DNA from: a virus
Taxonomy: Duplodnaviria; Heunggongvirae; Uroviricota; Caudoviricetes
Length of the DNA: 64,000 nucleotides
Strand: one strand, 5' to 3'
IMG/VR virus record: IMGVR_UViG_2645727901_000008
Shown here: in pieces, positions 1 to 64,000 of the stretch
Position numbering within the stretch: the stretch's first letter is position 1
Layout of the letters: each line of letters starts with the position of its first letter
The notes under the pieces: generated by a model
Seen by the model: only the letters and a program-made list of their open reading frames with translations
Told to the model about the DNA's origin: nothing
The model's database searches: none
Position numbers and translations under genes: made by a program

Positions 1-321
1 TTCTATCTCCGGTTCCGCGCTCGCGTAATCACGGATCTTGTTCCTCAGCCATGCCACATCAGGAAGAGTTAACGTGGTCCCGGCGGGCATTTCTTCCATT
101 TCTGACTCATGGCCCACCAGCACCCGGAATACCCAGCGCAAATCTGCATTGCCATACGCCCTGTAGGCTGCAAGGTCTGAACGATATACTTCATCAATCT
201 TTATCGTGTACTGGAAATTATCAGAGTGATACTCCGATACCCGCTTAATCATTTCCTGGTGAAACAGCGCACGAAAAATATCGTCTTCAATGTACCTATC
301 GTCGAGTCTGCTATAGCCCAT
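1..321 (-). CDS. hypothetical phage protein, N-terminal part only (gene runs off the window start)
   Basis: Minus-strand frame opens with ATG near 321 (MGYSRLDDRYIEDDIFRALFHQEMIK...) and has no stop before position 1; GAGAGG-like RBS upstream. Absent from ORF track because truncated by the window edge. Confidence 0.45.
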   Translation of the reverse strand, partial: MGYSRLDDRYIEDDIFRALFHQEMIKRVSEYHSDNFQYTIKIDEVYRSDLAAYRAYGNADLRWVFRVLVGHESEMEEMPAGTTLTLPDVAWLRNKIRDYASAEPEIE

Positions 322-514
322 AACAAAGCCTCTCAGTCATAACATGGGGGAAACTGTATGCAGGGTGTGAAATGCGAGAAACAGACAGGCCACCAGTTCA
401 GGGGGATGTGGTTCATAAATCCCCTCACTGGTGACAAGTGACTTTCATTAATCTTTATGCGGGGGCCAGCTTCATTTGCTGGCATTAGATTAAAAATTAA
501 ACGGAGTGAATGAC

Positions 515-649
515 ATGGATGTTATTCTAGAATTGTTAAAGCTTATTGATCTGTTTATGAACGCCTCATTGACCACTCAAATACTGGCGTCAATATTTTT
601 GTTACTCTTCTACCTGGTATTGAGGGAGTTAACAAAGCTACTAATGTGA
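515..649 (+). CDS. small hydrophobic protein (44 aa, one predicted TM helix)
   Basis: ATG preceded by GGAG; product MDVILELLKLIDLFMNASLTTQILASIFLLLFYLVLRELTKLLM; below track size cutoff. Confidence 0.25.
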   Translation: MDVILELLKLIDLFMNASLTTQILASIFLLLFYLVLRELTKLLM

Positions 650-1303
650 TCAAAGTATCACGGTATCTTCATCAACTTCTTTCCCAGCCAGTGACTTTGG
701 CTGGGAGGTGCCTGCTTTAACTTTTTCATGCCCAATAATGGAAAGGAACGAAGCGAGTATGCCTGTTTTTTGCTCTTTCTCGACTGTACCGGTCATCTGC
801 TCTACATAATCTGCACTGGCAACGTTGTGGTATACGGTCGCGTAGCAACACAGGATCATCAGAATATGCTCCGGCCTGATATCCTGCCAGTTCACCCTGT
901 AGACTTCTTCTCCGTTACCGTTGTATTCGGTATCAACGATAGAGTCGGGGATTTCGAAAGCACCTTTGTTATTTTGCGGCAGGGATAATAGTTTCTGGAG
1001 TTTTAACTCTCTGTATCTTTCCATCCCGACGATGATTGCTGCTCTTCCATCGGCATGACGGGTCTTGAGAGTCACCTGACTTGCTCCGGTGCCAGCGGAG
1101 ATCGTTGGCGTAATTTCGTCTACCAGTACCTTAAATTTGCTTTTCCGCAGGGCTGCTATAGCTGGAGGAATTTTTTGCTTTTGCTCCAATGCTGACGCGG
1201 GAAGGGGTTTTACTTCGTTAATAATGAGAGCACCGTCTTTCAGTATTGCAGTGAGCATTTGAGGCTTGCTGGTGGTCAGGCTGAATATTGCGATCTTTTC
1301 CAT
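650..1303 (-). CDS. hypothetical phage protein
   Basis: Track ORF 650..1345; start moved to MEKIAIF, which has a GGAGGAAGG RBS. The longer N-terminus would overlap a hairpin-terminator. Confidence 0.6.
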   Translation of the reverse strand: MEKIAIFSLTTSKPQMLTAILKDGALIINEVKPLPASALEQKQKIPPAIAALRKSKFKVLVDEITPTISAGTGASQVTLKTRHADGRAAIIVGMERYRELKLQKLLSLPQNNKGAFEIPDSIVDTEYNGNGEEVYRVNWQDIRPEHILMILCCYATVYHNVASADYVEQMTGTVEKEQKTGILASFLSIIGHEKVKAGTSQPKSLAGKEVDEDTVIL

Positions 1304-1330
1304 TGTCCTTCCTCCACGGATGACGGATAC

Positions 1331-1362
1331 AAAAAAAGGCCGCACATGGCGGCCTGCTTTGG
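1331..1362 (-). terminator. rho-independent terminator-like hairpin
   Basis: AGGCCGC-ACAT-GCGGCCT stem-loop followed on the minus strand by a run of 7 T. Confidence 0.45.
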
Positions 1363-1446
1363 CGTTATGACTCCCTACCGCGCTTCGGCTGAAAGTTAAT
1401 CGTCAAAAGAACCTTCAACGGGAGCCGTTAGCGCGATGGATTATGT

Positions 1447-1461
1447 GCAGTTTGTGATTTC
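1447..1461 (-). promoter_or_regulatory. candidate late-promoter element GGAAATCACAAACTG (copy 1) followed by CATAAT
   Basis: The 15-mer is identical to the copy at about 60724-60738 and one mismatch from the copy at about 55021-55038; each is followed within 3 nt by a -10-like hexamer. Confidence 0.35.
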
Positions 1462-1571
1462 CAAAATAGTGTCAACCACTTTTTGTGGATTTTATTTTTT
1501 GACCGAAATTTGGCCTAAATCATGTTGATGTAGTTAATTGTTTTTATAACATAAAACTTCATTTTGTTTAC

Positions 1572-2195
1572 ATGAAGGATGGTGTAGTGAAGTTAAGGGT
1601 TTTAGGGGCCGCGCTCGCGGCTATGTTGGGATGCGTATCTGCTAATACTGCCAATGCAACTGCGTTACCTGCACAATTCAGGGCAGGGCAGCAGGTTATG
1701 AATAATGCTGGTGGGGATCATTCACAAGCGGCCATTATGGACTTTTGCAAGAGGGAGGGCATTCCATTACGGCCTGTTGGAACTCAGTTTATTGGTAAAA
1801 CTGACTTTTGCGTTTTTGCATATACAGCATATCTGACGGACAAAGCTATAACAAAAACAGGTTATTCAACCAAAGATACTCTTTCCAGATTAAGTCAGGG
1901 ATGGCAGCAATTCGAAGTGTATCGCCAGCAAGGATTAGGTGAGTTATTGCAACCACTTTTTATGCTTGCGTTGGTGCCCGAGGGGCAGCAATTTTTGGTT
2001 AAAAAGGGAATGCTTCGCCAAAGTGATATTGCCGGGTTCGATAGCATGATGGCTTATGAGCGCAAACTAACCGAGCAGCGAAATAAAAAACCATCTGCTT
2101 CATGTGTGCAAAGTAAAACAGCAGAATACAGTGCAGTAGCCGGGCCTTTAGCCAAACAAATGGCAGAGCAATGGTGTAAAAAATACGGGCAATAA
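1572..2195 (+). CDS. secreted protein or lipoprotein, unknown function
   Basis: N-terminal signal peptide with MLGC lipobox-like motif (LGAALAAMLGCVSANTANA); RBS-like AGGATGG upstream. Confidence 0.6.
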   Translation: MKDGVVKLRVLGAALAAMLGCVSANTANATALPAQFRAGQQVMNNAGGDHSQAAIMDFCKREGIPLRPVGTQFIGKTDFCVFAYTAYLTDKAITKTGYSTKDTLSRLSQGWQQFEVYRQQGLGELLQPLFMLALVPEGQQFLVKKGMLRQSDIAGFDSMMAYERKLTEQRNKKPSASCVQSKTAEYSAVAGPLAKQMAEQWCKKYGQ

Positions 2196-2215
2196 GTTAC
2201 GCAGCGGAGGCAGAA

Positions 2216-2608
2216 TTGAAAAGATTGACTATTGCTTTACTGGCGTCTTTCCCTTTGATCGCGAGCGCCGGAAATTTACAAGTTAAGTGCGGTCGGTTTG
2301 ATATAAAAATCTATCCAGATGCCATATTTCTGAATGGGAATAAGGTTGATAACGTACACCGAAAAACTAAATCTGACGTAATGAGCTATGTGTTCCAGGA
2401 GTATGCGGAGATGGGGGGAACTTACACGCTGTACTCGCTGGATGTTCCTTCTCGCGGTGATATGACATTATCCCATCAATGGCAGAACGCCGATGGCGAA
2501 GCTCTGCGCGAAGTTAAAACAGAAAAATGCGGCACTTTCCATTCTTTTAAAGGGAAAGTGCCAAATGTTAAATCTGTGCTTGAAAAACAGCGCGCAGGTG
2601 ATTTTTAA
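2216..2608 (+). CDS. secreted protein, unknown function
   Basis: Signal peptide MKRLTIALLASFPLIASA; GGAGG RBS 7 nt upstream; 20 nt after the previous gene. Confidence 0.65.
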   Translation: MKRLTIALLASFPLIASAGNLQVKCGRFDIKIYPDAIFLNGNKVDNVHRKTKSDVMSYVFQEYAEMGGTYTLYSLDVPSRGDMTLSHQWQNADGEALREVKTEKCGTFHSFKGKVPNVKSVLEKQRAGDF

Positions 2609-2629
2609 ACTGCGTTAGCACTTTGAACA

Positions 2630-2680
2630 TGGCGACAACACATCTTGGTGGCTGCGTTGTCGCTGTATGTTTTTATAATA
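2630..2680 (+). terminator. terminator-like hairpin after the two secreted-protein genes
   Basis: GCGACAAC...GTTGTCGC stem followed by TGTATGTTTTTATAAT. Confidence 0.4.
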
Positions 2681-2696
2681 TAAAGCATTAAAGTTT

Positions 2697-3314
2697 TCAT
2701 TTTTGTCGGATCTTTTCCAGCATATTTAATTCATTATCACTTTCTGCTGCTGAGACGGTTGGCCTCACATTTCCGAAATATTTCCTGTGAGACTCATGAC
2801 TTATGTATTCACCGACAGTTTCATTCTTGAATATACGAATTTGACATATGCGAGATCCAACAATAAGTTCTACAGGGCTATTCCCATGATTAAATAACTC
2901 TAAAGATATACAGCCTCTGTACCCTGGTTGTATCATGGTATTTAATGAAAGACCAAGCCTTGTATAGCTGCTTCTGGACAATACATCAGCGTAGCAATCT
3001 GGTGGCAAACAAACATATTCTAATGTTGTTGCCAGTACCACTTGATTCGGGTAAACAATGAATCTATCCCCAAGATCTCTCCTTGTTTCCTGGAAAAATG
3101 TTCTGATTGGTTGATGAGTATCATTGTTTTTTGATGGAATTAACTCTATTGACGGCTTCCTTGTCATAATAGACACTAAAAAATCGTAACCAAGTCTAAG
3201 GTCTATGGTGAAGTTCCCAATTTGGTTTTTATTTAGAAGAGGTTCAATGAACAACGACTCAGGTTCTTCTGATTCATAATATTGCAGCAATTCAGCTTTG
3301 CTTAGGAGATTCAT
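2697..3314 (-). CDS. Dcd-type dCTP deaminase / dUTPase-fold protein (gene C of three-gene operon)
   Basis: Aligns by eye to E. coli Dcd across its conserved blocks: IDLRLG, SRSSYTRLGL (Ser/Arg motif), PGYRGCISLELFNHG (catalytic Glu context). Start ATG overlaps the stop of the upstream gene (ATGA); GGAG RBS. Confidence 0.85.
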   Translation of the reverse strand: MNLLSKAELLQYYESEEPESLFIEPLLNKNQIGNFTIDLRLGYDFLVSIMTRKPSIELIPSKNNDTHQPIRTFFQETRRDLGDRFIVYPNQVVLATTLEYVCLPPDCYADVLSRSSYTRLGLSLNTMIQPGYRGCISLELFNHGNSPVELIVGSRICQIRIFKNETVGEYISHESHRKYFGNVRPTVSAAESDNELNMLEKIRQK

Positions 3315-4384
3315 TGTGCACTCCATTTTTCAAGAATCATTACGTTTCGAATCGATTTTTCAACCAAATCATTTATAGTTTTTTCTATGGCTTCTTGTGA
3401 CAACCCAGACCATATACCCGTAGGTTTTTCCCATTCAGAGCATAAGTACTGCCAGCTGCTGTTAATAAAAGCATGCATTTCATTGTGGTCGCGAATAACA
3501 AAAGGACGCACATTATCAAAAGCTGATTTCACATCAAGCAAAGGTGTCGGCAATGTCAAACAAGGAGAAATAATCTGCCCACCATTATGTAAGGCTGATA
3601 TCACAGCATTGAACATGCCAACAACTGGATTTTCCACTTTGTTCAAAAAGTCGCTTACAATTTTAACTCTATCTTCTGTGGATGGGTGAGTATAGCTTGC
3701 AGGATGAGAGCCAGCTAATTTGTATAAGAAATCTACCCCACTTTTTCCAATAAATTGGGCACTAAATAGATCTGCAAAATATTCTCTGCAATGATTTATC
3801 CAAATAACATCAGGTAGATTACTCCATTCTGGTCCAGGAAGTGTGCCTTTGTCCTTGGAACGATAGTTAAGACAGGCAAGCTCAGAAATACCTTTGCTAA
3901 TATCAACGAAATGTCCCAATTCGTGATATAAAGGTATAGAGCATAATGGTCGTCTTCTGTACATTTCAGGTAATGAAATCTGAATTAATTCGACATCGAA
4001 TTTGACATTTAAAACTTCGTCAAATAAAGAATACAAATTCTTGTTTACAGACTTAAAATAAAACCCATGCATATCTGGAGATAGGGCTGTGGTTATAAGT
4101 GTTTTTTCACTTATCCATTTTTTACAGGCATCATTTAAGCAATAGACAATCTCGTAGGGAATTTTCTTTGTAGTACTGCCAGTGAAAAAATTAACTGCAT
4201 CGGTGATAAAAAAAGTACAATCCGCAATTATTTTATCAGCAACATTCACATGGTTTTCATAGAGCTTATCCACCGCTTCTTGTAGAACAGCAAGATATTC
4301 ATGCATGTCTTTAGAAAAATAGGGAGATTCTGATATCTCCCTTAGCTTATTTCGAACTAATGTAAGTTGTGTAAATGCAAGCAT
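3311..4384 (-). CDS. HExxH zinc metallopeptidase-like protein, ImmA/IrrE (M78)-like core (gene B)
   Basis: HELGH at residues 154-158 and downstream REYFADLFSAQF resembling the ImmA/IrrE E..AN.FA motif; N- and C-terminal regions have no recognisable domain. Start overlaps the upstream stop (TAATG). Confidence 0.8.
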   Translation of the reverse strand: MLAFTQLTLVRNKLREISESPYFSKDMHEYLAVLQEAVDKLYENHVNVADKIIADCTFFITDAVNFFTGSTTKKIPYEIVYCLNDACKKWISEKTLITTALSPDMHGFYFKSVNKNLYSLFDEVLNVKFDVELIQISLPEMYRRRPLCSIPLYHELGHFVDISKGISELACLNYRSKDKGTLPGPEWSNLPDVIWINHCREYFADLFSAQFIGKSGVDFLYKLAGSHPASYTHPSTEDRVKIVSDFLNKVENPVVGMFNAVISALHNGGQIISPCLTLPTPLLDVKSAFDNVRPFVIRDHNEMHAFINSSWQYLCSEWEKPTGIWSGLSQEAIEKTINDLVEKSIRNVMILEKWSAQ

Positions 4385-4689
4385 TAAATGTACTCTAATA
4401 CATTCCGGGCCATTACGGGTTCTAACATATCTTCGCTAGTTACTTTGGTTAGCACCTGGGCGAGCGCCTTAGTGTGGCGTATCTCTACCGCGAGCGAGAT
4501 GGACTCTCTGTGAGAAGGAATCTGTAATTGATCACCTTTATCTACACTTAAGTTTGAGGCTTCTCTGATCACCTCATAAACCCGTAACTTTAACTGCTGT
4601 GACACTTCTTGTTGAGATGCTATAAGCTGAAGTACAGTCTTGATCAACTTCAAAGAATCAGAAGCTTGCTGAGGAACCGCATAGAGCAT
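4384..4689 (-). CDS. small helical protein of unknown function (gene A, first in operon)
   Basis: 101 aa; strong AAGGAGG RBS 5 nt before the ATG; stop overlaps the start of gene B. Confidence 0.7.
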   Translation of the reverse strand: MLYAVPQQASDSLKLIKTVLQLIASQQEVSQQLKLRVYEVIREASNLSVDKGDQLQIPSHRESISLAVEIRHTKALAQVLTKVTSEDMLEPVMARNVLEYI

Positions 4690-4824
4690 AACCCCTCCTT
4701 TCCCTTATCTATAACCGCTTTCTTTTTTCTGTGTATGTTAAAAGTAGAAGCGGTTTTTACCTTTTGTAATATATATAGTGTCTAAAACTAACTTTGGCAC
4801 TATATATGGCATGATATCTATGTT

Positions 4825-4870
4825 TTAAAGACACAAAAGCTCTGTTAAAACAGAGCTTTTGTGTCTTTAA
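4825..4870. promoter_or_regulatory. perfect 22-bp inverted repeat (46-bp palindrome) in the operon's upstream region
   Basis: TTAAAGACACAAAAGCTCTGTT-AA-AACAGAGCTTTTGTGTCTTTAA, about 140-180 nt upstream of gene A; a second 10-bp inverted repeat (ATATATAGTG/CACTATATAT) lies at about 4771-4808. Confidence 0.5.
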
Positions 4871-5014
4871 CTTGATCATTTTCTCGCTGAAGTGTATGTC
4901 AGGCTTAGCTCATAATCAAGTTGCTTCCAAGCTAAAAATGAGCTAGCTCCCTGAAACACTAAGAGCGGGGTGTTTCATTTATTAGCGTTGGGCCTGACGG
5001 TGTGTAGGTGAATT

Positions 5015-5302
5015 TTAGCTCATTACTCGATAACGACGGGGAATGGAATTCTCCATCAGGCCACGAATTACTCCCGCCTCACGTAGTTCCTCTGTCTCCC
5101 AGTATCTGTTTGTCACCAGATCGAGGCTGGCTATGACCTTGTGCCGGTCATTCGGCATAGCTAATTTTTCTGCTATAACCATCAGTGAAAACTCTTCATC
5201 CAGTAGAATTTGATAGCAGTTTTTTGATAGTTCCACTTCCCTTATGAGACTGAAACGTCGCTGGATTGTGGCAGTAGAGTAAGTGAAATCTATTTTCTTC
5301 AT
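5015..5302 (-). CDS. hypothetical protein
   Basis: 95-aa ORF downstream of the Rha-like gene, same strand. Confidence 0.5.
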   Translation of the reverse strand: MKKIDFTYSTATIQRRFSLIREVELSKNCYQILLDEEFSLMVIAEKLAMPNDRHKVIASLDLVTNRYWETEELREAGVIRGLMENSIPRRYRVMS

Positions 5303-5361
5303 CGTGCGGAGAATCCGATTATTTAGCAGTTAAAGCCCCGGACAGGCCGGGGCAACAGTAA

Positions 5362-6288
5362 TTAACTAACAATCCAGTCCATAGCAACCATATCCTCTGG
5401 CGCTAAATCAATAGCATGGATTTTCCCATCCCGGATAGTGCGCCAGTGCTTCCTTGATCCGCCTTCGGGCCATACCCATACACCTTCAGACCATGAGGCG
5501 CGACGGCATACCGTTGCATATCCACTTCTGATCTTCTCTCTGGCGGTATGCAGTGACAGATTATCTTTTGGGATTTCCGGTAAAGGATGATGGATTGCCT
5601 GAAACAGCCCCATCTTGGGATGATACCAGCGTTTGTTGCGTGGTTCTGCCTCCGACATAACCTGCTTGAAGGCTTTCTGGAAGGGGGCCAGGGCCACAAT
5701 GGAGCGTCGCGCAAGCAAACCATCTGGAGTTAAAAACTCATGCGTATCGGTGGGAATCCGGAAAGCGTTAACCAGGTTGCGACATTTGGCTTCGGTCAGG
5801 CCACATTTCGCCGCCAGCTGGCGGTAGCCAATGTAGCCTTCCGGAATATTGCCTTTCTTTATTTGCTCGAGTGTTTCAGCGACCATCGATACTTGTGCTG
5901 ATACCTCGGCTACCTGGGCATTTACGGCGTTGATCCGGCGTTCATGCTCAAGATGCATTTGCGCCATTTCAGCCAGGATTTCGGCTTTTGATTTTAACTG
6001 TACCCGGGCATTCTCCAGTTCGCGCCAGCGGTCCACCAGCCGGGCGGTGAATTCGGGAGAGAGCTGCGCGACGACGACAATACTATCGCGCTTGCCTTGC
6101 TCGCCTTCGAAGACGTAATAGCTCGCCGGGCGGCCTGCGGTGGGCTTTTCCTCAATTTGAGGAAAAGATATTACGCCCCGTTCCGCCAGGTGTTCAATGG
6201 TGCGTTTAACGTTATCAGGGCGCTTACCTACCAGTTCCGCGATCTCAATGCTGGTCATTGTCGCTTTTTGAGAGATGGACAGATTCAT
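5362..6288 (-). CDS. Rha-family phage regulatory protein (antirepressor-like) fused in frame to a C-terminal DUF2829-like module
   Basis: N-terminal region matches the Rha-like protein at 43508..44215 (SIEIAELVGKR..DNVKRTIE, VFEGEQGKRDSI, YRIPTDTHEFLTP). The last ~70 aa match the separate 66-aa gene at 43311..43511 (CRR.SW..GVW.WP...DW). Confidence 0.8.
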   Translation of the reverse strand: MNLSISQKATMTSIEIAELVGKRPDNVKRTIEHLAERGVISFPQIEEKPTAGRPASYYVFEGEQGKRDSIVVVAQLSPEFTARLVDRWRELENARVQLKSKAEILAEMAQMHLEHERRINAVNAQVAEVSAQVSMVAETLEQIKKGNIPEGYIGYRQLAAKCGLTEAKCRNLVNAFRIPTDTHEFLTPDGLLARRSIVALAPFQKAFKQVMSEAEPRNKRWYHPKMGLFQAIHHPLPEIPKDNLSLHTAREKIRSGYATVCRRASWSEGVWVWPEGGSRKHWRTIRDGKIHAIDLAPEDMVAMDWIVS

Positions 6289-6503
6289 CAGTGCGCCTCC
6301 ACGCAGTTCATCGGCAGATTCCAGTAATTGAGGATCTCCATCGCATCAAGAGTGAAGCGAGCAGCAAAAATGCAGGGTTCTTCGGGAAGGTATGAGCGCG
6401 CCTCTGCTTCGGTAGCAGCCATGACGCAGATATACAGGTGTTTTTGGCAGGAATAGAAACGCCAGATAAATTCAGAATGAGTTGGGGTAGGGATAGTAGC
6501 CAT
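6288..6503 (-). CDS. small Icd-like protein upstream of the Rha-like gene
   Basis: 71 aa; paralog of 44215..44439 (shared EFIWRF.S.QKH and AATE.EARS); AAGGAGG RBS; stop overlaps Rha start. Confidence 0.6.
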   Translation of the reverse strand: MATIPTPTHSEFIWRFYSCQKHLYICVMAATEAEARSYLPEEPCIFAARFTLDAMEILNYWNLPMNCVEAH

Positions 6504-6700
6504 ATTGGCAGCCTCCTTTGACTAAGTTAAGGAGCTACCGCGTGAGGTTCCAATCTCAATGGCGGTAGCACTGACTGGGTTGGAACTACCGGCGTCAAAG
6601 GGAACCGGCCTGCCTTTCGGCAGCCCAGCCAGCACTACCATTGATCTCTGAGCTAAACGCTACGTATGGCTGTGCGATGGCATGACACAAAAAAAGACGC
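6504..6700 (-). ncRNA. candidate c4-like antisense/leader RNA region upstream of icd-like gene (copy 1)
   Basis: Minus-strand RNA contains CCCUUUGAC (about 6594-6602) complementary to GUCAAAGGAGG covering the icd-like SD (about 6512-6522); also a UAGCUCAG tRNA-like stretch. Confidence 0.3.
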
Positions 6701-6754
6701 TTTCGGCGTCTGTGTCGCCTTTGACATTATCCGGGGTTCCAATCCCGGCACCCG

Positions 6755-6777
6755 TTTTTCTAAGGTGCCGTAGAAAT
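6755..6777. promoter_or_regulatory. TTTCTA-N8-TAGAAA palindromic operator-like element upstream of immI-like copy 1
   Basis: cgTTTTTCTAAggtgccgTAGAAATAtacc; a related inverted arrangement sits upstream of copy 2 at about 44770-44800. Confidence 0.35.
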
Positions 6778-6815
6778 ATACCCCACGATAATGCCAGGGC
6801 GCAACAGTCAGTATT

Positions 6816-6983
6816 TTATGCTTTGGCGGATTTCTTCCGGGCTTGCTTGCAGGCGTAGGCCATTGCTTTAGCTTTCACTTCATCCAGCTTCCCGGTGATC
6901 GCTTCTTTTCCGAGAGTGACAAACCAGTCATAGCAACCGCCAGTGATGTTCTGGATTTGAAAGTTGAGGTAGCGAACGGTCAT
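6816..6983 (-). CDS. small basic protein (55 aa), unknown function
   Basis: ATG preceded by GGGGG; product MTVRYLNFQIQNITGGCYDWFVTLGKEAITGKLDEVKAKAMAYACKQARKKSAKA; below track size cutoff. Confidence 0.3.
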   Translation of the reverse strand: MTVRYLNFQIQNITGGCYDWFVTLGKEAITGKLDEVKAKAMAYACKQARKKSAKA

Positions 6984-7302
6984 TTTGACACCCCCAGCGC
7001 GAGTAAAGAATGCAGATTATCGCGTGAGTGGCGGACAACGAGTGATGGGAAAAGACAGTAGCTGTTCATAGTGTAGTGACTCCTTGCTTTCGGAGCCGCC
7101 ATCGACTGTTCCACGGTCTGGTGGCGGCGCAATAAAGGCTGGAACACCGTGAGTCAACGGGGGCTTTTCAGCCACCTATATTGCACCGCCATAGGTATAG
7201 CGGCGGCAATAATACGAAAAACTAAACAGTTTGTCTCAAAAAGTTGACCGGTGTGCCAATCGGTAGTGAATGTACATCGGAGAAATTTACAATTCAACTT
7301 AA

Positions 7303-7320
7303 AATGTTAGAAAACTAATT
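7303..7320 (+). promoter_or_regulatory. operator-like motif copy (AATGTTAGAAAACTAATT)
   Basis: Member of the dispersed TGTTAGAAA(A/T)(C/T)TAATTT family; abuts the stop of 7315..7893. Confidence 0.4.
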
Positions 7321-7893
7321 TATCAATTCAATCGCCATCTGATACAACGTCATTTCATCGGCATTGTGCCGCATGAAATCTGCTTTTCCGCCTATTTTTC
7401 CGTCAGCATGAACAGGGACCAGCCAGGGATATTGTTCTCGGACCTCGGCTGGCGCTGCGTACTGGTGGTGCCATTTACACAAAGGGAGGACATATTTATG
7501 CGCGTTCTCTGCCGTTCTCCCGAAGATATGGTGCAGGGATACTACTGGGCTATGTTGTCCGTGAATATGGCAGGCAATGCAGGGGAGAGTACCGATAGCG
7601 GTCTGTATCCGGCGTTCATCAGCTGTGAGTGATCTGCCCTTCAGGCCGCGTGACGTGCGTGTTTTTTTGGGCGGAGCGGATACAGCTTTATCTTTTCTCC
7701 GCTGTTCATATTGCTTTGCTTTTTCAATTTTCTTTTGCCGATATTCAGGCGATGCGGCTTTTTCTCTCGCTCGCTGCTGCTGGCGTTGAGCTTGTTGAAG
7801 GCGCTTTGCCCTTTGTTCCTCTCGCCAGGCCGGGTCAGCCAATTTTTGCATGGCTTTTTGTCTCTGTTTCTCCCAATAGCTCTGTTTCTGCAT
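7315..7893 (-). CDS. zinc-finger (Cys/His-rich) phage protein with basic coiled N-terminus, HNH/DUF968-C-terminal-like
   Basis: CIACHIHG...SLHHIFGRT...PLCKWHH cluster resembles the C-terminal Cys/His cluster of 11350..12345; flanked on both sides by operator-like motifs in inverted orientation. Confidence 0.65.
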   Translation of the reverse strand: MQKQSYWEKQRQKAMQKLADPAWREEQRAKRLQQAQRQQQRAREKAASPEYRQKKIEKAKQYEQRRKDKAVSAPPKKTRTSRGLKGRSLTADERRIQTAIGTLPCIACHIHGQHSPVVSLHHIFGRTAENAHKYVLPLCKWHHQYAAPAEVREQYPWLVPVHADGKIGGKADFMRHNADEMTLYQMAIELIN

Positions 7894-7952
7894 GATGGCA
7901 GTCTCTTACTTTTCAATGATTTTTCTATGATTGATCAAAACTGTTAGATATT

Positions 7953-7972
7953 CAAAATTGATTTTCTAACAC
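7953..7972 (-). promoter_or_regulatory. operator-like motif copy (TGTGTTAGAAAATCAATT on minus strand) with partner half-site TGTTAGA at about 7942
   Basis: About 65 nt upstream of the 7893 start codon; GTTAGA-N16-TCTAAC inverted arrangement. Confidence 0.4.
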
Positions 7973-8165
7973 AAAACATTAATATCATTCCTGATAACTG
8001 TTTGGAGGACATGATGCTTATAGCTTTAAGTGCGATCCACCAGCCATCTGTGAATGAAATTGGCCTGTTCTATGTGTTGTTTTTCGGGGCGTTGGCGCTA
8101 CTTGAGCTTGGTATTGAGCTTTTCGCAGTGCTTATGTTTTGCGTCACGATTTTGGGGAAATTTTG

Positions 8166-8789
8166 ATGGTGAAACGAGTTTTGAAAATTTACATCGCGGG
8201 GCCGATGACTGGTTATCCAGATTACAACCGTGCTGCGTTTAATGCGAAAGCGAGCGAGCTGATGGCTGAAGGGCATATCGTTCTGAATCCAGCTGTGTTA
8301 CCTGGTGGCCTTTGTCAGAGTGAATACATGGATATTTGCCTGGCAATGGTGCGTTCTGCTGATGCGATCTACTTGCTCAATCGATGGGAGGAATCGATTG
8401 GTGCTCGTGCAGAGCACGCGCTGGCTGAAAAGCTGGGGCTGACTGTAATTTATGAATCACCAACCAACATTGAATGCCAGGTTGCTCCGCATATTTACCG
8501 GGAACTGGTCAATGCGTTACGTGATGTTGCTATTGAATGTCACGGCACGGATCAGCTTCGCGCTCGCTTAAGCCAAACCCTTTCCAGTTACCTGTCTTTG
8601 GCTGAAGGATACAACCTCCGACAGCGAAGAATGGTCAAATTAATCACTCTTTTATCGCAATCCCTTGCAAATGCTGAACCAACCAATCCGCTACCTGGTG
8701 ACGCAATGAATTATCTGAAGTCATGCGGTGTTGTTTCTGAAGATGCAGTTCGTTTTGTGGAGTTTATGTCTCGGAGGATGTCGGCGTGA
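8166..8789 (+). CDS. DUF4406-like (nucleoside deoxyribosyltransferase-fold) phage protein
   Basis: KIYIAGPMTGYPDYN motif; start moved to MVKRVLK with GGGGA RBS. C-terminal ~35 aa resemble 16882..17505. Confidence 0.6.
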   Translation: MVKRVLKIYIAGPMTGYPDYNRAAFNAKASELMAEGHIVLNPAVLPGGLCQSEYMDICLAMVRSADAIYLLNRWEESIGARAEHALAEKLGLTVIYESPTNIECQVAPHIYRELVNALRDVAIECHGTDQLRARLSQTLSSYLSLAEGYNLRQRRMVKLITLLSQSLANAEPTNPLPGDAMNYLKSCGVVSEDAVRFVEFMSRRMSA

Positions 8790-9103
8790 GCTGGCGGGGA
8801 TGGGGAAGGGCAGAAATCATGATACTCCGCCAGTGCGCCGGAACTATGACGGTAGAGAGTATTGGGAAGCTGATCGGTCGTACCGGTGATGCCGTCAGGA
8901 CTAAAGCGCGGGAGCTGGGGATCAGCATGATTCTGAAAGGAGACTTTCATCCGTCAGCCAAATACCGGCAGAGCGATATAGAACTGGCACGGCAGCTTCA
9001 TCAGTGTGGTGTTCCCCGCCGTGAGATCGCGGAAAAACTCGAAATGCCCCTGGGCATGATTAATCAGTACGTTTATTTCGAAAGGAGAGTACATGAAGTC
9101 TGA
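8786..9103 (+). CDS. small helix-turn-helix-like protein
   Basis: Overlapping start/stop with neighbours; SIGKLIGRTGDAVRTKARELG HTH-like stretch. Confidence 0.5.
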   Translation: MSWRGWGRAEIMILRQCAGTMTVESIGKLIGRTGDAVRTKARELGISMILKGDFHPSAKYRQSDIELARQLHQCGVPRREIAEKLEMPLGMINQYVYFERRVHEV

Positions 9104-9518
9104 AGGTTTAACGCCAGAGCAACTGGCGGAGCGTAACGCTCAGTATGTGACGGAAATTTCCCGTCTTGAGAAAGAGCGCGCGGCGCTGGCGGCGGAGAAT
9201 GCAGGGCTAAAGGCGATATGTGATGACTGTCGCAGGTTCATCATGAATGGTGTGCAGATGGGTTATATCAAGGTGCCAACAGCGGAAACAGATCCAGACC
9301 TTGAGACAATACGTATTGCTATATCACCACAAAAGCCCATTCCAGCCACCGATGCTTTTCTGGCTGAAGTCCGGGCACAGGGATTGGAGATGTTTGCTCA
9401 GAAATGTAACTCAAAATCAGAACAGTCGATTGCATCTGATATACGCGATAACTGGAAACTACTCGGTGAACATGCCACTGACTTTGCCGCAGAGCTTCGC
9501 AAGGGAGGGAAACAGTGA
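9093..9518 (+). CDS. hypothetical phage early protein (coiled-coil N-terminus)
   Basis: 141-aa ORF in an operon of overlapping genes. Confidence 0.55.
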   Translation: MKSEGLTPEQLAERNAQYVTEISRLEKERAALAAENAGLKAICDDCRRFIMNGVQMGYIKVPTAETDPDLETIRIAISPQKPIPATDAFLAEVRAQGLEMFAQKCNSKSEQSIASDIRDNWKLLGEHATDFAAELRKGGKQ

Positions 9519-9763
9519 GTAATTCAGCACGACTACAGCTTGGTTTTTCACCGCTATCAAAAACCATCGTGTTGGCAAAAATGCGTGACTTAGGGGATGG
9601 AACAAAACGTCGTGTTGGCAATGATCGCGGTCGTGATGTAACCAACGAGGCCGCTCAACTCGTCTGGCATCTGGTCATGGCAGAAGGCGGTGAAATTAAT
9701 TGGGAGCTGGATGATGGTTCGCGCATGGTATTGAAGGCAGAAAAGCAGGAGCCACCACAGTGA
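9515..9763 (+). CDS. hypothetical protein
   Basis: 82 aa; 4-nt overlap with the upstream gene. Confidence 0.5.
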   Translation: MSNSARLQLGFSPLSKTIVLAKMRDLGDGTKRRVGNDRGRDVTNEAAQLVWHLVMAEGGEINWELDDGSRMVLKAEKQEPPQ

Positions 9764-10053
9764 ATATCGACACCACGATAACGATCGATACGGCCCTCAA
9801 CACAGGTTTGGCCCTGCTCGGTTGGTTTTACATCATGTTCAGTGCGGGGAAGTGGGCGGCCTCTGTTTTTCTAAAGCAGTGGGGAAAGCGCCGCAAACAG
9901 GAGATACGCCAGAAAGCGTTAGAGGCGTTCTATGACGCCTTTGAACTTAGCCGCATTGAGCCTGGCACAACAGCCAGGGTAGCAACAAAAGATGACCTGA
10001 TGATCGTGATGTTCCGACAGGAGAAAGCAAATGGCAGCAAAGCGAATGACTAA
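9760..10053 (+). CDS. hypothetical membrane protein
   Basis: 97 aa; hydrophobic segment LALLGWFYIMF; overlaps neighbours. Confidence 0.5.
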   Translation: MNIDTTITIDTALNTGLALLGWFYIMFSAGKWAASVFLKQWGKRRKQEIRQKALEAFYDAFELSRIEPGTTARVATKDDLMIVMFRQEKANGSKAND

Positions 10054-10255
10054 TCGCGAACTTGTTGATGCCGCGATTGAACTTGCTGGCGATTTTTATT
10101 CCATGATGGGGTACACGCATCGCCCAGGCTTCAAATATTGGGAGTCTCCGCACCCGCAAGAGCAACGGGTATTTCAAATGGCCTGTCGCGCTTTTGAAGT
10201 TATTCGCGGTTCTGATGTGATGGACGCGATTGCTGATTTGGAGGATGAAGAGTGA
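10031..10255 (+). CDS. hypothetical protein
   Basis: 74 aa; translationally coupled. Confidence 0.5.
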   Translation: MAAKRMTNRELVDAAIELAGDFYSMMGYTHRPGFKYWESPHPQEQRVFQMACRAFEVIRGSDVMDAIADLEDEE

Positions 10256-10563
10256 ACACAATTAAAGAAATGCCGGTAGAACGTGATGAATATGGCTGCT
10301 GGACACATCCGGAGTATGAGAAGTTTTGCGCAGGTCGTGAATATATTTCCACTGAGGAATTTGACGCCTGGATGAAGGAAAATAATCTTCAGTGGACTAT
10401 TCGCAGTATGGATGAAGATGATTTTGATCTGGACGCAGCTGGTCCCGATATTGCCGCCTGGGAACCGGAGCGACCAGAAGGTGAAGGCTGGTTTGTTGGC
10501 TCTATTCATGACACTGAAGATGGTCCAGTTTGTATCTGGCTGCGGGAGAAGGTTGCCGCATGA
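10252..10563 (+). CDS. hypothetical acidic protein
   Basis: 103 aa; stop overlaps the phosphatase start (ATGA). Confidence 0.5.
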
Positions 10564-11252
10564 TCCAAGCTATGCATGAAGTGAATTTATATAGCCGTAT
10601 TGATGGTTCTGGCTACAGAAACATATGGGTAGTTGGTGATCTGCATGGTTGCTACACCAGACTGATGTCCGAACTCCATCGTGTGGATTTTGACCCGGCG
10701 CAGGATTTACTGATATCGGTTGGCGACCTTATCGATCGCGGTACTGAAAATGTCGAATGTCTGGAACTATTACAGATGCCCTGGTTCAGGGCAGTAATGG
10801 GGAACCATGAGCGGTTGATGCTTGATGCGTTAAGTCCTGATGGCAACGTGAATAACTGGCTAATGAATGGCGGACAATGGTTCTTCATGCTGGACACTGA
10901 TCAGGAAATATTAGCCAAGGCGCTGGTGGAGCTGGTAAAGCGTCTGCCATATATCATTGAGTTGAACACCGGACATGAAACTATCGTTATAGCCCATGCC
11001 GACTATCCAGGTGGAGAGTACCAGTTCGGTAAGGATGTATCGCTTTTTGATGTTGTCTGGTCGCGCAGTCGCGTCGGTGATTCGATAGATGGCATTGGTG
11101 GAGAAATCACAGGCGCAGATCGCTTTATCTTTGGGCACACACCGGTACGAAGACCAAAAGCATACTGGAATCAGCACTACATAGACACGGGCGCGGTTTT
11201 TTGTGGAAATCTGACGCTAATGCAGGTGAAGGGAGGGCAGCTTAAAGTCTGA
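10560..11252 (+). CDS. serine/threonine protein phosphatase (lambda PPase / NinI-like calcineurin fold)
   Basis: Metallophosphatase motifs GDLHG, GDLIDRG, GNHE present; start moved to MIQAMHEV. Confidence 0.85.
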
Positions 11253-11292
11253 TCAAATCATTTACGCACTCAAAATGCGTTAGAACATTGAT

Positions 11293-11312
11293 TTTAGTTT
11301 TCTAACATATTA
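11293..11312 (-). promoter_or_regulatory. operator-like motif copy (ATGTTAGAAAACTAAAAT on minus strand) with GTTAGAA partner at about 11279
   Basis: Intergenic, between the phosphatase and DUF968-like genes; GTTAGAA-N14-TTCTAAC inverted repeat. Confidence 0.4.
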
Positions 11313-11349
11313 TTTTACCACTCGGAACAAAACAGAGTCGGTATGCATT

Positions 11350-12345
11350 ATGAGTGCAATAATCACCCCATATGTCGTAAATGAAACTGGTGTGGCTGTC
11401 TTTCCGGTAGACAAGCCCACCAGCAACTACATCGGCGCAGGTCGCCGTTTCATTATCTCACCACTTCCGCGAGAACAGGCTGAAAACACTCCAGATGGCG
11501 TAGTGGATCTGAATTATTCGCTGGTTGCCAACCAGTCGCTGAAACCATTTTTTCAAAGCGAGCGCGTATTTAACGCGTTAGGCGGTGAAGATTCGCTTGT
11601 TCATTGGGTAAGTTCCAATATCCACGATTGCCAGGCGCACGATAAGCGCGATTGCAGCCACCAGCTAACCACTCATTTCTATAACGGCTCTGCCGTTCGC
11701 CTGTGCTGGAAGCATGATGCGGAATACATGATGAAGGGGTACAGCAAGCTGGACGACCAGTTATCCCTGAATCGCGCCAACTGGGTTATGAACTGGGCTG
11801 CGAGCGAGTTAAAACTACCGCCAGAACGCGATCTGAGCATGGTTGAACTCACTTTTTGGGCCATTCGCCGGAATCTGAAAGATGAGCTGCCAGATGAAGC
11901 CGGGCGCATTGCATTTTGTCAGCCAAAAACTGAAATCCCTACCGGTACGCTGAAAGAATCAGATATCACCTGGGAGCACAGTACCCGCGAGCTGGTGGAC
12001 ATAACCGCAGAGCAGATCGTCAACCTGTCTGTAGATGAGGATTCCGGCCTGCTTTATATGCGCCGACCAAAAGCGGTCCTCGGTAAAAGCCCAGCTTATC
12101 TCCGGTTTGTGGTTTCTCGTCCGTGCATCGGATGCGGTGGCAAAGTTAACCACCCGTTCATGTACCGCGCCCGCTCGTTAAACGAACACGACCGCTGGGC
12201 TGTTCCTCTTTGTGATGACTGCGCCAGAAGCGCAGAACACGATGTCCGGGCATGGGAAAAAGCACATGGCATACGCCTTTATGTAGCCGCTAACCAGCTT
12301 TTCGACTTCGCCATCGAGCGCGGAGTGATCACGTTCAATAACTGA
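11350..12345 (+). CDS. DUF968-like phage protein with C-terminal Cys-rich zinc-binding region
   Basis: 331 aa; CIGCGG...HPFMYRARSLNEHDRWAVPLCDDC cluster. Confidence 0.65.
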   Translation: MSAIITPYVVNETGVAVFPVDKPTSNYIGAGRRFIISPLPREQAENTPDGVVDLNYSLVANQSLKPFFQSERVFNALGGEDSLVHWVSSNIHDCQAHDKRDCSHQLTTHFYNGSAVRLCWKHDAEYMMKGYSKLDDQLSLNRANWVMNWAASELKLPPERDLSMVELTFWAIRRNLKDELPDEAGRIAFCQPKTEIPTGTLKESDITWEHSTRELVDITAEQIVNLSVDEDSGLLYMRRPKAVLGKSPAYLRFVVSRPCIGCGGKVNHPFMYRARSLNEHDRWAVPLCDDCARSAEHDVRAWEKAHGIRLYVAANQLFDFAIERGVITFNN

Positions 12346-12358
12346 TGGGAACAACGCA

Positions 12359-12658
12359 ATGAGTCAAGGTAACGGTGGTGGAGCTGCAAAGTGCAGAATC
12401 TCCACTTGTTTGATTAATGGCAGAAAAATAGAACCGTGCGCGGCGCTGGCACAATCTCTGGAGCAGGATGCTGAATACACGACGCGAAAAGGCCTGCTGA
12501 AATACAAAGTCTATAACCATGAATTAATTCATTCACAGGACCTGATCATGCTGCGGTCTGGTGAATTTTCTAAATCGCCTATTCGAGTTTCATTTTGCCC
12601 ATTCTGTGGTGAAAGTCTGAAAACGTGGGAAGCGGAGGCAACCAGTGAGCAAAATTAA
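12359..12658 (+). CDS. small Cys-containing protein, paralog A1 (CPFCGESLKTW family)
   Basis: Shares C-terminal FCPFCGESLKTW and central IEPCA with 14151..14414. Confidence 0.6.
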   Translation: MSQGNGGGAAKCRISTCLINGRKIEPCAALAQSLEQDAEYTTRKGLLKYKVYNHELIHSQDLIMLRSGEFSKSPIRVSFCPFCGESLKTWEAEATSEQN

Positions 12659-13103
12659 CTATCAAGAACTGCGCGAGGCGGCGGAACAGGCAACGCAAGA
12701 TGAATGGGTAGCATATATTTTGCCGGGTCATAACGGCATTTATCCTGCGCGCACGTCTGAAGGTAGGCATTGCGGATACTTTATTGACTGGCCTGGCATT
12801 GATGGACAAAGGAATGCTGGTGCTAATGCCCGTTATATCGCGGCTATCCCACCAAAAGTTGCACTGTCACTCCTAGGCGAAATTAAGCGCCTGGAGGACA
12901 AAAATATTGATGCCATGTGCCAAATTGCAGAGCTGGAGAGCAATCGCGCGGCGCTGGCGGCGGAGCATGGTATTCAGATTGCAATAAATGAACTGCTTGC
13001 TCTGGCCCCGCGTCTGGATAAACGAGCGATGGATGCACTCTCTGTGGCTGTGGAGCACCTGTGTAAACTGATTAAGAAGGAGGCAGTCAGTGAGCAAAAT
13101 TAA
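12645..13103 (+). CDS. Ea22-like early protein, paralog B1
   Basis: GTG start; N-terminus MSKINYQELREAAE shared with 13090..13770 and 14407..14961. Confidence 0.6.
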   Translation: MSKINYQELREAAEQATQDEWVAYILPGHNGIYPARTSEGRHCGYFIDWPGIDGQRNAGANARYIAAIPPKVALSLLGEIKRLEDKNIDAMCQIAELESNRAALAAEHGIQIAINELLALAPRLDKRAMDALSVAVEHLCKLIKKEAVSEQN

Positions 13104-13770
13104 TTACCAGGCACTGCGTGAGGCGGCAGAAAAAGCACTACATGGTGAATGGGGTTACGAGGCAGGGGCAATCTGGAATACCTGTGATAGCGGCTATGTT
13201 CAGCACATGGCAGCGGTCGAGACTGGCGATGATGTTAGCGATGAAGAGCATATGAGCAATATGCGTTTTATCACGCTCGCCACGCCAACTGTTGTTCTTG
13301 GATTGCTTGATGAGCTTTCTGAAGCTAAAGCTGCCGAAGAGAATGAGTCCAGTTGTGCTAACAGCGTTATCGACATCGCTATCAACTGGCAGATGCGAGC
13401 CAAAGATGCAGAAGCCAAGCTGGAAGCCGCAGAGAAGCGCATTGCGGAACTGGAAACAAAAGCGAACCAGCAAACCAGAATAAGCGATAAGAATCTGACC
13501 AGGCTGATTGCCGATGCTGACAAAATGCTGGGTATGCGTTCGCCGGTTATAGACAGCGAGTGGTGGACGCTTTTACGGCAGTTCCTGATTGAACTTCAGG
13601 ATCGCCGCAGAAACAGCATTTCTGAATCTGGAATCCGTGCTGAAACCCTGAATGATTTAATCCGACATATTGACAGAAACCTGGATATTGACGCGATGAA
13701 ATCGCCGTTTGAACTGTCATCTGAAATTGTGGATTACGTTAATAGGCAACTGCACAAGGAGAATTCGTAA
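13090..13770 (+). CDS. Ea22-like early protein, paralog B2
   Basis: N-terminus MSKINYQALREAAE; internal NQQTRISDKNLTRLIADADKMLG segment repeated downstream at about 13990. Confidence 0.6.
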   Translation: MSKINYQALREAAEKALHGEWGYEAGAIWNTCDSGYVQHMAAVETGDDVSDEEHMSNMRFITLATPTVVLGLLDELSEAKAAEENESSCANSVIDIAINWQMRAKDAEAKLEAAEKRIAELETKANQQTRISDKNLTRLIADADKMLGMRSPVIDSEWWTLLRQFLIELQDRRRNSISESGIRAETLNDLIRHIDRNLDIDAMKSPFELSSEIVDYVNRQLHKENS

Positions 13771-13946
13771 TGCAGGTGGCATTTGTTGGCCTGTTACCGC
13801 ATCCGATCCGCCTTTGGGCGGATATGTCACTCATAAAAACGCATTTTTTTACTACTGATGGCGGCATTCCGGCACCAAAGCGCCGTCATACCGGTATTGC
13901 AGCGGCACGACGAGCAGCAAAGAGACGCAGGAGAGCAAAGCGATGA
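13770..13946 (+). CDS. small Arg/Lys-rich protein (58 aa)
   Basis: AAGGAG RBS; ATG overlaps upstream stop (TAATG); C-terminus RRAAKRRRRAKR; below track cutoff. Confidence 0.35.
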   Translation: MQVAFVGLLPHPIRLWADMSLIKTHFFTTDGGIPAPKRRHTGIAAARRAAKRRRRAKR

Positions 13947-13989
13947 AAAACCGTAAAGCAAATAAAGTGGCAAAACAGGAGGCGGCGCA

Positions 13990-14154
13990 GTGAACCAGCA
14001 AACCAGAATAAGCGATAAGAGCCTGACCAGACTGATTGCCGATGCGGACAAGGTGCTGGAGCGGAACACACCCGTTGCCGATGAGGAATGGTGGCAGGAT
14101 TTCCGGGCTGCAATGCTGGAACTTCAGGAACGTCGTCGGGAGGAGTTGAAGTGA
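13990..14154 (+). CDS. truncated Ea22-like paralog fragment (54 aa, GTG start)
   Basis: AGGAGG RBS 5 nt before GTG; product matches the central part of 13090..13770; stop overlaps the GTG start of the next gene. Confidence 0.4.
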   Translation: MNQQTRISDKSLTRLIADADKVLERNTPVADEEWWQDFRAAMLELQERRREELK

Positions 14155-14414
14155 GTGAATTAAAGTGTCGAATTAATGGCAATCAGATAGAACCGTGTGC
14201 GGTACTGGCAAAAGCACTCGAATATGGAAATCCAGCCTTTAAGAGTAAAGGCATATTTATCCCGGAACGCGTGAATATAAATACCGGCGAGCCAGGCTTA
14301 GACATTGCTCAAATTCACTCCGGCCAATATGTCGGTCGTGGTGTTGCCATGTGTTTTTGCCCGTTCTGTGGTGAAAGTCTGAAAACATGGAAAAAGGAGG
14401 CAACCAGTGAGTGA
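14151..14414 (+). CDS. small Cys-containing protein, paralog A2 (CPFCGESLKTW family)
   Basis: Start moved to GTG (VSELKCRINGN) with GGGAGGAG RBS; C-terminus matches 12359..12658. Confidence 0.6.
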   Translation: MSELKCRINGNQIEPCAVLAKALEYGNPAFKSKGIFIPERVNINTGEPGLDIAQIHSGQYVGRGVAMCFCPFCGESLKTWKKEATSE

Positions 14415-14961
14415 AGTTAACTATCAGGCACTGCGTGAGGTGGCAGAGGCCGCGAAGGGGGATACGACGTGGCAGAACCTACAGGCTTTTCATGCTGCGG
14501 CAACGCTGGAGGTTGTGCAGGCGTTGCTGGATGAAAACGAAAGACTGTGTCGCGATCTGATAGCTCGTAATGGTGAGATTGAAGGGCTTCGGGAGTGGGC
14601 AGAAGAACTGGAGGCACGGGAAGTGGCTTTGCCAGTAGCGTCATGCATTGTTGAAGATGGATGCATGTGTGTTGATGGGTTCAGTGAGTATGTAGGTCAC
14701 TCGCTACCTGATGGAATGCATGAGCTTTATGCTGCCCCACCAGCGTCGGTAGTGCCGGAAGGACTAGTTAAAGCAGTGCGTTTCTATGAACAGGTAAAGT
14801 GTGAGAATCCGCCAGTCGAAACCGGAGCATGGAAAGACGCTATTGACTGGGTGCTCAAAGAGGCTTGCCAGGCTGTAAACATTGGCATCAAAGGAGAGAG
14901 ATATGGCAACTTTAACAAAAAAAGAACAAGCATGGTTGAACGAATTACAGGACGTTCTTGA
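14407..14961 (+). CDS. Ea22-like early protein, paralog B3
   Basis: GTG start; N-terminus SEVNYQALREVAE. Confidence 0.6.
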   Translation: MSEVNYQALREVAEAAKGDTTWQNLQAFHAAATLEVVQALLDENERLCRDLIARNGEIEGLREWAEELEAREVALPVASCIVEDGCMCVDGFSEYVGHSLPDGMHELYAAPPASVVPEGLVKAVRFYEQVKCENPPVETGAWKDAIDWVLKEACQAVNIGIKGERYGNFNKKRTSMVERITGRS

Positions 14962-15166
14962 TCGCTGTCCGTCACCGAAAAAAATAGGCTTTTACACCAT
15001 TGGCGATAAAAACATTTACCTGTATGACCTACGCCGCATGGATGTAATCATGGAGGCTCTTGATAATCGTTCGTCGATGGATTGGTGTGCTGCTGTCCAT
15101 GATATGAATGCCGGATTTGATGAAACGATTTTGTTCCCCTCATCAGTTGAAAGCACTGCGGGTTAA
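14903..15166 (+). CDS. hypothetical protein
   Basis: Start moved to MATLTKKEQ with AAGGAGAG RBS; overlaps the 3' end of the previous gene in another frame. Confidence 0.4.
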   Translation: MATLTKKEQAWLNELQDVLDRCPSPKKIGFYTIGDKNIYLYDLRRMDVIMEALDNRSSMDWCAAVHDMNAGFDETILFPSSVESTAG

Positions 15167-15176
15167 GGAGTAACAC

Positions 15177-15560
15177 ATGACCACTATTACCAAAGAACGT
15201 ATTGAATTGTTCATTAAAAATCCGCTTGAAAACGGACTTACCCGTGGCGAACAAATGGAACTGGCACGAATTGCACTGGCCTCGCTTGAGGCAGAGCCAG
15301 TTGGTGCATTCCACATTGCTGAACAGCAAGTTGACGGCACAAGTGACTACATCAAGGATGGGGAGTGGCCTATTGATAATGGGACAATTGAAGTCTACGC
15401 CGCCCCGCCAGTACCGGTAGTACCTGCTGCATTACCTGAGAACGACGATGAGGACGGGCAGGACATTGATTATCTTGAGCCATCTGAAGTTTACGCGCTT
15501 GGGCGAACAGCTGGCTGGAACGCCTGCCGTGCTGCCATGCTTAAGGGAGATAAATCATGA
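15177..15560 (+). CDS. hypothetical phage protein
   Basis: 127 aa; AAGGAG RBS. Confidence 0.55.
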   Translation: MTTITKERIELFIKNPLENGLTRGEQMELARIALASLEAEPVGAFHIAEQQVDGTSDYIKDGEWPIDNGTIEVYAAPPVPVVPAALPENDDEDGQDIDYLEPSEVYALGRTAGWNACRAAMLKGDKS

Positions 15561-15928
15561 TTAATCGTACCAAGCTGGAGCACATCCTCGAATATGCCAG
15601 ACAGCAGAAGCGCTTTGGTCAGCATTGCAAAATTCCGCCAGGAGATATGGTTGAAATCGTGGAGATTGCCATGCGTAAGGCTGGCAACTATCCGGTAACT
15701 CCGGATAGTTGGATAAGCTGTAGTGATCGAATGCCTGAAAAGGGCCAGAACGTGCTTATTTCGGTGAATTTCGATAGCTCTCTGGTTGAACCGCTAATAT
15801 GCTCCGCACGCTATACCGGAAGCACCTTTCGGCGCGGAGATGCAACGATTAAGCCGGGTAATGGTATTGAGCAAGCAACTCACTGGATTCCGCTACCGGA
15901 ACCGCCGCAGGAGGTTAACCGTGGCTAA
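15557..15928 (+). CDS. DUF551-like phage protein
   Basis: 123 aa; WISCSDRMPE...THWIPLPEPP pattern typical of small DUF551 proteins (family assignment by memory). Confidence 0.5.
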   Translation: MINRTKLEHILEYARQQKRFGQHCKIPPGDMVEIVEIAMRKAGNYPVTPDSWISCSDRMPEKGQNVLISVNFDSSLVEPLICSARYTGSTFRRGDATIKPGNGIEQATHWIPLPEPPQEVNRG

Positions 15929-16202
15929 CCTGCAACTTGCCGTCAAAGGTGAATACTTCGATGCCATGATTCGCGGGGAGAAAACAGAAGAATATCGCCT
16001 GTGTAATGACTACTGGAATAAGCGAATTATGTTCCGGGAATATGACCGCCTGATTATCACAAAGGGATATCCGAAGCGCGACGATTCCAGTCGCAGAATA
16101 GACGTCCCGTATAACGGATATGAAATCAAGACAATCACACATCCGCACTTCGGTGATAAACCGGTAAAGGTGTTCGCGATAAAAGTGAAGATTAATAGCT
16201 AA
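15921..16202 (+). CDS. hypothetical protein (possible ASCH-like fold)
   Basis: GTG start with AGGAGG RBS, overlapping the previous stop. Confidence 0.5.
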   Translation: MANLQLAVKGEYFDAMIRGEKTEEYRLCNDYWNKRIMFREYDRLIITKGYPKRDDSSRRIDVPYNGYEIKTITHPHFGDKPVKVFAIKVKINS

Positions 16203-16225
16203 ATTTCAATTAACACGGAGTAATT

Positions 16226-16519
16226 ATGTGGCGCGGTAATAATCATGGCGGAAGCCAGATGATACTTACCGAATATACGTTCGACCCCAAAACCTATAAA
16301 TCACGTTCAGTATATTTGCTTCGGCACAATAGCCGCGTAAGGAATACCGTGCTGGAGCAAAATCTGACCGTTGAAATGGATAATTTTGGGAACTTCAAGC
16401 CAACAATTGCGCTTGATGATTTTCCGCGTGGTTTAAGCGAAAGAGAAGCAATGCTGAAATTAGCAGAATGGCTACAAAGATTAAGCATTGCTATTGAAGA
16501 TAACTGGTCTGAACCTTAA
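16226..16519 (+). CDS. hypothetical protein
   Basis: 97 aa; GGAG RBS. Confidence 0.5.
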   Translation: MWRGNNHGGSQMILTEYTFDPKTYKSRSVYLLRHNSRVRNTVLEQNLTVEMDNFGNFKPTIALDDFPRGLSEREAMLKLAEWLQRLSIAIEDNWSEP

Positions 16520-16525
16520 ATTTAT

Positions 16526-16900
16526 ATGATGACACTAAAACATTTTCTTGACCGCCCATTATGGGCGGCAGCCGCAGGCTATGATTTTAATTATATGGAT
16601 TGCATGTCTTATACTGCCAATGCATACGACCATTCGTTCAGCCTGCTGTTTAATTCTTTAAGAATATTGCCGGAAACAGAAGTTGGAGAGCTTCATTTAT
16701 GGCTATTGGGTTTTATCGCGGCTGTCGTTGGTATTGCTGTATGGCCTTTTATTTTCTGGCTGGTGGCTGTTGTAGTGTGGTTTAAGTGCAAGACATACCG
16801 GAAAAAGTATTTCTTAGGTGATGGAATGACTGATATTGCCAAAATGAACATTGAAAAATGGACTAAGGAATGTGAAAAGAAATGGCGCAAAAAGAAATGA
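16526..16900 (+). CDS. membrane protein (two TM helices)
   Basis: WLLGFIAAVVGIAVWPFIFWLVAVVVWF hydrophobic stretch. Confidence 0.5.
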   Translation: MMTLKHFLDRPLWAAAAGYDFNYMDCMSYTANAYDHSFSLLFNSLRILPETEVGELHLWLLGFIAAVVGIAVWPFIFWLVAVVVWFKCKTYRKKYFLGDGMTDIAKMNIEKWTKECEKKWRKKK

Positions 16901-17505
16901 CCAGAATCACTGAAGAGCGTATATCAGAGATTATTTCCCGTATCGAAATGTATGGTCACGGAGCTGGATATACGGCAGATGAAGTATTGGAAATAGCCCA
17001 GCAGATGCTGGCCTTGAGACAAAAAGAGCAACATGAAAGTAATACGTGTAGATTGAATTTTGAGCAGTGGCTGGAACAGCAACGCGGGAAAATCGATGTG
17101 GACTGTGGTTGTGTGTCCACTGAAACATTCATGCACTGGCTGCGGGTAGCTTACGAGGCTGGCAACTATCCGGATATTCCGGATAGTTCGGCGCAAGCAC
17201 CAGGGAAGGGGGGGTTCCCCGGAGAGCGGATCCGAATTAAGCCGCATGTTTACCGTGAACTGGTTAACCGCCTCCACGATACAGCGATCAAGTGTGCTGG
17301 CACCCAGCAATTACGGGAAAGAATTAGCCGCGTTTTGGGCGAAGTTATTACACCAGATCGTCATAAACAAGCCGAGAAAAGCGGCCTGGAAAGGAGTCAT
17401 CTTGAGGCGGCATTAAACATTAAACCGGGGCATACGCTAGGTGTCATTGATGCCATGTTGGTTCATGAAATGGCTAAGGCGTTATTGCCACTGGAGGCTG
17501 ATTAA
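16882..17505 (+). CDS. hypothetical phage protein sharing a C-terminal module with 8166..8789
   Basis: HVYRELVNRLHDTAIKCAGTQQLRERISRVLG versus HIYRELVNALRDVAIECHGTDQLRARLSQTLS. Confidence 0.55.
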   Translation: MAQKEMTRITEERISEIISRIEMYGHGAGYTADEVLEIAQQMLALRQKEQHESNTCRLNFEQWLEQQRGKIDVDCGCVSTETFMHWLRVAYEAGNYPDIPDSSAQAPGKGGFPGERIRIKPHVYRELVNRLHDTAIKCAGTQQLRERISRVLGEVITPDRHKQAEKSGLERSHLEAALNIKPGHTLGVIDAMLVHEMAKALLPLEAD

Positions 17506-17568
17506 ATTCCGGATAAAGCTGATATCTGATCACCATGCTAAAATCCCCTCAATTCACAGAGGGGATTT

Positions 17569-17841
17569 TTGTATATGTTGCGTAGATTTTTAGGTAAAAG
17601 CGTTATTGTCGGTGCGATGTTGGCTATGTCTGGGTGTGCTATGGTGCAATACAATGACGGAGAAAAGGTTAGCATCCAGTCAGATGGTTGGTATGGCCTG
17701 GATAGCCTGCAAAAAACAGCGGATAAAGCCTGCCAGCAATACGGAAAGTCTAAAGCCGTATATCAGCATAGCGCGAACGCTAACCCTCATCTTGCGCCCG
17801 GTTCGGGTGTTCAGAATACCATCTGGAAATGTGAGCCTTAA
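17569..17841 (+). CDS. small lipoprotein
   Basis: Signal peptide with lipobox AMSGC. Confidence 0.55.
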
Positions 17842-17843
17842 AC

Positions 17844-18092
17844 ATGAGCGACTGGAATATTGCAGCCAAAAGTCAGGAAGAACGGGATAAGGTTAACGTA
17901 GATCTGGCTGCCAGCGGTGTGGCGTACAAAGAGCGATTGAACATACCAGTCATAGCGGAACAGGTGGCCAGGGAACAACCTGAGCACTTGCGTGCATATT
18001 TCATGGAAAGACTACGTTATTACCGCGAGCAGAGCGTGAAACTACCAAAAGGAAGTGATCCGGTATATCAAAAGGCAGATCCACAAAAATAA
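17844..18092 (+). CDS. hypothetical protein
   Basis: 82 aa; 2 nt after the lipoprotein gene. Confidence 0.5.
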
Positions 18093-18203
18093 GCCTTTTC
18101 AATAAGCTATATCACCACCAGCTAAAAAATACATTCTGACTTGCATGAAATGCGCCCTTTAGCGATATACTGTATATAAACACAGTATTTAGGAGGGCGT
18201 ATA

Positions 18204-18596
18204 ATGGGATTCCCATCACCAGCAGCCGATTTTGCTGAAAGCAGAATTTCGCTTGACGCACAATTCATCAAACGACCAACCGCAACATATTTCATGCGGG
18301 CCGCCTGCTCACATCTCCGTGAGGGGATTTTGCAAGGTGCAATGCTGGTGGTTGATTCATCTCTTCCACCACTGGATGGTTCTCTACTCATATGTGCCGT
18401 AGAGGGAGAATTTCGCGTAAAGCGATACCGCAAGCATCCTCGCCCACACCTTGAGGATCTGGAAAGCGGAAGACGTGAGTCACTGCCAGATGATGATGAC
18501 AGCAGCTATTCCGGGAGTCAGGCCATATTCGGGGTAATCACATACATCATTAACGATGCCAGGAGTGGGGAATTTGATGATTGCCCGGTGATTTAA
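18204..18596 (+). CDS. humD: UmuD'-like protein beginning at the position of the UmuD autocleavage site (HumD-like)
   Basis: Starts MGFPSPAADF, matching UmuD residues from Gly25 (the Cys24-Gly25 cleavage site); the canonical SGDSM serine is replaced (AACSHL); sits immediately upstream of phd-doc as in P1. Confidence 0.75.
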   Translation: MGFPSPAADFAESRISLDAQFIKRPTATYFMRAACSHLREGILQGAMLVVDSSLPPLDGSLLICAVEGEFRVKRYRKHPRPHLEDLESGRRESLPDDDDSSYSGSQAIFGVITYIINDARSGEFDDCPVI

Positions 18597-18668
18597 GCTG
18601 CAAAGAGCTGGTGCTTTATGCTTGTGAAGTTTATACTTGTGTACACATAACGAGTACACGAGGTGTTT

Positions 18669-18890
18669 ATGCAATCCATTAACTTCCGTACCGCGCGTGG
18701 CAACCTTTCTGAAGTGCTCAACAATGTTGAAGCCGGGGAAGAGGTTGAAATCACCCGCAGAGGCCGTGAGCCAGCAGTAATTGTCAGCAAGGCTACTTTC
18801 GAAGCCTACAAAAAAGCGGCGCTGGATGCTGAATTTGCATCCCTGTTTGACACCCTGGACTCCACCAACAAGGAACTGGTTAACCGATAA
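18669..18890 (+). CDS. phd: Phd antitoxin
   Basis: Product [49 protein letters not shown]... recognised as Phd/YefM family, essentially P1 Phd; stop overlaps doc start. Confidence 0.9.
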
Positions 18891-19270
18891 TGAGGCATAT
18901 ATCACCGGAAGAACTTATTGCGCTTCATGATGCGAATATAAGCCGCTACGGCGGCCTGCCGGGAATGTCAGATCCGGGTAGGGCAGAGGCCATTATCGGG
19001 AGAGTTCAGGCCAGAGTTGCCTACGACGAGATCACCGACCTTTTCGAAGTCTCCGCCACCTACCTGGTGGCTACGGCGAGAGGGCATATATTCAATGATG
19101 CCAATAAGCGTACCGCGCTAAACAGTGCGCTGCTATTTCTACGCCGTAACGGTATACAGGTATATGATTCTCCCGTGCTGGTGGAACTTGCGGTGGGGGC
19201 CGCAACTGGTGAAATCCCCGTATCTTCAGTAGCGGAAAAACTACGTGAATTATTTGGTTCCAATATTTGA
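18890..19270 (+). CDS. doc: Doc toxin (Fic/Doc family kinase)
   Basis: 126 aa with Fic/Doc signature [11 protein letters not shown]; translationally coupled to phd. Confidence 0.9.
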
Positions 19271-19274
19271 AAAG

Positions 19275-19305
19275 AAGCCCGCTCAACCAGGCGGGCTTCC
19301 TACTA
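19275..19305 (-). terminator. terminator hairpin between doc and the convergent minus-strand operon
   Basis: GAAGCCCGC-loop-GCGGGCTTC followed on the minus strand by TTTTC. Confidence 0.45.
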
Positions 19306-19353
19306 TCACTCAATGATTTTTTCTGCTGTCAGCCAGCTAATTCGGTGATGTTT

Positions 19354-20160
19354 TTAGGCGTCAGCATCAGCATCCTCCGCTACCTCTGCTTCCACATCAG
19401 CCACGGCTTCATCGGACGGTTCTTCTTTGGCCTGATCTGCAATCGCCGCACGGCATTTCGCCCTGGCTGTAGCGATTGCTTCAGCTCGCACATCATCAGG
19501 AATCGTTGACGTGATATACATATCCACTTCTTCGGCGCGGAACACTGTTTGGTCCAGATATTCGCGTAGCATCCAGGTAAATTCGAAATCACACGCGATA
19601 ATCTCTGCGCTACCTTCTGCACCATTTGAGAAATGAATAAATGCCTGTTTAGCCAAACCGATAACACGACATGCGGTTGCCAAAACAGCGACAACTAGGT
19701 TTACATTTTCACACGCTACGGGCTGATTAACGCCGGAGATTACTCCATTTAACTGTCGGTTATATGGAAGGTAGTTTGAGATGCGTTCTACGCGCCATGT
19801 GCCAGTCAGGCTGCCATTTTTAAATATAATTGGTGTAACGGATAGCCCAAGCTCGCGTATAAGTCGTTGCGCTATAGCAGGATCATTAAACAGGTCTAAT
19901 GCTATACATTCGAAAGACTGCGCAAGGGCAAACAGTTCTTCCAGAGAGTAGTCTTTGCCCCTGGCGGTGATGTAACGACGAACGCCGCTGTCTGCATCAC
20001 TCCATATAGCTACGCCATGCTCTTCATTCAGCACTTCATTAAAGCCGAGATACGTCATGATAGTGCGTTCAATCGTGTCAAACGGCAGTGACATGTCGGC
20101 GTTAACAGCCACCAGCAGGCCATTACGCAAGCGGTATTGAATTGTTTTGGTGCTTTCCAT
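19354..20160 (-). CDS. hypothetical protein with acidic Ala/Glu/Asp-rich C-terminal tail
   Basis: 268 aa; last gene of a minus-strand operon starting near 22167. Confidence 0.6.
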   Translation of the reverse strand: MESTKTIQYRLRNGLLVAVNADMSLPFDTIERTIMTYLGFNEVLNEEHGVAIWSDADSGVRRYITARGKDYSLEELFALAQSFECIALDLFNDPAIAQRLIRELGLSVTPIIFKNGSLTGTWRVERISNYLPYNRQLNGVISGVNQPVACENVNLVVAVLATACRVIGLAKQAFIHFSNGAEGSAEIIACDFEFTWMLREYLDQTVFRAEEVDMYITSTIPDDVRAEAIATARAKCRAAIADQAKEEPSDEAVADVEAEVAEDADADA

Positions 20161-20166
20161 GTCAAA

Positions 20167-20844
20167 TCACTCCACTACAAACCAGTCACATGCCAGTAAG
20201 TCGCCTACAGAAGGAACCCACGGAACAACTACACCTTGTGCATTTTTTAAGGCGAAATAAGCACCATACGGAACGAGGTCGCCGGGGAAATATCCCTTAA
20301 TGGGTTCCATTCGTGCCGGGTACTGTCCTTCAGGAACCAGCCAGCAGAATTGGTTTTCGCCGTTCCACCCGCGTCGAGCAACTTTCTTGCCATCCTTCAG
20401 CCACATCAGCGCGTCAGAAAAGTCGGCTGCTTCAAGGTCGATTTCTTCTTGCTGGGTGGTGATGCCACCAGCAGAAATAGTTACGCTCCCGGTAAGATTA
20501 ATCATCACGCCGTTGTCATCCGTAATGATGACCGTGGTTCCATTTTTGGCGGCGTCGTTAACCAGGCCATAGCGTTCCTCAAATGGTTTCTCCGGGGCAT
20601 AGAACAAATAACCGTTTTCATAAACGATCAGATACCCGCCAGTTTTTGGTCGGTGTTTTTGTAAAAACATTGCGTCAACACAAACTGTTGCCCCTTTTGG
20701 CTCAACGAGTTCGATGCAGCCCCAAAGTGGGGCATCAGTTACTCCGAAAATAACAACATTTTTGATTTTCGATGCACTAACGTTTTTGTGAGCTTTGTAT
20801 TTGGGAAGGAACTTAAAAAGCTCTTTCGTTGCCATGTTATTCAT
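20167..20844 (-). CDS. phage protein with C-terminal DUF2829-like module
   Basis: C-terminus WLKDGKKVARRGWNG...WVPSVGDLLACDWFV matches the 66-aa proteins at 43311 and 34221. Confidence 0.6.
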   Translation of the reverse strand: MNNMATKELFKFLPKYKAHKNVSASKIKNVVIFGVTDAPLWGCIELVEPKGATVCVDAMFLQKHRPKTGGYLIVYENGYLFYAPEKPFEERYGLVNDAAKNGTTVIITDDNGVMINLTGSVTISAGGITTQQEEIDLEAADFSDALMWLKDGKKVARRGWNGENQFCWLVPEGQYPARMEPIKGYFPGDLVPYGAYFALKNAQGVVVPWVPSVGDLLACDWFVVE

Positions 20845-20858
20845 AGTCTTTTCTCTGC

Positions 20859-21353
20859 TTATAACTTTTCGTACTGAAGCGGTGAACGCTTAATTTCAAA
20901 GTGGCCTTCCGATGTGCTACCAAAGCCACCAGCACCACGTTCCGTTTCGTTGAGTTCCTCAACCTCGACTAGTGAGACTTGTTCAACACGCTCAAAAATG
21001 CCTTGCATGACAGCCATTCCTGGCTTGAGACAAACGCCTTCCCCGCCGGGATCAGTAATCAGTTTTGCCATGATTTCACCGCGATAATCGGAGTCGATAA
21101 TTCCTACGCAGTTAGCCAGGCGAGTATGTTTTTTGCAGCCCAATCCGGATCGCGGATAGAGTTTCAGACACCAGCCGGGCGGGATCTCCATAGCCAGTCC
21201 GGTATACACCCACCAGCTTGAGGAAATTGCACCATTGCTATCGACGCATGTTTTTATTTCAACAGCCTCAAAATCCATCGCCGCCGATCCGGAGGTGGCA
21301 TAAGCTGGAAGTTTTGCTGCCGGATGTAGGCGTTTCACTTTTACGTAAATCAT
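20859..21353 (-). CDS. dut: dUTP diphosphatase (dUTPase)
   Basis: All dUTPase motifs present: AAMDF, YPRSGL, GIIDSDYRGE, RGAGGFGSTS. Confidence 0.85.
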   Translation of the reverse strand: MIYVKVKRLHPAAKLPAYATSGSAAMDFEAVEIKTCVDSNGAISSSWWVYTGLAMEIPPGWCLKLYPRSGLGCKKHTRLANCVGIIDSDYRGEIMAKLITDPGGEGVCLKPGMAVMQGIFERVEQVSLVEVEELNETERGAGGFGSTSEGHFEIKRSPLQYEKL

Positions 21354-21826
21354 TGTTTTTTAGCTCTCTGCGTGAAGGTGTAAACCCGACGTTTGATATG
21401 TGGAACGGTAGGAACAGGAAGACAGGAACTTTCAATAACCCCTTGCTCCTCCAGCGATCGCACCGCCCGCAAGAACTGCGACGTGTCGCCGCCAAACTGG
21501 CGGGCATAGGTGCTGCCGTTAAGAAGTATTTGAGCTATTACCCGAGCTTTTGTCTGGCTGTCACGATATGCGAATAGCCGCACGGCCTCTTCTGGCGCAA
21601 TCGCTAACTGATAGCCTTTACCGGCACGGTGTCGAATGAATCCATGCGCCAGTAGGTTTTTGAGTTCGTTACGAGTGCGAACAGATCCGTAATCCAGGAA
21701 GTGCGGATTAATAACGACTGGCTTAAACCATTCCGTAGGTGCTTTAGCTAATAGAGCTAACAGCTTTCCGGACAATTCTGGATAGGAAGACGGGTAACAA
21801 TTCAGAGATGGGTAATAAGTTTTCAC
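21350..21826 (-). CDS. hypothetical protein (possible winged-helix DNA-binding)
   Basis: 158 aa; overlaps neighbours by 4 nt on both sides. Confidence 0.5.
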   Translation of the reverse strand: MKTYYPSLNCYPSSYPELSGKLLALLAKAPTEWFKPVVINPHFLDYGSVRTRNELKNLLAHGFIRHRAGKGYQLAIAPEEAVRLFAYRDSQTKARVIAQILLNGSTYARQFGGDTSQFLRAVRSLEEQGVIESSCLPVPTVPHIKRRVYTFTQRAKKQ

Positions 21827-22167
21827 CGACGCCCCCTTGCAGGATATCGACCTGCATCAGTATCCGGTGCGATAAAGCCGGTAGTGGGGCGAGTGAAAGC
21901 GAGATTAATCTTCTCGACCATAGTGCGATAATTTTCCTGATAGTGGGCCAGGAGTTTTTCGGCGGCAATGATGGTTACTTTCCGGACGTAGCTTTCTGCT
22001 TCCTCCAGATTTCGCCAGTTTTTTTCGAGGGTAAACACAGGGACGGCCTCAAGCCCGGTCATGATGCCGAATACAACGACAGCATGACTGTTCTTAACAC
22101 CAGCAGCGAAGGTTACGGTGTAACCATCCACCTTAAAGCGTCTTGATTCCGTGATTTGACTCTGCAA
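21823..22167 (-). CDS. hypothetical protein, first gene of the dut operon
   Basis: 114 aa; operator-like motif about 55 nt upstream. Confidence 0.5.
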   Translation of the reverse strand: MQSQITESRRFKVDGYTVTFAAGVKNSHAVVVFGIMTGLEAVPVFTLEKNWRNLEEAESYVRKVTIIAAEKLLAHYQENYRTMVEKINLAFTRPTTGFIAPDTDAGRYPARGRR

Positions 22168-22221
22168 AGCACCCTCCGAAATAGGCGAGGGTACTTTACA
22201 GCAAAGATAACAATCTAAAAA

Positions 22222-22241
22222 GATGTGTTAGAAATTTAATT
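22222..22241 (+). promoter_or_regulatory. operator-like motif copy (TGTGTTAGAAATTTAATTTA)
   Basis: Near-identical to the copy at 45988-46007; between the dut operon start and the recombinase stop. Confidence 0.4.
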
Positions 22242-23269
22242 TATGAATCCATCAGGCGGCTATTAGCCCCCACAGACACGCCGCCACGGCGCAGATACCG
22301 CATAAGTGTTTCCGGTTTCTTCCAGGTTCCTTCCTGCATGATCTCCACCATAGACACCTGCTTTTCAGCCATATCGATAGCGGCCCCGACACGAGCACTA
22401 TGCCCGGTCCACGTCCGGTATCTCCCTTTGTTTGGCGTGGCATCTCTTTTATTCAGCAACACCCAGGCGTCGCTGAATATTTTCTCCATTGCAGGTGCAG
22501 TAAGGGGAGTTGTCGTAATCCTGGCCTTATTGCTACGGTGTATCGGCGGGAACAGCACCGCGTCAGGATGTTCACGAAGCCCGGAAACATCCAGCCAGTC
22601 ATTCAGCACTGCGGTAGTGCGACGGGAAAGCACCTTATCAAGCCCGGCGGCGGTCGTTATTGTCTTCGTGTGTGAAATATGTAGCGTGACAGTGTCACCT
22701 GTTTGGTCCAGATCTCCTACACGAATACGCGAGATTTCAGACATTCGCATCAGCGTATTGTATGCAACGAAGAGGAAAGCCCGGTTACGCAGGTCCACCA
22801 GCCGTTCTGACCTGGACAACAGGACGTCGAGCAGTTTCAGATCGTCCCACCGCAGCGGTATAGCCTGGCCTGTTCGTTCGCCTTTTTCCGTTGCCGCTTC
22901 GCGCCGGATGCGCCGCATAGCCAGAGAAACACTTTTATCATCCGAAAGTGGCGGAAGGCCACAATGCGAAAGCAGCATGTTAAGCATGGCGTAGTGCTTA
23001 TCAATGGTGGTCGAAGCCAGATCAGCATCATGCAGCTGAAGAAAATACTCGCGGGCCATCTCTGGTGAGATCGGGAACCAAGCGAGCTGGCGAGCGTGGC
23101 ACCATCGCGCCCAGGAGTGAAACACTAACCGGAGATCGCGCAAAGTATTCGGCGCGTAAGCCCCCTGGTCATTCATGAACCGCATAAAGTTTTCTGCGGC
23201 CTCCTGGTACTCTTTGCCAATGTTGCGCAGAAAACCACCGGAGCTGCCAGAGATAATTAATTCACTCAT
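22241..23269 (-). CDS. dre: Cre-family tyrosine recombinase (Dre-like)
   Basis: 342 aa; C-terminal catalytic region RYRTWTGHSARVGAAIDMAEKQVSMVEIMQEGTWKKPETLMRYLRR aligns with Cre (...WSGHSARVGAARDMARAGVSIPEIMQAGGWTNVNIVMNYIR); a rox-type 14-4-14 site lies about 150 bp upstream. Confidence 0.85.
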   Translation of the reverse strand: MSELIISGSSGGFLRNIGKEYQEAAENFMRFMNDQGAYAPNTLRDLRLVFHSWARWCHARQLAWFPISPEMAREYFLQLHDADLASTTIDKHYAMLNMLLSHCGLPPLSDDKSVSLAMRRIRREAATEKGERTGQAIPLRWDDLKLLDVLLSRSERLVDLRNRAFLFVAYNTLMRMSEISRIRVGDLDQTGDTVTLHISHTKTITTAAGLDKVLSRRTTAVLNDWLDVSGLREHPDAVLFPPIHRSNKARITTTPLTAPAMEKIFSDAWVLLNKRDATPNKGRYRTWTGHSARVGAAIDMAEKQVSMVEIMQEGTWKKPETLMRYLRRGGVSVGANSRLMDS

Positions 23270-23420
23270 GAAACTATTTAACCTCTATATACAGATGACG
23301 CTACGCAAAAATATAAAAATGACAGGGTAGCTATAAGTTAATTTTCAAAATTCAAGCCTTTGATTCGAGGCACGTATTTTTAGTGATGTCAACACTGATC
23401 ATCTACCCATGATTATAGTC

Positions 23421-23452
23421 TAACTTTAAATAATGCCAATTATCTAAAGTTA
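23421..23452. other. lox/rox-type recombination site (14-bp inverted arms, 4-bp spacer)
   Basis: TAACTTTAAATAAT-GCCA-ATTATCTAAAGTTA; arms are inverted repeats with one mismatch; differs by one base from the rox site as I recall it. Confidence 0.8.
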
Positions 23453-23625
23453 GAAACTTAGGAATTTTTTTCCTTTCCCCGTAGATGGGCAATGCATTGC
23501 TGGCGTGGGCTTTAAGTTATGCCTGGCAGTTTTTAAGCAGAATTTTCTAAATTGGATGACAAAAAAATGCATCTTGATCCTTTACTCACCCTGTTATTCG
23601 GCATAGATTTGTCATAGTAATTTTA

Positions 23626-23645
23626 TGTTAGAAAACTAAATCGAG
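23626..23645 (+). promoter_or_regulatory. operator-like motif copy (TATGTTAGAAAACTAAATCG)
   Basis: About 12 nt upstream of the 23654 start codon. Confidence 0.4.
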
Positions 23646-23653
23646 TAGGAATA

Positions 23654-24691
23654 ATGAGTAAGAAGTCGATCGAGAAAGAGTACAAACGGTTCCTGCAAAC
23701 CGCTGAACGGTGGAAAGAGCTGGTGGTCGCAAACTCTGTTTTCCATGATACCAGTTATGCCGGCGAGGAATTCCGCCACGTTGCACTAACACATGATCAG
23801 AATGTACTAGAAGAAGCTGAAAAGTGCCTCACAGAATGGAAAGCCTTTGTTGACTTGTGCCGTAACGCTGACGGCAAAGCGTCCAACATTGTTGAGTCTG
23901 TATATTCTCCGATCCCATTCATTATTGAGGACACAAATCAAAGCACGCATATTGTTGTGCAAAGCGCGACCACCACCCGCTCATTTACGCGCGAAAATCT
24001 GCTCAAAAAATATGATGCAATTATAAAGAAAAGCCTGAAAAACAAGATATTTTCGCAGATTGTTGGTGCACTTGAAGAAGAGCGCCGTTTTTTCGCATCA
24101 GAACCTGAAGGGGAAGTTTACCGGGCGCGCAAAGATGGATACACAGATGTAGTGCTTACAACAAACATTGAAGGCAGCAATGCTCTGTCACGATTCAGGG
24201 TAGGCGCACACGGAGCCTTAGTGTTCGCAAAACTTCCGAACACCACAGTGCCCGTTGTTAATAATGTCGGCGAACGTCGCAGCATTACTATTTATTCTGG
24301 GGTTGAGTCGATACCTTGCGGCCTGCTTGGTGACTTTAGCCTCTATCGCGTTCGCGATCTGGAGAAACACCAACCAAGCTATGTTGCGAAGTCATATATC
24401 TTGCGAAACATCGACATCCGCAATGAGAGCTTAAAGAACAAATCAGCCAAAATGCTTGAGGAAGCCGATCCGGCTATTCGCCATATCATTGAGCGTAAAA
24501 TACAGACAGCACGCGAAGCGATGGCGAGACTGAATAAAATGGATCTGGAGTTGTTAGACGTAATGATGACATCCGGAGATGACCTGACAGGCATAAAACT
24601 GACAGACGCGCGGAAAAGATACGGTAAAACCATAGAAGAACGTTACGGGTTCACTTTCTCCCAAACACAGCACGCCGCTAAACTCTGGTAA
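23654..24691 (+). CDS. hypothetical protein at the c1-equivalent position between the recombinase and pac genes (candidate regulator)
   Basis: 345-aa ORF divergent from the recombinase; operator-like motif just upstream; no recognisable similarity to P1 C1 by eye. Confidence 0.55.
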   Translation: MSKKSIEKEYKRFLQTAERWKELVVANSVFHDTSYAGEEFRHVALTHDQNVLEEAEKCLTEWKAFVDLCRNADGKASNIVESVYSPIPFIIEDTNQSTHIVVQSATTTRSFTRENLLKKYDAIIKKSLKNKIFSQIVGALEEERRFFASEPEGEVYRARKDGYTDVVLTTNIEGSNALSRFRVGAHGALVFAKLPNTTVPVVNNVGERRSITIYSGVESIPCGLLGDFSLYRVRDLEKHQPSYVAKSYILRNIDIRNESLKNKSAKMLEEADPAIRHIIERKIQTAREAMARLNKMDLELLDVMMTSGDDLTGIKLTDARKRYGKTIEERYGFTFSQTQHAAKLW

Positions 24692-24716
24692 TCACAAGCC
24701 CCGCATTGCCGGGGCT

Positions 24717-26225
24717 TTATATATCCAGATCTGGCATTTCCACATCTGCAAGAACCTGATCGCGGAAGGTAGCCATTTCAGCGCCGATATCTTCATTAGC
24801 AGGAACATAGTCCACCAGCATTGTAAAGCAGTAGGTATCCCATCGGTCAGGTGATTTGATGTTCAGCTTTTGCCGCATGTGCTCCTTGCGCATCATCGCC
24901 ATCTTCCCTTCTTCATTAAGTAAAAAGGGGATTTTTGACGCTTGCTCTGCCGTTTTAGGGTCACTGTCTATTCGCATACGACCTGACTTTATGGCATCAC
25001 GAGCCATAATATTTGCGTAGGCACGTTGGTTAACAAAACGCTCCTTGTCTTTGTTCGAAAACATGGGTTTCCCCCACCGAATACGTACCGGATTAGCCCC
25101 ACGGCGCACCAGCTGCGCACAGGTATCTGAACCAAAACCGTCTGCGTCAACCGCGATTGTAATATTCGGGTATTTATCCGGCGTGCATTCGTTGTATATA
25201 AAGTCAGCAAAAGCCAGCGGGTCCATAGTCCCTGGCATTTCCATTATCTTAAAGTTAACAACGCGCCGCTTATTCCTGTGACCTGACACCTTGCAGATGT
25301 TAAGGACCGACTTGTCTCGCCCGTTCCCAACGTCAGCTGTCGCTACCCACCCCCAATTTTTCTCCAACAACACCTTGCGCCGCGCAGCGCGATCGCATTC
25401 ATCACGACCAAGCAAATAGCCGTTAATCTCCCGAGGGAACTGACCAAGCACCTTAACCATATACTCAATAGAATCGCGCCCGCCATATTCCAGGAGTTTC
25501 TGCCTGATGAATTGTGGTGTGACGAACGGTGATTCTTCTGAGTTAAGAACAATTGCTGTCCAGATCCCTTTCGGGTTGTCTGGGGTTTTAGCTTGAGAAT
25601 GGTGCGAATCGTAGAAATAACCACTTGGCCTTGTTGGCTGGGATAGCATCAACATTCGGTTATCTTCTTCAGTAAGAGCACCGGTCATTACGCCGATCGC
25701 CTTATCAGATATACCAGATGCTTCATCCAGAATTAGAAGCAAATGTGCCGCGTGTTCCCCCGCCAGCGCTTCTTCGTTGCCGAGTCGATAACCTTTGCAG
25801 AGAACTTCCCAAATCCCCTTACGGGAGCGCTCATAAAACATGGTGTCAGAGAGGACAAAATAGGTCTGCAACCACCCATGACGCTTAACTGCATTCGCCC
25901 AATACTGTTTAACGTATTTGAATACGCCTGTTTTTACCTGGCCTATCTTGTTAGCAACAATGATGACACGGGCATCGGGGAACAGGATCATAAAAATCAA
26001 CAGCAACATCGCGGTAAGGGACGACTTCCCCGTTCCGTGTCCGGACGTGACGGTAGTCCTACTCCCCGTTTCCTGCACTGACTGAATGATCTGCTGCTGC
26101 TGGTGGGAGGGGAACATCCCAAAAATATCGACAACAGCCTGGGTAAAGTTGTAGCGGTATTTGATTACCATATCGCGCCAGCGTGGATCGCTGGTGACGC
26201 ATTTAATCTTGCGCCCGCCAGCCAT
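24717..26225 (-). CDS. pacB: terminase large subunit (PacB-like)
   Basis: 502 aa; Walker A-like SGHGTGKSS; LILDEAS Walker B-like; position and size match P1 pacB. Confidence 0.75.
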   Translation of the reverse strand: MAGGRKIKCVTSDPRWRDMVIKYRYNFTQAVVDIFGMFPSHQQQQIIQSVQETGSRTTVTSGHGTGKSSLTAMLLLIFMILFPDARVIIVANKIGQVKTGVFKYVKQYWANAVKRHGWLQTYFVLSDTMFYERSRKGIWEVLCKGYRLGNEEALAGEHAAHLLLILDEASGISDKAIGVMTGALTEEDNRMLMLSQPTRPSGYFYDSHHSQAKTPDNPKGIWTAIVLNSEESPFVTPQFIRQKLLEYGGRDSIEYMVKVLGQFPREINGYLLGRDECDRAARRKVLLEKNWGWVATADVGNGRDKSVLNICKVSGHRNKRRVVNFKIMEMPGTMDPLAFADFIYNECTPDKYPNITIAVDADGFGSDTCAQLVRRGANPVRIRWGKPMFSNKDKERFVNQRAYANIMARDAIKSGRMRIDSDPKTAEQASKIPFLLNEEGKMAMMRKEHMRQKLNIKSPDRWDTYCFTMLVDYVPANEDIGAEMATFRDQVLADVEMPDLDI

Positions 26226-27589
26226 TAATCATCCTCCGGCGGTTCTATCGCGATATCATCATCTCCGGCGTCATACCCTGCATCAGATACATCATAATCA
26301 CCGTAAATTTCAGCCGTTGCCGAAGGGTCAATATCCAGCTCTTCGTCGTTGGCCTCGAATTCTCCAGCTTTACGCTCGCCATTGCGGTCGTAATCTCCGC
26401 ACCCCAATTCTTCAACAATGGTTGCCACATCCGCCCGGCGCTCTGCCAGCCATTGCGGATGGTTAGCCTGAAGCGTTGCAAACTCCCTTGCCTCTTTGTC
26501 CAGCTGTTCATCATCAACATCATTGACGTCAGAAACAGGTGGTTCGAGAAGAGTGATAGCTTTCGCCGCGCGCGCCGCGAGGATAGCCGGGACGCTGACC
26601 CCCTGGCGCTCGATGTATTCAGCAACACCGATATCATCCAGTTCCTCGCGCTCACGCATACGTATAGCGGCGGCGATAACTCTGGCTGCGCGTGCGTCAG
26701 CGCCAATGCGATATTCAATCTCTTTGCCACGCTGTTCGGCCTGTAGGCGTGCTAATTCGAGTTTTTCTCTGGCCTCAGCCTCTTTGAATGCTTGCTGGCG
26801 AGCGCTCTGACGAAGCTTTTCATCCCCCTGTCGCAGCTTTTGTTCGGACTGATATATAGCTGCCAACCTACTGATAAAATCATTCATGTAGTAGGCCGCG
26901 TCACTGATTAGACCGAGAAGACGCTGCCCAGGGTGCATTCCTTCTGGCTCTTTATCGCCCAAGGCGTCTATTTCCGCCTGTAGGCGTTCGGCCTCCTGAT
27001 CAACAATGCTTTGATACTGAAGTGCGCGCTCTTGCGCCATTTGAATTGCTAACCGCAGGTGTTCTTCTGCGCCGTTCTTCATCATATCGCGAGCCACATT
27101 CGTAGTGGGCAATGTGGCACGCTGCACAGCACCGTCAGGGATCATTGCAGAAGATCCCTCAATTTTTGGGGCGCTTTTATCTTCTTCGGGGATCATTTTC
27201 GCCATTTTTTCGCGCAATGATCTCCTGACAGATTCTTTTATCTCATTGTTATTATTTGCATTATTTTCATGATCCGAAGTTTTCTTTCTCGGCATACTTC
27301 GGAAAGAACCTGCGCCCTGCGAATTGTCAATTTCTGTAAATTTTGTTTTTTCTGCACCCTCTTCCAGCTTTTTTGTTGCTCTTCCCGCCCGTTTTTTTTC
27401 AGGTGATTTGGTGCTTTTTTTTGTTGTCTTTACCTGCGACCGCACCTCATTTTTTTTCATATTGAGATGCTTTCTGGCTGTATTGAAGCTAAGGCCATGC
27501 TCCTCACAGTATTCCTTTACAGTGATCCCTTTTTCTTCACGCAACGCTATAAAGCGGGCGCGGTGCTCCTCCCAATTAACCAGACTCAT
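26225..27589 (-). CDS. pacA: terminase small subunit (PacA-like) containing a candidate pac site
   Basis: 454 aa, highly charged; translationally coupled to the large subunit; cluster of 4 GATC within about 27140-27273. Confidence 0.65.
   Translation of the reverse strand: MSLVNWEEHRARFIALREEKGITVKEYCEEHGLSFNTARKHLNMKKNEVRSQVKTTKKSTKSPEKKRAGRATKKLEEGAEKTKFTEIDNSQGAGSFRSMPRKKTSDHENNANNNNEIKESVRRSLREKMAKMIPEEDKSAPKIEGSSAMIPDGAVQRATLPTTNVARDMMKNGAEEHLRLAIQMAQERALQYQSIVDQEAERLQAEIDALGDKEPEGMHPGQRLLGLISDAAYYMNDFISRLAAIYQSEQKLRQGDEKLRQSARQQAFKEAEAREKLELARLQAEQRGKEIEYRIGADARAARVIAAAIRMREREELDDIGVAEYIERQGVSVPAILAARAAKAITLLEPPVSDVNDVDDEQLDKEAREFATLQANHPQWLAERRADVATIVEELGCGDYDRNGERKAGEFEANDEELDIDPSATAEIYGDYDVSDAGYDAGDDDIAIEPPEDD
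27140..27273. other. candidate pac (packaging) site: GATC cluster inside the pacA-like gene
   Basis: Four GATC sites in about 130 bp (GGATCAT, AGATCC, GGATCAT, TGATCC). Confidence 0.3.
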
Positions 27590-27978
27590 AAAGCAACACC
27601 ACGCTTTTTAACGGCGGCATTCCACAGCTTATTCGCCATGTCCACCAGCTCTCGTTGCTCTTTTCGCGCCTGTTCGACTGATTTCCTGCTACAGTTTTTA
27701 ACCAGTAAGCTACCGTATTCAGGCGTGCGCCCGCGCACCTTGAACTGATATCCGTTCAGACCATGTAGCCAATATTTTCGTGGATACACACGATCATCCA
27801 GCTCACAGATTGCCCTGCTTGAACGAACAAAATGACGAATGATGTTAGTTACACTTACTCGTGAAACATGGAGATGAGGGTATTTTTCTTTGGCGAGAGT
27901 GGTAATTTCAGTGACTGTCAGATAGCAGTCAGCCCTGATCATGATATCCGCAATTTCTGCGCTGCTGATTTGTTCCAT
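27586..27978 (-). CDS. small regulatory-type protein upstream of the pac genes (Lpa-like position)
   Basis: 130 aa; first gene of the pac operon; weak operator-like motif at about 28056-28075. Confidence 0.5.
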   Translation of the reverse strand: MEQISSAEIADIMIRADCYLTVTEITTLAKEKYPHLHVSRVSVTNIIRHFVRSSRAICELDDRVYPRKYWLHGLNGYQFKVRGRTPEYGSLLVKNCSRKSVEQARKEQRELVDMANKLWNAAVKKRGVAL

Positions 27979-28055
27979 TAATCCCCCGGGCAGGAAATGA
28001 CCGAGGGGATGATAATGAGAATGTTAAAACTGTATAGACTGGTAAAAAGATGATT

Positions 28056-28075
28056 ATATTAGAAAATTAATATTA
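28056..28075 (+). promoter_or_regulatory. weak operator-like motif copy (ATTAGAAAATTAATATTAAA)
   Basis: Partial match to the dispersed motif, upstream of the pac operon. Confidence 0.25.
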
Positions 28076-28086
28076 AATACCTAACG

Positions 28087-28479
28087 CTACCAGCGAGACA
28101 AACGAACAACATGTTTCACTTTTGCGATCCACTTTCCGCGATAACTATTGATTACGGCCTGTGCCAGCTTCAAATTGGCTTCAAAATCAGCCTTACTACC
28201 ATCAGACTCCACCAGCATTCCTCCATCTATTTCTGGTAAACATAGATAATCCTGCTCAACCTGCAGCGGCATTGATGGCTCTCTGAATGGCGTTACTTGC
28301 TCTGCTTTCCAGCGAAATCTAACCCTCATCCCCCTGGTGGTCATTACTAGATAGCCTGTTATAGTGCTTTTATGGCCCACATCAGTACGCGTGGCATTGC
28401 ATGACACGATCTTACAGTTAGCGATAGACCACTCCATATTGGTGGCCTGTTGAGTGCTTAATTTGGTAGTCCCGTACAT
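28087..28479 (-). CDS. hypothetical protein
   Basis: 130 aa; coupled to the upstream gene. Confidence 0.5.
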   Translation of the reverse strand: MYGTTKLSTQQATNMEWSIANCKIVSCNATRTDVGHKSTITGYLVMTTRGMRVRFRWKAEQVTPFREPSMPLQVEQDYLCLPEIDGGMLVESDGSKADFEANLKLAQAVINSYRGKWIAKVKHVVRLSRW

Positions 28480-29054
28480 CAGAAAGCCTCCCAGTCAGTC
28501 GCGATAATATCCACACCAGTTGCAAACCAGTCTGTCTGCGCCTGTAAATCACCATTCATCATTACCAGGCGAGGCATCACCATCACATCGCACCCTTCCA
28601 CAATATCGAATGCCTCTTCCGGCAAGAATTCGAAGAGCTTTTCTTTGCTGCCAATGCTGCCACGGAACATCGATATATAGCTCCCTTTAGGCCATGATGT
28701 CCGCCGGGCATCAAGCCCTTTCATCATCCAGTAAAAAGCCGAGGAAAAAGGGATATTCTTTTTGCCAATGATTACATTATTCGCTTCTGTGTACTTCAGG
28801 AACTTAACTAACCTTACCATTGACTCGGATAACGCAACGTATGGCTCATGATTGATTGCTGACACGCTTACACCGTGCAATCCAACGCTTACCACTGTCA
28901 TATCGCCGCTTTGTGCGGTTTCGATATTGACGCCTTTGCGAACTAATGAGGCGTAAAGTTCCTCTCGCTTTTGGGTCCAGCGTTCACGCTTCCCTATGAA
29001 GTCACTCAAAATGAGATCTTCTTCTGCATATGCGTTATCGTTCGCCATTAACAT
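28479..29054 (-). CDS. phage protein with C-terminal DUF2829-like module
   Basis: C-terminus FYWMMKGLDARRTSWPKG...TDWFATGVDIIATDWEAF. Confidence 0.55.
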   Translation of the reverse strand: MLMANDNAYAEEDLILSDFIGKRERWTQKREELYASLVRKGVNIETAQSGDMTVVSVGLHGVSVSAINHEPYVALSESMVRLVKFLKYTEANNVIIGKKNIPFSSAFYWMMKGLDARRTSWPKGSYISMFRGSIGSKEKLFEFLPEEAFDIVEGCDVMVMPRLVMMNGDLQAQTDWFATGVDIIATDWEAF

Positions 29055-29508
29055 AACGTCTCCTTTTTTACACGCGCGACTATCCCCCGGAAGTACCGGT
29101 AGTGATGTCGTAACTTCGTATTAATTAAGGGGTACAGCCTGAGCGGCTATATGATGAATTGAAAGGAGTTGTGGCGGTGGTGCCTCCACCTGCCAGGTTA
29201 GCCACTCCCGGCGACGTCACTTATCAGAACGTAGTGAATGAAAATGGCTTCGTCACGAGCGCATAGCCGCAATTACCACAACGGAAACGGCGCTCACGCT
29301 AATTAAACGCCTTTTCCTGTTGTGCGCCGTACTCTTCCGGCTGTCACACCGAATCGCCAGGATGGTGAGTCCTCGGTCCGACGATATGAACGGGGCTTGC
29401 ACATTCCGGCTACCTGGTTTGTTGCCTGAGCTAGGGGAAAAGGTAACCCCTTTAACGTCACCAGACCGCTAACGACGCATGTGCCATACGCCGTGTTACA
29501 ACCAAATA

Positions 29509-29584
29509 TGGTGGCCCCTACCGGACTTGAACCGGTGACCGTGCGATTATGAGTCGCCAGCTCTAACCACTGAGCTAAAGGGCC
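29509..29584 (-). tRNA. tRNA with CAU anticodon (Ile2/lysidine-type, or Met)
   Basis: 76 nt with encoded CCA; sequence is very close to E. coli tRNA-Ile2 (ileX) as recalled. Confidence 0.85.
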
Positions 29585-29594
29585 AATTAGTGTT

Positions 29595-29708
29595 TTATTT
29601 TCGACGCCTGAGATTCTTCGCGACTTGTTCTACGCCGTATACGATCACAAGTAGAAACAGCAAAAACCATCCAGGGTTCTTATCGATATACGTCCAAAAA
29701 TCCATCAT
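29595..29708 (-). CDS. micro membrane protein (37 aa)
   Basis: MMDFWTYIDKNPGWFLLFLLVIVYGVEQVAKNLRRRK; start overlaps upstream stop (ATGA); below track cutoff. Confidence 0.3.
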   Translation of the reverse strand: MMDFWTYIDKNPGWFLLFLLVIVYGVEQVAKNLRRRK

Positions 29709-29869
29709 GAGTTCCTGAACGCACCTTCAATAATCGGCAATAGCAATACCACAGCTACTGAAACTAATGCCCCATCAGCCAACACCGACATCACTTTGCT
29801 GGTGAAATCCACCAGTACGGACAAAACGAGAAAGCCAATGGCGCCCGCAATACGCGCCTTGCCAATCAT
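29705..29869 (-). CDS. small membrane protein (54 aa)
   Basis: MIGKARIAGAIGFLVLSVLVDF...; start overlaps the TerB-like stop (TAATG). Confidence 0.35.
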   Translation of the reverse strand: MIGKARIAGAIGFLVLSVLVDFTSKVMSVLADGALVSVAVVLLLPIIEGAFRNS

Positions 29870-30324
29870 TACAGATAATCTTCCACACGAAGGCCAAGAC
29901 GGCGACCAACCTCTTCCAGAACCTTATGCTCCGCAGGTTCGATTTCACCATCTGCTTCAGCGATCGTGAGCATGTTCACGAAGACTTCTTCCGCTTCTTT
30001 GGGATCGTTTTTGATATCTTCAATTTCGCGGAGGATATTCATGCGACCAACACGGAAACCAGCTTCCAGTTGCTCAGTAAAACGGGTGATTGTTGCGGTA
30101 ATTTCGTTGCCAAAATGACTTAAGCGAGGATTAGAGCGGACAAGCTGATCAAGTTTCGCTGTTTCTTCCTTTTCGATTTCACCATCTGCGGCAGACACCA
30201 GCAAACAGCCACCGATGATGGCCTCCATCAGATCGCGATTCTCAACCCTTTTCAGCTCTACTTTTGCTGAAGCGACTTTCTTACCGAAAAATTTACCGAA
30301 CATTGGTTTTCCCTCAATAAACAT
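29869..30324 (-). CDS. TerB-like protein (tellurite-resistance TerB fold)
   Basis: Two AADGEIE/AEADGEIE repeats typical of TerB-like domains. Confidence 0.65.
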   Translation of the reverse strand: MFIEGKPMFGKFFGKKVASAKVELKRVENRDLMEAIIGGCLLVSAADGEIEKEETAKLDQLVRSNPRLSHFGNEITATITRFTEQLEAGFRVGRMNILREIEDIKNDPKEAEEVFVNMLTIAEADGEIEPAEHKVLEEVGRRLGLRVEDYL

Positions 30325-30570
30325 GACGTATTTATTAGGTTGCGGTGCCTGGTGCCTCCAGGTGACGTTAACCAGTTAACAATTAACGCCGGGATTTTTG
30401 TCTTCACAATTAAGGAGGATTGTTTTAACTGTTCCGCGTGCGCTTAGCCGCATTCACCGCAATGGTAAGAGCACTTGGCTGGCTGGGCGGCGATGACGCC
30501 TGTACGCATTTGGTGAACCGGTTCTGCTTCCGGCATTCGCTTAATTAGCCAAATACTCTTAACGTTGCAC

Positions 30571-30657
30571 TGGCGGAGAGTAATGGAATCGAACCATCAT
30601 CGCTTGCGCAATGGGACGGTTTTCAAGACCGCTTGAGCACCATGCTCCCTACTCTCC
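30571..30657 (-). tRNA. class II tRNA, anticodon UGA (Ser-like), atypical short D-arm
   Basis: Perfect 7-bp acceptor stem plus CCA; anticodon loop CUUGAAA; long variable arm; T-loop TTCGATT. Confidence 0.55.
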
Positions 30658-30794
30658 CGTTATTGTGGCGACCGGTGCTGATCTCCGGCTTGCGGTTATT
30701 TCAGACTCTCACGGGCGTTTAATTGCCCCGCCGAACAGCTCTTTTCCGCAATAGCTGCAATGTCTTTCGCGCATCAGCCTGCGCATTCACCACA

Positions 30795-30878
30795 ATGTTG
30801 AGAACACTGGTTGTCACGCTGCAACGCAACATTTATTCGTAGATTGGGATATGACCCCGTTACGCCAGTGTTCTCAAC
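30795..30878. repeat. 13-bp perfect inverted repeat pair (TTGAGAACACTGG / CCAGTGTTCTCAA) with about 58-nt spacer
   Basis: Lies between tRNA genes in noncoding sequence. Confidence 0.4.
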
Positions 30879-31028
30879 GTTGTAGTGCCGGTTACGGTTC
30901 CGGCCAGGCCTCTTCCTCAACGGGTTGTTCTCCATACGGACTACCGTTTATTGGTCGTTCCTGCGGTTTATGTTGTGAAGCCAGATGCTTATCTTCTGGT
31001 TGCTTCAAAGAGCTGCACTTCATCACAA

Positions 31029-31100
31029 CGGTAAGGGTACTTCGTAGGGATTCGAACCCTCTGCCAAGCACGGCGATCTCCGACGTCGCAAAATACCCTT
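31029..31100 (-). other. tRNA-like structured element or tRNA remnant
   Basis: Contains a GGTTCGAATCC T-arm-like segment enclosed by a perfect 10-bp inverted repeat (GGTAAGGGTA / TACCCTTACC); no canonical D-arm. Confidence 0.25.
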
Positions 31101-31111
31101 ACCTGTTGCGT

Positions 31112-31187
31112 TGGTGCCGATTAACGGGATCGAACCGCTGACCATTCGCTTACAAAGCGACTGCTCTACCAACTGAGCTAAACCGGC
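31112..31187 (-). tRNA. tRNA-Thr (anticodon UGU)
   Basis: 76 nt; canonical cloverleaf; anticodon loop TTTGTAA; T-loop GGTTCGATCC; CCA encoded. Confidence 0.85.
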
Positions 31188-31191
31188 AATT

Positions 31192-31278
31192 TGGTGGGGA
31201 GTGATGGAGTCGAACCACCCGAGTCGCAATGACAGTAGATTTACAGTCTACCCCGCTACCCCTACGGACTAACTCCCC
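31192..31278 (-). tRNA. tRNA-Tyr (anticodon GUA), class II
   Basis: 87 nt; acceptor GGGGAGT/ACTCCCC; anticodon loop CTGTAAA; long variable arm. Confidence 0.8.
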
Positions 31279-31283
31279 TAAAG

Positions 31284-31360
31284 TGGCGATGGTGGGTGGA
31301 TTCGAACCACCGACCGACAGCTTAGAAGGCTGCTGCTCTATCCTACTGAGCTACACCATC
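31284..31360 (-). tRNA. tRNA-Arg (anticodon UCU)
   Basis: 77 nt; anticodon loop CTTCTAA; T-loop GGTTCGAATCC; CCA encoded. Confidence 0.8.
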
Positions 31361-32429
31361 ACTTGCCGGGTACGTCTCCGGCGAGGGCTTCCACCTCCGT
31401 ATGCTTTTCGGCGCACCGCGCCCTGGCTGCAATTCAGTAACAGGGGATGCATAACCCTGGCTTCCAGCGTGATTAGCGCCTTCAGCATGACGGGATATAC
31501 CCGTAACCAACAAACTTTCCCATATACCATCAAACAATGGCTGTTACGCGGGAGGGACGTAACAGGTAAGGGCGCTGACCAGAAAGACCTGACCCTTCTC
31601 ATTCATCTGGTTAATCACACCAGCGCCCTTGCCTGTTATGTCTCCCCGTTCCCTAATACACAGACGGGGACACTCTGCGGTCGATTTTTTGACGGGGGAC
31701 GACTCATACCCCGTGGCGTCTGGCTTCTTAGGCCGCTACCATCATCAGATCATCGTTTGCATTTACTTTAATGGTCGGTTTCTAAACCGCCGCAAAGCCG
31801 CTAACCATGACGAAAACCCTAAAAAAGCCCACCCGAAGATGGGCAAATACGCTACATCTCACACAAGAAAGAAGCCGACTGCCTGAGCTGGATTCACTTT
31901 CAAATGCCCGCAGAAAGGGAACACAAGTCGGCTTCTTTCTTGATGCGGCACTCTCTCCGCCCGTCACCGTTCTGTCTCGGTTGTCGCGTTTGCCACGCCA
32001 GCCGTAACGAGGTTTAAAGTCTTTGCACGTTTCCATCACTCGACTGCCGTCTGTGGCTGTTCGTTGCAGCGGGGGTGCCTCCCCCTGGGGATATCCCCGG
32101 CCTTACCCCATTCTTTCAAGACACAATGCAAGGCCGCATCCGCATAGGTGCATTACCGCAACATTAAGGAGACTTAGGGCAAAAGGTAATCGCCACAAAA
32201 AAAATCCCTATGCCTCCTTAATGTTGAGGATGTGCATTGATGATGATTCGATGCGGCGAGTCCCGTTACTCTCTGCCGGACCATCATCAATGAACATCTT
32301 AAAAAGACCTTCCGTGGCTCAACATGTCTTGTCGTTTACTCCGTAAAGTGCTCTCTCTGAAACCACTTTACGCACTAAACCTGCTGAACTTTGGCTTGCT
32401 CGGTGCCAAAGCGAGTCCCTGTATGTATG

Positions 32430-32450
32430 TAATTTTCTAACACTTTAATT
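32430..32450 (-). promoter_or_regulatory. operator-like motif copy
   Basis: taattTTCTAACActttaat on the plus strand. Confidence 0.35.
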
Positions 32451-32585
32451 TGTTATTTGCTGGTGGGCGAACAACAACCAATAAGTGACTATCAAGCCCA
32501 GCAAGCGAAATGTGGCAACGCTCCACCAGCAAGGAAAATTCTAAGTTAAGTTACTCTCACAATCAATACGTTCGTTTAGTGAAAT

Positions 32586-32605
32586 TAGATTTCTAACATT
32601 TTATT
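32586..32605 (-). promoter_or_regulatory. operator-like motif copy abutting the stop of 32601..33809
   Basis: agatTTCTAACAttttattt on the plus strand. Confidence 0.35.
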
Positions 32606-33809
32606 TCCCATAAAGATCTTCTACGCCCCCATTCTTCTTGTCCCATTCGTTAGCCCACACCCGGCAGGCATCAATAATTTCTTGACGACGGTCGCCCTGC
32701 ATAAAGGGGATGCTTTCATGAAAACTACTTGGGATACAGGCCACGCTGAATACGGTATCAAACGCAGTCTGTTTGATAGCTTCCAACGTCTCTGGGCGCA
32801 TTTTCAATTCATCGATCGGCGCATCCTTAGAGTCCATAATCCGGCGATGCAGGCGCGGGAAATCAGTCTCCAGGTACGCCATAATTTTATCTGCCAGGCA
32901 TTCGTCTATATCGGTATTCCAGTCCGTTTCGAAGCCGGGCAGGCGATAGTAAAGCGGCGTTCCCCATACTGATGGGATCACATCCATCGTCAGCAGGCGG
33001 TTGGTTCTAATTTGTTGATGGTAATTAGCCGTCAACAGAGCTTCACCACGCTGACCAGTCTCCGCAACCAGACCATGCGGGTACTCATGGATATAGGCAA
33101 TAGCATCCACCCCGTCATACATGAGCGGGAATGTCTCTGGCCTTTGTCCCATACCACAAGCGCGGTTCAGATCATGACCAAGCTGTGAGCACTCTCGTTT
33201 CAGCGTTTCAATAATGTTCTGCGCTGTTGCTAACTTTTTACGCAGTGTGACGCCTTCGCCTTGATACTTAATGCATTGCTGATTCAGCTCTGTTAAACGC
33301 TCTTTTAGTTCCCGACGCTCTCTTTTCAGCGCACGGTTATCCTTCTCCGCAACATCCAGTCGTTTTGACAGACTGGCTGGATAGTCTTTTTTGTAACGAC
33401 TCAAATCGGCTTCTGCGGATTTGCGCAGTGTGTTTGCCTGTTCAAGACGCGCTTCCAGATTACCGATCTCACTACGCATATTCGCGGCAAATTGATTAAC
33501 AGCATTGCCAAGACTTTCAACTGTCGCTGATACGCCTGTGACTTGTGAAAAACGGATCAAGCCATCATTAACGGCTTGTTGATATCCCTCAAACTGATCC
33601 ACCAGCTTGTTGTAATCAACCGTCCCTTCCTCAAGTAGCTGGTTGATCTCCGCGACCAGGTTATCAGTAGTGGCAATGACGCTCTCATGTAACCGTCTGG
33701 ACAGGTCATCCCCCGGATTCCGCTTTTGAATAAGGGCGATCTGTGTCCGCAGCGTTTCAATCGCGGCTGAGATGATTTCCAGATTAGAAGTATCAGTTTG
33801 TTGACTCAT
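32601..33809 (-). CDS. hypothetical phage protein with coiled-coil N-terminal half
   Basis: Track ORF 32601..33893; start moved to MSQQTD (GGGAA RBS) because the first 28 codons overlap the operator/promoter region. Confidence 0.6.
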   Translation of the reverse strand: MSQQTDTSNLEIISAAIETLRTQIALIQKRNPGDDLSRRLHESVIATTDNLVAEINQLLEEGTVDYNKLVDQFEGYQQAVNDGLIRFSQVTGVSATVESLGNAVNQFAANMRSEIGNLEARLEQANTLRKSAEADLSRYKKDYPASLSKRLDVAEKDNRALKRERRELKERLTELNQQCIKYQGEGVTLRKKLATAQNIIETLKRECSQLGHDLNRACGMGQRPETFPLMYDGVDAIAYIHEYPHGLVAETGQRGEALLTANYHQQIRTNRLLTMDVIPSVWGTPLYYRLPGFETDWNTDIDECLADKIMAYLETDFPRLHRRIMDSKDAPIDELKMRPETLEAIKQTAFDTVFSVACIPSSFHESIPFMQGDRRQEIIDACRVWANEWDKKNGGVEDLYGK

Positions 33810-33835
33810 TGCAGTTCCCATTGTTTTTTGCAAGA

Positions 33836-33855
33836 TTAGTTTTCTAACATATTTT
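33836..33855 (-). promoter_or_regulatory. operator-like motif copy (AAATATGTTAGAAAACTAAT on minus strand)
   Basis: About 30-45 nt upstream of the 33809 start; identical core to the copy at 11293-11312. Confidence 0.4.
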
Positions 33856-33892
33856 ATTAGTATGAGAACAAGAGCGAAAGATGTGATAAACA

Positions 33893-33920
33893 AAAAACCC
33901 GCTAATCGGCGGGTTTTTGA
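33893..33920. terminator. bidirectional rho-independent terminator
   Basis: AAAAAACCCGC-TAAT-CGGCGGGTTTTT. Confidence 0.5.
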
Positions 33921-33924
33921 GCGG

Positions 33925-34239
33925 TTATTGTGTCATTGCCTGGTAGATAAAATACACGATGCATACCGGTACGATAGCCCATTGCAGCAATGAAAGCAGC
34001 CTCATGGCTGTCATGGGAGTAACTCCATCTACGTATTCCTTCTCTGACATTTTCCCTAACCAACTAACCGACAAAAGGGTCGAGTTCTCCCCCATTTCCA
34101 GCTCCCTGAGGGCTTCCCGGATTAAAGGCGCTGTTACCACCTTGCGGGCAGTGTTGAGCGTAATGCTCCGCGTCCTCCCGGCGTCATCGGCAAACGCCAG
34201 GTTCACATGATATTTTTTGCTCAATGTACAAACTCCCAA
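33925..34239 (-). CDS. small membrane protein
   Basis: 104 aa; C-terminal TM helix LSLLQWAIVPVCIVYFIY. Confidence 0.5.
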   Translation of the reverse strand: MGVCTLSKKYHVNLAFADDAGRTRSITLNTARKVVTAPLIREALRELEMGENSTLLSVSWLGKMSEKEYVDGVTPMTAMRLLSLLQWAIVPVCIVYFIYQAMTQ

Positions 34240-34421
34240 TCATTGGCTTTCGCGCTTTCCGGGGTAATGCATACCTTGTCGCCGGTAACTATGTTTCGGG
34301 CTTCTAATGCCCCATCATCCATCTTTTTAAGCTCTATACAGAAAGAATGAGGCCATGAGCAGCGACGAGCAACAACGTTAGCACCAGCAGGGATAAGTTC
34401 AGCCACGTTAAGTAAACGCAA
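34221..34421 (-). CDS. DUF2829-like small protein
   Basis: 66 aa; VARRCSWPHS...ANDWEFV matches the other DUF2829-like copies. Confidence 0.5.
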   Translation of the reverse strand: MRLLNVAELIPAGANVVARRCSWPHSFCIELKKMDDGALEARNIVTGDKVCITPESAKANDWEFVH

Positions 34422-34435
34422 AACGATTTCTCCGT

Positions 34436-34879
34436 TTAATCAAGACAAACATATTCCGTGATAGCTTTTATGGCTTCATCGGCACTGCGCGCCTCAAAGC
34501 AGTAATAGCCTGCTTCCGTGAGGCGAGTCATCCAGACGAGCTGTTCGGGAGTCAGACGGTTTCTCCCGTGCTTCATCTCAATGCGCATTCCGTGATACCC
34601 ACCACGAGCAAGGTCAATAGAAAGGTCCGGATAGCCCTTCTTCTGACCTTCTGCCACCATCTTAATGGCTGTCCTTTTGCCTCTCAGGCCGCCGTTCGGT
34701 GTTGAGTGTGTGTGCTCATACACGTATCGCATGTTGCGATACAGCCAATCCAGAACGCGAACCTGTTCGTAATGTTCGTAATTCCGTTTTAATAAGTCAG
34801 GATTTCTTTCTAACTCTCTCAGTGCAGCAGCGTGCGGGGATATTTCAGAATACGCACTATGATGCCTGCGTCTTCGCAT
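34436..34879 (-). CDS. VRR-NUC domain nuclease-like protein (PD-(D/E)xK fold)
   Basis: KKGYPDLSIDLARGGYHGMRIEMKHG carries the PD...E.K motif; operator-like motif directly upstream. Confidence 0.6.
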   Translation of the reverse strand: MRRRRHHSAYSEISPHAAALRELERNPDLLKRNYEHYEQVRVLDWLYRNMRYVYEHTHSTPNGGLRGKRTAIKMVAEGQKKGYPDLSIDLARGGYHGMRIEMKHGRNRLTPEQLVWMTRLTEAGYYCFEARSADEAIKAITEYVCLD

Positions 34880-34880
34880 C

Positions 34881-34900
34881 AAATTTCTAACACAAACTTA
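34881..34900 (-). promoter_or_regulatory. operator-like motif copy (TGTGTTAGAAATTT on minus strand)
   Basis: aaaTTTCTAACACAaactta on the plus strand; immediately 5' of the VRR-NUC start. Confidence 0.35.
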
Positions 34901-35067
34901 CTGAATTCATGAACACGATAATAACAAGAGCGTTAGTTTTATCAAACCGAGGGGAATACTACTGAAGAGATAGGCGGATGCAACAGGTCGGACTTGTTTT
35001 TAGAGTAAATGGTGATGCGGGTCAACAAGCCGGGTAAATTGTATGTCATTTACCCAACTTGTTATTT

Positions 35068-35328
35068 TTAATGGTTTATTTTATCAGGTTCGTTAATTTC
35101 CGTAACCGCCTTGTCGATAGCAATCATCCATCCTTCATAGGATAAATCATCAACAAGTCCCACCAGCTTATCGTCAGTGTGCGGAAAATAAATCCATCCC
35201 CATTTCGAAGGGTTTCCTATATGCCGCAGGGTAAATACCCGCTTATAACGGTGGTATTCAAGGGCGTATCCCTTCCCTTGTGAGTACGCTTTTAAGTCGT
35301 CGATCGTAAACCTACGATTCTTCCGCAT
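35068..35328 (-). CDS. hypothetical protein
   Basis: 86 aa; coupled to the upstream gene. Confidence 0.5.
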   Translation of the reverse strand: MRKNRRFTIDDLKAYSQGKGYALEYHRYKRVFTLRHIGNPSKWGWIYFPHTDDKLVGLVDDLSYEGWMIAIDKAVTEINEPDKINH

Positions 35329-35330
35329 GG

Positions 35331-35765
35331 CTACCCCACGATTCGATATTTCTCTATAGACTCGTCGTAACTTGTGTATACGTATGGCTCTGTATCATCA
35401 GCATAAGGCGCGACTTCCAGAGCATGAACGGGATTGTATACCGCGTCATTTTCCAGGCGATCGCTCGAATACAGATGCCCGGCTAAAACCGTAAGCGCCG
35501 GGCGACTCATTTTGTAGATTTCTGCCACATCACTATCTACAACTTGTCCAAATGATATGTCGCCACGCTCCAGCAATAACGTTTTAAGCGCAGGCCACCA
35601 CGGCCCATAAAGATGATAAAGCTGTGGATCTCTTTTCAGCCTTTCCGCCATGCCATCCAGATATGCATCCAGAAACGCCTCTTCACTCCTGCCATTGAGC
35701 GCCTGCGGCAAAATGTCCTCAAGGTAGGATTCCGTCGGTTTTACAGTGTCAATTAATGTCGTCAT
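35331..35765 (-). CDS. hypothetical protein
   Basis: 144 aa; follows the giant gene after a GC-rich hairpin (about 35773-35790). Confidence 0.5.
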   Translation of the reverse strand: MTTLIDTVKPTESYLEDILPQALNGRSEEAFLDAYLDGMAERLKRDPQLYHLYGPWWPALKTLLLERGDISFGQVVDSDVAEIYKMSRPALTVLAGHLYSSDRLENDAVYNPVHALEVAPYADDTEPYVYTSYDESIEKYRIVG

Positions 35766-35801
35766 TCAAATTCGGCCCCGGTTGGGGCCGCTCCTTATCT
35801 G

Positions 35802-38800
35802 TTAGGCCGCATCGGCGATTATTTTACGCAATTCATCTACCGAGTAACGCGTAGATACCATCCATGCAGGACGGTCAAAGTTCACATCAGCAACCGGGTT
35901 TGCTTCAAAATTCCAGAAACGCCCGCCAATCTTCTTAATCGCGTCTTTGGCGTTCCGTATTGTCGAGGAACCAGGTTGGTCGGCAATGAGATAAACCGCA
36001 CCGACGTCCTCGCTGACACTCCACCAGCGCCCGCGAACACGCGCCTTAGCGCGAATCGGCTTATCATTAACCACAATGATATAGTCATCATTCGCCGCTT
36101 CATCAGCTCTGGCTTCAGCCACTGCCGCCTGCTCTTCTCTTTTGCTTTCAGCCTGTTCAAGCCTTTCCGCGATCTCTGATTCGGTGGCCCCGCCGTTTTT
36201 CAGCGATACATAGTCTTGCCACGTTGCTGATTTGAGCGCATCCGGCAACTCATTCACATAGTCACCGTCTTTCAACTCACGGGCGCGGCGGGTAGCCATT
36301 TCTACCAGGCGATTAACAGAAACAGCATCAGCAAAATCGTCCTTACTAATGTGTTTTTCATCAAATGCATTGATGACAGCCCCCACCTTAATCCACTGCG
36401 CTGCTGGCGAATCCAGAGGATTATCGGCCTGAACAATGGCTAATTTCGCTCCATCGACACCATTATTAGCCAGCTGCTCCAATGCCGACCAGCCATCGGC
36501 ATCGCTGAGTGATTTATATTGCTCAAACAATGCATCGCGCCAGGCCACCAGCGCAGCTCGTGTTTTCTCAATTTTCGCCGTAATTTTCGCGGCCTTCACC
36601 TGATTAAACATCCGTTCAATGTCATCAGTGTTGCTAAAGGCTTTCATCCTGCCCTGGAATAAACGGTATGCCACCACGGTCTTCCAGAAAGATTCCAGCC
36701 CTTCTCCGGACGGTTTACGGAACAGGCTAAGAATATCTTCAGAAGTAACTTTATTAAGTGAGCGACCGGACAAACCACGCCCTGCCATCCAGTTTTCAAA
36801 CTCCTGGGAAACATCATCCATCGTGGCCTGTGACCCCCATGCCTGCATTCCCTGGATGTAATCATATCCATACAATGCCTGGAGGAATCCCTCGCCGTCC
36901 ACGACATTCAGCGGGTTATCACTGGCTTGTATTTTTGCCACTTCACGCTTCAGCGCCTCATCGTTGCCATCAGGGTAAATCCACCGCTCAGGCGCTATAT
37001 CCGATGCTCGCCCGATTTTTTGACCTATTACGCCATCATAAGCCGATGACAGTGCAATCTGACCATCATCGGTGCGATAAGCCCAGTATTTAATAGCTGA
37101 ACCACCGCCCCATACTCTACTAGGCTTCCCGGCAGTGACATTCATTACCCCATTGCGAATAGCATCATAGAACTGATCGCGCGTAAGTGTTGTTGATAGC
37201 TGGTGGCATTGAACACCACGTGCAGCTGTTTCACGCGATTCTGCAACTCCCTCTTCAAAGGTTACCGATTCAATTATCAGGTTAAAGGGCAAAAATAATG
37301 CCGTCCCCGGAGAACGAGAGTAACGACTAGCCACATCCAGCCAGGATATGCGGCACGTACACCCGCCCCTTTCCGCATCAATGGCGGTAACACGAACAAT
37401 TGCTGTCGTATTGTGATTCTCATCGATGATCGCGCGATAATGGCTGCCCTTGTGCAACAAGATATTTTTCTCAGTGCGTACATACTCCTGTGGGTTCTGC
37501 AATACATCGGCATCAAGCTCCAGAACCCCGGCTTTAATCGCACGTTCCAGATCACCACGAGAACGTTTCATAACGGTGTCAGCGTCTTTAGCTCTGGTGA
37601 TCGCAAAGCGTAGCTCCCGCACACGTTTTCTGTAGTCTCGCAACTGTTCCAGAACATATTTCTGCCCGTTCCTGTTCGTCCCCGCTTTAATCAGGTCGTC
37701 AAGATTGCGCTGGTAATGCTCTACCTGCTCCATCGCGCTTTTCAGTTCTGTCTCCATCATGCCGATATCTTTCCCGGCAGCATTCGCCGCTTTCAGGTAG
37801 TTATCGAGAGCATTATTGGCTTCGCGTAGGGCTTTCAGTTTCAGACGTTCTTCACGCTCTTGCGCCTGACGACTCATGATTGCACGGCGTTCTTCCGGAT
37901 TTGCCGCCAGCATAATGGCGCGTTCATCTGCGTCATCCGCATCACCATTGGCGATCTCTGACATGTCGGAGGTCATCACCATATTGATCCAGTCCTTCTT
38001 ACGTTTCAGCGTATCCAGACGGAAGTCATCAAATGTGCCTTTGCCACAATAGTAGTGAACATTGACCTTTTCTTGTGGTGAGCCTACCCGAGCGCCGCGC
38101 CCATTACGTTGGTCGATACTGGCAGGAGTCCAGGGTAGTGTCAGATGGTGGATATCGGTTGTCCCGATGTGCAAGTTAATACCTACTTCAGCCTTCTTGT
38201 TACAGATTATGATGCGCGTGCGACCTTCGTTATAGTCGGCGGCAATACCTTCCATGCCCTCAAGGCCAGCATCATTTTTAGCTGAGAGATAATCCTCATA
38301 TTGGGCAAGTTTGCTGTAGTAGGTTTCCCATGCACCTTCTTTGTATTCACCGTTTTTATTTGGCGTAGGTTCAGTCGGCTTATTCACCTTCTTCAGCTTG
38401 ACGCCGCCAGCCTGGCTAACTGTCGTCGCATTGATAATGCCTATCTCCTGCTCCGGCATTTGCAGTGCACTGGCAATAATACGGCGCAGCTTCTGGTGCT
38501 GGGCTTTTTCATCAATGAAGACGATTTGTTTACCGTTCTTCAGACCTTCACGAAGGTTTTCGATCAGCGCGGCATACTTCGGCGGGATGGGGTGTGATAC
38601 CTGCTGCATATCAATACCGGCAGCCGCAATGGCCTTCAGTATTTCAGCTTCCAGTTCAATGCCAGCACGTATTTCAACATGCGACGGATGTTCGCTAAAG
38701 GTGGTCTTCACTACCTTGCTGGCACGCGTACTGACCAGCCCACCAGCGCCATCTTCTTCGGCCTCGTCTACATCATCTGCCACTTTACCGCCAGCTACTT

Positions 38801-41800
38801 TTGGCAGGGCATCAGCAATAGCTTTTACCTTGTCTGCAAGCTCAACGGGGAACTGGAATGTAATCGCACTGGCATACAGATCAGGATCTATAGCAACCTT
38901 ATCCATGTCGCGGATGATGGAGAAGATGAAATCATCCGGTTTTTCGTTTGTGATATGCCCGTTTTCATCGACCGTCAGCGCATCTTTACTACTTAACTCC
39001 TGTGCACGCTTACGAAGTTCTTCGTAAATGGCCTCTTGCTCTCCTGTCATCGGGATCTGCAAGGTATTCTCGACAATATCAGGGATTTTTACCGTCGCCC
39101 CGACGTCCGCAGCAGTCTTCAGAGTAGTCCAGCGATGGAAAATACCACGCAGACCATCCAGGTTCTGGAAGCCCACCAGTCCCTGCTTCTCTTCCACCTC
39201 ACCGGAAATTTTCTGAACCTGAACTGTGGCTGTTTTACCGAACACGCGAACGAAATCATCCGGCGTAACAATACCCATGCGCATCCACTCTTCCTGCGGA
39301 ATGACAGTAGACAGCATGTTGAAAGCATCAATCGGGCTGTTCACCAGCGGTGTTGCCGTCAGCATAACCACACCACGCCCGTTGTTGCGTTTCATCATGT
39401 ACGCAGCTTTTACAGCCATGTCGCGGGCCATTTTGGATACTGCCGGGTTAGGCAAATATGCCAGTTGCCCCGCTTCGCGCCCGGCGCTAAAGGAGTTGCG
39501 GTAGTTATGCCCTTCGTCGGCAATTACGCTATCGAAGTTCATATCCTCAAAGTACGGGATATTCTGCTTCTTCGTTGTACCGGTATTTGCGGCCTGGTCC
39601 TTAATCTTGTTCTTCTTCTGCGCGTCACGGTGTTTGCCAGATGCCAGGTCAAGACGCCCCATTTCCACAGCATTAAAGACCGCTTGCTGTGAGTTTTCCT
39701 CAATGGTTTCTTCTCGTAGCGGGATAGACGCGAATTGCTCTTTTGTCATGATGACCGTTCGCCAATTTGACGACGGGATCATGTTCATGCGCTGAACGAT
39801 AACGGCGCTGGCGGACTCTTTCACAACATTTCTGGTAAGAGCCTGCCCGTTACTGTCGAGGCGTGGTTCGCCATTTTCATCAAGCACCGGCGCGGTCAGA
39901 ATATTTCCGCTGTCATCACGAACTTCATCCAAACCGATAAACATCATATTGGCGAAGGCATCAGAACTGTAGAAACTCTGTGCCTCGTGATACCAGTTCT
40001 GATAAACCGCCTTCGGAACAACAATACACGTGCGTTTAGTGCGACCTGTTTCGAAGTTATACGCCTCAAGCGCAAGCGCGGTCGTGGTTTTACCCAGCCC
40101 GGTGCCAAATCCCATGATGCCGCGCCCATCTTCTGATAAGCGACGAACTTCTTCATTCTGATAAGTCAGAGGAATGCGCTTCCCACTAATCCCCTCCAGG
40201 CCAAGCGGTGCGTCAGAATGCGTAAACGGGATGAAGCCATTAAATGCGTCGTTATAGTCGCGGGCTATCTGATCAGCCTGCGGGTGAGTGCGTAACCAGT
40301 CGTTGAAGCTAATTTCCAGTTGAGCAATCTTATCCAGGTACTCGTTAGCGTTCTGCCCACGCGGTTTAATGCCGTTCAGGTAGTTTTCTAACTGGTTCAG
40401 GAAGCCGTCTTTATTGTTGGCCTTCTTGAACTCATTCCCGTTTTTGCCGTTTACGGTTCGTAGTTGATAGCCAGTAAATACCCCGTCCTTACCTTCGTAA
40501 TCGTCCGGAGATACCAGAATGCCGTCCTCAACCTTAAGGTCGGGTTCTGTATACTTAAACTCGTCATAGCCCTGCTCTGCCAGGAACTCTTTTATCAAGC
40601 GGCGATCCAGCCAGCGGGCGTTCAGATTAACGGTGACTTTATTTAGTGGCGTGAAAATGCGTTTCTCTTCGATTTTCGCCAACTGACGCTCAAAGTTCGC
40701 TTTCTGCTCACCTGTTGACGCATCACGCCAGCCCACCAGCAATGCTGTTTTGGTTGCAATATCGCCGCTGGTGGCGCGGTCCATCGGCAGCAGGCAGCCA
40801 TACCCATCAATAGCGATATCATCAAATTTCGCCAGGTATTCCAGAGCAGCATCGTCGTCTCCTGGCAGTTCGCCAGCAAACGCCTCACGAAAATCGTCCA
40901 GTGTGATTGGATTAAGTGCCACGTCACTGAAAAGGTGGGTTACAACTTGTTCCGGGCGTGTAAAGTCAATACCGGCAGCACCATCCGTTACATCAAGTCG
41001 TCCAGCAAGGAGGTCAGAAGCAGAGCCGTCCTGTTTCACGTTGCCAGTGAAAGTCATCCAGTTTTTAGCGCCAGCTTCAGCAATCCCATTCAGCTTAATC
41101 GCGTGCGGCGGACCATACTTCGCAATTTCGGCTTCCGCCAGGCGCGCGGCATCAGCAAGTACATCATCAACATTTTCCCCCAGATTACGCTTATCAAGCG
41201 CCTTGTTGATCAACTGCCCTATCAGTGCGCCGCGCATAACGCGTTCTCTGTCTTTTTCTCTCTGCTTGCCAGCAAAGCGAATCATTGCCGCTACTTCATC
41301 ACTGATAACCGATGGATAGTCGGACGCGATCGCCGATATCTGGTCCCATGACAACGCCAGAATGCCATTTGTTGACTGAAACGCGATCTGCAGATCACCA
41401 AACGTCGTAACACCATATCGATTTACATCAAGCGCGGAGGATTTGGTTGTCGCGTCCTTGACCCATTTCAGACCATCAAACTCATGCCAGATGCCGCCTA
41501 CAAGGCGTTTATCGCCCACTTTCGCGCCCTGCCATGCCTGAGTAGTTACGCCAAGCAAATCCCAATTAATGCGGCTTTCAAAGCGGCGCGATAGAGCGGT
41601 TTTCATCGACTCATTGGATACACGACCGTCCTTTTTCACCACCAGGGTATTGCGGAAGCTGGTACGCTCCATATCGCCGTAAACAAATCGCTTCCCTTCG
41701 GTTGTAAACCATTTTCCTTTGAGGAAGGTATCCCAAAGGACGTTTGCCGATTTGAGCGTTGCATCATCCGTGTCGGGGATCATCTCCAGGAAGGTTTCCG

Positions 41801-42641
41801 GGTGTTTACGCAATACCCATACGTCCACCACGGTATCTGTACCGGATTCGCTGAACGTACCAGAAGGCATACGATGTGCGCCCAAAAATTCCGCTTTACG
41901 GCTGACTTTATCGCGCAATTTTTTGTATTTCGTACCATCGGTCATGCCATTCGGCACCACCAATACAATTAGTCCACCAGGTTTAACCTTGTCGATCGTG
42001 CGCAACACAAAGTAATTGCCAACGTTCTTCTCGTTTGCATATGCCGGATCAAGCCCGGCAACGCCGGAACGCCCTTCACCAAACGGTACGTTACCAACAG
42101 CGTGGTCATACATTGCGTCTTTCGCCGCCAGCGCCTCAAACGCCCCGATATTCACATCGTCTTCCGGGTGCAAAAGCTGGTTTATTCGACCGGAAATCGG
42201 AGACAGTTCGGCGCTGGTCATTATCATGCCCTGCCGTTTTGTCTCCTGGAAAATACCTGTGCCCGCTGATGGTTCCAGTACGTGCCCACCATCAATACCG
42301 TAGTCAGCAAACAGATCCCATATACCTTCAGCCATAAACTGTGGCGTGTAGTATTCGTATTGGCTGCCCTCACCATCTGTCAGGCCGCCTTCACCGGTAT
42401 ACCCGGCAAGAATCTGACGTTGTTCGTCAGTTAATTTCGCCCCATCGAAGCCGGGCGGAAGGGAATTAAGAAGATTTACTGCGGCATTGTTTGCTGCCCG
42501 GCGTGTTTTCTGAATACTGACGCCATCGGCTTTCCTGACGCCAAAGGTCGCAACAGCACGTAATTTATGCAACCGACTAACAATTTCAATCAGTTCGCCT
42601 AAGCTGGAGGCTTCACTGATTGAATGAAGTAGTTTGTCCAA
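35802..42641 (-). CDS. darB: giant DarB-like protein: N-terminal SAM-dependent DNA methyltransferase domain plus SF2 (DExH) helicase domain
   Basis: 2279 aa; MTase motif I VLEPSAGTGIF and NVPFG; helicase Walker A GFGTGLGKTT, motif II VIADEGHNYRN, motif VI RNGRGARVG; size and architecture match P1 DarB. Confidence 0.8.
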   Translation of the reverse strand: MDKLLHSISEASSLGELIEIVSRLHKLRAVATFGVRKADGVSIQKTRRAANNAAVNLLNSLPPGFDGAKLTDEQRQILAGYTGEGGLTDGEGSQYEYYTPQFMAEGIWDLFADYGIDGGHVLEPSAGTGIFQETKRQGMIMTSAELSPISGRINQLLHPEDDVNIGAFEALAAKDAMYDHAVGNVPFGEGRSGVAGLDPAYANEKNVGNYFVLRTIDKVKPGGLIVLVVPNGMTDGTKYKKLRDKVSRKAEFLGAHRMPSGTFSESGTDTVVDVWVLRKHPETFLEMIPDTDDATLKSANVLWDTFLKGKWFTTEGKRFVYGDMERTSFRNTLVVKKDGRVSNESMKTALSRRFESRINWDLLGVTTQAWQGAKVGDKRLVGGIWHEFDGLKWVKDATTKSSALDVNRYGVTTFGDLQIAFQSTNGILALSWDQISAIASDYPSVISDEVAAMIRFAGKQREKDRERVMRGALIGQLINKALDKRNLGENVDDVLADAARLAEAEIAKYGPPHAIKLNGIAEAGAKNWMTFTGNVKQDGSASDLLAGRLDVTDGAAGIDFTRPEQVVTHLFSDVALNPITLDDFREAFAGELPGDDDAALEYLAKFDDIAIDGYGCLLPMDRATSGDIATKTALLVGWRDASTGEQKANFERQLAKIEEKRIFTPLNKVTVNLNARWLDRRLIKEFLAEQGYDEFKYTEPDLKVEDGILVSPDDYEGKDGVFTGYQLRTVNGKNGNEFKKANNKDGFLNQLENYLNGIKPRGQNANEYLDKIAQLEISFNDWLRTHPQADQIARDYNDAFNGFIPFTHSDAPLGLEGISGKRIPLTYQNEEVRRLSEDGRGIMGFGTGLGKTTTALALEAYNFETGRTKRTCIVVPKAVYQNWYHEAQSFYSSDAFANMMFIGLDEVRDDSGNILTAPVLDENGEPRLDSNGQALTRNVVKESASAVIVQRMNMIPSSNWRTVIMTKEQFASIPLREETIEENSQQAVFNAVEMGRLDLASGKHRDAQKKNKIKDQAANTGTTKKQNIPYFEDMNFDSVIADEGHNYRNSFSAGREAGQLAYLPNPAVSKMARDMAVKAAYMMKRNNGRGVVMLTATPLVNSPIDAFNMLSTVIPQEEWMRMGIVTPDDFVRVFGKTATVQVQKISGEVEEKQGLVGFQNLDGLRGIFHRWTTLKTAADVGATVKIPDIVENTLQIPMTGEQEAIYEELRKRAQELSSKDALTVDENGHITNEKPDDFIFSIIRDMDKVAIDPDLYASAITFQFPVELADKVKAIADALPKVAGGKVADDVDEAEEDGAGGLVSTRASKVVKTTFSEHPSHVEIRAGIELEAEILKAIAAAGIDMQQVSHPIPPKYAALIENLREGLKNGKQIVFIDEKAQHQKLRRIIASALQMPEQEIGIINATTVSQAGGVKLKKVNKPTEPTPNKNGEYKEGAWETYYSKLAQYEDYLSAKNDAGLEGMEGIAADYNEGRTRIIICNKKAEVGINLHIGTTDIHHLTLPWTPASIDQRNGRGARVGSPQEKVNVHYYCGKGTFDDFRLDTLKRKKDWINMVMTSDMSEIANGDADDADERAIMLAANPEERRAIMSRQAQEREERLKLKALREANNALDNYLKAANAAGKDIGMMETELKSAMEQVEHYQRNLDDLIKAGTNRNGQKYVLEQLRDYRKRVRELRFAITRAKDADTVMKRSRGDLERAIKAGVLELDADVLQNPQEYVRTEKNILLHKGSHYRAIIDENHNTTAIVRVTAIDAERGGCTCRISWLDVASRYSRSPGTALFLPFNLIIESVTFEEGVAESRETAARGVQCHQLSTTLTRDQFYDAIRNGVMNVTAGKPSRVWGGGSAIKYWAYRTDDGQIALSSAYDGVIGQKIGRASDIAPERWIYPDGNDEALKREVAKIQASDNPLNVVDGEGFLQALYGYDYIQGMQAWGSQATMDDVSQEFENWMAGRGLSGRSLNKVTSEDILSLFRKPSGEGLESFWKTVVAYRLFQGRMKAFSNTDDIERMFNQVKAAKITAKIEKTRAALVAWRDALFEQYKSLSDADGWSALEQLANNGVDGAKLAIVQADNPLDSPAAQWIKVGAVINAFDEKHISKDDFADAVSVNRLVEMATRRARELKDGDYVNELPDALKSATWQDYVSLKNGGATESEIAERLEQAESKREEQAAVAEARADEAANDDYIIVVNDKPIRAKARVRGRWWSVSEDVGAVYLIADQPGSSTIRNAKDAIKKIGGRFWNFEANPVADVNFDRPAWMVSTRYSVDELRKIIADAA

Positions 42642-42792
42642 AGGATTTCCCCCTCTAAACCGTAAAAAATTCCGCTATGCGGTACGGTTGAGAGGGTATG
42701 GAGAATGTTATTTTCAGGGGGACGATACTACCGTCAAAATCACATACTCCCCATAGTTTGCCTACTTATTAACCCATGACCGGGAGAAAAAT

Positions 42793-43278
42793 ATGGCAAA
42801 CATTGAACCTCGCTGGCTAATTGAAGCCCGTAAGCACATTGGCCTGACTGAAATAAAAGGCGCTAAACACAACCCTGAAATCGTTCAGTTCTGGCGCGAC
42901 ATCAAGCGCGGCGGAATTAAAGACGATGAAACGCCGTGGTGCGCAGCATTTGTCGGTGCAATGCTGGAACGTGTAGGCATCCGCTCAACAAGATTTGAGT
43001 CGGCAAAATCCTATCTGGATTGGGGCGAGAAATTAGATACACCGGCATACGGATGTATCGTTGTATTTACCCGCGTAGGCGGTGGGCACGTAGGCTTCGT
43101 TGTCGGACGCCGTGCCAATGGCGATCTGCTTGTCCTGGGTGGGAACCAGGGGGATGCTGTTAATATTCGCGCATTCCCAACATCAAGAGTGTCTGGCTAT
43201 CGCTGGCCTGCTGGCGAACCACGCAATACCGCTCTGTTACCAGTCGGAGACGCAGCAACCTCAACTAATGAGGCATGA
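42793..43278 (+). CDS. cell-wall hydrolase-like protein (CHAP / NlpC-P60-like, TIGR02594-type)
   Basis: Cys...His pattern (ETPWCAAFVGA ... GGGHVGFVV); GGAG-type RBS. Confidence 0.55.
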   Translation: MANIEPRWLIEARKHIGLTEIKGAKHNPEIVQFWRDIKRGGIKDDETPWCAAFVGAMLERVGIRSTRFESAKSYLDWGEKLDTPAYGCIVVFTRVGGGHVGFVVGRRANGDLLVLGGNQGDAVNIRAFPTSRVSGYRWPAGEPRNTALLPVGDAATSTNEA

Positions 43279-43281
43279 AAA

Positions 43282-43305
43282 AAGCCCCGGCCAGGCCGGG
43301 GCATC
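43282..43305 (-). terminator. rho-independent terminator
   Basis: GCCCCGGCC-loop-GGCCGGGGC followed on the minus strand by TTTTTT. Confidence 0.5.
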
Positions 43306-43310
43306 ACGCT

Positions 43311-43511
43311 TCAATTCACGATCCAATCATTACCGACTATATCAGCCGTCGATAAATCAACTTCCCGGATCTGGAGTCCATTAATACAAAACCATCCGGT
43401 AGTAGAGTAATTATCAGGCCAGGCCCATACACCAACACTCCATGCTTTACGGCGGCACACTTCAGCCTGTCCTTCCCTGATTTTTTTTACCGCCTGCATG
43501 ATGTCCATCAC
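43311..43511 (-). CDS. DUF2829-like small protein
   Basis: 66 aa; start overlaps the Rha stop (ATGA); CRRKAWSVGVWAWP...GNDWIV. Confidence 0.6.
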   Translation of the reverse strand: MMDIMQAVKKIREGQAEVCRRKAWSVGVWAWPDNYSTTGWFCINGLQIREVDLSTADIVGNDWIVN

Positions 43512-44215
43512 TCACCTCCCCAACCGATCACCTGGAATTGCCCCATTTTGGGGTGATACCAGCGTTTTCCTCGGTGTTCAGCCTCCGACATCATCCGGTT
43601 AAAAGCATTCATGAAGGGAGATAAGGCCACGATGGAACGACGCGACAATACCCCCTCTGGAGTTAAAAACTCATGTGTATCGGTGGGGATCCGGTAAGCG
43701 TTAACCAGGTTGCGACATTTGGCTTCGGTCAGGCCGCATTTTGCCGCCAGCTGGCGGTAGCCAATGTAACCTTCCGGCATGTTGCCCTTCTTGATTTGCT
43801 CGACGGTTTCTACCACCTGGCTAACCTTTGACTCAACAACATGAAGCCGCTTTTGCTGCTGAACTGCATTTGCAGCCATTGCGGCGATCATCTCTATTTC
43901 GGTCAACGGCTGGCGTGCTTGTTCTTCCAGTTCGCGCCAGCGGTCCACCAGCCGGGCGGTGAATTCGGGAGAGAGCTGCGCGACGACGATAATGCTATCG
44001 CGCTTGCCTTGCTCGCCTTCGAAGACGTAAGCCTCAACACTACGTCGTAGTCCTAAGTTATTGATTTTTTCGAAAACCTCAATTTGAGGACGAACAATAA
44101 CGCCACCTTTGTCTAATGTCTCAATAGTGCGTTTCACATTGTCATGACGTTTTCCCACCAGCTCCGCGATCTCAATGCTGGTCATTGATGGCTTTTCGAG
44201 AATGCAGATATCCAT
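43508..44215 (-). CDS. Rha-family phage regulatory protein (antirepressor-like), copy 2
   Basis: 235 aa; shares segments of 90-98% nucleotide identity with 5362..6288. Confidence 0.8.
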   Translation of the reverse strand: MDICILEKPSMTSIEIAELVGKRHDNVKRTIETLDKGGVIVRPQIEVFEKINNLGLRRSVEAYVFEGEQGKRDSIIVVAQLSPEFTARLVDRWRELEEQARQPLTEIEMIAAMAANAVQQQKRLHVVESKVSQVVETVEQIKKGNMPEGYIGYRQLAAKCGLTEAKCRNLVNAYRIPTDTHEFLTPEGVLSRRSIVALSPFMNAFNRMMSEAEHRGKRWYHPKMGQFQVIGWGGE

Positions 44216-44439
44216 CAGTGAGCCTCCGCAATGCCGGGATTGGTAATATTGCGATACCAGGGATTGGTGTTTGGTTGTGGGGAAGTGGAGAAACGACCAG
44301 TGAGAACGCCATACTGATCAGGGATCAGAGAACGGGCTTCTTTTTCAGTTGCGGCAATTGCGAAGTGATCGCAGTGTTTTTGCAGGGAGTGAAAACGCCA
44401 GATGAATTCTGGACGTGAGCAAGGATTGGCATTAACCAT
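44215..44439 (-). CDS. small Icd-like protein, copy 2
   Basis: 74 aa; paralog of 6288..6503; stop overlaps Rha start. Confidence 0.6.
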   Translation of the reverse strand: MVNANPCSRPEFIWRFHSLQKHCDHFAIAATEKEARSLIPDQYGVLTGRFSTSPQPNTNPWYRNITNPGIAEAH

Positions 44440-44570
44440 AGTTACGGCCTCACTAACAGGTTTAACAACCTGCTACCCGCTGCTAAACAGGTGGCAGGAC
44501 GTGACGGGGTTAGCAGACTGGCGTTAGTGAAACCAGCAGGCCGAAGCCTCCCCATCACGCCCCACCATAA
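44440..44570 (-). ncRNA. candidate c4-like antisense/leader RNA region (copy 2)
   Basis: Minus-strand RNA has UUCACUAAC (about 44523-44531) complementary to GUUAGUGAGG spanning the icd-like SD (about 44448-44457), and CUGCUAACC pairing with GUUUAGCAG. Confidence 0.3.
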
Positions 44571-44785
44571 TTTGGGCGTAACGCGGTTTTACGGACACAA
44601 AAATACCGCAATATCGGATATCTGCGGTTGTCCGCACTAACATTCAGGCTGCTAAACCCGGTCGCAGAATTTGCTACGACGACATGAATATAAGCCTGAA
44701 AACATGGAAGATCAACTAAAAATTTCAGCAATAGATGACTTCAGTCGATGATGCAGATCATACATTCCGATTTAGAAACGGCAAA

Positions 44786-44805
44786 TTAATTTTCTAACAC
44801 AAAAT
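44786..44805 (-). promoter_or_regulatory. operator-like motif copy with inverted partner (TTAGAAA-N12-TTTCTAA)
   Basis: atTTAGAAAcggcaaattaaTTTTCTAACACaaaatg. Confidence 0.4.
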
Positions 44806-44853
44806 GTCGAGCGAGCATTTTCCGATCATTGGGATGTTTTGTAGACGCACAGG

Positions 44854-45816
44854 TCACCCCCTAAAGCCAGCCGGGATTGACCAATCCTCACGGTCAAATT
44901 CAGACCGATAGCCACGCTGTTTCATCAGGTCAAAGGCTTCACCAATGGTTGCACACCCCTGGGAGCCAGAATAATCCATTGAGAAATCCAGGGCACTGGA
45001 TTGTTTAGGCTTATTCACTGCGGTAGCGGCACTACGTATCCATGCAAATTTTTTTGCCAGCTTTTCAGCGGTACGATACAGAGCCTGCCGTTTTGTGTGC
45101 CCCTCGTCTGAACGACGCTTTGCAGCTCTCGCTTTTGCCGCCGCCAGGCAGTGGTTGGTCTGTTCTTCCCTGATTACTGTTTTTTTATCCAGCACCCCGT
45201 TATCCGTTTGAGAACTATCTGCTGGTGAAGCCTTTGGCTGAACCGCGCATGATCTTTCTCTTCTTTTGGCTATAGAGTGACTCTTATTTTCTATTGGCTG
45301 TTCATTTTGAACATGGGGGGACTTGTTCAATTTGAACAGGGGGTTCCCAGTTTCAAAAAAATAACGAACCTTTGAAATCAACTGCTTAACCAGTTTTGTG
45401 GCGTTGGCAAATTTGATGCCCTGCTTACCCCCTATCTCCATTGCTACATGAATGAAGTGGAGAAATTGTGTCGTAAACCGATATACGTTACACACCTGGG
45501 CATTGTTATTCGCTACCTGATGTTGCTTAACAAGCATTCCGCACTTCGTCGCTTCAGCAAATGCCCGGCGTACAGTAGAAATACTGCGTCCTGTAATCTC
45601 GGACATATCAGCATATGAGCGACGGATCATGTATTCATCGGTAGACCCTGCCAGGTTGGCGAACTCGGCAATAATGGCGCTATGTGAAGGGGAAAGAAGA
45701 CCGCTATGACGAGCAAAAAAACTCAACTGATGACCTTTGATTTTTTTGTGGTATTCAGTGTTGTTTTTATACTCAGAAGTGTTGAAAGTTACTGAAACTG
45801 AATTTAAAATATTCAT
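44854..45816 (-). CDS. hypothetical DNA-binding protein (possible replication/regulatory protein)
   Basis: 320 aa; HTH-like stretch SISTVRRAFAEATKCGMLV; basic C-terminal half. Confidence 0.55.
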   Translation of the reverse strand: MNILNSVSVTFNTSEYKNNTEYHKKIKGHQLSFFARHSGLLSPSHSAIIAEFANLAGSTDEYMIRRSYADMSEITGRSISTVRRAFAEATKCGMLVKQHQVANNNAQVCNVYRFTTQFLHFIHVAMEIGGKQGIKFANATKLVKQLISKVRYFFETGNPLFKLNKSPHVQNEQPIENKSHSIAKRRERSCAVQPKASPADSSQTDNGVLDKKTVIREEQTNHCLAAAKARAAKRRSDEGHTKRQALYRTAEKLAKKFAWIRSAATAVNKPKQSSALDFSMDYSGSQGCATIGEAFDLMKQRGYRSEFDREDWSIPAGFRG

Positions 45817-45879
45817 CAGATAGTTCCGTGCAAAAATCTATCTACCGTATAAATCTATGCCAGTGGATTTATACACCAA

Positions 45880-45912
45880 AAAGCCGCTTCTCAGCGGCTT
45901 TTGCTTTTTTTG
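45880..45912. terminator. bidirectional rho-independent terminator
   Basis: AAAAAGCCGC-TTCTCA-GCGGCTTTTGCTTTTTTT. Confidence 0.5.
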
Positions 45913-45987
45913 GCAGTCGCTACCGGAGCAGTGACCGCGATCCTACTCAATCACATCGGACAGGATCAACAGTGTATATAAATACAC

Positions 45988-46007
45988 TATGTTAGAAATT
46001 TAATTTC
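45988..46007 (+). promoter_or_regulatory. operator-like motif copy (TATGTTAGAAATTTAATTTC) next to palindrome AGTGTATATAAATACACT
   Basis: Near-identical to the copy at 22222-22241. Confidence 0.4.
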
Positions 46008-46016
46008 ATGCAGCGG

Positions 46017-47015
46017 TTATCCCCGTCGCGAAACGAAGAGTAATGGGGTAGTATTTTTGCTCTCCTTCGGCGATAACTCCGGCTCTTTCTTGCCTGATAT
46101 CGGCAAGCCATAAGTCGCATTTGCCCCCAGAGATTCAAGCATCGCAGCCACTATGCGAGCATCATCTTCAGACTGCATACGGCAGAGCGCCCGACGCTGT
46201 TCTGCGCTGATAAAAACAGGCAGCTCCTGGATAGCATCACGCAAAATCCTACGGCATTTCTTCGCATCTTCGCCCTGGCTTTCCATCATTGCGGCCTGGT
46301 TGCGTAATTCGTCGCGAAGTTGCATATTTTCCACTTCAAGGAGCATCAATTCTGACTCAAGGGCTTCACGCTGTGCTGACTCGAAAATAGCCTGCTGATT
46401 CTTCATTGCTGAAAAGTGGTGAACAAGATCCGTAGCCGCGTTATCGGTAAAACCTTGTTCGATAAGTGCCGCATGAATAGCCGCGTCGCGCTCTTCTGCT
46501 GATTCCAGCATCAGACTTTTCTTGTCGAGGCTGATATAGTTAGGCACAGTTACGTAATCAAAGCCGTGGAAAGACTTTACCAGGGATACCGATGAATCTG
46601 GACCAGATGTAGCCCACGACCAACCACCAGCACCAGAGTTAATCATGCCCTGAACAATACGCCCGGTGTCTGTATCCAGTATTTCCTGCGTATGAGTAAC
46701 AATGCCGTTGTCGTCAATCGAAATGTCGATAGTCCTGTTTGACGGCACGTTCTCCAATACAACAGGCTTCCCATCTACCATCACAACAGAGACTTCCGGC
46801 AAGTTCAGGCTTTTCGTTTTGTTATAGTGCATCGCCCGGCGACCATGACCGTAATAACCATACATCTCACCCAGCGCGATACGCTCTTTTGTTTCTGGCG
46901 AGTTGAATGTGTCTCGTACCGACTGAATGACGTAATTTCGGTTGTTCTGCGGTGTGTGTTTGCGGATTTTCTCTACCAGGGAGAAGCGATCCGTAACAGT
47001 ATTCAGTGATTGCAT
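46017..47015 (-). CDS. head morphogenesis protein (possible prohead protease/scaffold)
   Basis: 332 aa; directly downstream of the portal-like gene; coiled-coil C-terminal half. Function inferred from position only. Confidence 0.5.
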   Translation of the reverse strand: MQSLNTVTDRFSLVEKIRKHTPQNNRNYVIQSVRDTFNSPETKERIALGEMYGYYGHGRRAMHYNKTKSLNLPEVSVVMVDGKPVVLENVPSNRTIDISIDDNGIVTHTQEILDTDTGRIVQGMINSGAGGWSWATSGPDSSVSLVKSFHGFDYVTVPNYISLDKKSLMLESAEERDAAIHAALIEQGFTDNAATDLVHHFSAMKNQQAIFESAQREALESELMLLEVENMQLRDELRNQAAMMESQGEDAKKCRRILRDAIQELPVFISAEQRRALCRMQSEDDARIVAAMLESLGANATYGLPISGKKEPELSPKESKNTTPLLFVSRRG

Positions 47016-47028
47016 TATTTCCCTCCGG

Positions 47029-48711
47029 TTAATTGCTCATCACAAATTTTGCAAAGTTTATTAACTGTTCTGGCGTCCAGTTTTCCGGATCGTCACCGGA
47101 CGACAACGGCGCGGATTCGTACATACCATGCTCGTTGTTTTGCTCTGATTCATTCGCCTTAAACTCTTTGATCATGGTGTTGAGAGTGTCATCGTCGATG
47201 TGCAACTGCTCAGTGAACAGATAACGCATAAACGCGTCGCTACCAGCCAGTTTCGGGTTGTTCTGGATCTGGTCCATAATTTGGGAGATGACAGCAACAA
47301 AGTTGGCGCGTGCATCCAGTTCTCGGTTTTCCTCTTCCTGGATAGCAGTGTTCATTGAGTTGAATTGCACGTCATAAGGGCGGTTTGTTTCGGTGTAAAC
47401 CTTGCCGTATTTATAAGCGAGGTGAATGTCCAGAAGCCGATAAATAGTTCGCTGGGCGGCCTGTCTGATCCAGTTCGCACGCAATGCAGCCTGGATAGCA
47501 GTTTGCTGCCAGCCGCCTTCTCCAAGCCCTCCGCTCATCTGATCAGCCCAGCCAAGCATTGTTGCGTCAATGCCGAGGCTTGCAGCAAGCTGCCGGAGGT
47601 GAAACATAACGTCTTCGATACCACTGATATCTGCGGGTATGGATTGCGTATCAATGGTGATGCCGTTCTTCCCGTCTCCCATAACAGGTATCAGATGGTT
47701 AAGCACAGTCGGAATAGCGTTGGCATTAATCGACCTTTGCGCCACCAGGTCACTATGACGCTTCAATGCCTGGCTGACGCCACGCGTATAGTTCGCCGCA
47801 TTAACCGGGTCCAGTGTGTTCGTCGTAAGAGCAATCAGGCGGTCAATTTTGGCTGCATTATTTCGCGTTGATTTCAGCGCGGCGAGCGAAGCACATAAAT
47901 TAAGGTAAGGTTCATAGCTGTATTCCAGGAATGAAGTTCCGTAATTCTGCGTCTCCATTAACGGCTTATCAGCCTGATCACTTAACAGTGAATACCCTTT
48001 TGTACCGTAGCTAACCGGAATAACCTTATGCTGCGGCGTCCAATACGGGTTTTTCATGGAAACAAGATTCCACGGTTCGGTTATTACCCTGCGCAAACTA
48101 TGCGTATCCAGAATGTAATCACCACTAAAACCGACCAGCTGGCTACCGCGATAAAATTCCTGGACGAAGTGTGGAAGAGTGTAATAACTGGATTCAATGC
48201 CAGTTATCCCTCTGCCCTGTTCAGCATAAGGTCGGACATAAGACACCCCAAAGATCGCCATAATCATGGCCCATGAAGGAAGTCCGTCATTAATCATTGC
48301 CCCCAAATCAGCTGTTAACTCTTCACACCTACTTACCGCCTCGGCATCGGAACCATCTTTTGGCGAAAGCATGAATGCCAGCCCGGTTTTCTTTGAAGGC
48401 GCAAGCGCATGTGCAATATGAATGTTTAAAGCCGTTGAGATAGTCGGGCTTTTAGCCATCGTTTCCAGGATGTTGTACTTTTGCAGGCGCTCGCCGGGCA
48501 GTTCAGCGGATAAAGAAATTGAATCTGCTGCACTCGTCATGCCATCGCTGTTGCTACCCAGGATGCCTGGACGTAAAGCGGACAGGCCGGAACGAGCAAC
48601 GACACTATGCCCGCTCGTAAAAACGACCGGATCGGCGGGCGTAACATCACCACCGTTGAAGGCTTTCTTCAATGCCGACAGAAAGCCTTTGTTTTTGTCT
48701 TTCGTTGCCAT
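47029..48711 (-). CDS. large virion protein, putative portal
   Basis: 560 aa; first gene of a head operon; function inferred from size and position. Confidence 0.5.
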   Translation of the reverse strand: MATKDKNKGFLSALKKAFNGGDVTPADPVVFTSGHSVVARSGLSALRPGILGSNSDGMTSAADSISLSAELPGERLQKYNILETMAKSPTISTALNIHIAHALAPSKKTGLAFMLSPKDGSDAEAVSRCEELTADLGAMINDGLPSWAMIMAIFGVSYVRPYAEQGRGITGIESSYYTLPHFVQEFYRGSQLVGFSGDYILDTHSLRRVITEPWNLVSMKNPYWTPQHKVIPVSYGTKGYSLLSDQADKPLMETQNYGTSFLEYSYEPYLNLCASLAALKSTRNNAAKIDRLIALTTNTLDPVNAANYTRGVSQALKRHSDLVAQRSINANAIPTVLNHLIPVMGDGKNGITIDTQSIPADISGIEDVMFHLRQLAASLGIDATMLGWADQMSGGLGEGGWQQTAIQAALRANWIRQAAQRTIYRLLDIHLAYKYGKVYTETNRPYDVQFNSMNTAIQEEENRELDARANFVAVISQIMDQIQNNPKLAGSDAFMRYLFTEQLHIDDDTLNTMIKEFKANESEQNNEHGMYESAPLSSGDDPENWTPEQLINFAKFVMSN

Positions 48712-48795
48712 GAATCACCGCGAATTGTTTCCAGTTTCGCGGCAGCATAATCAGTATGTGATTTGATAGGAGAGTTTTATTGGTGCTGTTAATGA

Positions 48796-49128
48796 TTACT
48801 TACACGCTTCCCTGCCCACATAGTCAGCGATGGAACCACTTACAATCCCCCCCATTTTGGGATCAGGTTTTGAATTTTTCATCTGTTCAAGCGTCTCCCC
48901 AGAACCAAGATACTTCACTTCATTTGTCATGCAATTATATATTCTCTTCGAATATGCTGTCCCAGATGGGCCTTCCCTTTTTGTAATGATAGTTTTATAT
49001 TCACCTTCACGACCAATATCCAGCACTGTATAAGTAGCTTTTGGATCAGAAGGGATTTTTATCTTATAGGGCGCAGCACAAACTGATGCAGAAGCTAATA
49101 AAGCACAAACCAGGATTATATTTCTCAT
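48796..49128 (-). CDS. secreted protein, unknown function (AT-rich island)
   Basis: Signal peptide MRNIILVCALLASASVCAAP; low GC. Confidence 0.55.
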   Translation of the reverse strand: MRNIILVCALLASASVCAAPYKIKIPSDPKATYTVLDIGREGEYKTIITKREGPSGTAYSKRIYNCMTNEVKYLGSGETLEQMKNSKPDPKMGGIVSGSIADYVGREACK

Positions 49129-49172
49129 AACTATACTCCATGTTATAAATTATCAAAGCTAAGTAAGTAAAA

Positions 49173-49730
49173 CTAATCTGGATCAACAATAAGTTGTGAA
49201 ACCTTCGCTGCAAGTCTTATATAGCGTTCAGCTTCATTTCTGGTGATTTCAAAATCCAGAAAGTGCGCGGCTTCATTTCTTAGCGAGCGAAGCCGTTTTA
49301 ACAGCAAAGCAGCGGAATCTTCAAGTTTTCCTTCTTGAATCAACCAGTCAATGAATAGTTCTGGATTCCGTTTCGGCTTTAACCCTCCCTGTATAAAACC
49401 AGAGCGCCCGGCAGCCTCCTCTACCATCAACCATGACTCCATAATAGCAGCTCTAGGTGAAAAATCAGCAATTCTCTCTAATTGTGCGATTTTATTTATA
49501 TATTCAGAGTTATTATTACCATTGTTAATATTTTTATTCCCAACTGATGCATCTGTTGCTAATACTTCTGCTGCGGTTAGTCCCGCATTAAACTCAGCTT
49601 CAGCTGCTCCAATCTTGAATCTACTCAGACGTACTATTAACTCCTTAATATCAACCCCATACTTATTAACAAACCACACAAACACCAATGGCCATGCAAG
49701 AGCTGAAACCAAATCTGTAAATGATGACAT
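49173..49730 (-). CDS. membrane-anchored protein with HEPN-like R-x4-H motif
   Basis: N-terminal TM helix (LVSALAWPLVFVWFV); C-terminal LRSLRNEAAHF fits the HEPN Rx4-6H signature; AT-rich gene. Confidence 0.55.
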   Translation of the reverse strand: MSSFTDLVSALAWPLVFVWFVNKYGVDIKELIVRLSRFKIGAAEAEFNAGLTAAEVLATDASVGNKNINNGNNNSEYINKIAQLERIADFSPRAAIMESWLMVEEAAGRSGFIQGGLKPKRNPELFIDWLIQEGKLEDSAALLLKRLRSLRNEAAHFLDFEITRNEAERYIRLAAKVSQLIVDPD

Positions 49731-49855
49731 CGGTTATCCTCATTCATTATATTCTCAGCTAGTTTACATATTATTAAACAGGAACAAAAATGAATTATGC
49801 GCCCATCTTCAGATATGTTATGAACGCACAGAAAGAGCATTAAGTTACATTGATG

Positions 49856-51232
49856 TTACCCAACAGAGGTTGACTCAAACATAGAAAAAATTAACCCTTT
49901 ACCTTCGCCAAACTCAGTCTCAATTTCATCAGAAACGGCAGATAAAATGCTACGCAGATCGACATCTCCGCCGCCGAACATATCGCCTAACGCTTGTTGT
50001 TGGTGAATAAGTTCATCGTTAATTTTTTGCGCCAGTTTCTTGAAAGCGGCCCCCATTCGCTTAGCGCTTCGGTTGTTGGCAACAATAAACAGAGCAAGCG
50101 CTTCTGCTTCCGGAGTGCTATCTCCAAACAATCCACGCTGTGCGATCACCTCTTCTACTGCCTGACCGTTATCTTTTGCTTCACGAACAAGGTTAATTGC
50201 TTCCTGGAGTGCTGCTATCGCCTGTGTATCCAGGCCATTAACCTGCTCTATACCGTCCACTAAGCCTGTTACTGCGTCATGGTGAGCGTCGCCAGACAGC
50301 GACTGCATTTGCGCAAAATCGCTGGCTGCCGTATTTAATGCGGTCAGGATATTACGCATTTCCGGATCTGGCTCTTCCGACACTAGCCGAACAAGCCTTT
50401 CATCCTTGTACGCTTTGGCAAAAATTGCATTCTGGATGCGATCGATAAGCTGTTTCGTGGGACGCCCATCGGCAGTAAGCAAGCCTGCCGTCGCTGTATC
50501 GCCAATTTCGCGCAAAAACGCACGAATAAACGCATCATTGGACCGCGCCAGCAGATTTCCATCATCTGAAGGATTAAATAGCGCCATGACGCTCTCAGTG
50601 AGAAATTGCGCATCCGCATACGCTTTTTCACTTGCTGCCATCTCTTGCAGATCGCTAATGTTTGAATCGCGGGCAAATTGAGCGCGGTCTACATCTGTGA
50701 GTCTTTCTCGCACTAGTACGGGCATAGACATTTGCGAAATTTCGTCAGGATTCAGACCAAACTCTTTCGCATGGTCGATCAGGTACTGGCGATACTCATC
50801 CGCCTGTCCTTGCTCATAGGCACGCCAGATACCCATACTCCTTCCGTTGCCGGATTCAACAACGTTGTCCGGACCAACTATCGGCGCTCCGTGGCTGCTC
50901 ATACCGGAATCCGTTAATTGTGCCGGGCGTAAATTGGAGGCAATACGGTTAACCTGGAGTTTGCTGGATAGCCGGGTACGATCTCGTGGTTGGAGTTCTT
51001 CCGGGAAGGCCGGGTTAATCATACCGTCAAGGTTGTTCGAAATGATCAGACTGCTGGCATCAACGACCTTAAAAGCCGTCTTTACCTCTGCACCTTTGCT
51101 GGTGACTACGTAGCTACTTCGCCCCAGGCGTGTTTCTTTCCTCTCTAATGAAGAAACCAGAGCAATGACGCTGTTAATATCTGCGGCCTCGGAAAGCGCA
51201 GAAGTAACTGATTTGTTCAAAATACACTCCAA
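49856..51232 (-). CDS. hypothetical virion-associated protein (Dar-operon-like region)
   Basis: 458 aa; start uncertain; no motif recognised. Confidence 0.55.
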   Translation of the reverse strand: MECILNKSVTSALSEAADINSVIALVSSLERKETRLGRSSYVVTSKGAEVKTAFKVVDASSLIISNNLDGMINPAFPEELQPRDRTRLSSKLQVNRIASNLRPAQLTDSGMSSHGAPIVGPDNVVESGNGRSMGIWRAYEQGQADEYRQYLIDHAKEFGLNPDEISQMSMPVLVRERLTDVDRAQFARDSNISDLQEMAASEKAYADAQFLTESVMALFNPSDDGNLLARSNDAFIRAFLREIGDTATAGLLTADGRPTKQLIDRIQNAIFAKAYKDERLVRLVSEEPDPEMRNILTALNTAASDFAQMQSLSGDAHHDAVTGLVDGIEQVNGLDTQAIAALQEAINLVREAKDNGQAVEEVIAQRGLFGDSTPEAEALALFIVANNRSAKRMGAAFKKLAQKINDELIHQQQALGDMFGGGDVDLRSILSAVSDEIETEFGEGKGLIFSMFESTSVG

Positions 51233-51288
51233 CTATAGAGAAAGCTGTGAGTGTAAAAAGAGTGTGATTTATGTGAGAACAGAGAAGT

Positions 51289-51313
51289 GAAAGGGGCATT
51301 TCGCCCCCTTTTG
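51289..51313. terminator. terminator-like hairpin
   Basis: AAAGGGGC-ATTT-CGCCCCCTTTTGA. Confidence 0.4.
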
Positions 51314-51314
51314 A

Positions 51315-51683
51315 TTACCCGGCATAACCGTTGGCTTTCACCCAGCTTATGGTCTGTTCTTTAGCCTGCTCCAACGTAAGGAACTCGCCAACATAGTTTG
51401 AGATCCCACGCAGCGCATCAATAAATTCCATTTGTGTGGACTTTGTGAACACACCGCCCAGGAAGTCAGTCACTATCTTAGGGACTTCATCTACAACAGG
51501 ATCAGTCTGTTGTTGCGGTTCCGCTGCCGGTTGCGCGGCAGTCCCCAGGCCCAATTTCAGCATCACATCAACAATCTGCTTACCAATGGTGACGCGTTGC
51601 AATACTGGCGCAGTTTTCTGCGCCTGCATTAGATCTGATAGCTCTTTACCTAATTTCAGGCGGTCTAAAACAGAGATGGTCAT
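51315..51683 (-). CDS. hypothetical protein
   Basis: 122 aa; stop/start overlap with the upstream gene. Confidence 0.55.
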   Translation of the reverse strand: MTISVLDRLKLGKELSDLMQAQKTAPVLQRVTIGKQIVDVMLKLGLGTAAQPAAEPQQQTDPVVDEVPKIVTDFLGGVFTKSTQMEFIDALRGISNYVGEFLTLEQAKEQTISWVKANGYAG

Positions 51684-53608
51684 TAAGCACCTCCCTGCTG
51701 AATTTCAGCCAGAATGTTGATCAGGTAGTCAACTGCTGCACCCACAGTGGCTTCGTTCTCGTCGTATCGACCTGCACTGATTAGAGCATTTGCTGCTTCC
51801 TGTACATGATCAAGTTCAGTACTGATGACCGTCAGATCGCGGGGTGTAAACTGCTCCGGAACGGATTTCAGGTACTCCAGCGCTTTATCTGCCTCCTGAT
51901 CAGCTTCACTTGCTGATTCACCAGCTTCTTCTGGCTCCGGCTCCTGTTCTGTTGCTGGTTGTGGTTGTGATTCCGGATCAACCACATGCTCTGTTTTTAC
52001 TTCGATTGAATGATTTTGAAGGGCGTTATACACGTCCATAATGAAAAGGTTCTCCCCATCACCAAGTGGATACGCCACGTTTGGAAACGCTTTGCGGAAA
52101 AGAATTTTCACTTGCGCCTTGAATGTTTTCAGGTCACTGCCAAACAGGTCTACATAGCCATCAATATGTTTCGACATGCTGGACACAACCAATTGGCCTG
52201 CAAAATCTTTCAGCTCATCTTCATCAGGAAGATAGAGCAACTCGTACTGGCTGACTTCTTCATCTGTCAGTTTACGGTCATACGTAATGATACCGTGACG
52301 AGCATATTCGTAATACTGATCAGCCTGGTCAGGACGATCAATCACGGCTTTATTTCCATCCGGCACAGCACCAACACCAGCCGGGCGAGATTGAAGTGCA
52401 TAGTGGTATTTACCTACATCCTGGCTCTCTTGTTGTGATACTGGGTTCGTCTCGGGGTCTGTCTGTGGTGGTTCGGAGTCTTCCTGCTGGCCTGGTAACA
52501 CATCAACTTTATATTTATCTGCGTTATGCTCTCGGTAGGCTTTAAGTAATTTGGTTGCAGCATCTGCCAAACTGCCTCCTTTGACAGCACTGGCATCAAT
52601 ACTGAATTTACCTTCAGGTGCTACTATCGTAACGAAATTGTCACTGCCGGACGTGACATAATTAACTTCAGCGCCATTATCCAGCACTGTTTTTCCGTCA
52701 ATGGCAAGATTATGTTTTACATGTCGCAGCTGGTCACTAAACGCTCGCTCTTTCGTTTTTTCACCTTTAGCAGACAACAATTTATCGCGTTTTGCTTGTA
52801 ATTCCTCGTTGATGGCTTTCTGGGCATCAAGTTTTTTTTGCATCTCCGTAAGAGCAGCACGCTTTTCAGTCAGCCCACGTTGCGCAACTTCCACCTGATC
52901 AATCATTATTGACCGTTCTTCTGCCAGTTTATCTGCTTCATTGAGATAACTCTCAATATCTGCCTTCATTTTGTCCTGGCGCTCTTTTGCTTTCTTAAAT
53001 TTTTCGCTGTTACGCTCAATCAAATTAGATAGCGCCTGGCATACCTGGCTTAAAGAAACATCTCTCCCACCAATCGGGGCGACAACGTGAGTTACGTTAC
53101 GTTTATTAAGTAAAAACTGAAATGCAACAAGCTCGTCGTTACTCTTTATTTTTGCCCCGTCAGATGTTGGAGAGTGGAAAATTATGCTTGTACTCTGCCC
53201 GTCAGTAAGCGGTATCTGCGCGGTCAAAACAGGGATATTAGCTACCCGACGTACACGACCGATAATCGCACCACCAATACAATTACGTCCATTTTCATCG
53301 GCCCCGGCTTCATCAGTCCCTGCCATAATATTCGTACCATTCAGGCCACGATTCAGCGCACGGACGAAAGCTCGCATTGTTTGAGCTAACCGAATTCTGG
53401 TTGTAGTTATGGACTCAAACATAGCTTCGTCAGACACAACCAGAATTTCATTGCCCATATAGGCAAGCTCAATATCTTCTAAGGTCGCCGCCTCAAAAAT
53501 CAGGTCATCTTCGCTTAATTCTTCTGAAGACCAGCGACTTGGCATATAGCCGGGGATCGTATCAGCAAAAGTAGACTGAATATTAATTCGTAAAGGATTG
53601 TTAATCAT
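51683..53608 (-). CDS. large hypothetical protein, candidate DarA-like internal head/antirestriction protein
   Basis: Start moved to MINNPLR (GGAGG RBS 6 nt upstream); 641 aa with coiled-coil centre and acidic C-terminus; downstream of the lysis-like genes as in the P1 darA operon. Assignment is by context only. Confidence 0.55.
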   Translation of the reverse strand: MINNPLRINIQSTFADTIPGYMPSRWSSEELSEDDLIFEAATLEDIELAYMGNEILVVSDEAMFESITTTRIRLAQTMRAFVRALNRGLNGTNIMAGTDEAGADENGRNCIGGAIIGRVRRVANIPVLTAQIPLTDGQSTSIIFHSPTSDGAKIKSNDELVAFQFLLNKRNVTHVVAPIGGRDVSLSQVCQALSNLIERNSEKFKKAKERQDKMKADIESYLNEADKLAEERSIMIDQVEVAQRGLTEKRAALTEMQKKLDAQKAINEELQAKRDKLLSAKGEKTKERAFSDQLRHVKHNLAIDGKTVLDNGAEVNYVTSGSDNFVTIVAPEGKFSIDASAVKGGSLADAATKLLKAYREHNADKYKVDVLPGQQEDSEPPQTDPETNPVSQQESQDVGKYHYALQSRPAGVGAVPDGNKAVIDRPDQADQYYEYARHGIITYDRKLTDEEVSQYELLYLPDEDELKDFAGQLVVSSMSKHIDGYVDLFGSDLKTFKAQVKILFRKAFPNVAYPLGDGENLFIMDVYNALQNHSIEVKTEHVVDPESQPQPATEQEPEPEEAGESASEADQEADKALEYLKSVPEQFTPRDLTVISTELDHVQEAANALISAGRYDENEATVGAAVDYLINILAEIQQGGA

Positions 53609-54236
53609 GCTCATCCTCCAGGCGCGCGATTTCTTCTTTAAGAGCACGTGTCTTAGCTACTTCCTGAGACAAGGCAGCTTTAACGTTACCCGTATCTTGC
53701 ATTACTTTGTCTGACTTGCTCTGGAGTTTAGACAGTTTGTCGTTAGCATTAGCGATATCTTCACGGAGTGCATCACGTGATTCTTTCGCTTCAGCTAATT
53801 TCTGAGCGTTAGATTTAACTCCCTGCCGCTTCTTATTTCCGTCATCAATATTTTTTGCTGCACGAGCAAGTTTTCGAGCTAATGACTTCTGGAAAGAAGT
53901 TGCTCCGCGATTAAATAAAGCCGCAAGAGATTGCCCCAAAGCCGACATTGTTTTTACTGGCTTGAACGGTACTGTTTTACCATTCAGTTTGATCCCAGAT
54001 ATATCACCGGTATCGTTAACCTGAACTTCCATTGTCTGTTCATCAATACCAATAAGGGTAAACGTGCGCGTCATGATCCCATCTTTCTTCCTGCCATTAC
54101 TTGCAGGGATCACCCTCGCTATCTTGTAACCACCTTTGCTGATTTCTTTGACGAGTTTTGCCAGCCCCTTTTCGTTTAACTCATCATAATTAAGAAGAAC
54201 ATAATTATTCTTATTTGACATCCCAGTCTCCTTCAC
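53601..54236 (-). CDS. hypothetical protein with coiled-coil C-terminus
   Basis: 211 aa; likely GTG or internal ATG (MSNKNNYV) start. Confidence 0.5.
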   Translation of the reverse strand: MKETGMSNKNNYVLLNYDELNEKGLAKLVKEISKGGYKIARVIPASNGRKKDGIMTRTFTLIGIDEQTMEVQVNDTGDISGIKLNGKTVPFKPVKTMSALGQSLAALFNRGATSFQKSLARKLARAAKNIDDGNKKRQGVKSNAQKLAEAKESRDALREDIANANDKLSKLQSKSDKVMQDTGNVKAALSQEVAKTRALKEEIARLEDEHD

Positions 54237-54657
54237 GCTTTTCGATCGTAAACTGGCGCTCTATGCAGTCATTGATAGGGAAAATGCGATAAAGCGGATT
54301 CAGTCGACAGTTACCGTTAGTCAATGTGACTTTCAGATCCCACTTCGTTGGCTCAAGATATTTCGTATCGATGAGCAAATACTCTTCTCTCTCACCGCGT
54401 TTTGAGGCGTCAACTGGTCGCGTTTTCCCTGAAATAACCACAGATGGATTTTTCAGGTCTTGCAACCAATATTCGATTTGAGCATTGCTGACCCAGCTTC
54501 GCTTAACACGTAGCGAAACAGGAAATGCTATAGCGGATTCTTTCACTACAGCGTCACCAATACTCAAAATCTCAACACTCTTGCGACGAAAAATGAAACG
54601 GTCAATGATGGCAACAAATGCCATGATAAAAATGAAATAATTTCCAAAGTTACCCAT
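54211..54657 (-). CDS. membrane protein, possible antiholin/lysis regulator (LydB-like position)
   Basis: 148 aa; N-terminal TM helix YFIFIMAFVAIIDRFIF. Confidence 0.5.
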   Translation of the reverse strand: MGNFGNYFIFIMAFVAIIDRFIFRRKSVEILSIGDAVVKESAIAFPVSLRVKRSWVSNAQIEYWLQDLKNPSVVISGKTRPVDASKRGEREEYLLIDTKYLEPTKWDLKVTLTNGNCRLNPLYRIFPINDCIERQFTIEKREGDWDVK

Positions 54658-54983
54658 TATTTCTCTCCACCTTTTCCCCCATTCGCTATTACGCTTAAGA
54701 GATTCAAGACGTTACTAGCTCTGGACTTCAAGCCCTGTAAAATTTCACTACCGTTGTTACTGGCAATCAGAACAACGCAGAAAATGATACCTTCAGGCCA
54801 TTCTTGGCTAACCGCCACCCCATACCCCGCAAGCCCGGCTGTTACCGCAGTAAACAATTCACTCGCAAGATTGAGCAGGGACGCAGAAATGCGCCCGTCT
54901 CTAACTCCGAGAAGGAATACGCCGGTTCCACTTAGTAGGGATGTTATGACTACTACAGCCAGATTTTCATAATCTGCAAACAT
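54657..54983 (-). CDS. holin-like small membrane protein (LydA-like position)
   Basis: 108 aa with two or three hydrophobic helices; first gene of the operon; preceded by a late-promoter-like element. Confidence 0.5.
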   Translation of the reverse strand: MFADYENLAVVVITSLLSGTGVFLLGVRDGRISASLLNLASELFTAVTAGLAGYGVAVSQEWPEGIIFCVVLIASNNGSEILQGLKSRASNVLNLLSVIANGGKGGEK

Positions 54984-55020
54984 ACCCCTCCAGAAATAAC
55001 ATCTAATGCGCCACTAACTT

Positions 55021-55038
55021 AGTCAGTTTGTTATTTCC
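55021..55038 (-). promoter_or_regulatory. candidate late-promoter element (GGAAATAACAAACTG, one mismatch to the 15-mer)
   Basis: About 40 nt upstream of the holin-like start. Confidence 0.3.
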
Positions 55039-55088
55039 TTACAGGACATCTTCTAGAATCTCCCCCCTTAACATACAAGGGGGGACAT

Positions 55089-55649
55089 ATGCTTATTGGA
55101 TACATTCGCGTATCAACTAATGACCAAAACACCGCTTTACAACGAAACGCCCTTGAAAGCGCAGGATGTGAGCTAATTTTTGAGGATAAGGCGAGCGGCA
55201 AAAAGGCTGAACGCCCAGGGTTAAAAAAGGTTCTGCGTATTCTTTCCAGAGGTGACACCCTGGTCGTATGGAAGTTAGATCGTCTTGGGCGCAGCATGCG
55301 TCACTTGGTTGTGCTGGTGGAAGAGCTGCGTGACAGAGGCATTAACTTCCGGAGTCTCACTGACTCCATCGACACCAGTACACCAATGGGGCGCTTTTTC
55401 TTTCACGTAATGGGGGCGCTGGCAGAAATGGAACGTGAGCTTATCATTGAACGTACACGCGCTGGACTTGATGCAGCTCGCGCAGAAGGTCGTATAGGTG
55501 GGCGTCGGCCTAAATACCAAGAAGAAACATGGCAGCAAATGCGGCGATTGCTGGAGAAGGGCATCCCTCGTAAGCAAGTTGCAATCATCTATGATGTGGC
55601 TGTTTCCACGCTTTATAAGAAGTTTCCGGCATCATCATTTCAATCCTAA
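55089..55649 (+). CDS. cin: serine-recombinase DNA invertase (Cin/Gin/Hin/Pin family)
   Basis: MLIGYIRVSTNDQ with catalytic Ser; resolvase/invertase N-domain motifs; C-terminal HTH; adjacent to the invertible segment. Confidence 0.9.
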   Translation: MLIGYIRVSTNDQNTALQRNALESAGCELIFEDKASGKKAERPGLKKVLRILSRGDTLVVWKLDRLGRSMRHLVVLVEELRDRGINFRSLTDSIDTSTPMGRFFFHVMGALAEMERELIIERTRAGLDAARAEGRIGGRRPKYQEETWQQMRRLLEKGIPRKQVAIIYDVAVSTLYKKFPASSFQS

Positions 55650-55668
55650 ACCTTGGTTTAAGAGAACT
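55641..55668. other. cix/gix-type inversion crossover site (left)
   Basis: caatcctAAACCTTGGTTTaagagaa imperfect palindrome at the outer edge of the left inverted repeat. Confidence 0.6.
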
Positions 55669-55696
55669 CGGTACCAGCGGTGAAAAGATCCCCCTG

Positions 55697-56761
55697 TTGA
55701 GTACGGCTAACACATGGAGTGCGCGCCAGACTTTCAACGGCGGGATCACCGGGGCGCTGACAGGGAACGCCGACACCGCGACGAAATTGAAAACAGCTCG
55801 AACAATCAACGGGGTGGGATTTGATGGTTCTAAAGATATTACACTGACTCCTGAAAATCTTGGCTTGACGGATATCGTGTCTCAAGCTGGTAACGCCGTT
55901 CAGCGTTCCGGCGATAAAATGACCGGAGAACTGAAAATTGGTACGGTGAATGCGCTTCGGATATTTGATGAAGCATTCGGTCTTATTTTCCGTCGTTCAG
56001 AAGATTTTCTTCATTTCATTCCGACGGCTGAAGGACAAGGCGAAAACGGTGATATCGGCCCATTAAGGCCATTCGCTATAAATCTGAGAACAGGTGCTAT
56101 ATCTGTCAGCCACGGGGCCAAAATTGAAGGAGGTCTAGCTATTGGTGCTACTGATAACGCACTGGGTGAAAACTCCATTGTTCTGGGAGATAACGACACC
56201 GGATTTAGGCAAGATGGAGATGGTATTATTAGCTTCTATTCAAATGGTTCGCGCATCGGACATATTGATGGGTTAGGATTATATCTTTATAAAGATATTG
56301 AATCTAATGGCAGCAATTTTAGATTAAAAAGTAATTACCGCCACCACATTACATTCGCCAACGAAGACGGAAGTATTCGTATGTTTTTGTGGAAAGATAA
56401 CGGTGGTGATGGTGTTCATATTAATAACGGTTCAGATGGTGGTGGTGACTTCATCTTTAAAAGGGATGGCGGTTTCACTCTGGGAAGTGGTGCGCAAGTC
56501 GCGTCTAGTGGCGATATTTATGGTTCAGTGTGGGAAAACAACTGGTTAAGCACATGGCTGCATAATCATGTCGTTCGGGATATTCGTCTTGGCAGCATTG
56601 AACATAAAAACGTATGGCGCGACTACGGCTTTGGCGATGCGTCAGGTTATGTTTTAACAGCCGCAATTAACAGCAATGCGGATGATATTGTCGACACTGT
56701 TGCCAGAAGGCCAATTCAGAAATTGATTGGGGGAATATGGTACAACGTGGGGAGTGTTTAA
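55697..56761 (+). CDS. alternative tail-fibre C-terminal cassette (Sv'-type, currently in the silent orientation)
   Basis: N-terminal 45 aa identical to the internal segment of 57855..60239; the listed start is inside the inverted repeat, so this is a cassette not an independent gene. Confidence 0.7.
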
Positions 56762-56762
56762 G

Positions 56763-57290
56763 ATGATGCACCTGAAAAATATTAAGGCCGGGAATCCGAA
56801 AACACCGGAACAATACCAGCTAACTAAAAAAGCGGGCGTGGTATGGCTCTTTTGCGAAGATGGCAAGAACTGGTATGAGGAACAAAAGAATTTTCAGCCA
56901 GACACCATAAAAATTGCTTACGATGAGAACAACATCATCGTTGCTGTCAGTAAAGACGTTTCAACTATTAATCCTGAAGGGCTAAGCATAGTTGAAGTTC
57001 CTGATATTACGGCAAATCGTCGCGCAGACAATAACGGAAAATGGATGTTTCTGGATGGTAAAGTAGTAAAGAGGGAATATACAGAACAGGAACTGCAACA
57101 ACAGGCCGAATCACAAAAGGCCGCGTTACTTTCCGAAGCAGAAAGCGTTATTCAGCCACTGGAACGCGCCGTCAGGCTGAATATGGCGACGGATGAGGAA
57201 CGCGCACGACTGGAGTCATGGGAACGCTACAGTGTTCTGGTCAGCCGTGTGGATACGGCAAATCCTGAATGGCCACAAAAGCCTGAATAA
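56763..57290 (+). CDS. tail fibre assembly protein (U'-type, alternative)
   Basis: [22 protein letters not shown]...; paralog of 57319..57852. Confidence 0.8.
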
Positions 57291-57318
57291 AAATTAAGGC
57301 CCGATATCGGGCCTTGTC

Positions 57319-57852
57319 TCATTCAGGTTGTTCGGGAAACGTTACTGGCAGGCAGGAGGTGTCTGTGGATTCGACTTTCTGCGCATAGAGCATCCACTCT
57401 GTTAATTTTTGTTTATTCTCGTCGGAAATGATGCCCAGCCGTAGCTGTGAGTCCCATAGCTGGGTTTTATCCCTGACGAGCTGTAGCAGGCTTTGCTTTT
57501 CATTTTCCGCCTGCTGCCTCTGCTCTTCCTCGGTATAAGTTCGCTTTACCACTACGCCATCTTTGAACATCCATTTACCAGAAATATCAGCCCGGCGATT
57601 TGCTGTAATATCAGGAACCTCAACGACGCTTGCGCCTTCTGGATTAATTGCTGAAACATCCTTTTCAATACAAATAATAACGCCGTTGTGGTCATAGACC
57701 ATTTTCAACGTATCAGACTGGAAATTCTTTTGTTCCTCATACCAGTTTTTTCCATCCTCTGTATAAAGCCATTTGATGTTAAATTGTTTCGTTAGCTGGT
57801 ATTGCTCTTTTGTTTTAGGGTTGCCCGCTGTAATATTTTTTAAGTGCATCAT
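57319..57852 (-). CDS. tail fibre assembly protein (U-type, currently expressed orientation)
   Basis: MMHLKNITAGNPKTKEQYQLTK...; follows the tail-fibre gene. Confidence 0.8.
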   Translation of the reverse strand: MMHLKNITAGNPKTKEQYQLTKQFNIKWLYTEDGKNWYEEQKNFQSDTLKMVYDHNGVIICIEKDVSAINPEGASVVEVPDITANRRADISGKWMFKDGVVVKRTYTEEEQRQQAENEKQSLLQLVRDKTQLWDSQLRLGIISDENKQKLTEWMLYAQKVESTDTSCLPVTFPEQPE

Positions 57853-57854
57853 AA

Positions 57855-60239
57855 TTAAATGCTCCCCGCGTTATACCACGTCCCATTAATACAATACTGA
57901 ATTGGCCTTGCCTGTGTTGTATCAATTAATTCATCACGGTTTCCATTAACTGAACCCGTAACGACATAACCTGACCTGTCAGACCAGCCGGGACCATTCC
58001 ATGTCTGAACAGATGACAGACCGCCCAGGCGAATACCTGTAATAAACCTTGAGTTACATTCTGCCTGTGTATATGCACCAACATCCCCCGCAGAGGGTTT
58101 GCGGGTTGTGGTGTAAAACTCTGACCAGTTAGCTTCAAAGCCATAACCATCACGCGCTGAACGATAAAAGATACCGCCGTTCTTATAATTCACGCGGAAC
58201 TGTACAGCAGGGCAACTCCCCGCATTCATATTAAAGTGGAGGATTAATGTCGATGCACCACTGATATCTGCATCATAAACGCCGCTATTCCAGTTCCAGC
58301 CAACAGCTTTATCATGTGCAACCCTGCTTCCTGTTTGCCCTAAAGCAAATGCAGGCTGCTGGTTTTTCGTATTGTAGTCTCTTCGCCAGCCAGGAGCATA
58401 AGCATCACCATGATTAATATAAGTGAATTGAGCGTTAGTGATTCCGCCGCCGCTGGACGTACTCGGAGTAGTAACGCGTATGGTCATTGCGCCGCGAGTG
58501 CCAATAACTTCCACCACAGCACCTGCAAGACAAATATTTCCGCAACCTGTATCTGTAATGACCTTATTATTTGCATAAGCCCATGAGCCTTTGCACATCC
58601 AGTAAGGATGGTTAAATGCCCCCTGACTCTCCAGCCACGAAATAAATTGCGCAGTTGTCCAGATCTGACTATCGCCACCAATATCCACCCATGCGCTATA
58701 TGCGCGGCAGGCACCAATATTTTTGGTGAAGGTATCTTTTCCCGGAATATCTGCGCCGTTCTGGTTTTTCTGTAATGCTCCTGCGGCTAATTCTACGGTT
58801 TGTTCAAGATTTAAATCTTCCGCCGTTAGCTCAATGTTTTTAGAACCATCAAATCCCACCCCGTTGATTGTTCGAGCTGTTTTCAATTTCGTCGCGGTGT
58901 CGGCGTTCCCTGTCAGCGCCCCGGTGATCCCGCCGTTGAAAGTCTGGCGCGCACTCCATGTGTTAGCCGTACTCAACAGGGGGATCTTTTCACCGCTGGT
59001 ACCGAGTTCTCTTAAACCAAGGTATTGGATAACGGCCAGTGTGCTTGTTTTAGCCAGAATATCGCGACCGACTGACGTTAAATCAGTCTGCGCTACCGTA
59101 TCCTTATCAATGAAATAAGGCAGTTTGTTTGCACCAGTCGCAAGACCAGCAAGCGCGGTTAAAGTTGCATCCAGAGGCTGTTTGCCTGCCAGCGCATTTG
59201 TCATTGTTGTCGCAAAGTTCGGGTCATTGCCCAGTGCTGCTGCAAGCTCATTCAGGGTATCAAGAGCTTCAGGTGATGAGCCGATCAATGCAGAGATAGC
59301 AGCTCTTACATAAGCGGTCGTAGCAATCTGCGTGTTATTCGTACCCTGTGCAGCGGTAGGCGCAGTAGGTATTCCCGTTAATGCAGGGCTTGCTAAAGGC
59401 GCTTTGAGAGCCAGGGCATTGTTGATAGTTGTGCTGAAATTCGGGTCGTTATTGATCGCAGCCGCTATTTCTTTCAGCGTGTCCATCGTTCCCGGAGCAC
59501 CATTGATAAGCGCATTTATAGCAGCATAGACAAAGGCCGCATTTGCGATCTGTGTGTTGTTTGTACCGGGTTCAGGTGTTGGCGAAGTCGGCGTACCTGA
59601 CAGATGCGGACTATCGAGCGGAGCTTTTGTATCAACCAAATCATGGAGAGTTTTGACAGCCAGAGGTGTAGCCGCTTTTCTTTCTTCTGTACTGCTTATT
59701 TCATTAGAGAATTCGACACCAACAGCACGGTTAACTCGGTATTTAAGCACAATCATTTCTTTAGTCACAGCCGTTGCGCCGCTAGGCACGATAACTCGAC
59801 ATAATTCAATTTGATTCTGCCCAATAGTATTGTCCGTACGCACGTAAATTCTTGCAGCGCTGACAGAAGATGCGCTATCTACCTGTGTCGTTTTTACACC
59901 ATGTTCAAAATTGGCTTCCAGCACAATAATGTTGGTAGCCCCAGCCTTTACCGAGACAGTCACATCTTCTATTTGCTGAACGGATATCTGAACATTATTT
60001 ACATCTACTGAAGCAGCCCCTTTACCTTCTGAGTTTTCAGAAGTTATACGGACGCTCAACCCTGTGCCGGGAACTGGTTCAAATCCACAGTAAAAGCCAG
60101 GCAAAACAATATTTTTAAGTTTTCTGTTAAGAGCCGAACTACTATAGAGTTCGAAATATTGAACATCAGCAAGCAACGGCTGTGAGACACCAGAGGATAG
60201 TGTCATTATGTTGTTCGTTTTATCAGCCCCCATAATCAA
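57855..60239 (-). CDS. tail fibre protein (constant N-terminal part outside, variable C-terminal part inside the invertible segment)
   Basis: 794 aa; Ala/Thr-rich repeats (NTQIANAAFVYAAINALI / NTQIATTAYVRAAISALI) typical of myovirus fibres; crosses the right inverted repeat. Confidence 0.85.
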   Translation of the reverse strand: MIMGADKTNNIMTLSSGVSQPLLADVQYFELYSSSALNRKLKNIVLPGFYCGFEPVPGTGLSVRITSENSEGKGAASVDVNNVQISVQQIEDVTVSVKAGATNIIVLEANFEHGVKTTQVDSASSVSAARIYVRTDNTIGQNQIELCRVIVPSGATAVTKEMIVLKYRVNRAVGVEFSNEISSTEERKAATPLAVKTLHDLVDTKAPLDSPHLSGTPTSPTPEPGTNNTQIANAAFVYAAINALINGAPGTMDTLKEIAAAINNDPNFSTTINNALALKAPLASPALTGIPTAPTAAQGTNNTQIATTAYVRAAISALIGSSPEALDTLNELAAALGNDPNFATTMTNALAGKQPLDATLTALAGLATGANKLPYFIDKDTVAQTDLTSVGRDILAKTSTLAVIQYLGLRELGTSGEKIPLLSTANTWSARQTFNGGITGALTGNADTATKLKTARTINGVGFDGSKNIELTAEDLNLEQTVELAAGALQKNQNGADIPGKDTFTKNIGACRAYSAWVDIGGDSQIWTTAQFISWLESQGAFNHPYWMCKGSWAYANNKVITDTGCGNICLAGAVVEVIGTRGAMTIRVTTPSTSSGGGITNAQFTYINHGDAYAPGWRRDYNTKNQQPAFALGQTGSRVAHDKAVGWNWNSGVYDADISGASTLILHFNMNAGSCPAVQFRVNYKNGGIFYRSARDGYGFEANWSEFYTTTRKPSAGDVGAYTQAECNSRFITGIRLGGLSSVQTWNGPGWSDRSGYVVTGSVNGNRDELIDTTQARPIQYCINGTWYNAGSI
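59000..59027. other. cix/gix-type inversion crossover site (right)
   Basis: ttctctTAAACCAAGGTattggataa, mirror of the left site. Confidence 0.55.
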
Positions 60240-60682
60240 CCCTCAACTTGCTCGATTGTCATGAGAATACTGTAACGTTTACCTTTATAGAGGGTATCTT
60301 GCTGGGTGCAAAGCACACCAAAAGCCTGTTCCTCAGCATCAACAAGCACAAGCGTGTTAAAGTCGTAAGGCGTGTTATCCGGCATTCTTTCTTGAGGGAA
60401 GGCTGCATTGATAGTGATAATCCCATCCACACTGGACAATATCAGATCGGACACTGCAAACTGTTGAGCATCACTCAATTTAAAATCGAGTGGAATGTCA
60501 GCTATATTCCAGCCTCCTGCACCATTAGCAGTTACCAGACTAGATTTGCACCAATACGCCTTAGAGATAACAAAACGCGCACCTTTGCCGATCGCCGACT
60601 CAGCGCGGCGTGAATAATAGTAGGAAAGCAATTGCGCCTTATACAGGCGGTTACCATCTCTTGCCTTTAAATTTTCAGCCAT
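60236..60682 (-). CDS. tail protein upstream of the fibre gene
   Basis: 148 aa; stop overlaps the fibre start; late-promoter-like 15-mer about 45 nt upstream. Confidence 0.55.
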   Translation of the reverse strand: MAENLKARDGNRLYKAQLLSYYYSRRAESAIGKGARFVISKAYWCKSSLVTANGAGGWNIADIPLDFKLSDAQQFAVSDLILSSVDGIITINAAFPQERMPDNTPYDFNTLVLVDAEEQAFGVLCTQQDTLYKGKRYSILMTIEQVEG

Positions 60683-60723
60683 ACGAACATAGCCCCTTCA
60701 TAAGCAATGAACCAAAGGAGAGT

Positions 60724-60738
60724 ATGCTCAGTTTGTGA
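60724..60738 (-). promoter_or_regulatory. candidate late-promoter element GGAAATCACAAACTG (copy 2) followed by CATACT
   Basis: Identical 15-mer to the copy at 1447-1461; adjacent 10-bp GC hairpin (TTCTTCCCCC/GGGGGAAGAA) at about 60738-60765. Confidence 0.35.
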
Positions 60739-60776
60739 TTTCCGTTGTTCTTCCCCCAAATGCGGGGGAAGAATTA

Positions 60777-61622
60777 TTAAACAGGTTGAAGGTGGTAATC
60801 CAAAGGCCACGCATCGAGTGGGGTTACATCAAGATGTAATTGCTTTTCTGCCGTTCGGTTCGGTATGGCGTTAAGAGAAATATTGTCTACCTGGCAGGAG
60901 GTATCACTACGGGATAGCATATCAGCCATACTCTCAGTAACATAAACACCTTCAATTACCGAAACATCCGTAGACAAGCAATTTAGTATTTCTGCCACTT
61001 CAGGGAATACAGCACTAAGCCGAAACGAGACGCCATCAAAAACAATATGCAATGGCAACAAAGGGGCTATTACTGTTTCGAAGTCAGATAACAATTTCTG
61101 CACAGCGGCTTCTTTATCCTGCTCTCCATATGAGCGATATAGCTTGTTCTGATCAACAACGACCAGCCCCCTTGATGTCAGGAAGAACTCACCGAATTGA
61201 GCCTGTGCCGTAGGTATTTCTATTTCGGTCGCAAAATATGAACCATAGGGGTGTTTTTCTATATTTACAGGTGCATATAGCGGTTCCCAACTAACAGGAA
61301 TACAACCGAATTCACGCCAGAATGTCTGCTCAATAGGCAAGATAGTGCCTTTAAAGTGCACTTCATCTAAACGTTGCGCCAGCAGCATTGGCCTACGGGC
61401 CTTATCTTTTTCAGTGATAACGAAAAAACGCCCGTATTCAGCAATGCGGGCATCCATATCCTCACTGTCCATAGTGAAGAAGGATTTTCTGTTACTTATT
61501 CTTGTTAATATTGGTTCTACTGCCTCATTCCAGACATCTTGCAAAGCGTCTATAAAGGCACTCCAGAGATGGGAATCCTGTTTTACTTTAGTTAATCGTT
61601 CCTTAAGCCAATTATCTTTCAT
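60777..61622 (-). CDS. baseplate/tail protein
   Basis: 281 aa; between the baseplate J-like gene and the fibre operon. Confidence 0.6.
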   Translation of the reverse strand: MKDNWLKERLTKVKQDSHLWSAFIDALQDVWNEAVEPILTRISNRKSFFTMDSEDMDARIAEYGRFFVITEKDKARRPMLLAQRLDEVHFKGTILPIEQTFWREFGCIPVSWEPLYAPVNIEKHPYGSYFATEIEIPTAQAQFGEFFLTSRGLVVVDQNKLYRSYGEQDKEAAVQKLLSDFETVIAPLLPLHIVFDGVSFRLSAVFPEVAEILNCLSTDVSVIEGVYVTESMADMLSRSDTSCQVDNISLNAIPNRTAEKQLHLDVTPLDAWPLDYHLQPV

Positions 61623-61632
61623 GCTAACCTCA

Positions 61633-63063
61633 TTACGGGTAAGAAATGCTGAACGTTGAAGATTTCACGTCAAGATAAATGAAGTCATTAAAGTAAACAG
61701 CATCTTTCATATTTTGTATTGTTATGTCGTAAGACAGAAACATGTCCAGAGACTCTATTACTCGCCAAATATCTTTAACTTTTACCTGTGCATAACATTG
61801 CTGGGAATCATCATCACTCTGTAGTAATAAACTGAATGATGACGAATCACGGCCAAAATTATCTTCCAACGCTGCTTTAATAGCATTTTGAGCATCGTCT
61901 ATCAGAACATTTTTACGTGCAATACCTATAAAATTTATAGTAAATGGCTGTTCATTTGTATCTACATACTCGAACCGCTTGTTCAACTCATTTGGAACAT
62001 TCTCTAGAGCTTTCAGTATTTCTGATTTTAGCTGAGCCTGGCTTACACCCGGCTTATGTCCGCAAAAGAAAATTTTGTTGATGTTTCGAACGTCAAACCC
62101 AGTTATTTTCTCTTGTAACGCTTCGCCCCAAACGTTCAACCATGAAGTTCCATGAACAACATTCTGAATGAATTGGCGATAATCACCGCCCCATATCACT
62201 TGTTCATCGTATGCAACATAATACTGAGCACGATTTCGAGTTTCTTCTGTAGTTTCCATACCACTACCACCGGTAATGATCGAATCTGTTTTAAACTCTA
62301 GTGACTCCACATATTGAGCGATATTTCCAGCCGGTTCTAACTTTTGTCCTTCAGCCAAAGTATAGTCGCCAAGGCTAGCCATAACATCGATTCGAACCTG
62401 ACAGCCTGCTGGAGGCATCATACCCATAGAACCATCACCAAACTTGACTCCAAGTTGTTCTGTAGGTTTATATGCCAATGAATAGTGCTTACTCTTGTCT
62501 CTGGACATTCTAAATAATGGGTTATATGTCCATTTTTCTTCTACGCCATCTGTAATAATATAAACATCCAGGCTAGAGACTTCTTTTGTTAACTCTCTGG
62601 AAAGCAACAATGTCAGAAATAAAGTTTCCTTCTCAATATCAAATGTAACGCTAACAGCTTCATGCTGTTTAGTTTCTACGCCAGAAACAGTTCCTCCAGC
62701 AGGAATTACAACACTGTTAATAATTGCCAAAGGTGTTTGGTCATTGGCAAGCAATTCAGCCCCGGCTGGCAACGTAATATCCCGATCAGTTTTATTGGTT
62801 ATAGACGTTGTTCCGTATGAAGCACTAACAAATCGCCCTACGTAGCTACGGTCTTCAGCAACCGCTAAAATACTTGAGCGGCGCGTAGCCGTTGAAATAA
62901 GTCCCTCAGTGAGGCCGCGGCTTGCAAATGTACGGGCAATATAAATAAGCTGTGATCCGAATATAGCGTGCATCTGCACAAACTGACTATTTACAAATCG
63001 TGACCACCATGTGTTTTCATTTAACTTGGCATTAAATTTGTCCAGTAATTCTGTAATCGTCAC
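61633..63063 (-). CDS. baseplate J-like protein
   Basis: 476 aa; size and position (after the gp25/W-like gene) typical of myovirus baseplate J/gp47. Confidence 0.6.
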   Translation of the reverse strand: MTITELLDKFNAKLNENTWWSRFVNSQFVQMHAIFGSQLIYIARTFASRGLTEGLISTATRRSSILAVAEDRSYVGRFVSASYGTTSITNKTDRDITLPAGAELLANDQTPLAIINSVVIPAGGTVSGVETKQHEAVSVTFDIEKETLFLTLLLSRELTKEVSSLDVYIITDGVEEKWTYNPLFRMSRDKSKHYSLAYKPTEQLGVKFGDGSMGMMPPAGCQVRIDVMASLGDYTLAEGQKLEPAGNIAQYVESLEFKTDSIITGGSGMETTEETRNRAQYYVAYDEQVIWGGDYRQFIQNVVHGTSWLNVWGEALQEKITGFDVRNINKIFFCGHKPGVSQAQLKSEILKALENVPNELNKRFEYVDTNEQPFTINFIGIARKNVLIDDAQNAIKAALEDNFGRDSSSFSLLLQSDDDSQQCYAQVKVKDIWRVIESLDMFLSYDITIQNMKDAVYFNDFIYLDVKSSTFSISYP

Positions 63064-63434
63064 GCGCCCACCCCACTTGATTTCTGCATAACAATATCCA
63101 TGCTCCCACCTTTCGCATAAAAACTAATTAATAAAGAATCTTCAGAAATTGATGTGCAACGAATCCCCTGCACATCCAAACCTGGCAAGTCTTGTCGTAG
63201 TTTTTTCATCATTCTCCCTTCAATAGCCACTTCAACTATGTGCGAAGTTTCAGAGCCGAATGGTTCATGCTTAAATTCTTCCATTGGATTCCCCCAAGAG
63301 GGTAAACCATAAACACTCCCTTCAGGGGTTCGTAGCCACTCGTCAAGTCGGGCCATCCATGCTGCGGTACTTCCTTCTGCAATAATGACACCGCTCTCAT
63401 TCGTTTGAAGTCTTGCGTCTATTTCATAAAGCAT
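63060..63434 (-). CDS. baseplate wedge protein (gp25/W-like)
   Basis: 124 aa; coupled to the J-like gene. Confidence 0.55.
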   Translation of the reverse strand: MLYEIDARLQTNESGVIIAEGSTAAWMARLDEWLRTPEGSVYGLPSWGNPMEEFKHEPFGSETSHIVEVAIEGRMMKKLRQDLPGLDVQGIRCTSISEDSLLISFYAKGGSMDIVMQKSSGVGA

Positions 63435-63439
63435 CTGTA

Positions 63440-63961
63440 TTAATCCTCAAGCAGAGCATCCAGCGACGGGTCATTAATAGTTGTGCTAGCACGTGGTCGC
63501 GGTTGCGGCTGCGATGTTTTGACAACCTTATCCGGATCGCCTTTTGTATTGTTCTTGTTCACATTCAGAAGATCGTTCAGGATAGAGCAGATGTTATCCA
63601 GCGCCTTCAACATAGCAGGATCGTTATTTATAGTGTCAGTAGTTAATGGTTGTCTTATTCCGCTTCGTGCGAGATCTGTTACAGTAGGAAGCTGTGGTGG
63701 CAAAGCAAGAAAAGGTTCTTGCACGGCTGACGCAGAGCCAAATATGGCATTATTGGCTTCGTTTGATATACCTCTAATGCTATCTGCGGTTTGTTGAATA
63801 CCATTATTCAGCCAACTACCGGCGCTCTTGGTAAGCGGGCTAATAGCCCTGGCAATTGTTGAGTTCTGCCCAGTAGCCTGATAAACCAAATCATTAACAA
63901 TACCTGTGCCATCTACCCCACCAATAAGTTGTGAAACGTTATCGCCAATTGCAGGTAACAC
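63440..63961 (-). CDS. tail/baseplate protein (may extend beyond the annotated start toward the window end)
   Basis: 173-aa ORF in the same operon; Gly/Asn-rich. Confidence 0.5.
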   Translation of the reverse strand: MLPAIGDNVSQLIGGVDGTGIVNDLVYQATGQNSTIARAISPLTKSAGSWLNNGIQQTADSIRGISNEANNAIFGSASAVQEPFLALPPQLPTVTDLARSGIRQPLTTDTINNDPAMLKALDNICSILNDLLNVNKNNTKGDPDKVVKTSQPQPRPRASTTINDPSLDALLED

Positions 63962-64000
63962 AGCAGAGCTAATACGTTTCAGACCTGTTAATGACGAGTC

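Follow-up and report, generated by a model that had tools for sequence, protein, structure and literature searches.

Two probable immI-type C4 RNA switches with Rha-like cargo in a D6-like phage-plasmid of the P1 family

The DNA studied here (the window, 64,000 nucleotides in all) very probably belongs to a D6-like phage-plasmid of the P1 family with two complete immI-type post-transcriptional switches, modules A and B, inherited with the D6 lineage. The window is collinear with the Escherichia phage D6 (NC_050154/MF356679), with 88-98% identity block by block. D6 likewise has both modules (orf17-19 and orf82-83), in the same positions (darB-hydrolase-module B-repL and pmgF-module A-ref), with identical gene order and 93-95% nucleotide identity to those of the window. 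Its published record annotates icd plus anti-repressor twice, leaves the C4 RNAs unannotated and lists orf17 as hypothetical. D6 differs from the window in the C4 codes of both modules (A: a TTGAGAC, b GCAAAAGG; B: a TTGACAG, b ACTTACG); in the Rha-like genes, too, the segment for the N-terminal winged helix is replaced between the two.

Both modules lie on the minus strand in direct orientation, their starts 37.9 kb apart, in agreement with the spacing of about 38 kb given in an earlier note on this DNA. That note described them as gene pairs: the ORFs are as it described, but each module is larger, with a C4 antisense RNA gene and target sites of its own upstream (6558-6768 and 44487-44693) and a predicted Tad2-fold part, all of which had been missed. 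The parts of module A are:

7305-7321, minus strand: operator-like 17-mer AAATTAGTTTTCTAACA upstream of the module, overlapping the ref stop codon; a candidate by sequence
6816-6983, minus strand: small ORF of 55 aa (phrog_7786; counterpart of D6 orf85), separating the leader from the operator-like site
6775-6804, minus strand: weak promoter-like site (inferred), TTGCGC-18-TATATT, directly 5' of the leader
6690-6768, minus strand: leader, Rfam isrK family RF01394 (62.7 bits; gathering score 50)
6736-6742, minus strand: leader a1 TTGGAAC, in a hairpin loop of the computed fold
6718-6725, minus strand: leader b1 GTCAAAGG, in a hairpin loop of the computed fold
6695-6711, minus strand: intrinsic terminator after a1/b1 (terminator scan)
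6558-6645, minus strand: C4 antisense RNA, Rfam RF01695 (77.1 bits; gathering score 45)
6594-6601, minus strand: C4 b' loop CCTTTGAC
6580-6586, minus strand: C4 a' stretch GTTCCAA
6512-6553, minus strand: targets a2 (6547-6553) and b2 (6515-6522)
6288-6503, minus strand: icd-like ORF, 71 aa, NCBIfam NF033153 (49.5 bits; cutoff 25), phrog_1426
5362-6288, minus strand: Rha-like winged-helix protein, 308 aa, whose C-terminal part is a fused domain with a minimal Tad2 fold (5365-5559, predicted); Pfam Phage_pRha at 29.6 bits, slightly below the cutoff of 29.9; phrog_63 and phrog_7385
5332-5356, minus strand: GC-rich end hairpin GCCCCGG...CCGGGGC, paralogous to the module B terminator

Those of module B are:

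44783-44799, plus strand: operator-like 17-mer AAATTAATTTTCTAACA upstream of the module
44757-44784, minus strand: promoter-like site TTGCCG-16-TATGAT, aligning with P1 P2c4 (P51a)
44687-44715, minus strand: promoter-like site TTGATC-17-TATATT, aligning with P1 P1c4 (P51b)
44635-44693, minus strand: leader, Rfam c4-a1b1 RF03163 (51.5 bits; gathering score 46.7)
44649-44655, minus strand: a1 TTAGCAG
44635-44641, minus strand: b1 GTTAGTG
44487-44572, minus strand: C4 antisense RNA, Rfam RF01695 (70 bits; gathering score 45)
44523-44529, minus strand: C4 b' CACTAAC
44510-44516, minus strand: C4 a' CTGCTAA
44448-44486, minus strand: targets a2 (44480-44486) and b2 (44451-44457)
44215-44439, minus strand: icd-like ORF, 74 aa, NF033153 (40 bits), its stop overlapping the rha start (TGATG)
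43508-44215, minus strand: Rha/Roi-like winged-helix protein, 235 aa, Pfam Phage_pRha (36.8 bits; cutoff 29.9)
43311-43508, minus strand: ORF of 65 aa with a predicted minimal Tad2 fold, its ATG overlapping the rha stop (TGATG)
43284-43302, minus strand: intrinsic terminator at the module end

The earlier proposal that the gene pairs are paralogous is borne out by alignment: Rha-A and Rha-B are 67% identical over 237 aa (BLASTP, E=1e-109) and the Icd proteins 45% over 51 aa (E=2e-15), so that the similarity is gene-wide and not that of a short motif. The paralogy reaches as far as 43311, since the C-terminal 65 aa of Rha-A (308 aa) are homologous to the separate 65-aa ORF of module B (45%, E=5e-19). 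At the nucleotide level the following repeats are seen:

6014-6118 and 43926-44030: high-identity block 1, 105 nt, 98%, containing a 64-nt exact run
5740-5860 and 43673-43793: high-identity block 2, about 93%, with a 40-nt exact run
5593-5884 and 43526-43817: 292 nt, 82%, with a core at about 5740-5860 of 90-96%
6194-6300 and 44121-44227: 107 nt, 78%
5332-5411 and 43281-43360: 80 nt, 74%, taking in the terminator hairpin

Block 1 matches the stretch of about 110 bp at roughly 98% reported earlier; the second, put at about 150 bp and 90%, does exist, with a revised size of about 120 nt and identity of about 93%. At the 3' edge of block 1 identity falls sharply to about 44%, a drop that, judged from sequence, is a mosaic boundary.

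The same repeats might be chiefly recombination substrates, RecA-dependent crossover in the 98% and 93% blocks deleting the 38-kb arc between them, a reading that we regard as quite improbable. The longest exact runs common to the modules (64, 40 and 36 nt) and the presence of Ref in the element speak for it, as do two contigs from independent metagenomes, L009 (IMG/VR 3300013958) and L198 (ENA ERZ27235558, named k119), which have the predicted junction: repL, c4-B and icd-B run into a hybrid rha, which is followed by the genes downstream of module A, with the crossover in block 1 (6014-6118) in hybrid L009 and in block 2 (5740-5860) in hybrid P0123/L198. These contigs, however, may be assembly chimeras. 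A junction query reached 80% in one place in none of the 594 matching PLSDB records, and the best places listed for 822 matching E. coli genome records all lacked the icd-B end; no complete replicon with the predicted junction was seen in the PLSDB and E. coli genome records searched. Moreover, c1, cre/lox, pacAB, lpa and phd/doc lie on the arc and would be lost with it; the product would be derepressed, could not be packaged and would face post-segregational killing. Direct repeats permit only deletion or resolution into two circles; hence, of the deletion or inversion suggested earlier, the former is possible, whereas inversion is excluded.

The canonical fold is computed for both C4 RNAs, with z of about -5 (A: MFE -46.5 kcal/mol, z = -5.0; B: MFE -45.4 kcal/mol, z = -5.3), and the a1/a'/a2 and b1/b'/b2 complementarity is exact within each module. 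Comparison of the recognition sites of A and B gave no cross-matches: the codes (A: a TTGGAAC, b GTCAAAGG; B: a TTAGCAG, b GTTAGTG) are unrelated, and the modules should therefore be independently gated, each C4 recognizing only its own targets. On alignment with P1, P7 and D6, the B code is a hybrid, unlike that of P1 or P7, with a P7-type a site and a P1-type b site. P1, P7, window B and D6 B show four different a/b combinations in the four-way alignment, and the combination also differs in each of window A, D6 A and the second locus of RCS47; across these aligned loci a change at one of the three sites is always matched by changes at the other two. Combinatorial shuffling of the codes is seen across 191 related IMG/VR loci; of the 180 whose flanks are complete, 179 have all four matching target sites (B-type, 112/112 with 12 code combinations; A-type, 67/68 with 4). 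That one module is a decaying, functionless duplicate is hard to credit: a truncated module A rha pseudogene does occur in one defective 59.5-kb relative, but the ORFs of the window are all intact, both C4 RNAs score above the Rfam threshold, target sites covary perfectly with the C4 loops in relatives, and both modules are conserved, at the sequence level, on about 100 plasmids (full-length A on 92 PLSDB plasmids, full-length B on 110).

For the two switches, we favor a mechanism in which the leader, made up of a1/b1 (as decoys), the C4 antisense RNA and the targets a2/b2, would be transcribed from an operator-flanked promoter and a second promoter. The b' hairpin loop and single-stranded a' stretch of C4 would pair with a2/b2; since b2 overlaps the icd ribosome-binding site (AGGAGG, 6512-6517, in A; GTGAGG, 44448-44453, in B), icd would go untranslated upon pairing. 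The rha-like start lies on the icd stop in A (TGATG) as in B, where the 65-aa ORF is likewise placed on the rha stop, and these couplings, together with icd silencing, would keep the whole payload off in the lysogen. Release would be expected where C4 is lacking, as in a fresh infection, and also by titration of C4, when leader transcription rises after loss of C1 repression or, in module A, by the IsrK-like short leader RNA as well. Each module would then deliver Icd, a Rha-type winged-helix protein and a minimal Tad2-fold domain. The intrinsic terminator between a1/b1 and c4 in module A implies that c4 synthesis needs read-through, as in Gifsy-1 IsrK. We infer RNA processing, translational and Rho-dependent polarity control and C1 control from the biology of P1/P7 and Gifsy-1 IsrK.

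Upstream, the window has 10 occurrences of the operator-like motif AAATTRRTTTTCTAACA, where 0.04 would be expected; among them are sites ahead of both modules, of ref and of repL. The P1 C1 operator at Op51, taken as its reverse complement, is similar to this motif, a likeness that makes these sites candidate C1-type operators. The module B 17-mer adjoins and overlaps the -35 hexamer of the upstream promoter-like site, a position analogous to P1 Op51/P51a. The module A operator-like site lies about 500 nt from the leader. A consensus scan gave no module A promoter above threshold, the 6775-6804 site scoring below it; aligned against the second locus of RCS47, this site is conserved, and the matching promoter-like site there has a P1-type C1 operator immediately 5' of it.

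The layout recalls several known systems. The P1/P7 immI (c4-icd-ant1/2) has the same leader order, a1-b1-c4-a2-b2-icd, an operator and two promoters upstream and a downstream gene coupled to icd, and its heteroimmunity agrees with the code logic seen here; module B is about 91% identical to the P1/P7 c4-icd from the leader into icd (44328-44700), the N-terminal part of its Icd being P1/P7-like. P1 and P7, however, have one immI against the two modules of the window, and ANT-domain Ant1/Ant2 in place of a Rha-type protein and Tad2-fold domain. Gifsy-1 isrK-orf45-anrP of Salmonella, whose short RNA acts as an activator (PMC4825925), shares with module A the isrK-type leader, terminator read-through, a C4/STnc1160-like RNA, a small ORF and a translationally coupled regulator; the window locus, in contrast, is in a plasmid prophage. 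The P1-like RCS47 and JL22 have an extra A-type c4-icd module beside the canonical immI (noted in PMC6906374), and icd-ant homologues are also found in pSvP1 RD-1. The RCS47 locus is 88.7% identical to the window A leader at the nucleotide level but, unlike the window modules, lies between pacB and c1, and has a P1-type operator and a 371-aa ORF6N plus ANT protein as cargo. The P4 CI RNA, a processed stem-loop that pairs with sites upstream and downstream of CI (PMC4825925), follows the same RNA family logic with seqA-seqC; it differs in terminating replication-gene transcription and in having no icd or antirepressor cargo.

Two antirepressor modules in one element had been thought unusual, a view that does not hold: besides D6 and the plasmids above, both C4 types are found in 15 of the 38 large IMG/VR contigs having either, some with 3-4, and second immI-like copies were already mentioned in two papers (PMC6799933, PMC6906374). 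The two-module layout is thus already known, being common within this phage group, and the detail added here is modest.

The immI-like character assigned earlier stands as regards the C4 RNA above the Rfam threshold, an Icd passing NF033153 and a translationally coupled downstream gene in each module; as regards the cargo it is doubtful. Neither Rha-like payload has the ANT/KilAC domain (Pfam) that is present in P1 Ant1, KilA and the RCS47 second Ant; lacking this domain of the experimentally characterised P1 Ant, they are no more than putative antirepressors. They are most likely pro-lytic regulators; that they are true C1 antirepressors is doubtful. A somewhat stronger possibility, still short of even, is that the modules are generic C4-gated early-expression cassettes with Rha/Roi-type DNA-binding transcription regulators, rather than C1 antirepressors, as cargo. 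Besides the missing domain, this would fit the full-length Rha-A model (moderate, pLDDT 65), with two winged-helix-like units whose structure search gave only generic winged-helix regulators (weak, MarR/ArsR-type), and the nearest phage homologues, annotated as Roi/DNA-binding protein; the protein identical to Rha-B on 85 public contigs is named 'Rha family transcriptional regulator'. Leaders and cargos are also shuffled among loci: the A-leader is followed by RhaA-like (17), RCS47-Ant-like (14) or Ant1-like (1) genes, and the B-leader by Ant1-like (48), RCS47-Ant-like (12), RhaB-like (15) or RhaA-like hybrid (1) genes. Against it, the Rha-like gene occupies the exact position of ant in P1, phrog_63 is labelled anti-repressor, and AnrP of the analogous Gifsy-1 isrK locus activates prophage genes (PMC4825925).

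The 65-aa ORF and the Rha-A C-terminus are predicted to share the fold of SPO1 Tad2/ModTad2 (DUF2829, PF11195). For the ORF, the AlphaFold model (pLDDT 91.7) has Tad2 as all of its top 13 PDB matches (query-normalised TM 0.72-0.78, probability 1.0); the domain is present with 29 of 30 Rha-type cargos and with none of the 75 others. A sponge for an immune signal, with the modules doubling as early anti-defence cassettes, is predicted on this basis but seems unlikely. The minimal fold keeps alpha1, beta1-beta5 and alpha3, the elements forming the Tad2 pocket, and 5 of 7 family members match Pfam Tad2-like (best E = 3.6e-9), yet the window sequences score 15 bits, below the cutoff of 25. Unlike SPO1 Tad2 (89 aa, some 20-25 residues longer), it lacks the alpha2 dimerisation helix; only 3/6 (module B) or 2/6 (module A) of the ligand-contact residues are kept, with V or I at the W73 equivalent and S at that of N26. 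A gene for a canonical Tad2-like protein (20167-20844, 80 bits) is already present in the element, and the constant coupling to Rha-like proteins, again unlike SPO1 Tad2, would equally fit a regulatory or oligomerisation role. Should the sponge reading nevertheless be true, release would come exactly when C4 is lacking, i.e. on infection of a new host; and if the modules are generic early-expression cassettes, 'immI' would name the gate and not its cargo.

Escherichia phage D6, a P1-related plasmid prophage, is collinear with the window: the match starts at D6 position 70661, passes the origin and ends at 41394, with a nucleotide identity of 88-98% block by block and a few segments replaced. 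An earlier note had recognized two paralogous pairs of icd-like and Rha-antirepressor genes in the window, and both pairs are intact ORFs on the minus strand. They are part of two modules with the following components:

6690-6768: isrK leader of module A, in front of C4 (Rfam RF01394, 62.7 bits against a gathering score of 50)
6558-6645: C4 antisense RNA of module A (C4-A), upstream of icd (Rfam RF01695, 77.1 bits against a gathering score of 45)
6288-6503, minus strand: icd-like gene of module A
5362-6288, minus strand: Rha-like gene of module A (Rha-A, 308 aa), with a predicted Tad2-fold domain fused at the C-terminus
44641-44693: c4-a1b1 leader of module B, in front of C4 (Rfam, 51.5 bits against a gathering score of 46.7)
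44487-44572: C4 antisense RNA of module B (C4-B), upstream of icd (Rfam RF01695, 70 bits against a gathering score of 45)
44215-44439, minus strand: icd-like gene of module B
43508-44215, minus strand: Rha-like gene of module B (Rha-B, 235 aa)
43311-43508, minus strand: separate 65-aa ORF of module B

Over 237 residues the two Rha-like proteins share 67% identity (E = 1e-109); for the Icd-like proteins the figure is 45% (E = 2e-15). The separate module B ORF has a homologue in the C-terminal 65 residues of Rha-A (45%, E = 5e-19). These comparisons rule out a similarity limited to a short motif. The nucleotide similarity forms a mosaic: identity is ~40-55% across the leader and through most of icd; 105 nt (6014-6118 and 43926-44030) are 98% identical, after which identity falls abruptly to ~44%; roughly 120 nt (5740-5860) are ~93% identical, with 72-80% thereafter. 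Together, the protein and DNA comparisons confirm gene-wide paralogy. The mosaic suggests that the modules have exchanged sequence repeatedly, with each other or with a wider pool of Rha/Roi genes. Its block edges are sharp, and the winged-helix segment of module A in the window is closer to D6 module B than to D6 module A.

The regulatory anatomy is that of the immI locus of P1. On folding, both C4 RNAs adopt the canonical shape (z-scores near -5), and the icd-like ORFs match NCBIfam NF033153 (49.5 and 40 bits against a cutoff of 25). Every gene junction in both modules is a TGATG stop/start overlap, including those between icd and the downstream gene at 6288 and 44215; hence, the downstream gene is predicted to be translationally coupled to icd in both. 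A paralogous GC-rich hairpin closes each module. An intrinsic terminator (6695-6711) ends the module A leader, which matches the IsrK family of Gifsy-1, where IsrK is a short terminated RNA that activates translation of the read-through mRNA (PMC4825925).

According to the annotation of the P1 record, the C4 RNA is processed out of the leader and base-pairs via two short elements with the targets a2 and b2, thereby blocking the icd ribosome-binding site and hence the coupled downstream gene; a1 and b1 are upstream copies of these targets. Modules A and B match this anatomy exactly, with exact complementarity of 7-8 nt at all four sites of each module:

a1 6736-6742 and a2 6547-6553: module A a code TTGGAAC, complementary to C4-A
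b1 6718-6725 and b2 6515-6522: module A b code GTCAAAGG, complementary to C4-A, with b2 overlapping AGGAGG
a1 44649-44655 and a2 44480-44486: module B a code TTAGCAG, complementary to C4-B
b1 44635-44641 and b2 44451-44457: module B b code GTTAGTG, complementary to C4-B

In both modules b2 lies at the icd ribosome-binding site. They most likely work as P1 immI does, in which case C4 pairing would shut the icd ribosome-binding site and with it the coupled gene. In P1, transcription of ant depends on icd translation through Rho-dependent polarity.

By exact matching of loops and targets, the A code is absent from the B leader and the B code from the A leader. This criterion replaced whole-sequence RNAduplex energies of C4 against the leaders, which were uninformative because they ignore intramolecular structure. 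The codes of P1 (a TTGACAG, b GTTAGTG) and P7 (a TTAGCAG, b GATTGTG) are just two to three bases apart per site, and differences this small underlie the heteroimmunity of P1 and P7. In the window, the codes of A and B diverge far more than this, which suggests that the two gates should be orthogonal. The module B code is itself a hybrid, combining the P7 a element with the P1 b element.

Upstream of both modules, as well as of ref and repL, is an asymmetric 17-bp motif, AAATTRRTTTTCTAACA, of which the window holds 10 copies where 0.04 would be expected:

Site 1: 7305-7321
Site 2: 7955-7971
Site 3: 11291-11307
Site 4: 22226-22242
Site 5: 23626-23642
Site 6: 28057-28073
Site 7: 32582-32598
Site 8: 33833-33849
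Site 9: 44783-44799
Site 10: 45990-46006

The sites are dispersed and also found in front of other early-looking genes. In reverse complement, the motif is similar to the C1 operator of P1; by analogy with the scattered C1 operators of P1, these are probably the operator set of a D6-type C1 repressor. At module B the site adjoins and overlaps the -35 hexamer of an upstream promoter-like site that aligns with the C1-controlled P51a of P1; a second promoter-like site aligns with the second P1 c4 promoter, P51b, which is the constitutive one of the two. At module A the site is ~500 nt upstream of the leader.

The pairing sites covary across relatives. In alignments of D6, P1, P7, the second c4-icd-ant locus of the P1-like element RCS47 and the window, the combination of a and b codes is different in every element, and a change in one copy of a code is always accompanied by changes in the other two. 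A scan of IMG/VR in which the conserved C4 stems were fixed and the loops left free recovered at least 120 B-type loci with at least 12 code combinations, and 71 A-type loci with 4. Among the matches listed, all four targets match in each of the 112 B-type loci with full flanks; the same is true of 67 of the 68 A-type loci with full flanks, giving covarying sites in 179 of 180 overall. Such matched changes lend strong comparative support to the proposed C4-target RNA-RNA interactions and to diversifying selection on the codes.

The earlier note had regarded two such modules in one element as unusual, which they are not: D6 carries both at the same positions, each labeled ‘inhibition of cell division’ and ‘putative anti-repressor’ in its record. 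Full-length module A is found in 92 PLSDB records and full-length module B in 110, and a protein identical to Rha-B is encoded on 85 public contigs. Both C4 types are present in 15 of the 38 IMG/VR contigs of at least 75 kb that carry either type, and some of the 38 have three or four B-type C4 genes. For example, the P1-like contig 2703718869_000013 (97 kb) has four different B-type C4 genes (L022, L057, L105 and L127) and 651053023_000001 (103 kb, also P1-like) has three (L019, L081 and L110), and each of these genes has a separate code. Some relatives thus carry even more immI-type gates than D6 does. A second A-type module is present in RCS47 and in JL22, another P1-like element, and a survey of P1-like plasmids noted extra icd-ant homologues and described ImmI as a variable hot spot (PMC6906374). 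Thus, the duplicated immI-like modules are real and were correctly recognized, but are a documented property of D6-like phage-plasmids; as the two are already in the published D6 genome plan, their presence as such adds little. What we add is a full account of their parts, C4 codes that are predicted to be orthogonal and that vary combinatorially, a cargo without an Ant-type domain and its conserved Tad2-fold partner.

The window has several further features outside the two modules. Three segments, 1624-5078, 12666-17156 and 17502-18631, have no megablast match to D6 and so are replacement or insertion regions relative to this reference. The first is directly downstream of module A, where D6 carries simB/orf80; most of it (about 2610-5028) is also missing from two metagenome contigs, L009 and L198. 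Tandem paralogous segments at 12593-14470 (repeat families D2, D5 and D8; 69-90% identity) occupy an early region where D6 has ead/Ea22-like genes; their common start, a conserved ‘GGAGGCAACCAGTGAGCAAAATTAAC’ junction, suggests that they are a row of small modular genes. A 216-nt inverted repeat (55643-55858 and 58815-59030; 94%) surrounds a roughly 3-kb tail-fibre gene segment: this is the Cin-invertible C segment, within which 56775-58898 is oriented opposite to the D6 reference. A DarB-like helicase/methyltransferase of 2279 aa (35802-42641, minus strand) is followed by a 161-aa CHAP-domain peptidoglycan hydrolase (42793-43278, plus strand), which is convergent with module B. Four tRNA genes are clustered at 29512-31360, where D6 annotates three in the corresponding region:

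29512-29584, minus strand: tRNA gene (Rfam tRNA match)
31115-31187, minus strand: tRNA gene (Rfam tRNA match)
31195-31278, minus strand: tRNA gene (Rfam tRNA match)
31287-31360, minus strand: tRNA gene (Rfam tRNA match)

It had also been suggested that the repeats could mediate deletion or inversion of the intervening 38 kb. Inversion is ruled out as the repeats are direct: exchange would split the circle into products of roughly 38 kb and roughly 54 kb. The 38-kb arc holds ref, early genes, phd/doc, cre/lox, c1, pacAB, lpa, the tRNAs and darB, and the other arc repL, the structural genes, repA and par. Deletion of the 38-kb arc, and with it of c1, pacAB and phd/doc among others, would leave a product that is derepressed, cannot package and is exposed to Doc. 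The longest exact runs common to the modules are 64, 40 and 36 nt, long enough for rare RecA-dependent exchange, and the junction predicted for a deletion is seen in the two metagenome contigs: in L009 (10.7 kb), repL, c4-B and icd-B are followed by a B/A/B/A mosaic rha and then by the genes downstream of module A, and L198 (2.7 kb, named k119) has the same junction with a single crossover in the second block. None of the 594 PLSDB records matching the junction query reaches 80% of it in one place, and in complete E. coli genomes, with 822 matching records, every one of the best places listed lacks the icd-B end of the query. L009 and L198 may be rare real recombinants or assembly chimeras. 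A shortened 59.5-kb D6-like plasmid of a urinary E. coli isolate (L199; NZ_JBSWAN010000004.1) was rejected as a deletion candidate: the context of its module A is ordinary and its rha is a C-terminally truncated pseudogene. The junction query matches this plasmid at one place only, against two in relatives with both modules; module B is thus probably absent from it, and the plasmid illustrates a defective derivative.

In relatives, A- and B-type leaders both precede genes of the P1 Ant1-like, RCS47-Ant-like, RhaA-like or RhaB-like kinds, pointing to shuffling of leaders and cargos; codons 1-9 of icd go with the leader and the remainder with the cargo. P1 Ant1, P1 KilA and RCS47 Ant have in common the ANT/KilAC domain (PF03374; 1e-30 to 1e-32), for which neither Rha-A nor Rha-B gave a match at E <= 0.01. 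Instead, Rha-B has the N-terminal winged helix of Phage_pRha (PF09669; 36.8 bits against a gathering score of 29.9); Rha-A, at 29.6 bits, is just below this cutoff, yet 67% identical to Rha-B. The ‘antirepressor’ label therefore rests on position and database labels (phrog_63) rather than on homology to the characterized Ant. The full-length model of Rha-A is of moderate quality (pLDDT 65) and features a long helix and a second winged-helix-like unit; with it, Foldseek recovered generic winged-helix matches of the MarR/ArsR type only (E > 0.04) and nothing diagnostic of an antirepressor. The homologues of Rha-B among the 120 matches listed are all >91% identical to it, and so of no use for a deep alignment.

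The confident model of the 65-aa ORF (pLDDT 91.7) predicts a Tad2 fold, with helix alpha1, a five-stranded antiparallel sheet and helix alpha3, from which the Tad2 helix alpha2 is absent. Ranks 1-13 of its PDB matches are all Tad2 (probability 1.0, query-normalised TM 0.72-0.78), and later ones have a TM of at most 0.4. Relatives are few (three by word index, seven by exhaustive HMMER), and the alignment behind the model is therefore shallow, its high pLDDT notwithstanding. Against Pfam Tad2-like (PF11195/DUF2829; cutoff 25), the 65-aa ORF reaches 15 bits and the C-terminus of Rha-A 8.5 bits, both below the cutoff; five of the seven members of the 65-aa family match it (best E = 3.6e-9), and the weak PDB profile matches include AcrIIA7 and SptTad2. 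The ligand contacts of SPO1 Tad2 are W25, N26, W73, S76, T78 and D79. Taking the equivalents by eye from alignments, the 65-aa ORF keeps three of these six (W23, S24, V50, S53, A55, D56) and Rha-A two (W, S, I, A, E, D); W73 is replaced by V in module B and by I in module A.

A 225-aa protein elsewhere in the window (20167-20844, minus strand) has a canonical C-terminal Tad2-like/DUF2829 domain (Pfam, 80 bits), to which the 65-aa family aligns weakly in hhalign (probability 13%, E = 0.002). It is the counterpart of D6 orf114, with a dUTPase-like ORF and an isaA-like gene as neighbours, and is a candidate for a second, orthodox Thoeris-signal sponge in the same element.

Across the IMG/VR loci, 29 of 30 Rha-type cargos have the Tad2-fold domain with them, as against none of 75 cargos of other types, which makes this domain an obligate partner of the Rha-like protein. 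Candidate roles are those of a sponge, a sensor or an oligomerisation module. A comprehensive proposal, which we consider improbable, is that the c4-icd leader is a portable, code-addressable gate, and that D6-like phage-plasmids have two orthogonal gates, each releasing, only without its own C4, a Rha-type regulator obligatorily paired, by fusion or translational coupling, with a stripped-down Tad2-fold domain; in its boldest form, this domain would be a new subfamily of immune-signal sponges or the ligand sensor of the regulator. If true, ‘immunity I’ modules would be early anti-defence or defence-sensing cassettes besides lysis-lysogeny switches. As the codes are shuffled combinatorially (B-type, at least 12 combinations; A-type, at least 4) and their covariation is near-perfect, P1/D6-like elements amount to a naturally occurring collection of orthogonal RNA gates in which the evolution of heteroimmunity can be studied cleanly, and the minimal Tad2-fold partner of the Rha-type cargo is a lead linking lysis-lysogeny control to anti-defence.

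Follow-up and report, generated by a model that had tools for sequence, protein, structure and literature searches.

The 64,000-nucleotide stretch of DNA analyzed here (IMG/VR record IMGVR_UViG_2645727901_000008; hereafter, the window) is a plasmid prophage of the P1 type, related to phage D6, that carries two paralogous immunity cassettes of the immI type, and these differ in how the putative antirepressor gene, ant, is joined to a C-terminal module of 65 amino acids (aa). In one cassette (copy 1), ant and the module form a single reading frame of 308 aa, whereas, in the other (copy 2), they are overlapping, separate ORFs of 235 aa and 65 or 66 aa; the initial annotation had noted this contrast between a fused and a split form. 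It is nearly certain that this difference represents a natural, fixed fusion or fission within immI cassettes, and structure modeling indicates that the module very probably has the fold of Tad2 (DUF2829). As an explanation of the whole, we tentatively favor, stopping just short of calling it probable, a fusion or fission of immI cassettes in which the module contributes to antirepression.

E. coli and Salmonella commonly harbor D6-like plasmid prophages, which carry two or three cassettes, with C4 specificities that differ among the cassettes; in PLSDB, the module is present on 123 plasmids. The window is 94% identical at the nucleotide level to Escherichia phage D6 (MF356679) and shares its gene layout, with two icd-ant regions in which ant and the module are fused (gp83-gp82) or split (gp19-gp18-gp17). 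D6 gp82 (313 aa, “putative anti-repressor”) is fused like copy 1 of the window, and the split pair of gp18 (235 aa) and gp17 (65 aa, “hypothetical”) corresponds to copy 2; the fused allele is 308 aa long in the window compared to 313 aa in D6, the N-domain segment being 5 residues shorter in the window, and the D6 record has no domain note for the C-terminus of gp82. [quoted passage not shown] Both cassettes are arranged in the same order, namely, an a1/b1 leader, the C4 antisense RNA, the a2/b2 targets, icd, ant, the 65-aa module, and a hairpin. Nucleotide alignment and Rfam matches show the two regions to be paralogous from the C4 RNA through the terminator hairpin, so that the likeness of the two copies is not a matter of chance. 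Both are C4 RNA-gated immI (icd-ant) operons, a context that the initial annotation had missed.

All features of cassette 1 lie on the minus strand. The leader, an RNA element of the isrK type (6690-6768), contains the upstream C4 target words, a1/b1, and scores 62.7 bits against Rfam RF01394 (gathering score, 50). It has a terminator-like hairpin of its own, placed at 6711-6695 by a terminator scan, and is followed by the C4 antisense RNA (6558-6645; Rfam RF01695, 77.1 bits against 45, full-length match 1-87) and the a2/b2 targets (6504-6557), both words of which also occur on the upstream side of C4 and can pair with its loops. The b2 word, GTCAAAGG, overlaps the Shine-Dalgarno sequence AAGGAGG of an icd-like gene encoding 71 aa (6288-6503; NCBIfam phage_ICD_like, 49.5 bits against 25), the stop codon of which overlaps the start of ant by 1 nt at position 6288. 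The fused gene, ant::module (5362-6288; 308 aa plus stop), is a single uninterrupted ORF that matches phrog_63, “anti-repressor Ant,” with an E-value of 1.9e-62, the profile being matched up to its last position; the gene product is 85-98% identical to the intact fusions of D6 and its relatives. The encoded protein starts with a Rha-type winged-helix N-domain (aa 11-93, 6010-6258; HTH_24, 24.7 bits) that scores 29.6 bits against Pfam PF09669 (Phage_pRha), 0.3 bits under the gathering score of 29.9; the 313-aa allele P0004 reaches 36.9 bits and copy 2 reaches 36.8 bits, in agreement with the earlier designation of the gene as Rha-like. The N-domain is followed by the coiled coil and conserved C-domain of the antirepressor body (aa 98-232, 5593-5997; phrog_6610), a proline-rich linker, HHPLPEIPKDN (aa 233-243, 5560-5592), that takes the place of the stop/Shine-Dalgarno/start junction of copy 2 and is homologous to an N-terminal extension of the standalone protein P0005, and the fused form of the predicted mini Tad2-fold module (aa 244-308, 5365-5559; phrog_7385, E 2.8e-17). 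The span 5362-5570, originally singled out, thus consists of the stop codon, the module, and part of the linker. A single-sequence AlphaFold2 model of the whole fusion was of low confidence (pLDDT 52), with a long helix at residues 78-144, and gave no usable information on how the module might dock on the body. After the fused gene, a hairpin, GCCCCGGCCTGTCCGGGGC, with a weak T tract (5335-5353), could be read from the sequence; it was not picked up by the terminator scan and has 18 of its 19 bases in common with the terminator stem-loop of copy 2.

Cassette 2, likewise on the minus strand, contains an a1/b1 target element (44641-44693; Rfam RF03163, 51.5 bits against 46.7), a C4 antisense RNA (44487-44572; Rfam RF01695, 70 bits), and an icd-like gene encoding 74 aa (44215-44439; NCBIfam phage_ICD_like, 40 bits), again with a 1-nt overlap between the icd stop and the ant start, at 44215. 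Here, the antirepressor body of 235 aa (43508-44215), the equivalent of D6 gp18, ends in GGE followed by a stop and matches phrog_63 with an E-value of 4.9e-48 across profile positions 127-358 only. The predicted mini Tad2-fold module is a separate gene (43311-43508) that encodes 65 aa from an ATG codon or 66 aa if a GTG at 43511 is used. In the TGATG at the junction, the stop codon TGA (43510-43508) and the ATG (43508-43506) have the A in common, and the 65-aa start is the likely one because a Shine-Dalgarno sequence, GGAGG, lies within the 3' end of ant (43515-43519), 6 nt before the ATG; this start is also the one annotated in D6. The operon ends in an intrinsic terminator, GCCCCGGCCTGGCCGGGGC followed by TTTTTT (43284-43302), identified in the terminator scan. 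For both copies, position and annotation, that is, phrog_63 and the D6 record, suggest that D6-type ant encodes an antirepressor.

The recognition words of the two cassettes are found on both sides of the respective C4 RNA, TTGGAAC and GTCAAAGG(AGG) in cassette 1 and TTAGCAG and GTTAGTGA(GG) in cassette 2; complementarity analysis showed that the C4 recognition words of cassette 2, TTAGCAG and GTTAGTGA, are unlike those of cassette 1. Both cassettes possess the features of a P1-type immI, with an upstream C4, a/b repeats of which b2 lies over the first ribosome-binding site (RBS), and a coupled icd-like cistron. Downstream of the C4 target, icd, ant, and the module are linked by successive overlaps, and, because of this arrangement, all of them should be translated only if the first RBS is left unblocked by C4 RNA, as might happen in a fresh infection or upon escape from immunity. 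Under both layouts, Ant and the module would be delivered jointly, at a ratio of about 1:1.

When the fusion was compared with the window by tblastn, copy 2 was matched in two frames (67% identity for aa 1-232 and 44% for aa 239-308), and direct comparison of the modules gave 44-45% identity. The surrounding operons of the two copies form a mosaic of 45-97% identity, with patches of 92-97% nucleotide identity in the antirepressor body. Nucleotide-level alignment of the junctions, which the initial annotation had proposed as a check, showed that they differ not by a single base but by a 17-nt block and a 1-nt gap, a net difference of 16 nt, and that their sequences have diverged completely. Inspection of the copy 1 linker detected neither a Shine-Dalgarno sequence nor a start codon, and there is no slippery site. 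The module frame of copy 2 is shut by a TGA directly upstream of the module start, so that a frameshift could not yield a fused product in this copy.

Both forms recur in homologous elements. The split form was found in 21 of 21 intact copy-2-type loci. The 13 copy-1-type loci in IMG/VR comprise six intact fusions, six loci with a damaged body to which the module is still attached (a premature stop in L029 and a frameshift in L030-34), and one deletion variant that retains the module (L035); three further intact fusions are those of D6 and of the plasmids L048 and L049, and the copy on plasmid pSa1423-160k (L047), with 10 in-frame stops, was treated as degraded or low-quality sequence and left out. 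Fused proteins of 301-314 aa, named “Rha family transcriptional regulator” at NCBI, form more than 110 distinct clusters at 90% identity from E. coli and Salmonella, some of them present on hundreds of contigs. The pN/pS ratios were 0.07 for the body, 0.17 for the linker, and 0.13 for the module, the last value computed among 10 intact alleles. The fused and split states are both old, are fixed in the D6-like population, and are under purifying selection. Of the two origins that the initial annotation allowed for, D6 gp82, the intact loci, and the protein clusters bear out a natural fusion variant; a programmed frameshift or readthrough is ruled out by the features of the junctions. The sequencing error that had been named as the refuting possibility, or a recent loss of the stop codon, is likewise ruled out by the population data, the same fusion being found in D6 and in many independent assemblies, and by the net 16-nt difference.

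The Tad2 fold of the module was recognized from its structure model (pLDDT 94.2), in which an N-terminal helix lies on an antiparallel β-sheet as the fold demands. The best 18 matches of this model in a Foldseek search of the PDB were all Tad2, and the best matches in a fold search of BFVD were all Tad2-like or DUF2829 proteins. By sequence, the copy 2 protein scored only 14.9 bits (E 0.04) against Pfam PF11195, the gathering score of which is 25 bits, and the copy 1 module had no match in this search, so that the term “DUF2829-like” used initially holds for the fold and fails at the level of the Pfam threshold. The sequence link to PF11195 is transitive only, from the module profile to P0008 (E 1.9e-4, library-wide), and from P0008 to the Pfam Tad2-like family at 37.4 bits. 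An exhaustive profile search with the module yielded just 7 proteins at E ≤ 1e-3, indicating a tiny sequence family; word-indexed protein searches retrieved close relatives only, a scan of genome_contigs yielded no real relative, and scans of viral and metagenome contigs detected none of the P0005/P0006 type. NCBIfam and PADLOC, the latter a library of defense rather than anti-defense models, gave no match to the module. Searched against PDB sequences, a profile of 3 sequences found no Tad2, and one of 7 sequences placed HgmTad2 first with a weak match (E 0.09); given such weak matches, it is the fold search that appears to settle the Tad2 identity.

Judging from the model, the module is a stripped-down Tad2 fold that consists of helix α1 and the antiparallel sheet. 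The known Tad2 sponges (SPO1 Tad2, HgmTad2, which is AcrIIA7, and ModTad2; PF11195) are 89-104 aa long, compared to 65 aa for the module, and possess a β2-β3 insertion, absent from the module, that holds the dimerization helix (SPO1 residues 36-59) and the CDN pocket (HgmTad2 residues 32-72); at this site, the module has only about 8 residues (PDNYSTTG). The contacts to gcADPR are W21, N22, G23, W87, S90, T92, and D93 in HgmTad2 and W25, N26, W73, and D79 in SPO1 Tad2 (bioRxiv 10.1101/2023.11.15.567273, 10.1101/2023.05.01.538930). Mapped by HMM alignment, that is, from sequence and not by structural superposition, W21 and D93 are kept and their equivalents are invariant across the module family, whereas N22 is replaced by S (P in relatives), G23 is deleted, W87 is V or I, S90 is S or A, and T92 is A or E, so that 3 of the 7 contacts are retained in copy 2 (including S90) and 2 of the 7 in copy 1. 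The canonical gcADPR site therefore seems to be largely lost. Canonical Tad2 forms a homotetramer that sequesters the Thoeris signal and relieves Thoeris defense; the module differs from these sponges in lying within, or being fused to, a regulator of lysis and lysogeny. For annotation, this would mean that Tad2-fold domains account for the “hypothetical” gp17 family and for the last 65 aa of several hundred entries named “Rha family transcriptional regulator.”

The module also occurs without ant. In two more distant D6-like elements (L042, from GCA_032742555.1, JAWIBD010000023.1, and L043), a1b1 and C4 are followed by the module alone, with b2 overlapping the module RBS; tblastn detected no icd and no ant in the part of each element that was covered. 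In the deletion variant L035, an 83-aa ORF for the module begins 2 nt after a shortened icd (icd', 59 aa), and the module persists without Ant as remnants of 81-83 aa. Conversely, the N-domain can be exchanged while the module is kept, as in a third cassette on plasmid NZ_OY754396.1, where ORF6N replaces the Rha-type segment (ORF6N::body::module; L049). Across the variants seen, namely, Rha::module, ORF6N::module, Rha + module, icd' + module, and module alone, the module, which appears to be a previously unannotated minimal Tad2-fold domain, is the sole protein element in common. The placement of the module alone behind C4 in L042 and L043, and the retention of icd' and the module in L035, suggest that it is an autonomous C4-gated effector.

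We propose that the module is a binding domain within the antirepression output of the cassette, with the repressor or Ant itself as its target, and that it would serve as a small antirepressor or an Ant subunit; the sponge fold would be re-used, its canonical gcADPR site being largely lost. This role is possible although doubtful; if it is confirmed, control of lysis and lysogeny would have taken over a sponge fold. A precedent for a small repressor-inactivating protein is P1 Coi, annotated as “C1 repressor inactivator,” and small antirepressor proteins are described in two further reports (PMC10432266; bioRxiv 10.1101/2025.11.23.689978). Coi (69 aa) and the small antirepressors of polylysogeny and arbitrium modules resemble the module in size class and in the proposed logic of repressor neutralization. 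The analogy to Coi would be functional only, there being no sequence relationship: homology of the module to P1 Coi or P1 C8 was ruled out by hhalign probabilities of 0.2% and 0.1%, respectively. Several points weigh against the antirepression role. Every characterized Tad2-fold protein is a small-molecule sponge rather than a protein binder, and the invariant W21 and D93 equivalents could mean that a pocket survives. Overlaps of stop and start codons are common in phage operons whatever the function, and, because phage proteins of the Bro/KilA/Rha type swap domains promiscuously, the mere fact of fusion says little about a shared function.

Rather unlikely, in our estimate, is that the module acts independently as a minimal Tad2 anti-defense sponge for an immune second messenger of the host, be it gcADPR, His-ADPR, a cyclic nucleotide, or another molecule, with the immI location serving only to provide a burst of expression after entry or induction and the fusion to Ant being a tolerated accident of operon compaction. 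The clear Tad2 fold fits this reading, as do the invariant W21 and D93 equivalents, the existence of Tad2-like proteins of 65-72 aa and of multi-domain ones in other phages, and the varied ligands of Tad2 homologs (hisADPR in ModTad2; cGG). The standalone modules behind C4 in L042 and L043 and the remnants without Ant fit it as well, and the fast evolution of the module relative to its flanks (38% identity between P0005 and P0006, with adjoining DNA about 77% identical; 44% between copies 1 and 2) is that expected of arms-race genes. However, only 2 or 3 of the 7 gcADPR contacts are retained, the insertion with the dimerization helix and CDN pocket is absent, the module sequences fall under the Pfam threshold, and a sponge has to be abundant, whereas a product that is under C4 control and is made 1:1 with Ant would be expected to be scarce; the lack of a PADLOC match also counts against a sponge, if less so for a library of defense models. 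A sponge of this kind would represent the smallest Tad2 class and would imply that sponges can act as fusion domains and that the C4-gated operon is a slot for anti-defense expression.

Very improbable is that the Tad2-fold domain is a sensor that, on binding a host nucleotide signal, activates or inactivates the antirepressor to which it is fused or with which it is co-translated, and thereby ties prophage induction to immune or stress signaling of the host, such that the plasmid prophage would read an anti-phage alarm and stay lysogenic or escape. Three observations would suit a sensor, namely, that a fold for ligand binding is attached to a lysis-lysogeny regulator with either of two N-domains, that purifying selection acts on the fused state, and that the W21 and D93 equivalents are invariant; such a sensor would turn an anti-defense fold into the input domain of a lysis-lysogeny switch. 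This reading is purely inferential, though, and is at odds with modules that occur without any Ant to regulate and with the change of most canonical pocket residues. Scarcely credible is the reading that the fusion is an artefact, in which an error of sequencing or assembly removed a stop, or the product of recoding that interconverts the fused and split forms: beyond the formal possibility, only indels of 1-2 nt in the ant body of some relatives could be cited for it, and against it stand the recurrence of the fusion in D6, hundreds of independent assemblies, and the many clusters, the unrelated linker sequences at junctions of different length, and the signals described above for the two junctions.

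Returning to antirepression as the preferred role, the cassettes can be compared to two known systems. In the immI of phages P1 and P7 (c4 - icd - ant1/ant2), as in the window, C4 is accompanied by a/b target repeats, an icd-like first cistron, and a coupled downstream antirepressor. P1 Ant comprises two polypeptides made from one ORF, and D6-type Ant differs from it in being a modular protein of the Rha/Roi/ORF6N type; P1 immI is not known to have a Tad2-fold cistron. In the isrK - orf45 - anrP operon of Gifsy-1, the isrK leader precedes a short ORF coupled by a stop/start overlap to an antirepressor-like gene, and a natural orf45::anrP fusion is present in S. dysenteriae (PMC4825925). No Tad2-fold cistron has been described for Gifsy-1, and the variable junction lies between the upstream ORF and the antirepressor in that prophage but between the antirepressor and the downstream module here. 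The window and Gifsy-1 share the isrK-type leader (window 6690-6768), a coupled upstream ORF, and the occurrence of natural fused variants.

The initial annotation described an in-frame fusion of a Rha-like protein to a DUF2829-like module in one copy and separate overlapping genes in the other, and this holds at the stated coordinates (5362-5570). In copy 1, a single ORF of 308 aa (5362..6288, minus strand) encodes the putative antirepressor Ant joined to a C-terminal module, whereas in copy 2, also on the minus strand, a 235-aa ORF for the Ant body (43508..44215) is followed by a separate module gene (43311..43511) that yields 66 aa from a GTG or 65 aa from an ATG, the latter being the start chosen in the annotation of phage D6. 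When the 308-aa protein was searched against the window with tblastn, the second locus was matched in two different frames, with 67% identity over residues 1-232 and 44% over residues 239-308. The ant stop codon of copy 2 (TGA, 43510-43508) and the module ATG have one A in common, and GGAGG lies 6 nt upstream of this ATG, a classic stop-start coupling arrangement. The counterpart of this junction in copy 1 encodes the linker HHPLPEIPKDN, and no stop, Shine-Dalgarno sequence or start is present in that stretch.

At the nucleotide level, the two regions share 94% identity with Escherichia phage D6, a plasmid prophage related to P1. The same two arrangements are present in D6, namely, gp83 (icd) followed by gp82, a 313-aa “putative anti-repressor” in the fused form, and gp19 (icd) followed by gp18 (235 aa) and gp17 (a 65-aa hypothetical protein). 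Rfam searches identified a C4 antisense RNA upstream of each ant (6558-6645 in cassette 1 and 44487-44572 in cassette 2), together with an element of the isrK type at 6690-6768 and, at 44641-44693, a c4-a1b1 leader element; the ORF directly 5' of each ant is Icd-like (NCBIfam, 49.5 and 40 bits). Short words complementary to C4 loops occur on both sides of C4 in each cassette (TTGGAAC and GTCAAAGG in cassette 1; TTAGCAG and GTTAGTGA in cassette 2), with C4 target regions at 6504-6557 and 44440-44486, respectively, and the downstream b2 word overlaps the icd Shine-Dalgarno sequence. The icd, ant and module cistrons are linked by successive overlaps. Taken together, the C4 RNAs, the Icd-like ORFs and the repeated words indicate that each copy is a complete immI cassette of the P1 type and that the two differ in C4 specificity. 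Given that the recognition words differ, the two cassettes should be under independent regulation and should represent heteroimmune immI specificities in one plasmid. A second c4-icd region in D6-like plasmids has been mentioned (PMC6799933), and no description of the fused or split module was found in the literature searched.

In a global alignment, the two operons form a mosaic in which stretches of 45-55% nucleotide identity separate patches of 92-97% (for example, 6123-6033 with 44035-43945, and 5883-5763 with 43814-43696). Some 20 nt ahead of the copy 2 stop, the identity drops abruptly. At the junctions, which are otherwise unrelated in sequence, a 17-nt block and a 1-nt gap account for a net difference of 16 nt. 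Conservation between the copies resumes at the hairpin 3' of the module (GCCCCGGCCTG[T/G]CCGGGGC), which was recognized in copy 2 as a canonical terminator by a terminator scan. Fused and split states were then compared in homologous elements. All 21 intact copy 2-type loci in IMG/VR are split with the identical overlap, whereas no split pair occurs among the 13 copy 1-type loci: the fusion is intact in six of them (L024-28, L036), and the others contain a premature stop (L029), frameshifts in the ant body (L030-34) or a deletion that retains the module (L035). Three further intact fusions are found in D6 and in plasmids L048 and L049. In the protein database, more than 110 E. coli and Salmonella clusters of 301-314 aa end in the module; some are present on 100-467 contigs, and NCBI gives the clusters the name “Rha family transcriptional regulator”. 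The module was detected in 123 PLSDB plasmids, mostly in two copies each. Among 10 intact fused alleles, pN/pS was 0.07 for the body (residues 98-232, the coiled coil and conserved C-domain of Ant), 0.17 for the linker and 0.13 for the module. The module frame of copy 2 is shut by a TGA directly upstream of the module start, and no slippery heptamer was found.

These population, junction, pN/pS and frame data exclude both sequencing error and recoding. An error at the junction is incompatible with the net 16-nt difference and with the recurrence of the fused form across IMG/VR, D6, plasmids and the protein clusters, and the readthrough or frameshift event offered as an option in the initial annotation fails because the copy 2 module frame is closed by the TGA and lacks a slippery heptamer. 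The other option, a natural fusion variant, is upheld by the same relatives, and the difference is almost certainly an old, fixed fusion or fission between paralogous immI cassettes that still swap body segments through recombination.

Lesions in the ant body were observed in about half of the sampled copy 1-type loci, including a 2-nt deletion at ~nt 460 in L030 and an additional C in a C-run at ~nt 601 in L031, L033 and L034, with the same frame break in L032 (tblastn). The module reading frame is intact in all of L029, L030 and L031-L034. The lesions in L029-L034 may represent true pseudogenisation of one of two antirepressors or homopolymer sequencing errors.

The module is nearly an orphan by sequence. 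The copy 2 module scored 14.9 bits against the Pfam Tad2-like profile, below the cut-off of 25, the copy 1 module did not match this profile, and the module strongly matches PHROG 7385, a family of unknown function. When 1.84 billion representatives were searched exhaustively with a profile, only seven proteins were retrieved at E<=1e-3; one of them, P0008, is a genuine member of the Pfam Tad2-like family (37.4 bits). The AlphaFold2 model obtained with a 10-sequence alignment is confident (pLDDT 94.2) and shows an antiparallel sheet with a single helix at the N-terminus and a short one at the C-terminus. In a Foldseek search against the PDB, the top 18 matches were all Tad2 structures (SPO1, ModTad2; TM 0.68-0.77, probability 0.95-1.0), followed by a sharp drop in score, and the top matches in BFVD were solely Tad2-like/DUF2829 proteins, including 65-72-aa versions (best TM 0.84) and 147-270-aa multi-domain proteins. 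The predicted structure thus very probably represents the Tad2 fold, so that the DUF2829-like designation is vindicated at the fold level. The module is a stripped version of Tad2, without the beta2-beta3 insertion, which in SPO1 Tad2 bears the dimerisation helix and in HgmTad2 the cyclic-dinucleotide pocket. Among the gcADPR contacts of HgmTad2 (W21, N22, G23, W87, S90, T92 and D93; bioRxiv 10.1101/2023.05.01.538930, 10.1101/2023.11.15.567273), only W21 and D93, plus S90 in copy 2, are retained according to alignment mapping.

The cassettes vary further in other elements. Some D6-like plasmids carry a third cassette adjoining the capsid gene, as does plasmid NZ_OY754396.1 (L049, cassette at 48260-49473), where the gene after icd encodes a protein of 332 aa whose N-domain is ORF6N instead of Rha. 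From the coiled coil through the module, this protein is 94% identical to the window fusion; the N-terminal domain has been swapped within the cassette. In two D6-like elements that are more distant (L042, from a Raoultella plasmid, and L043; ~73% nucleotide identity to D6 around the capsid gene), only the module gene follows a1b1 and C4 at the capsid-adjacent site (L042 3752-4291; L043 3746-4207); neither icd nor ant was found at these loci by tblastn, and the C4 b2 word overlaps the module ribosome-binding site. The encoded standalone proteins, P0005 (96 aa, with an N-terminal extension that aligns with the copy 1 linker) and P0006 (68 aa), are only 38% identical, compared with ~77% in the flanks. 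L035, in which a deletion has occurred, has an icd truncated to 59 aa and, 2 nt further on, an ORF of 83 aa consisting of the last Ant residues, linker and module. Remnants of the same composition (81-83 aa), annotated “transcriptional regulator” and recurrent on many contigs, lie downstream of a Cre-like integrase in L038-L041 and L051-L055, accompanied by an 80-aa C1-repressor fragment in L051-L054 and an IS26-type transposase in L038 and L039; no C4 RNA was detected in L038, the sole remnant locus scanned with Rfam. Across these variants, the module is the only protein element common to all cassettes examined, and it seems able to stand alone, directly under C4 control.

The cassette anatomy, coupling signals, predicted fold and population-wide stability of the fused and split states are established. 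C4 would gate the expression of Icd, Ant and the module together, as in P1 immI and in the analogous Gifsy-1 isrK-orf45-anrP operon, which shows translational coupling and also has a naturally fused variant (PMC4825925). The fused gene of cassette 1 and the coupled genes of cassette 2 would be two routes to the joint delivery of Ant and the module. We tentatively favor a role of the module in the antirepression output, possibly as a small repressor- or Ant-binding domain. Three types of cassette have the module either joined to the body or coupled to it, and no other C4-gated protein was found at the L042 and L043 loci, C4 gating being the control logic of antirepressors. In addition, the canonical Tad2 ligand site is mostly lost, a product gated by C4 and made 1:1 with the antirepressor would probably be too scarce for a sponge, and small repressor inactivators have precedent in P1 Coi, annotated as a C1 repressor inactivator, and in other small antirepressor proteins (PMC10432266; bioRxiv 10.1101/2025.11.23.689978). 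Somewhat less probably, the module could be an autonomous minimal Tad2 sponge sitting in an early-burst operon, as the predicted fold, the autonomy and fast divergence of the module and its two invariant ligand-contact equivalents would suggest. That the module is a sensor domain appears highly improbable.

The arrangement itself is already in GenBank (D6 gp82 versus gp18/gp17, and hundreds of “Rha family” entries), and its constituents, an immI cassette, a Rha-type modular antirepressor and the Tad2 fold, are of known kinds. The literature searched yielded no description of the C-terminal 65 aa and gp17 as a minimal Tad2-fold domain, of such a domain as the invariant payload of C4-gated cassettes, or of its occurrence fused, coupled and alone. 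The fusion or fission is an ordinary evolutionary event in a common phage-plasmid family.

Several other features of the window were observed. Downstream of cassette 1 and a pmgF-like gene (5015-5302), two overlapping ORFs of 101 aa and 357 aa, the latter with an HELGH motif (3311-4689, minus strand), had no matches in Pfam or PADLOC and may be accessory “moron” genes; the D6 nucleotide match ends at ~5080, so this pair is not common to D6. A 2279-aa ORF (35802-42641, minus strand), the counterpart of D6 gp15 and P1 DarB (“defense against restriction” in the D6 annotation), lies just upstream of a peptidoglycan-hydrolase-like gene (42793-43278) and cassette 2. The region 55089-60239 looks like an invertible host-range switch of the P1 C-segment type, with a Cin-like serine invertase (55089-55649, 186 aa) beside tail-fibre C-terminal segments that are flanked by 198-bp inverted repeats (55643-55840 and 58833-59030, 98% identical), and with a second inverted pair at 56707-57049 and 57566-57909. 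Rfam searches also identified a cluster of four tRNA genes (29512-31360, minus strand; 29512-29584, 31115-31187, 31195-31278 and 31287-31360), and a 90-bp direct repeat with 87% identity is located at 12593-12682 and 14355-14444.

Follow-up and report, generated by a model that had tools for sequence, protein, structure and literature searches.

The window, a stretch of viral DNA of 64,000 nucleotides, is a D6-like plasmid prophage, related to P1, whose minus strand carries two complete modules of the immI type; both sites belong, as ordinary members, to the c4 antisense RNA family already known from phages P1 and P7. We estimate the probability that both modules serve as c4/icd/anti-repressor immunity systems, as in P1, at about 90%. 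The two switches carry different specificities and are predicted not to cross-react. A first-pass annotation, made from the sequence alone, had proposed c4-like antisense complementarity to the icd-like ribosome-binding site (RBS) in both copies, with different box sequences but the Shine–Dalgarno (SD)-targeting arrangement of P1 c4/icd/ant kept. This proposal holds: all of the strings that it quoted are present, the strand is minus, the boxes and the layout agree with P1, and the Rfam C4 matches, the ~91% identity of the copy 2 c4–icd stretch to P1/P7, the fold and the covariation all support it. The finding is a correct re-identification of an already known system and adds little that is new: c4 RNAs, the way they act and the principle behind their specificity have been on record since 1990, and the Rfam C4 family dates from 2010 (PMC2864571).

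Architecture of the two modules

In each copy, the module runs from a1/b1 through c4, which contains a' and b', and a2 to b2 over the SD, and then into an icd homologue and a Rha-type anti-repressor gene (Table 1). Rfam was searched with the entire window at gathering thresholds, and the full-length C4 model (positions 1–87) was matched in both copies. The other sequence hallmarks of the family, namely the fold, the a2/b2 complementarity, the upstream a1/b1 element and the icd–anti-repressor leader, were also found in both. Membership of the Icd proteins was assigned via NCBIfam, PHROGs and BLASTP against P1 Icd because Pfam has no Icd model. The start of the anti-repressor gene overlaps the icd stop by one base (UGAUG) in both copies. 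Compared with each other, the two anti-repressor proteins show 67% identity.

Table 1. Features of the two c4 modules, listed in the direction of transcription (minus strand, positions in the window).
Feature	Position	Strand	Sequence details	Basis
Copy 1 putative sigma-70 promoter	6804-6775	-	-35 UUGCGC (6804-6799), 18-nt spacer, -10 UAUAUU (6780-6775)	Read from sequence
Copy 1 a1/b1 element, IsrK-family RNA	6768-6690	-	a1 AUUGGAACC (6743-6735); b1 GUCAAAGG (6725-6718)	Rfam isrK (RF01394, 62.7 bits, gathering score 50), terminator scan, fold, covariation
Copy 1 intrinsic terminator	6711-6695 + U7, to 6688	-	Directly after b1	Terminator scan
Copy 1 c4 antisense RNA gene	6645-6558	-	b' CCCUUUGAC (6602-6594); a' GUUCCAA (6586-6580)	Rfam C4 (RF01695, 77.1 bits, gathering score 45), fold, stem covariation
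Copy 1 target region, icd leader	6554-6512	-	a2 AUUGGAACC (6554-6546); b2 GUCAAAGG, overlapping SD	
Copy 1 icd-like gene, 71 aa	6503-6288	-	AUG at 6503	NCBIfam NF033153 phage_ICD_like (49.5 bits, cutoff 25), phrog_1426, P1 Icd homology (63% identity)
Copy 1 Rha-type anti-repressor gene, 308 aa	6288-5362	-		phrog_63 'anti-repressor Ant' (E 2e-62), junction sequence; Pfam Phage_pRha 29.6 bits, just under cutoff 29.9
Copy 2 promoter	44715-44687	-	-35 UUGAUC, 17-nt spacer, -10 UAUAUU	Promoter scan
Copy 2 a1/b1 element	44693-44599	-	a1 UUUAGCAG (44656-44649); b1 GUUAGUG (44641-44635)	Rfam c4-a1b1 (RF03163, 44693-44641, 51.5 bits, gathering score 46.7); boxes align with annotated P1 a1, b1
Copy 2 c4 antisense RNA gene	44572-44487	-	b' UUCACUAAC (44531-44523); a' CUGCUAACC (44516-44508)	Rfam C4 (RF01695, 70 bits, gathering score 45), P1/P7 c4 alignment, fold
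Copy 2 target region	44488-44448	-	a2 GUUUAGCAG (44488-44480); b2 GUUAGUGAGG (44457-44448), covering SD	Aligned to annotated P1 a2/b2 misc_binding sites; covariation
Copy 2 icd-like gene, 74 aa	44439-44215	-	AUG at 44439	NF033153 (40 bits, cutoff 25), P1 Icd homology (61% identity)
Copy 2 Rha-type anti-repressor gene, 235 aa	44215-43508	-		Pfam Phage_pRha (36.8 bits, cutoff 29.9), phrog_63

The copy 2 promoter aligns with the annotated P1 promoter P1c4 (formerly P51b). The putative promoter of copy 1 has a weak -35 element and was not flagged by the consensus scan; judged by where the isrK model begins, it would start the IsrK-like RNA at G6768. Since the copy 1 terminator lies between a1/b1 and c4, transcription of c4 needs read-through or another promoter. 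After b1 of copy 2, a weak A/U-rich hairpin followed by a U-run can be read from the sequence (44627-44599); the terminator scan made no call for it, and the MFE fold contains only part of it. The first-pass annotation overlooked the upstream a1/b1 elements of both copies. Its span for copy 1, 6504-6700, holds c4 and the target but leaves out a1/b1, with which the unit reaches 6768.

Fold of the c4 RNAs

Both RNAs take the C4 fold, a long closing stem around two hairpins, in the MFE as well as the centroid structure. The b' box forms the loop of hairpin 2, and a' lies in the unpaired joint on its 3' side. The MFE is -46.5 kcal/mol (z = -5.0 against shuffles) for copy 1 and -45.4 kcal/mol (z = -5.3) for copy 2, so that the structure prediction suggested earlier as a check comes out in favour of c4 in both cases. 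By alignment to the annotated P1 and P7 c4, the copy 2 RNA is the 77-nt segment 44566-44490, and, by analogy with P1, the mature RNA of copy 1 probably spans ~6639-6560. The closing stem is followed by GCCA in copy 1 and by GCCACC in copy 2, and these are the visible sequence prerequisites for processing.

Any tRNA-likeness of c4 consists in this long closing stem followed by GCCA or GCCACC. The tRNA-like feature named previously, UAGCUCAG, lies elsewhere. It is located at 6655-6648, 3 nt upstream of the start of the C4 model (6645), and reads UAGCUCCA in D6. It belongs to a 21–22-nt segment that is absent from other copy-1-type leaders and variable where present. ARAGORN found no tRNA gene in 6300-7000, and Rfam gave no tRNA match there. 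We therefore rejected tRNA-likeness for UAGCUCAG, which is outside c4 and not conserved.

Complementarity between c4 and the icd leader

The proposed complementarity of CCCUUUGAC in the copy 1 leader to GUCAAAGGAGG over the SD is a perfect Watson–Crick match of 8 bp, formed by CCUUUGAC with GUCAAAGG. GUCAAAGGAGG, at 6522-6512, contains the SD GGAGG and ends 8 nt before the icd AUG. For copy 2, UUCACUAAC and GUUAGUGAGG likewise pair over the SD as described, with 8 Watson–Crick bp, or 10 bp with two G–U pairs across GAGG. The second pair reported for this copy, CUGCUAACC with GUUUAGCAG, is also present (7 Watson–Crick bp, CUGCUAA with UUAGCAG). Its counterpart in copy 1 had been missed: a' GUUCCAA pairs with the core UUGGAAC inside the a2 box at 6554-6546.

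Neither copy has long contiguous Watson–Crick pairings (8 bp plus 7 bp each), and single 7–8-mers recur elsewhere in the window, as would be expected if the complementarity arose by chance between short sequences in a G+C-balanced leader. In dinucleotide shuffles of the leaders, a match of b' to the RBS at least as long as the observed one occurred in 21 of 5000 cases for copy 1 and in 51 of 5000 for copy 2. However, all four sites (a1, b1, a2 and b2) were jointly matched in 0 of 5000 shuffles for either copy. Fixed positions and box covariation across more than 100 leaders, described below, already refute a chance origin, to which we assign a negligible probability.

For the antisense reading, we compared the two specificities within the window using loop-restricted duplex energies only. 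The cognate duplexes reach -21.5 and -26.3 kcal/mol, against -9.5 and -12.7 kcal/mol for the cross pairs. With unrelated boxes, the two modules should thus act independently, as far as these modelled energies indicate. Whole-molecule RNAcofold and duplexfold calculations of c4 with decoy or target are uninformative, because the loop–loop (kissing) contact is a pseudoknot and duplexfold, applied to full-length molecules, imposes unrealistic pairs.

Covariation and the two-box code

The strongest evidence is covariation, which the first-pass annotation had listed as a check: across homologous leaders, antisense and target boxes change together in a compensatory manner. First, copy 1 of the window and of D6 are 97% identical over 345 nt, and most of the differences fall in the six boxes, where the changes compensate one another at all three places. 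As a boxes the window has GUUCCAA/UUGGAAC and D6 has GUCUCAA/UUGAGAC; as b boxes they have CCUUUGAC/GUCAAAGG and CCUUUUGC/GCAAAAGG, respectively. Second, when copy 2 is aligned four ways with D6, P1 and P7, starting at a1, the positions that differ within or near c4 again lie mainly in the six boxes, and these changes are compensatory. Copy 2 combines the a boxes of P7 (CUGCUAA/UUAGCAG) with the b boxes of P1 (CACUAAC/GUUAGUG), a mixture that distinguishes it from both phages. Copy 2 of D6 combines the P1 a boxes with a third b type (a CUGUCAA, b CGUAAGU).

The pattern extends to 104 IMG/VR loci fetched through the two Icd proteins, which fall into 14 box combinations. The a'/a1/a2 and b'/b1/b2 sets match in 13 of the 14, the exception being one type (L037) with an a1 box that does not match its a'. 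In all 14 Icd-linked leader types b2 lies at -18 to -21 from the AUG; a2 lies at -46 to -50, or at -56 in two types where the best-scoring match is shifted. The alleles reassort, with all four combinations of two a and two b boxes present in the copy 1 family and six of eight in the P1 family. In addition, 11 D6-like contigs carry both modules in varied allele combinations.

Formal covariation was counted for 46 leaders, 33 of the copy 1 type and 13 of the P1 type. The copy-1-type leaders have 99.6% of cells paired, against 27–49% with the partner slid, and 20 pairs change on both sides. All cells (100%) are paired in the P1-type leaders, where six of the seven b'–b2 pairs are compensatory; the partner-slid control gives 27–54% across both sets. 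The observed covariation score was reached by 0 of 500 shuffles in each set. Helix by helix, b'–b2 is 98.8–100% paired and a'–a2 100% paired across relatives, with compensatory changes, and the pairings of upstream a1/b1 with a'/b' are 98–100% paired and covary likewise. The c4 stems also covary in the copy 1 family, with compensatory changes in eight of 16 closing-stem pairs and four of five hairpin-1 pairs; in the P1-type leaders the stems are invariant apart from one G–U/G–C pair. A further scan with one a1 box yielded 66 unique leaders that have one a box in common and 23 b types. In 62 of these 66, the pairing of b' with b1 and with b2 extends over 7 bp or more in each case; b2 ends ~8 nt before an AUG in most of the b types.

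Current annotation and the protein-coding reading

Neither RNA is annotated in the record of D6. The identical RefSeq plasmids that were inspected, annotated by PGAP, have no feature at copy 2 and call the copy 1 c4 gene a 39-aa 'ash family protein' CDS that corresponds exactly to 6641-6522 of the window. This call could mean that the region encodes a small protein, named 'orf45' in Gifsy-1, and that the complementarity is incidental; mutation of the orf45 start does reduce downstream expression (PMC4825925). Mutations in that AUG, however, also disrupt the c4 closing stem. Among the 46 leaders, the ORF starting from the conserved AUGG in the 5' strand of c4 has anywhere between 14 and 47 aa, and it is the specificity loop that determines its stop: with CACUAAC, the b' of the P1 type, an in-frame UAA arises after 14 codons. 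Such a variable length and loop-dependent stop make a conserved protein unlikely, and on these grounds we rejected the coding interpretation of the c4 region. The ORF has no NCBIfam match, and the substitutions are compensatory at the level of RNA, not codon-wise. Overall, a coding function with incidental complementarity appears highly improbable.

Proposed mechanism

The mechanism that we propose for both modules follows that of P1. Each module would be transcribed as one leader-plus-operon RNA from a1/b1 through the anti-repressor gene, and the c4 part would presumably be cut out as a stable RNA of ~77–80 nt, in P1 by RNase P. The 77-nt c4 RNA of P1 is reportedly processed from the operon transcript with RNase P, and P1 c4 is said to be a substrate of this enzyme. 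The exposed a' and b' boxes would then pair with a2 and b2 of a leader of the same kind, in trans or in cis. As b2 overlaps the SD, ribosomes could not start icd, and as the anti-repressor start overlaps the icd stop, the anti-repressor would stay off as well. The shut-off of ant in P1 is attributed to lost coupling together with polarity, and the block of icd translation is said to act on ant through polarity. In this way the prophage would silence not only its own anti-repressors but also those that an incoming phage brings in with the same boxes. This would amount to superinfection immunity with a specificity set by the two-box sequence. For the P1 system, a review describes c4 as binding its target around the RBS and blocking translation (PMC12197685), and the heteroimmunity of P1 and P7 rests on small differences in the boxes (PMC12197685; PMC6906374).

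Two other outputs of the same RNA elements have to be weighed. The boxes could act only in cis, as alternative structures of the unprocessed leader that hide or expose the icd RBS without a trans-acting small RNA. When the copy 1 leader is folded in full (6768-6495), its MFE structure is in fact a long cis arrangement in which a1/b1 pair with a'/b' and the c4 fold is abolished, so the unprocessed RNA may behave differently from the processed one. This fold resembles the published 'structure A' of the homologous Gifsy-1 isrK locus, for which mutations and native gels demonstrated two cis conformers, one translationally active and one inactive (PMC4825925). In copy 2, on the other hand, the leader as a whole retains the c4 fold, which is itself strongly supported by the covariation of the c4 stems. 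The copy 2 c4 equals the P1/P7 c4 over 77 nt save for four a'/b' bases, and the P1 record lists this c4 as a discrete RNA with target sites. The Gifsy-1 work also detects a processed species of ~80 nt downstream of IsrK, as well as an effect of IsrK in trans (PMC4825925). A purely cis-acting switch is therefore unlikely, although cis and trans action are not mutually exclusive.

The second possibility is an output as in satellite phage P4, where a c4/CI-type RNA would pair with a1/b1 (seqA-like) on nascent transcripts and cause premature termination after b1, rather than a block of translation. The strong intrinsic terminator directly after b1 of copy 1 fits such an output, as does the 72.6% identity of the copy 1 c4 region to the P4 cI region, and the IsrK authors drew the same analogy (PMC4825925). 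Termination would leave unexplained why b2 sits on the SD, at -18 to -21 from the AUG in every Icd-linked leader type and ~8 nt before it in most others, and why b2 covaries with b'. In the Gifsy-1 experiments, moreover, constitutive STnc1160 did not reduce the effect of IsrK (PMC4825925). We regard P4-like termination as decidedly unlikely to be the main output; at most, it is an added autoregulatory layer.

The upstream element and IsrK

The upstream element of copy 1 scores above the gathering threshold of isrK, a family of Hfq-binding RNAs, and has a Rho-independent terminator. In every copy-1-type locus tested, an isrK match lies 25–45 nt upstream of the C4 match, and these loci include a lambdoid Stx1a phage and a second module in P1-like RCS47. 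In one locus (L084) the isrK and c4-a1b1 matches overlap. Rfam models one kind of element under two names.

According to the work on Gifsy-1, transcription can read through the IsrK terminator, IsrK pairs with RNA further downstream in an inactive cis structure, short IsrK activates in trans, and the ~80-nt processed species is complementary to IsrK (PMC4825925). The published Gifsy-1 pairs G28:C162 and G31:C159 fit a1:a' in the near-identical isrK of L084, and AUG107 and AUG119, given there as start codons of orf45, agree with the 5' strand of c4, AUGGUGGGCUGUAUGGGG. The paper mentions none of c4, icd and P1 (PMC4825925), and we did not find the link between IsrK and c4 stated in it or in the 2025 review (PMC12197685). 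A scan of contigs for isrK loci with GGTGCCGGGN9CCCGG returned only chance matches in high-G+C genomes.

The IsrK-like RNA of copy 1 carries perfect copies of both target boxes. Given the pairing of isrK with c4 and the Gifsy-1 parallels, we think that the short IsrK-like RNA could be a decoy for c4. Copy 1 would then be a three-part RNA switch, in which the IsrK decoy titrates c4 and so turns icd and the anti-repressor on. Activation by IsrK, orf45 and STnc1160 in Gifsy-1 and the ash CDS of RefSeq would all be aspects of the same a1b1/c4 pair, and with the freely reassorting a × b box code D6-like plasmids would obtain two anti-repressor circuits that are independent and addressable. We offer this combined reading tentatively, at somewhat less than even odds, and it would be the only part of the analysis with some novelty. 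If the link between IsrK and c4 is true, it merges two literatures and adds a decoy RNA that opposes an antisense RNA during prophage induction.

Comparison with known systems

Both loci of the window show 95–96% identity to Escherichia phage D6. In D6 and in related plasmid prophages such as pYU39_89, both modules occupy the same positions at this identity, and a second c4/icd-homologous region in a D6-like plasmid has already been published (PMC6799933). All four boxes differ between the window and D6, and every target site changes to match.

With the immI region of P1 and P7 the modules share the order of promoter, a1, b1, c4, a2, b2/SD, icd and overlapping downstream gene, as well as the RNA fold. 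The P1 record annotates the 77-nt c4 RNA, the a1, b1, a2 and b2 sites ('repression of icd ant translation'), the promoters and icd. The copy 2 c4–icd stretch is ~91% identical to P1/P7, whose c4 differs only in the four box bases noted above, and the Icd proteins of both copies are 61–63% identical to P1 Icd. The differences concern the surroundings. The downstream protein is Ant1/2 in P1 and a Rha-type anti-repressor (phrog_63) here, and neither anti-repressor of the window has detectable similarity to P1 Ant1/2. Between ant and repL the window lacks kilA, and at up to three mismatches it contains no match to ATTGCTCTAATAAATTT, the consensus of the P1 C1 operator. Given the Rha-type proteins and the missing C1 operator of the P1 type, c4 is embedded in a circuit different from that of P1. 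The window element also carries the second, divergent module, copy 1.

In Gifsy-1 (IsrK/STnc1160/orf45-anrP), the counterpart of the copy 1 upstream element is isrK, with the same three-hairpin shape and terminator, and it is likewise followed by a putative c4-type RNA and an anti-repressor operon. The window differs in having icd between c4 and the anti-repressor, as in P1, with b2 over the icd SD, and the Gifsy-1 work describes activation by IsrK (PMC4825925). The CI RNA of P4 is related to copy 1, as its identity to the c4 region indicates. It is processed from the leader of the operon that it controls, and its complementary sites seqA and seqC lie upstream and downstream, as here. For P4 CI premature termination was reported (PMC4825925), whereas the downstream site in the window is on the RBS, as in P1.

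Distribution and significance

Elements of this kind are widespread: among 5426 complete E. coli genomes, 423 contain a match to the copy 1 leader and 537 a match to that of copy 2, and plasmids of ~92 kb such as pEC213_2 are 100% identical. Identity to the copy 2 leader reaches 99% or more in only three records, so the hybrid of P7 a and P1 b boxes appears to be an uncommon allele. Annotation pipelines could be corrected for the c4 RNAs, which are unannotated in D6 and, for copy 1, called a protein in RefSeq. The six boxes make up a readable code with many reassorting natural alleles, and this code could be used to predict mutual exclusion among P1-like and D6-like phage-plasmids, many of which carry resistance genes.

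The isrK element and its c4 partner

A C4 match lies directly downstream of every Rfam isrK match, both in the window and in the related loci tested, including L084, L109 and L110 (phage RCS47). The upstream a1 and b1 boxes fall inside the isrK matches, where they are complementary to the adjoining c4 RNA and covary with that same c4. In L084, the isrK match overlaps a c4-a1b1 match; despite this overlap, Rfam clan CL00128 does not contain isrK. Regarding Gifsy-1, the paper describing IsrK does not mention c4 (PMC4825925), and the start codons of its 'orf45' together with the approximately 80-nt STnc1160 species appear to map onto a c4-type RNA. Between the IsrK-type terminator and c4 of copy 1 lies a segment of 21-22 nt with UAGCUCAG. 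Among copy-1-type leaders a single subgroup has this segment; L009, L036 and L084 lack it cleanly.

Features of the two modules, related loci and neighboring genes (window positions unless another record is named)
Feature	Position	Strand	Remark
Copy 1 anti-repressor, 308 aa	5362-6288	-	
'ash family protein' CDS over copy 1 c4	6522-6641 = NZ_CP061103.1 49534-49653	-	RefSeq
21-22-nt segment	about 6646-6668	-	
isrK match, copy 1	6690-6768	-	Rfam
tRNA genes (four), span 29512-31360	29512-29584, 31115-31187, 31195-31278, 31287-31360	-	cluster
2279-aa ORF	35802-42641	-	counterpart of D6 DarB-like helicase/methyltransferase
161-aa TIGR02594-family gene	42793-43278	+	peptidoglycan hydrolase-like; adjoins copy 2 module
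66-aa ORF	43311-43511	-	phrog_7385; downstream of copy 2
Copy 2 anti-repressor, 235 aa	43508-44215	-	
Copy 2 hybrid leader	44448-44656	-	
L037 leader	L037 1251-1503		
isrK-C4 locus, L084	L084 1246-1334		Rfam
isrK-C4 locus, L109	L109 1502-1690		Rfam
isrK-C4 locus, L110	L110 2502-2712		Rfam
Second module, phage RCS47 (L110)	RCS47 103405-103819		between pacB and c1; nothing annotated under match
Second module, phage JL22	JL22 96407-96821		'hypothetical protein' annotated at match

Reassortment of the box alleles

Compared with the related leaders L002, L003 and L004, copy 2 combines a boxes of the P7 type with b boxes of the P1 type. This exact hybrid leader recurs at 99% identity or more in only three complete E. 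coli records. Relatives show free reassortment between a and b alleles, with all four combinations seen in the copy 1 family and six of eight in the P1 family. One natural leader, L037, departs from the matching of boxes: it has UUGAGAC as a1, whereas a' in c4 is GUUCCAA and the downstream a2 is UUGGAAC. The upstream site is therefore mismatched to its own c4, probably through recombination inside the leader.

Annotation and distribution of the modules

The copy 1 c4 gene carries no ncRNA feature in RefSeq and is annotated instead as a 39-aa 'ash family protein'. This ORF is unlikely to encode a real protein, since in relatives it can be as short as 14 aa or as long as 47 aa. Copy 2 c4 has no RefSeq feature of any kind, and neither c4 is annotated in the D6 record. 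A second isrK-c4-anti-repressor module is also present in some true P1-like phages, RCS47 and JL22; thus, two-module immunity extends beyond D6-like elements. With three or fewer mismatches allowed, no site in the whole 64 kb window fits ATTGCTCTAATAAATTT, the consensus for the P1 C1 operator, so any lytic-repressor control of the module promoters would need a different operator.

The anti-repressors of the two modules are related by a gene fusion or split: the copy 1 protein corresponds to the copy 2 protein plus a C-terminal part, which matches the separate 66-aa ORF.
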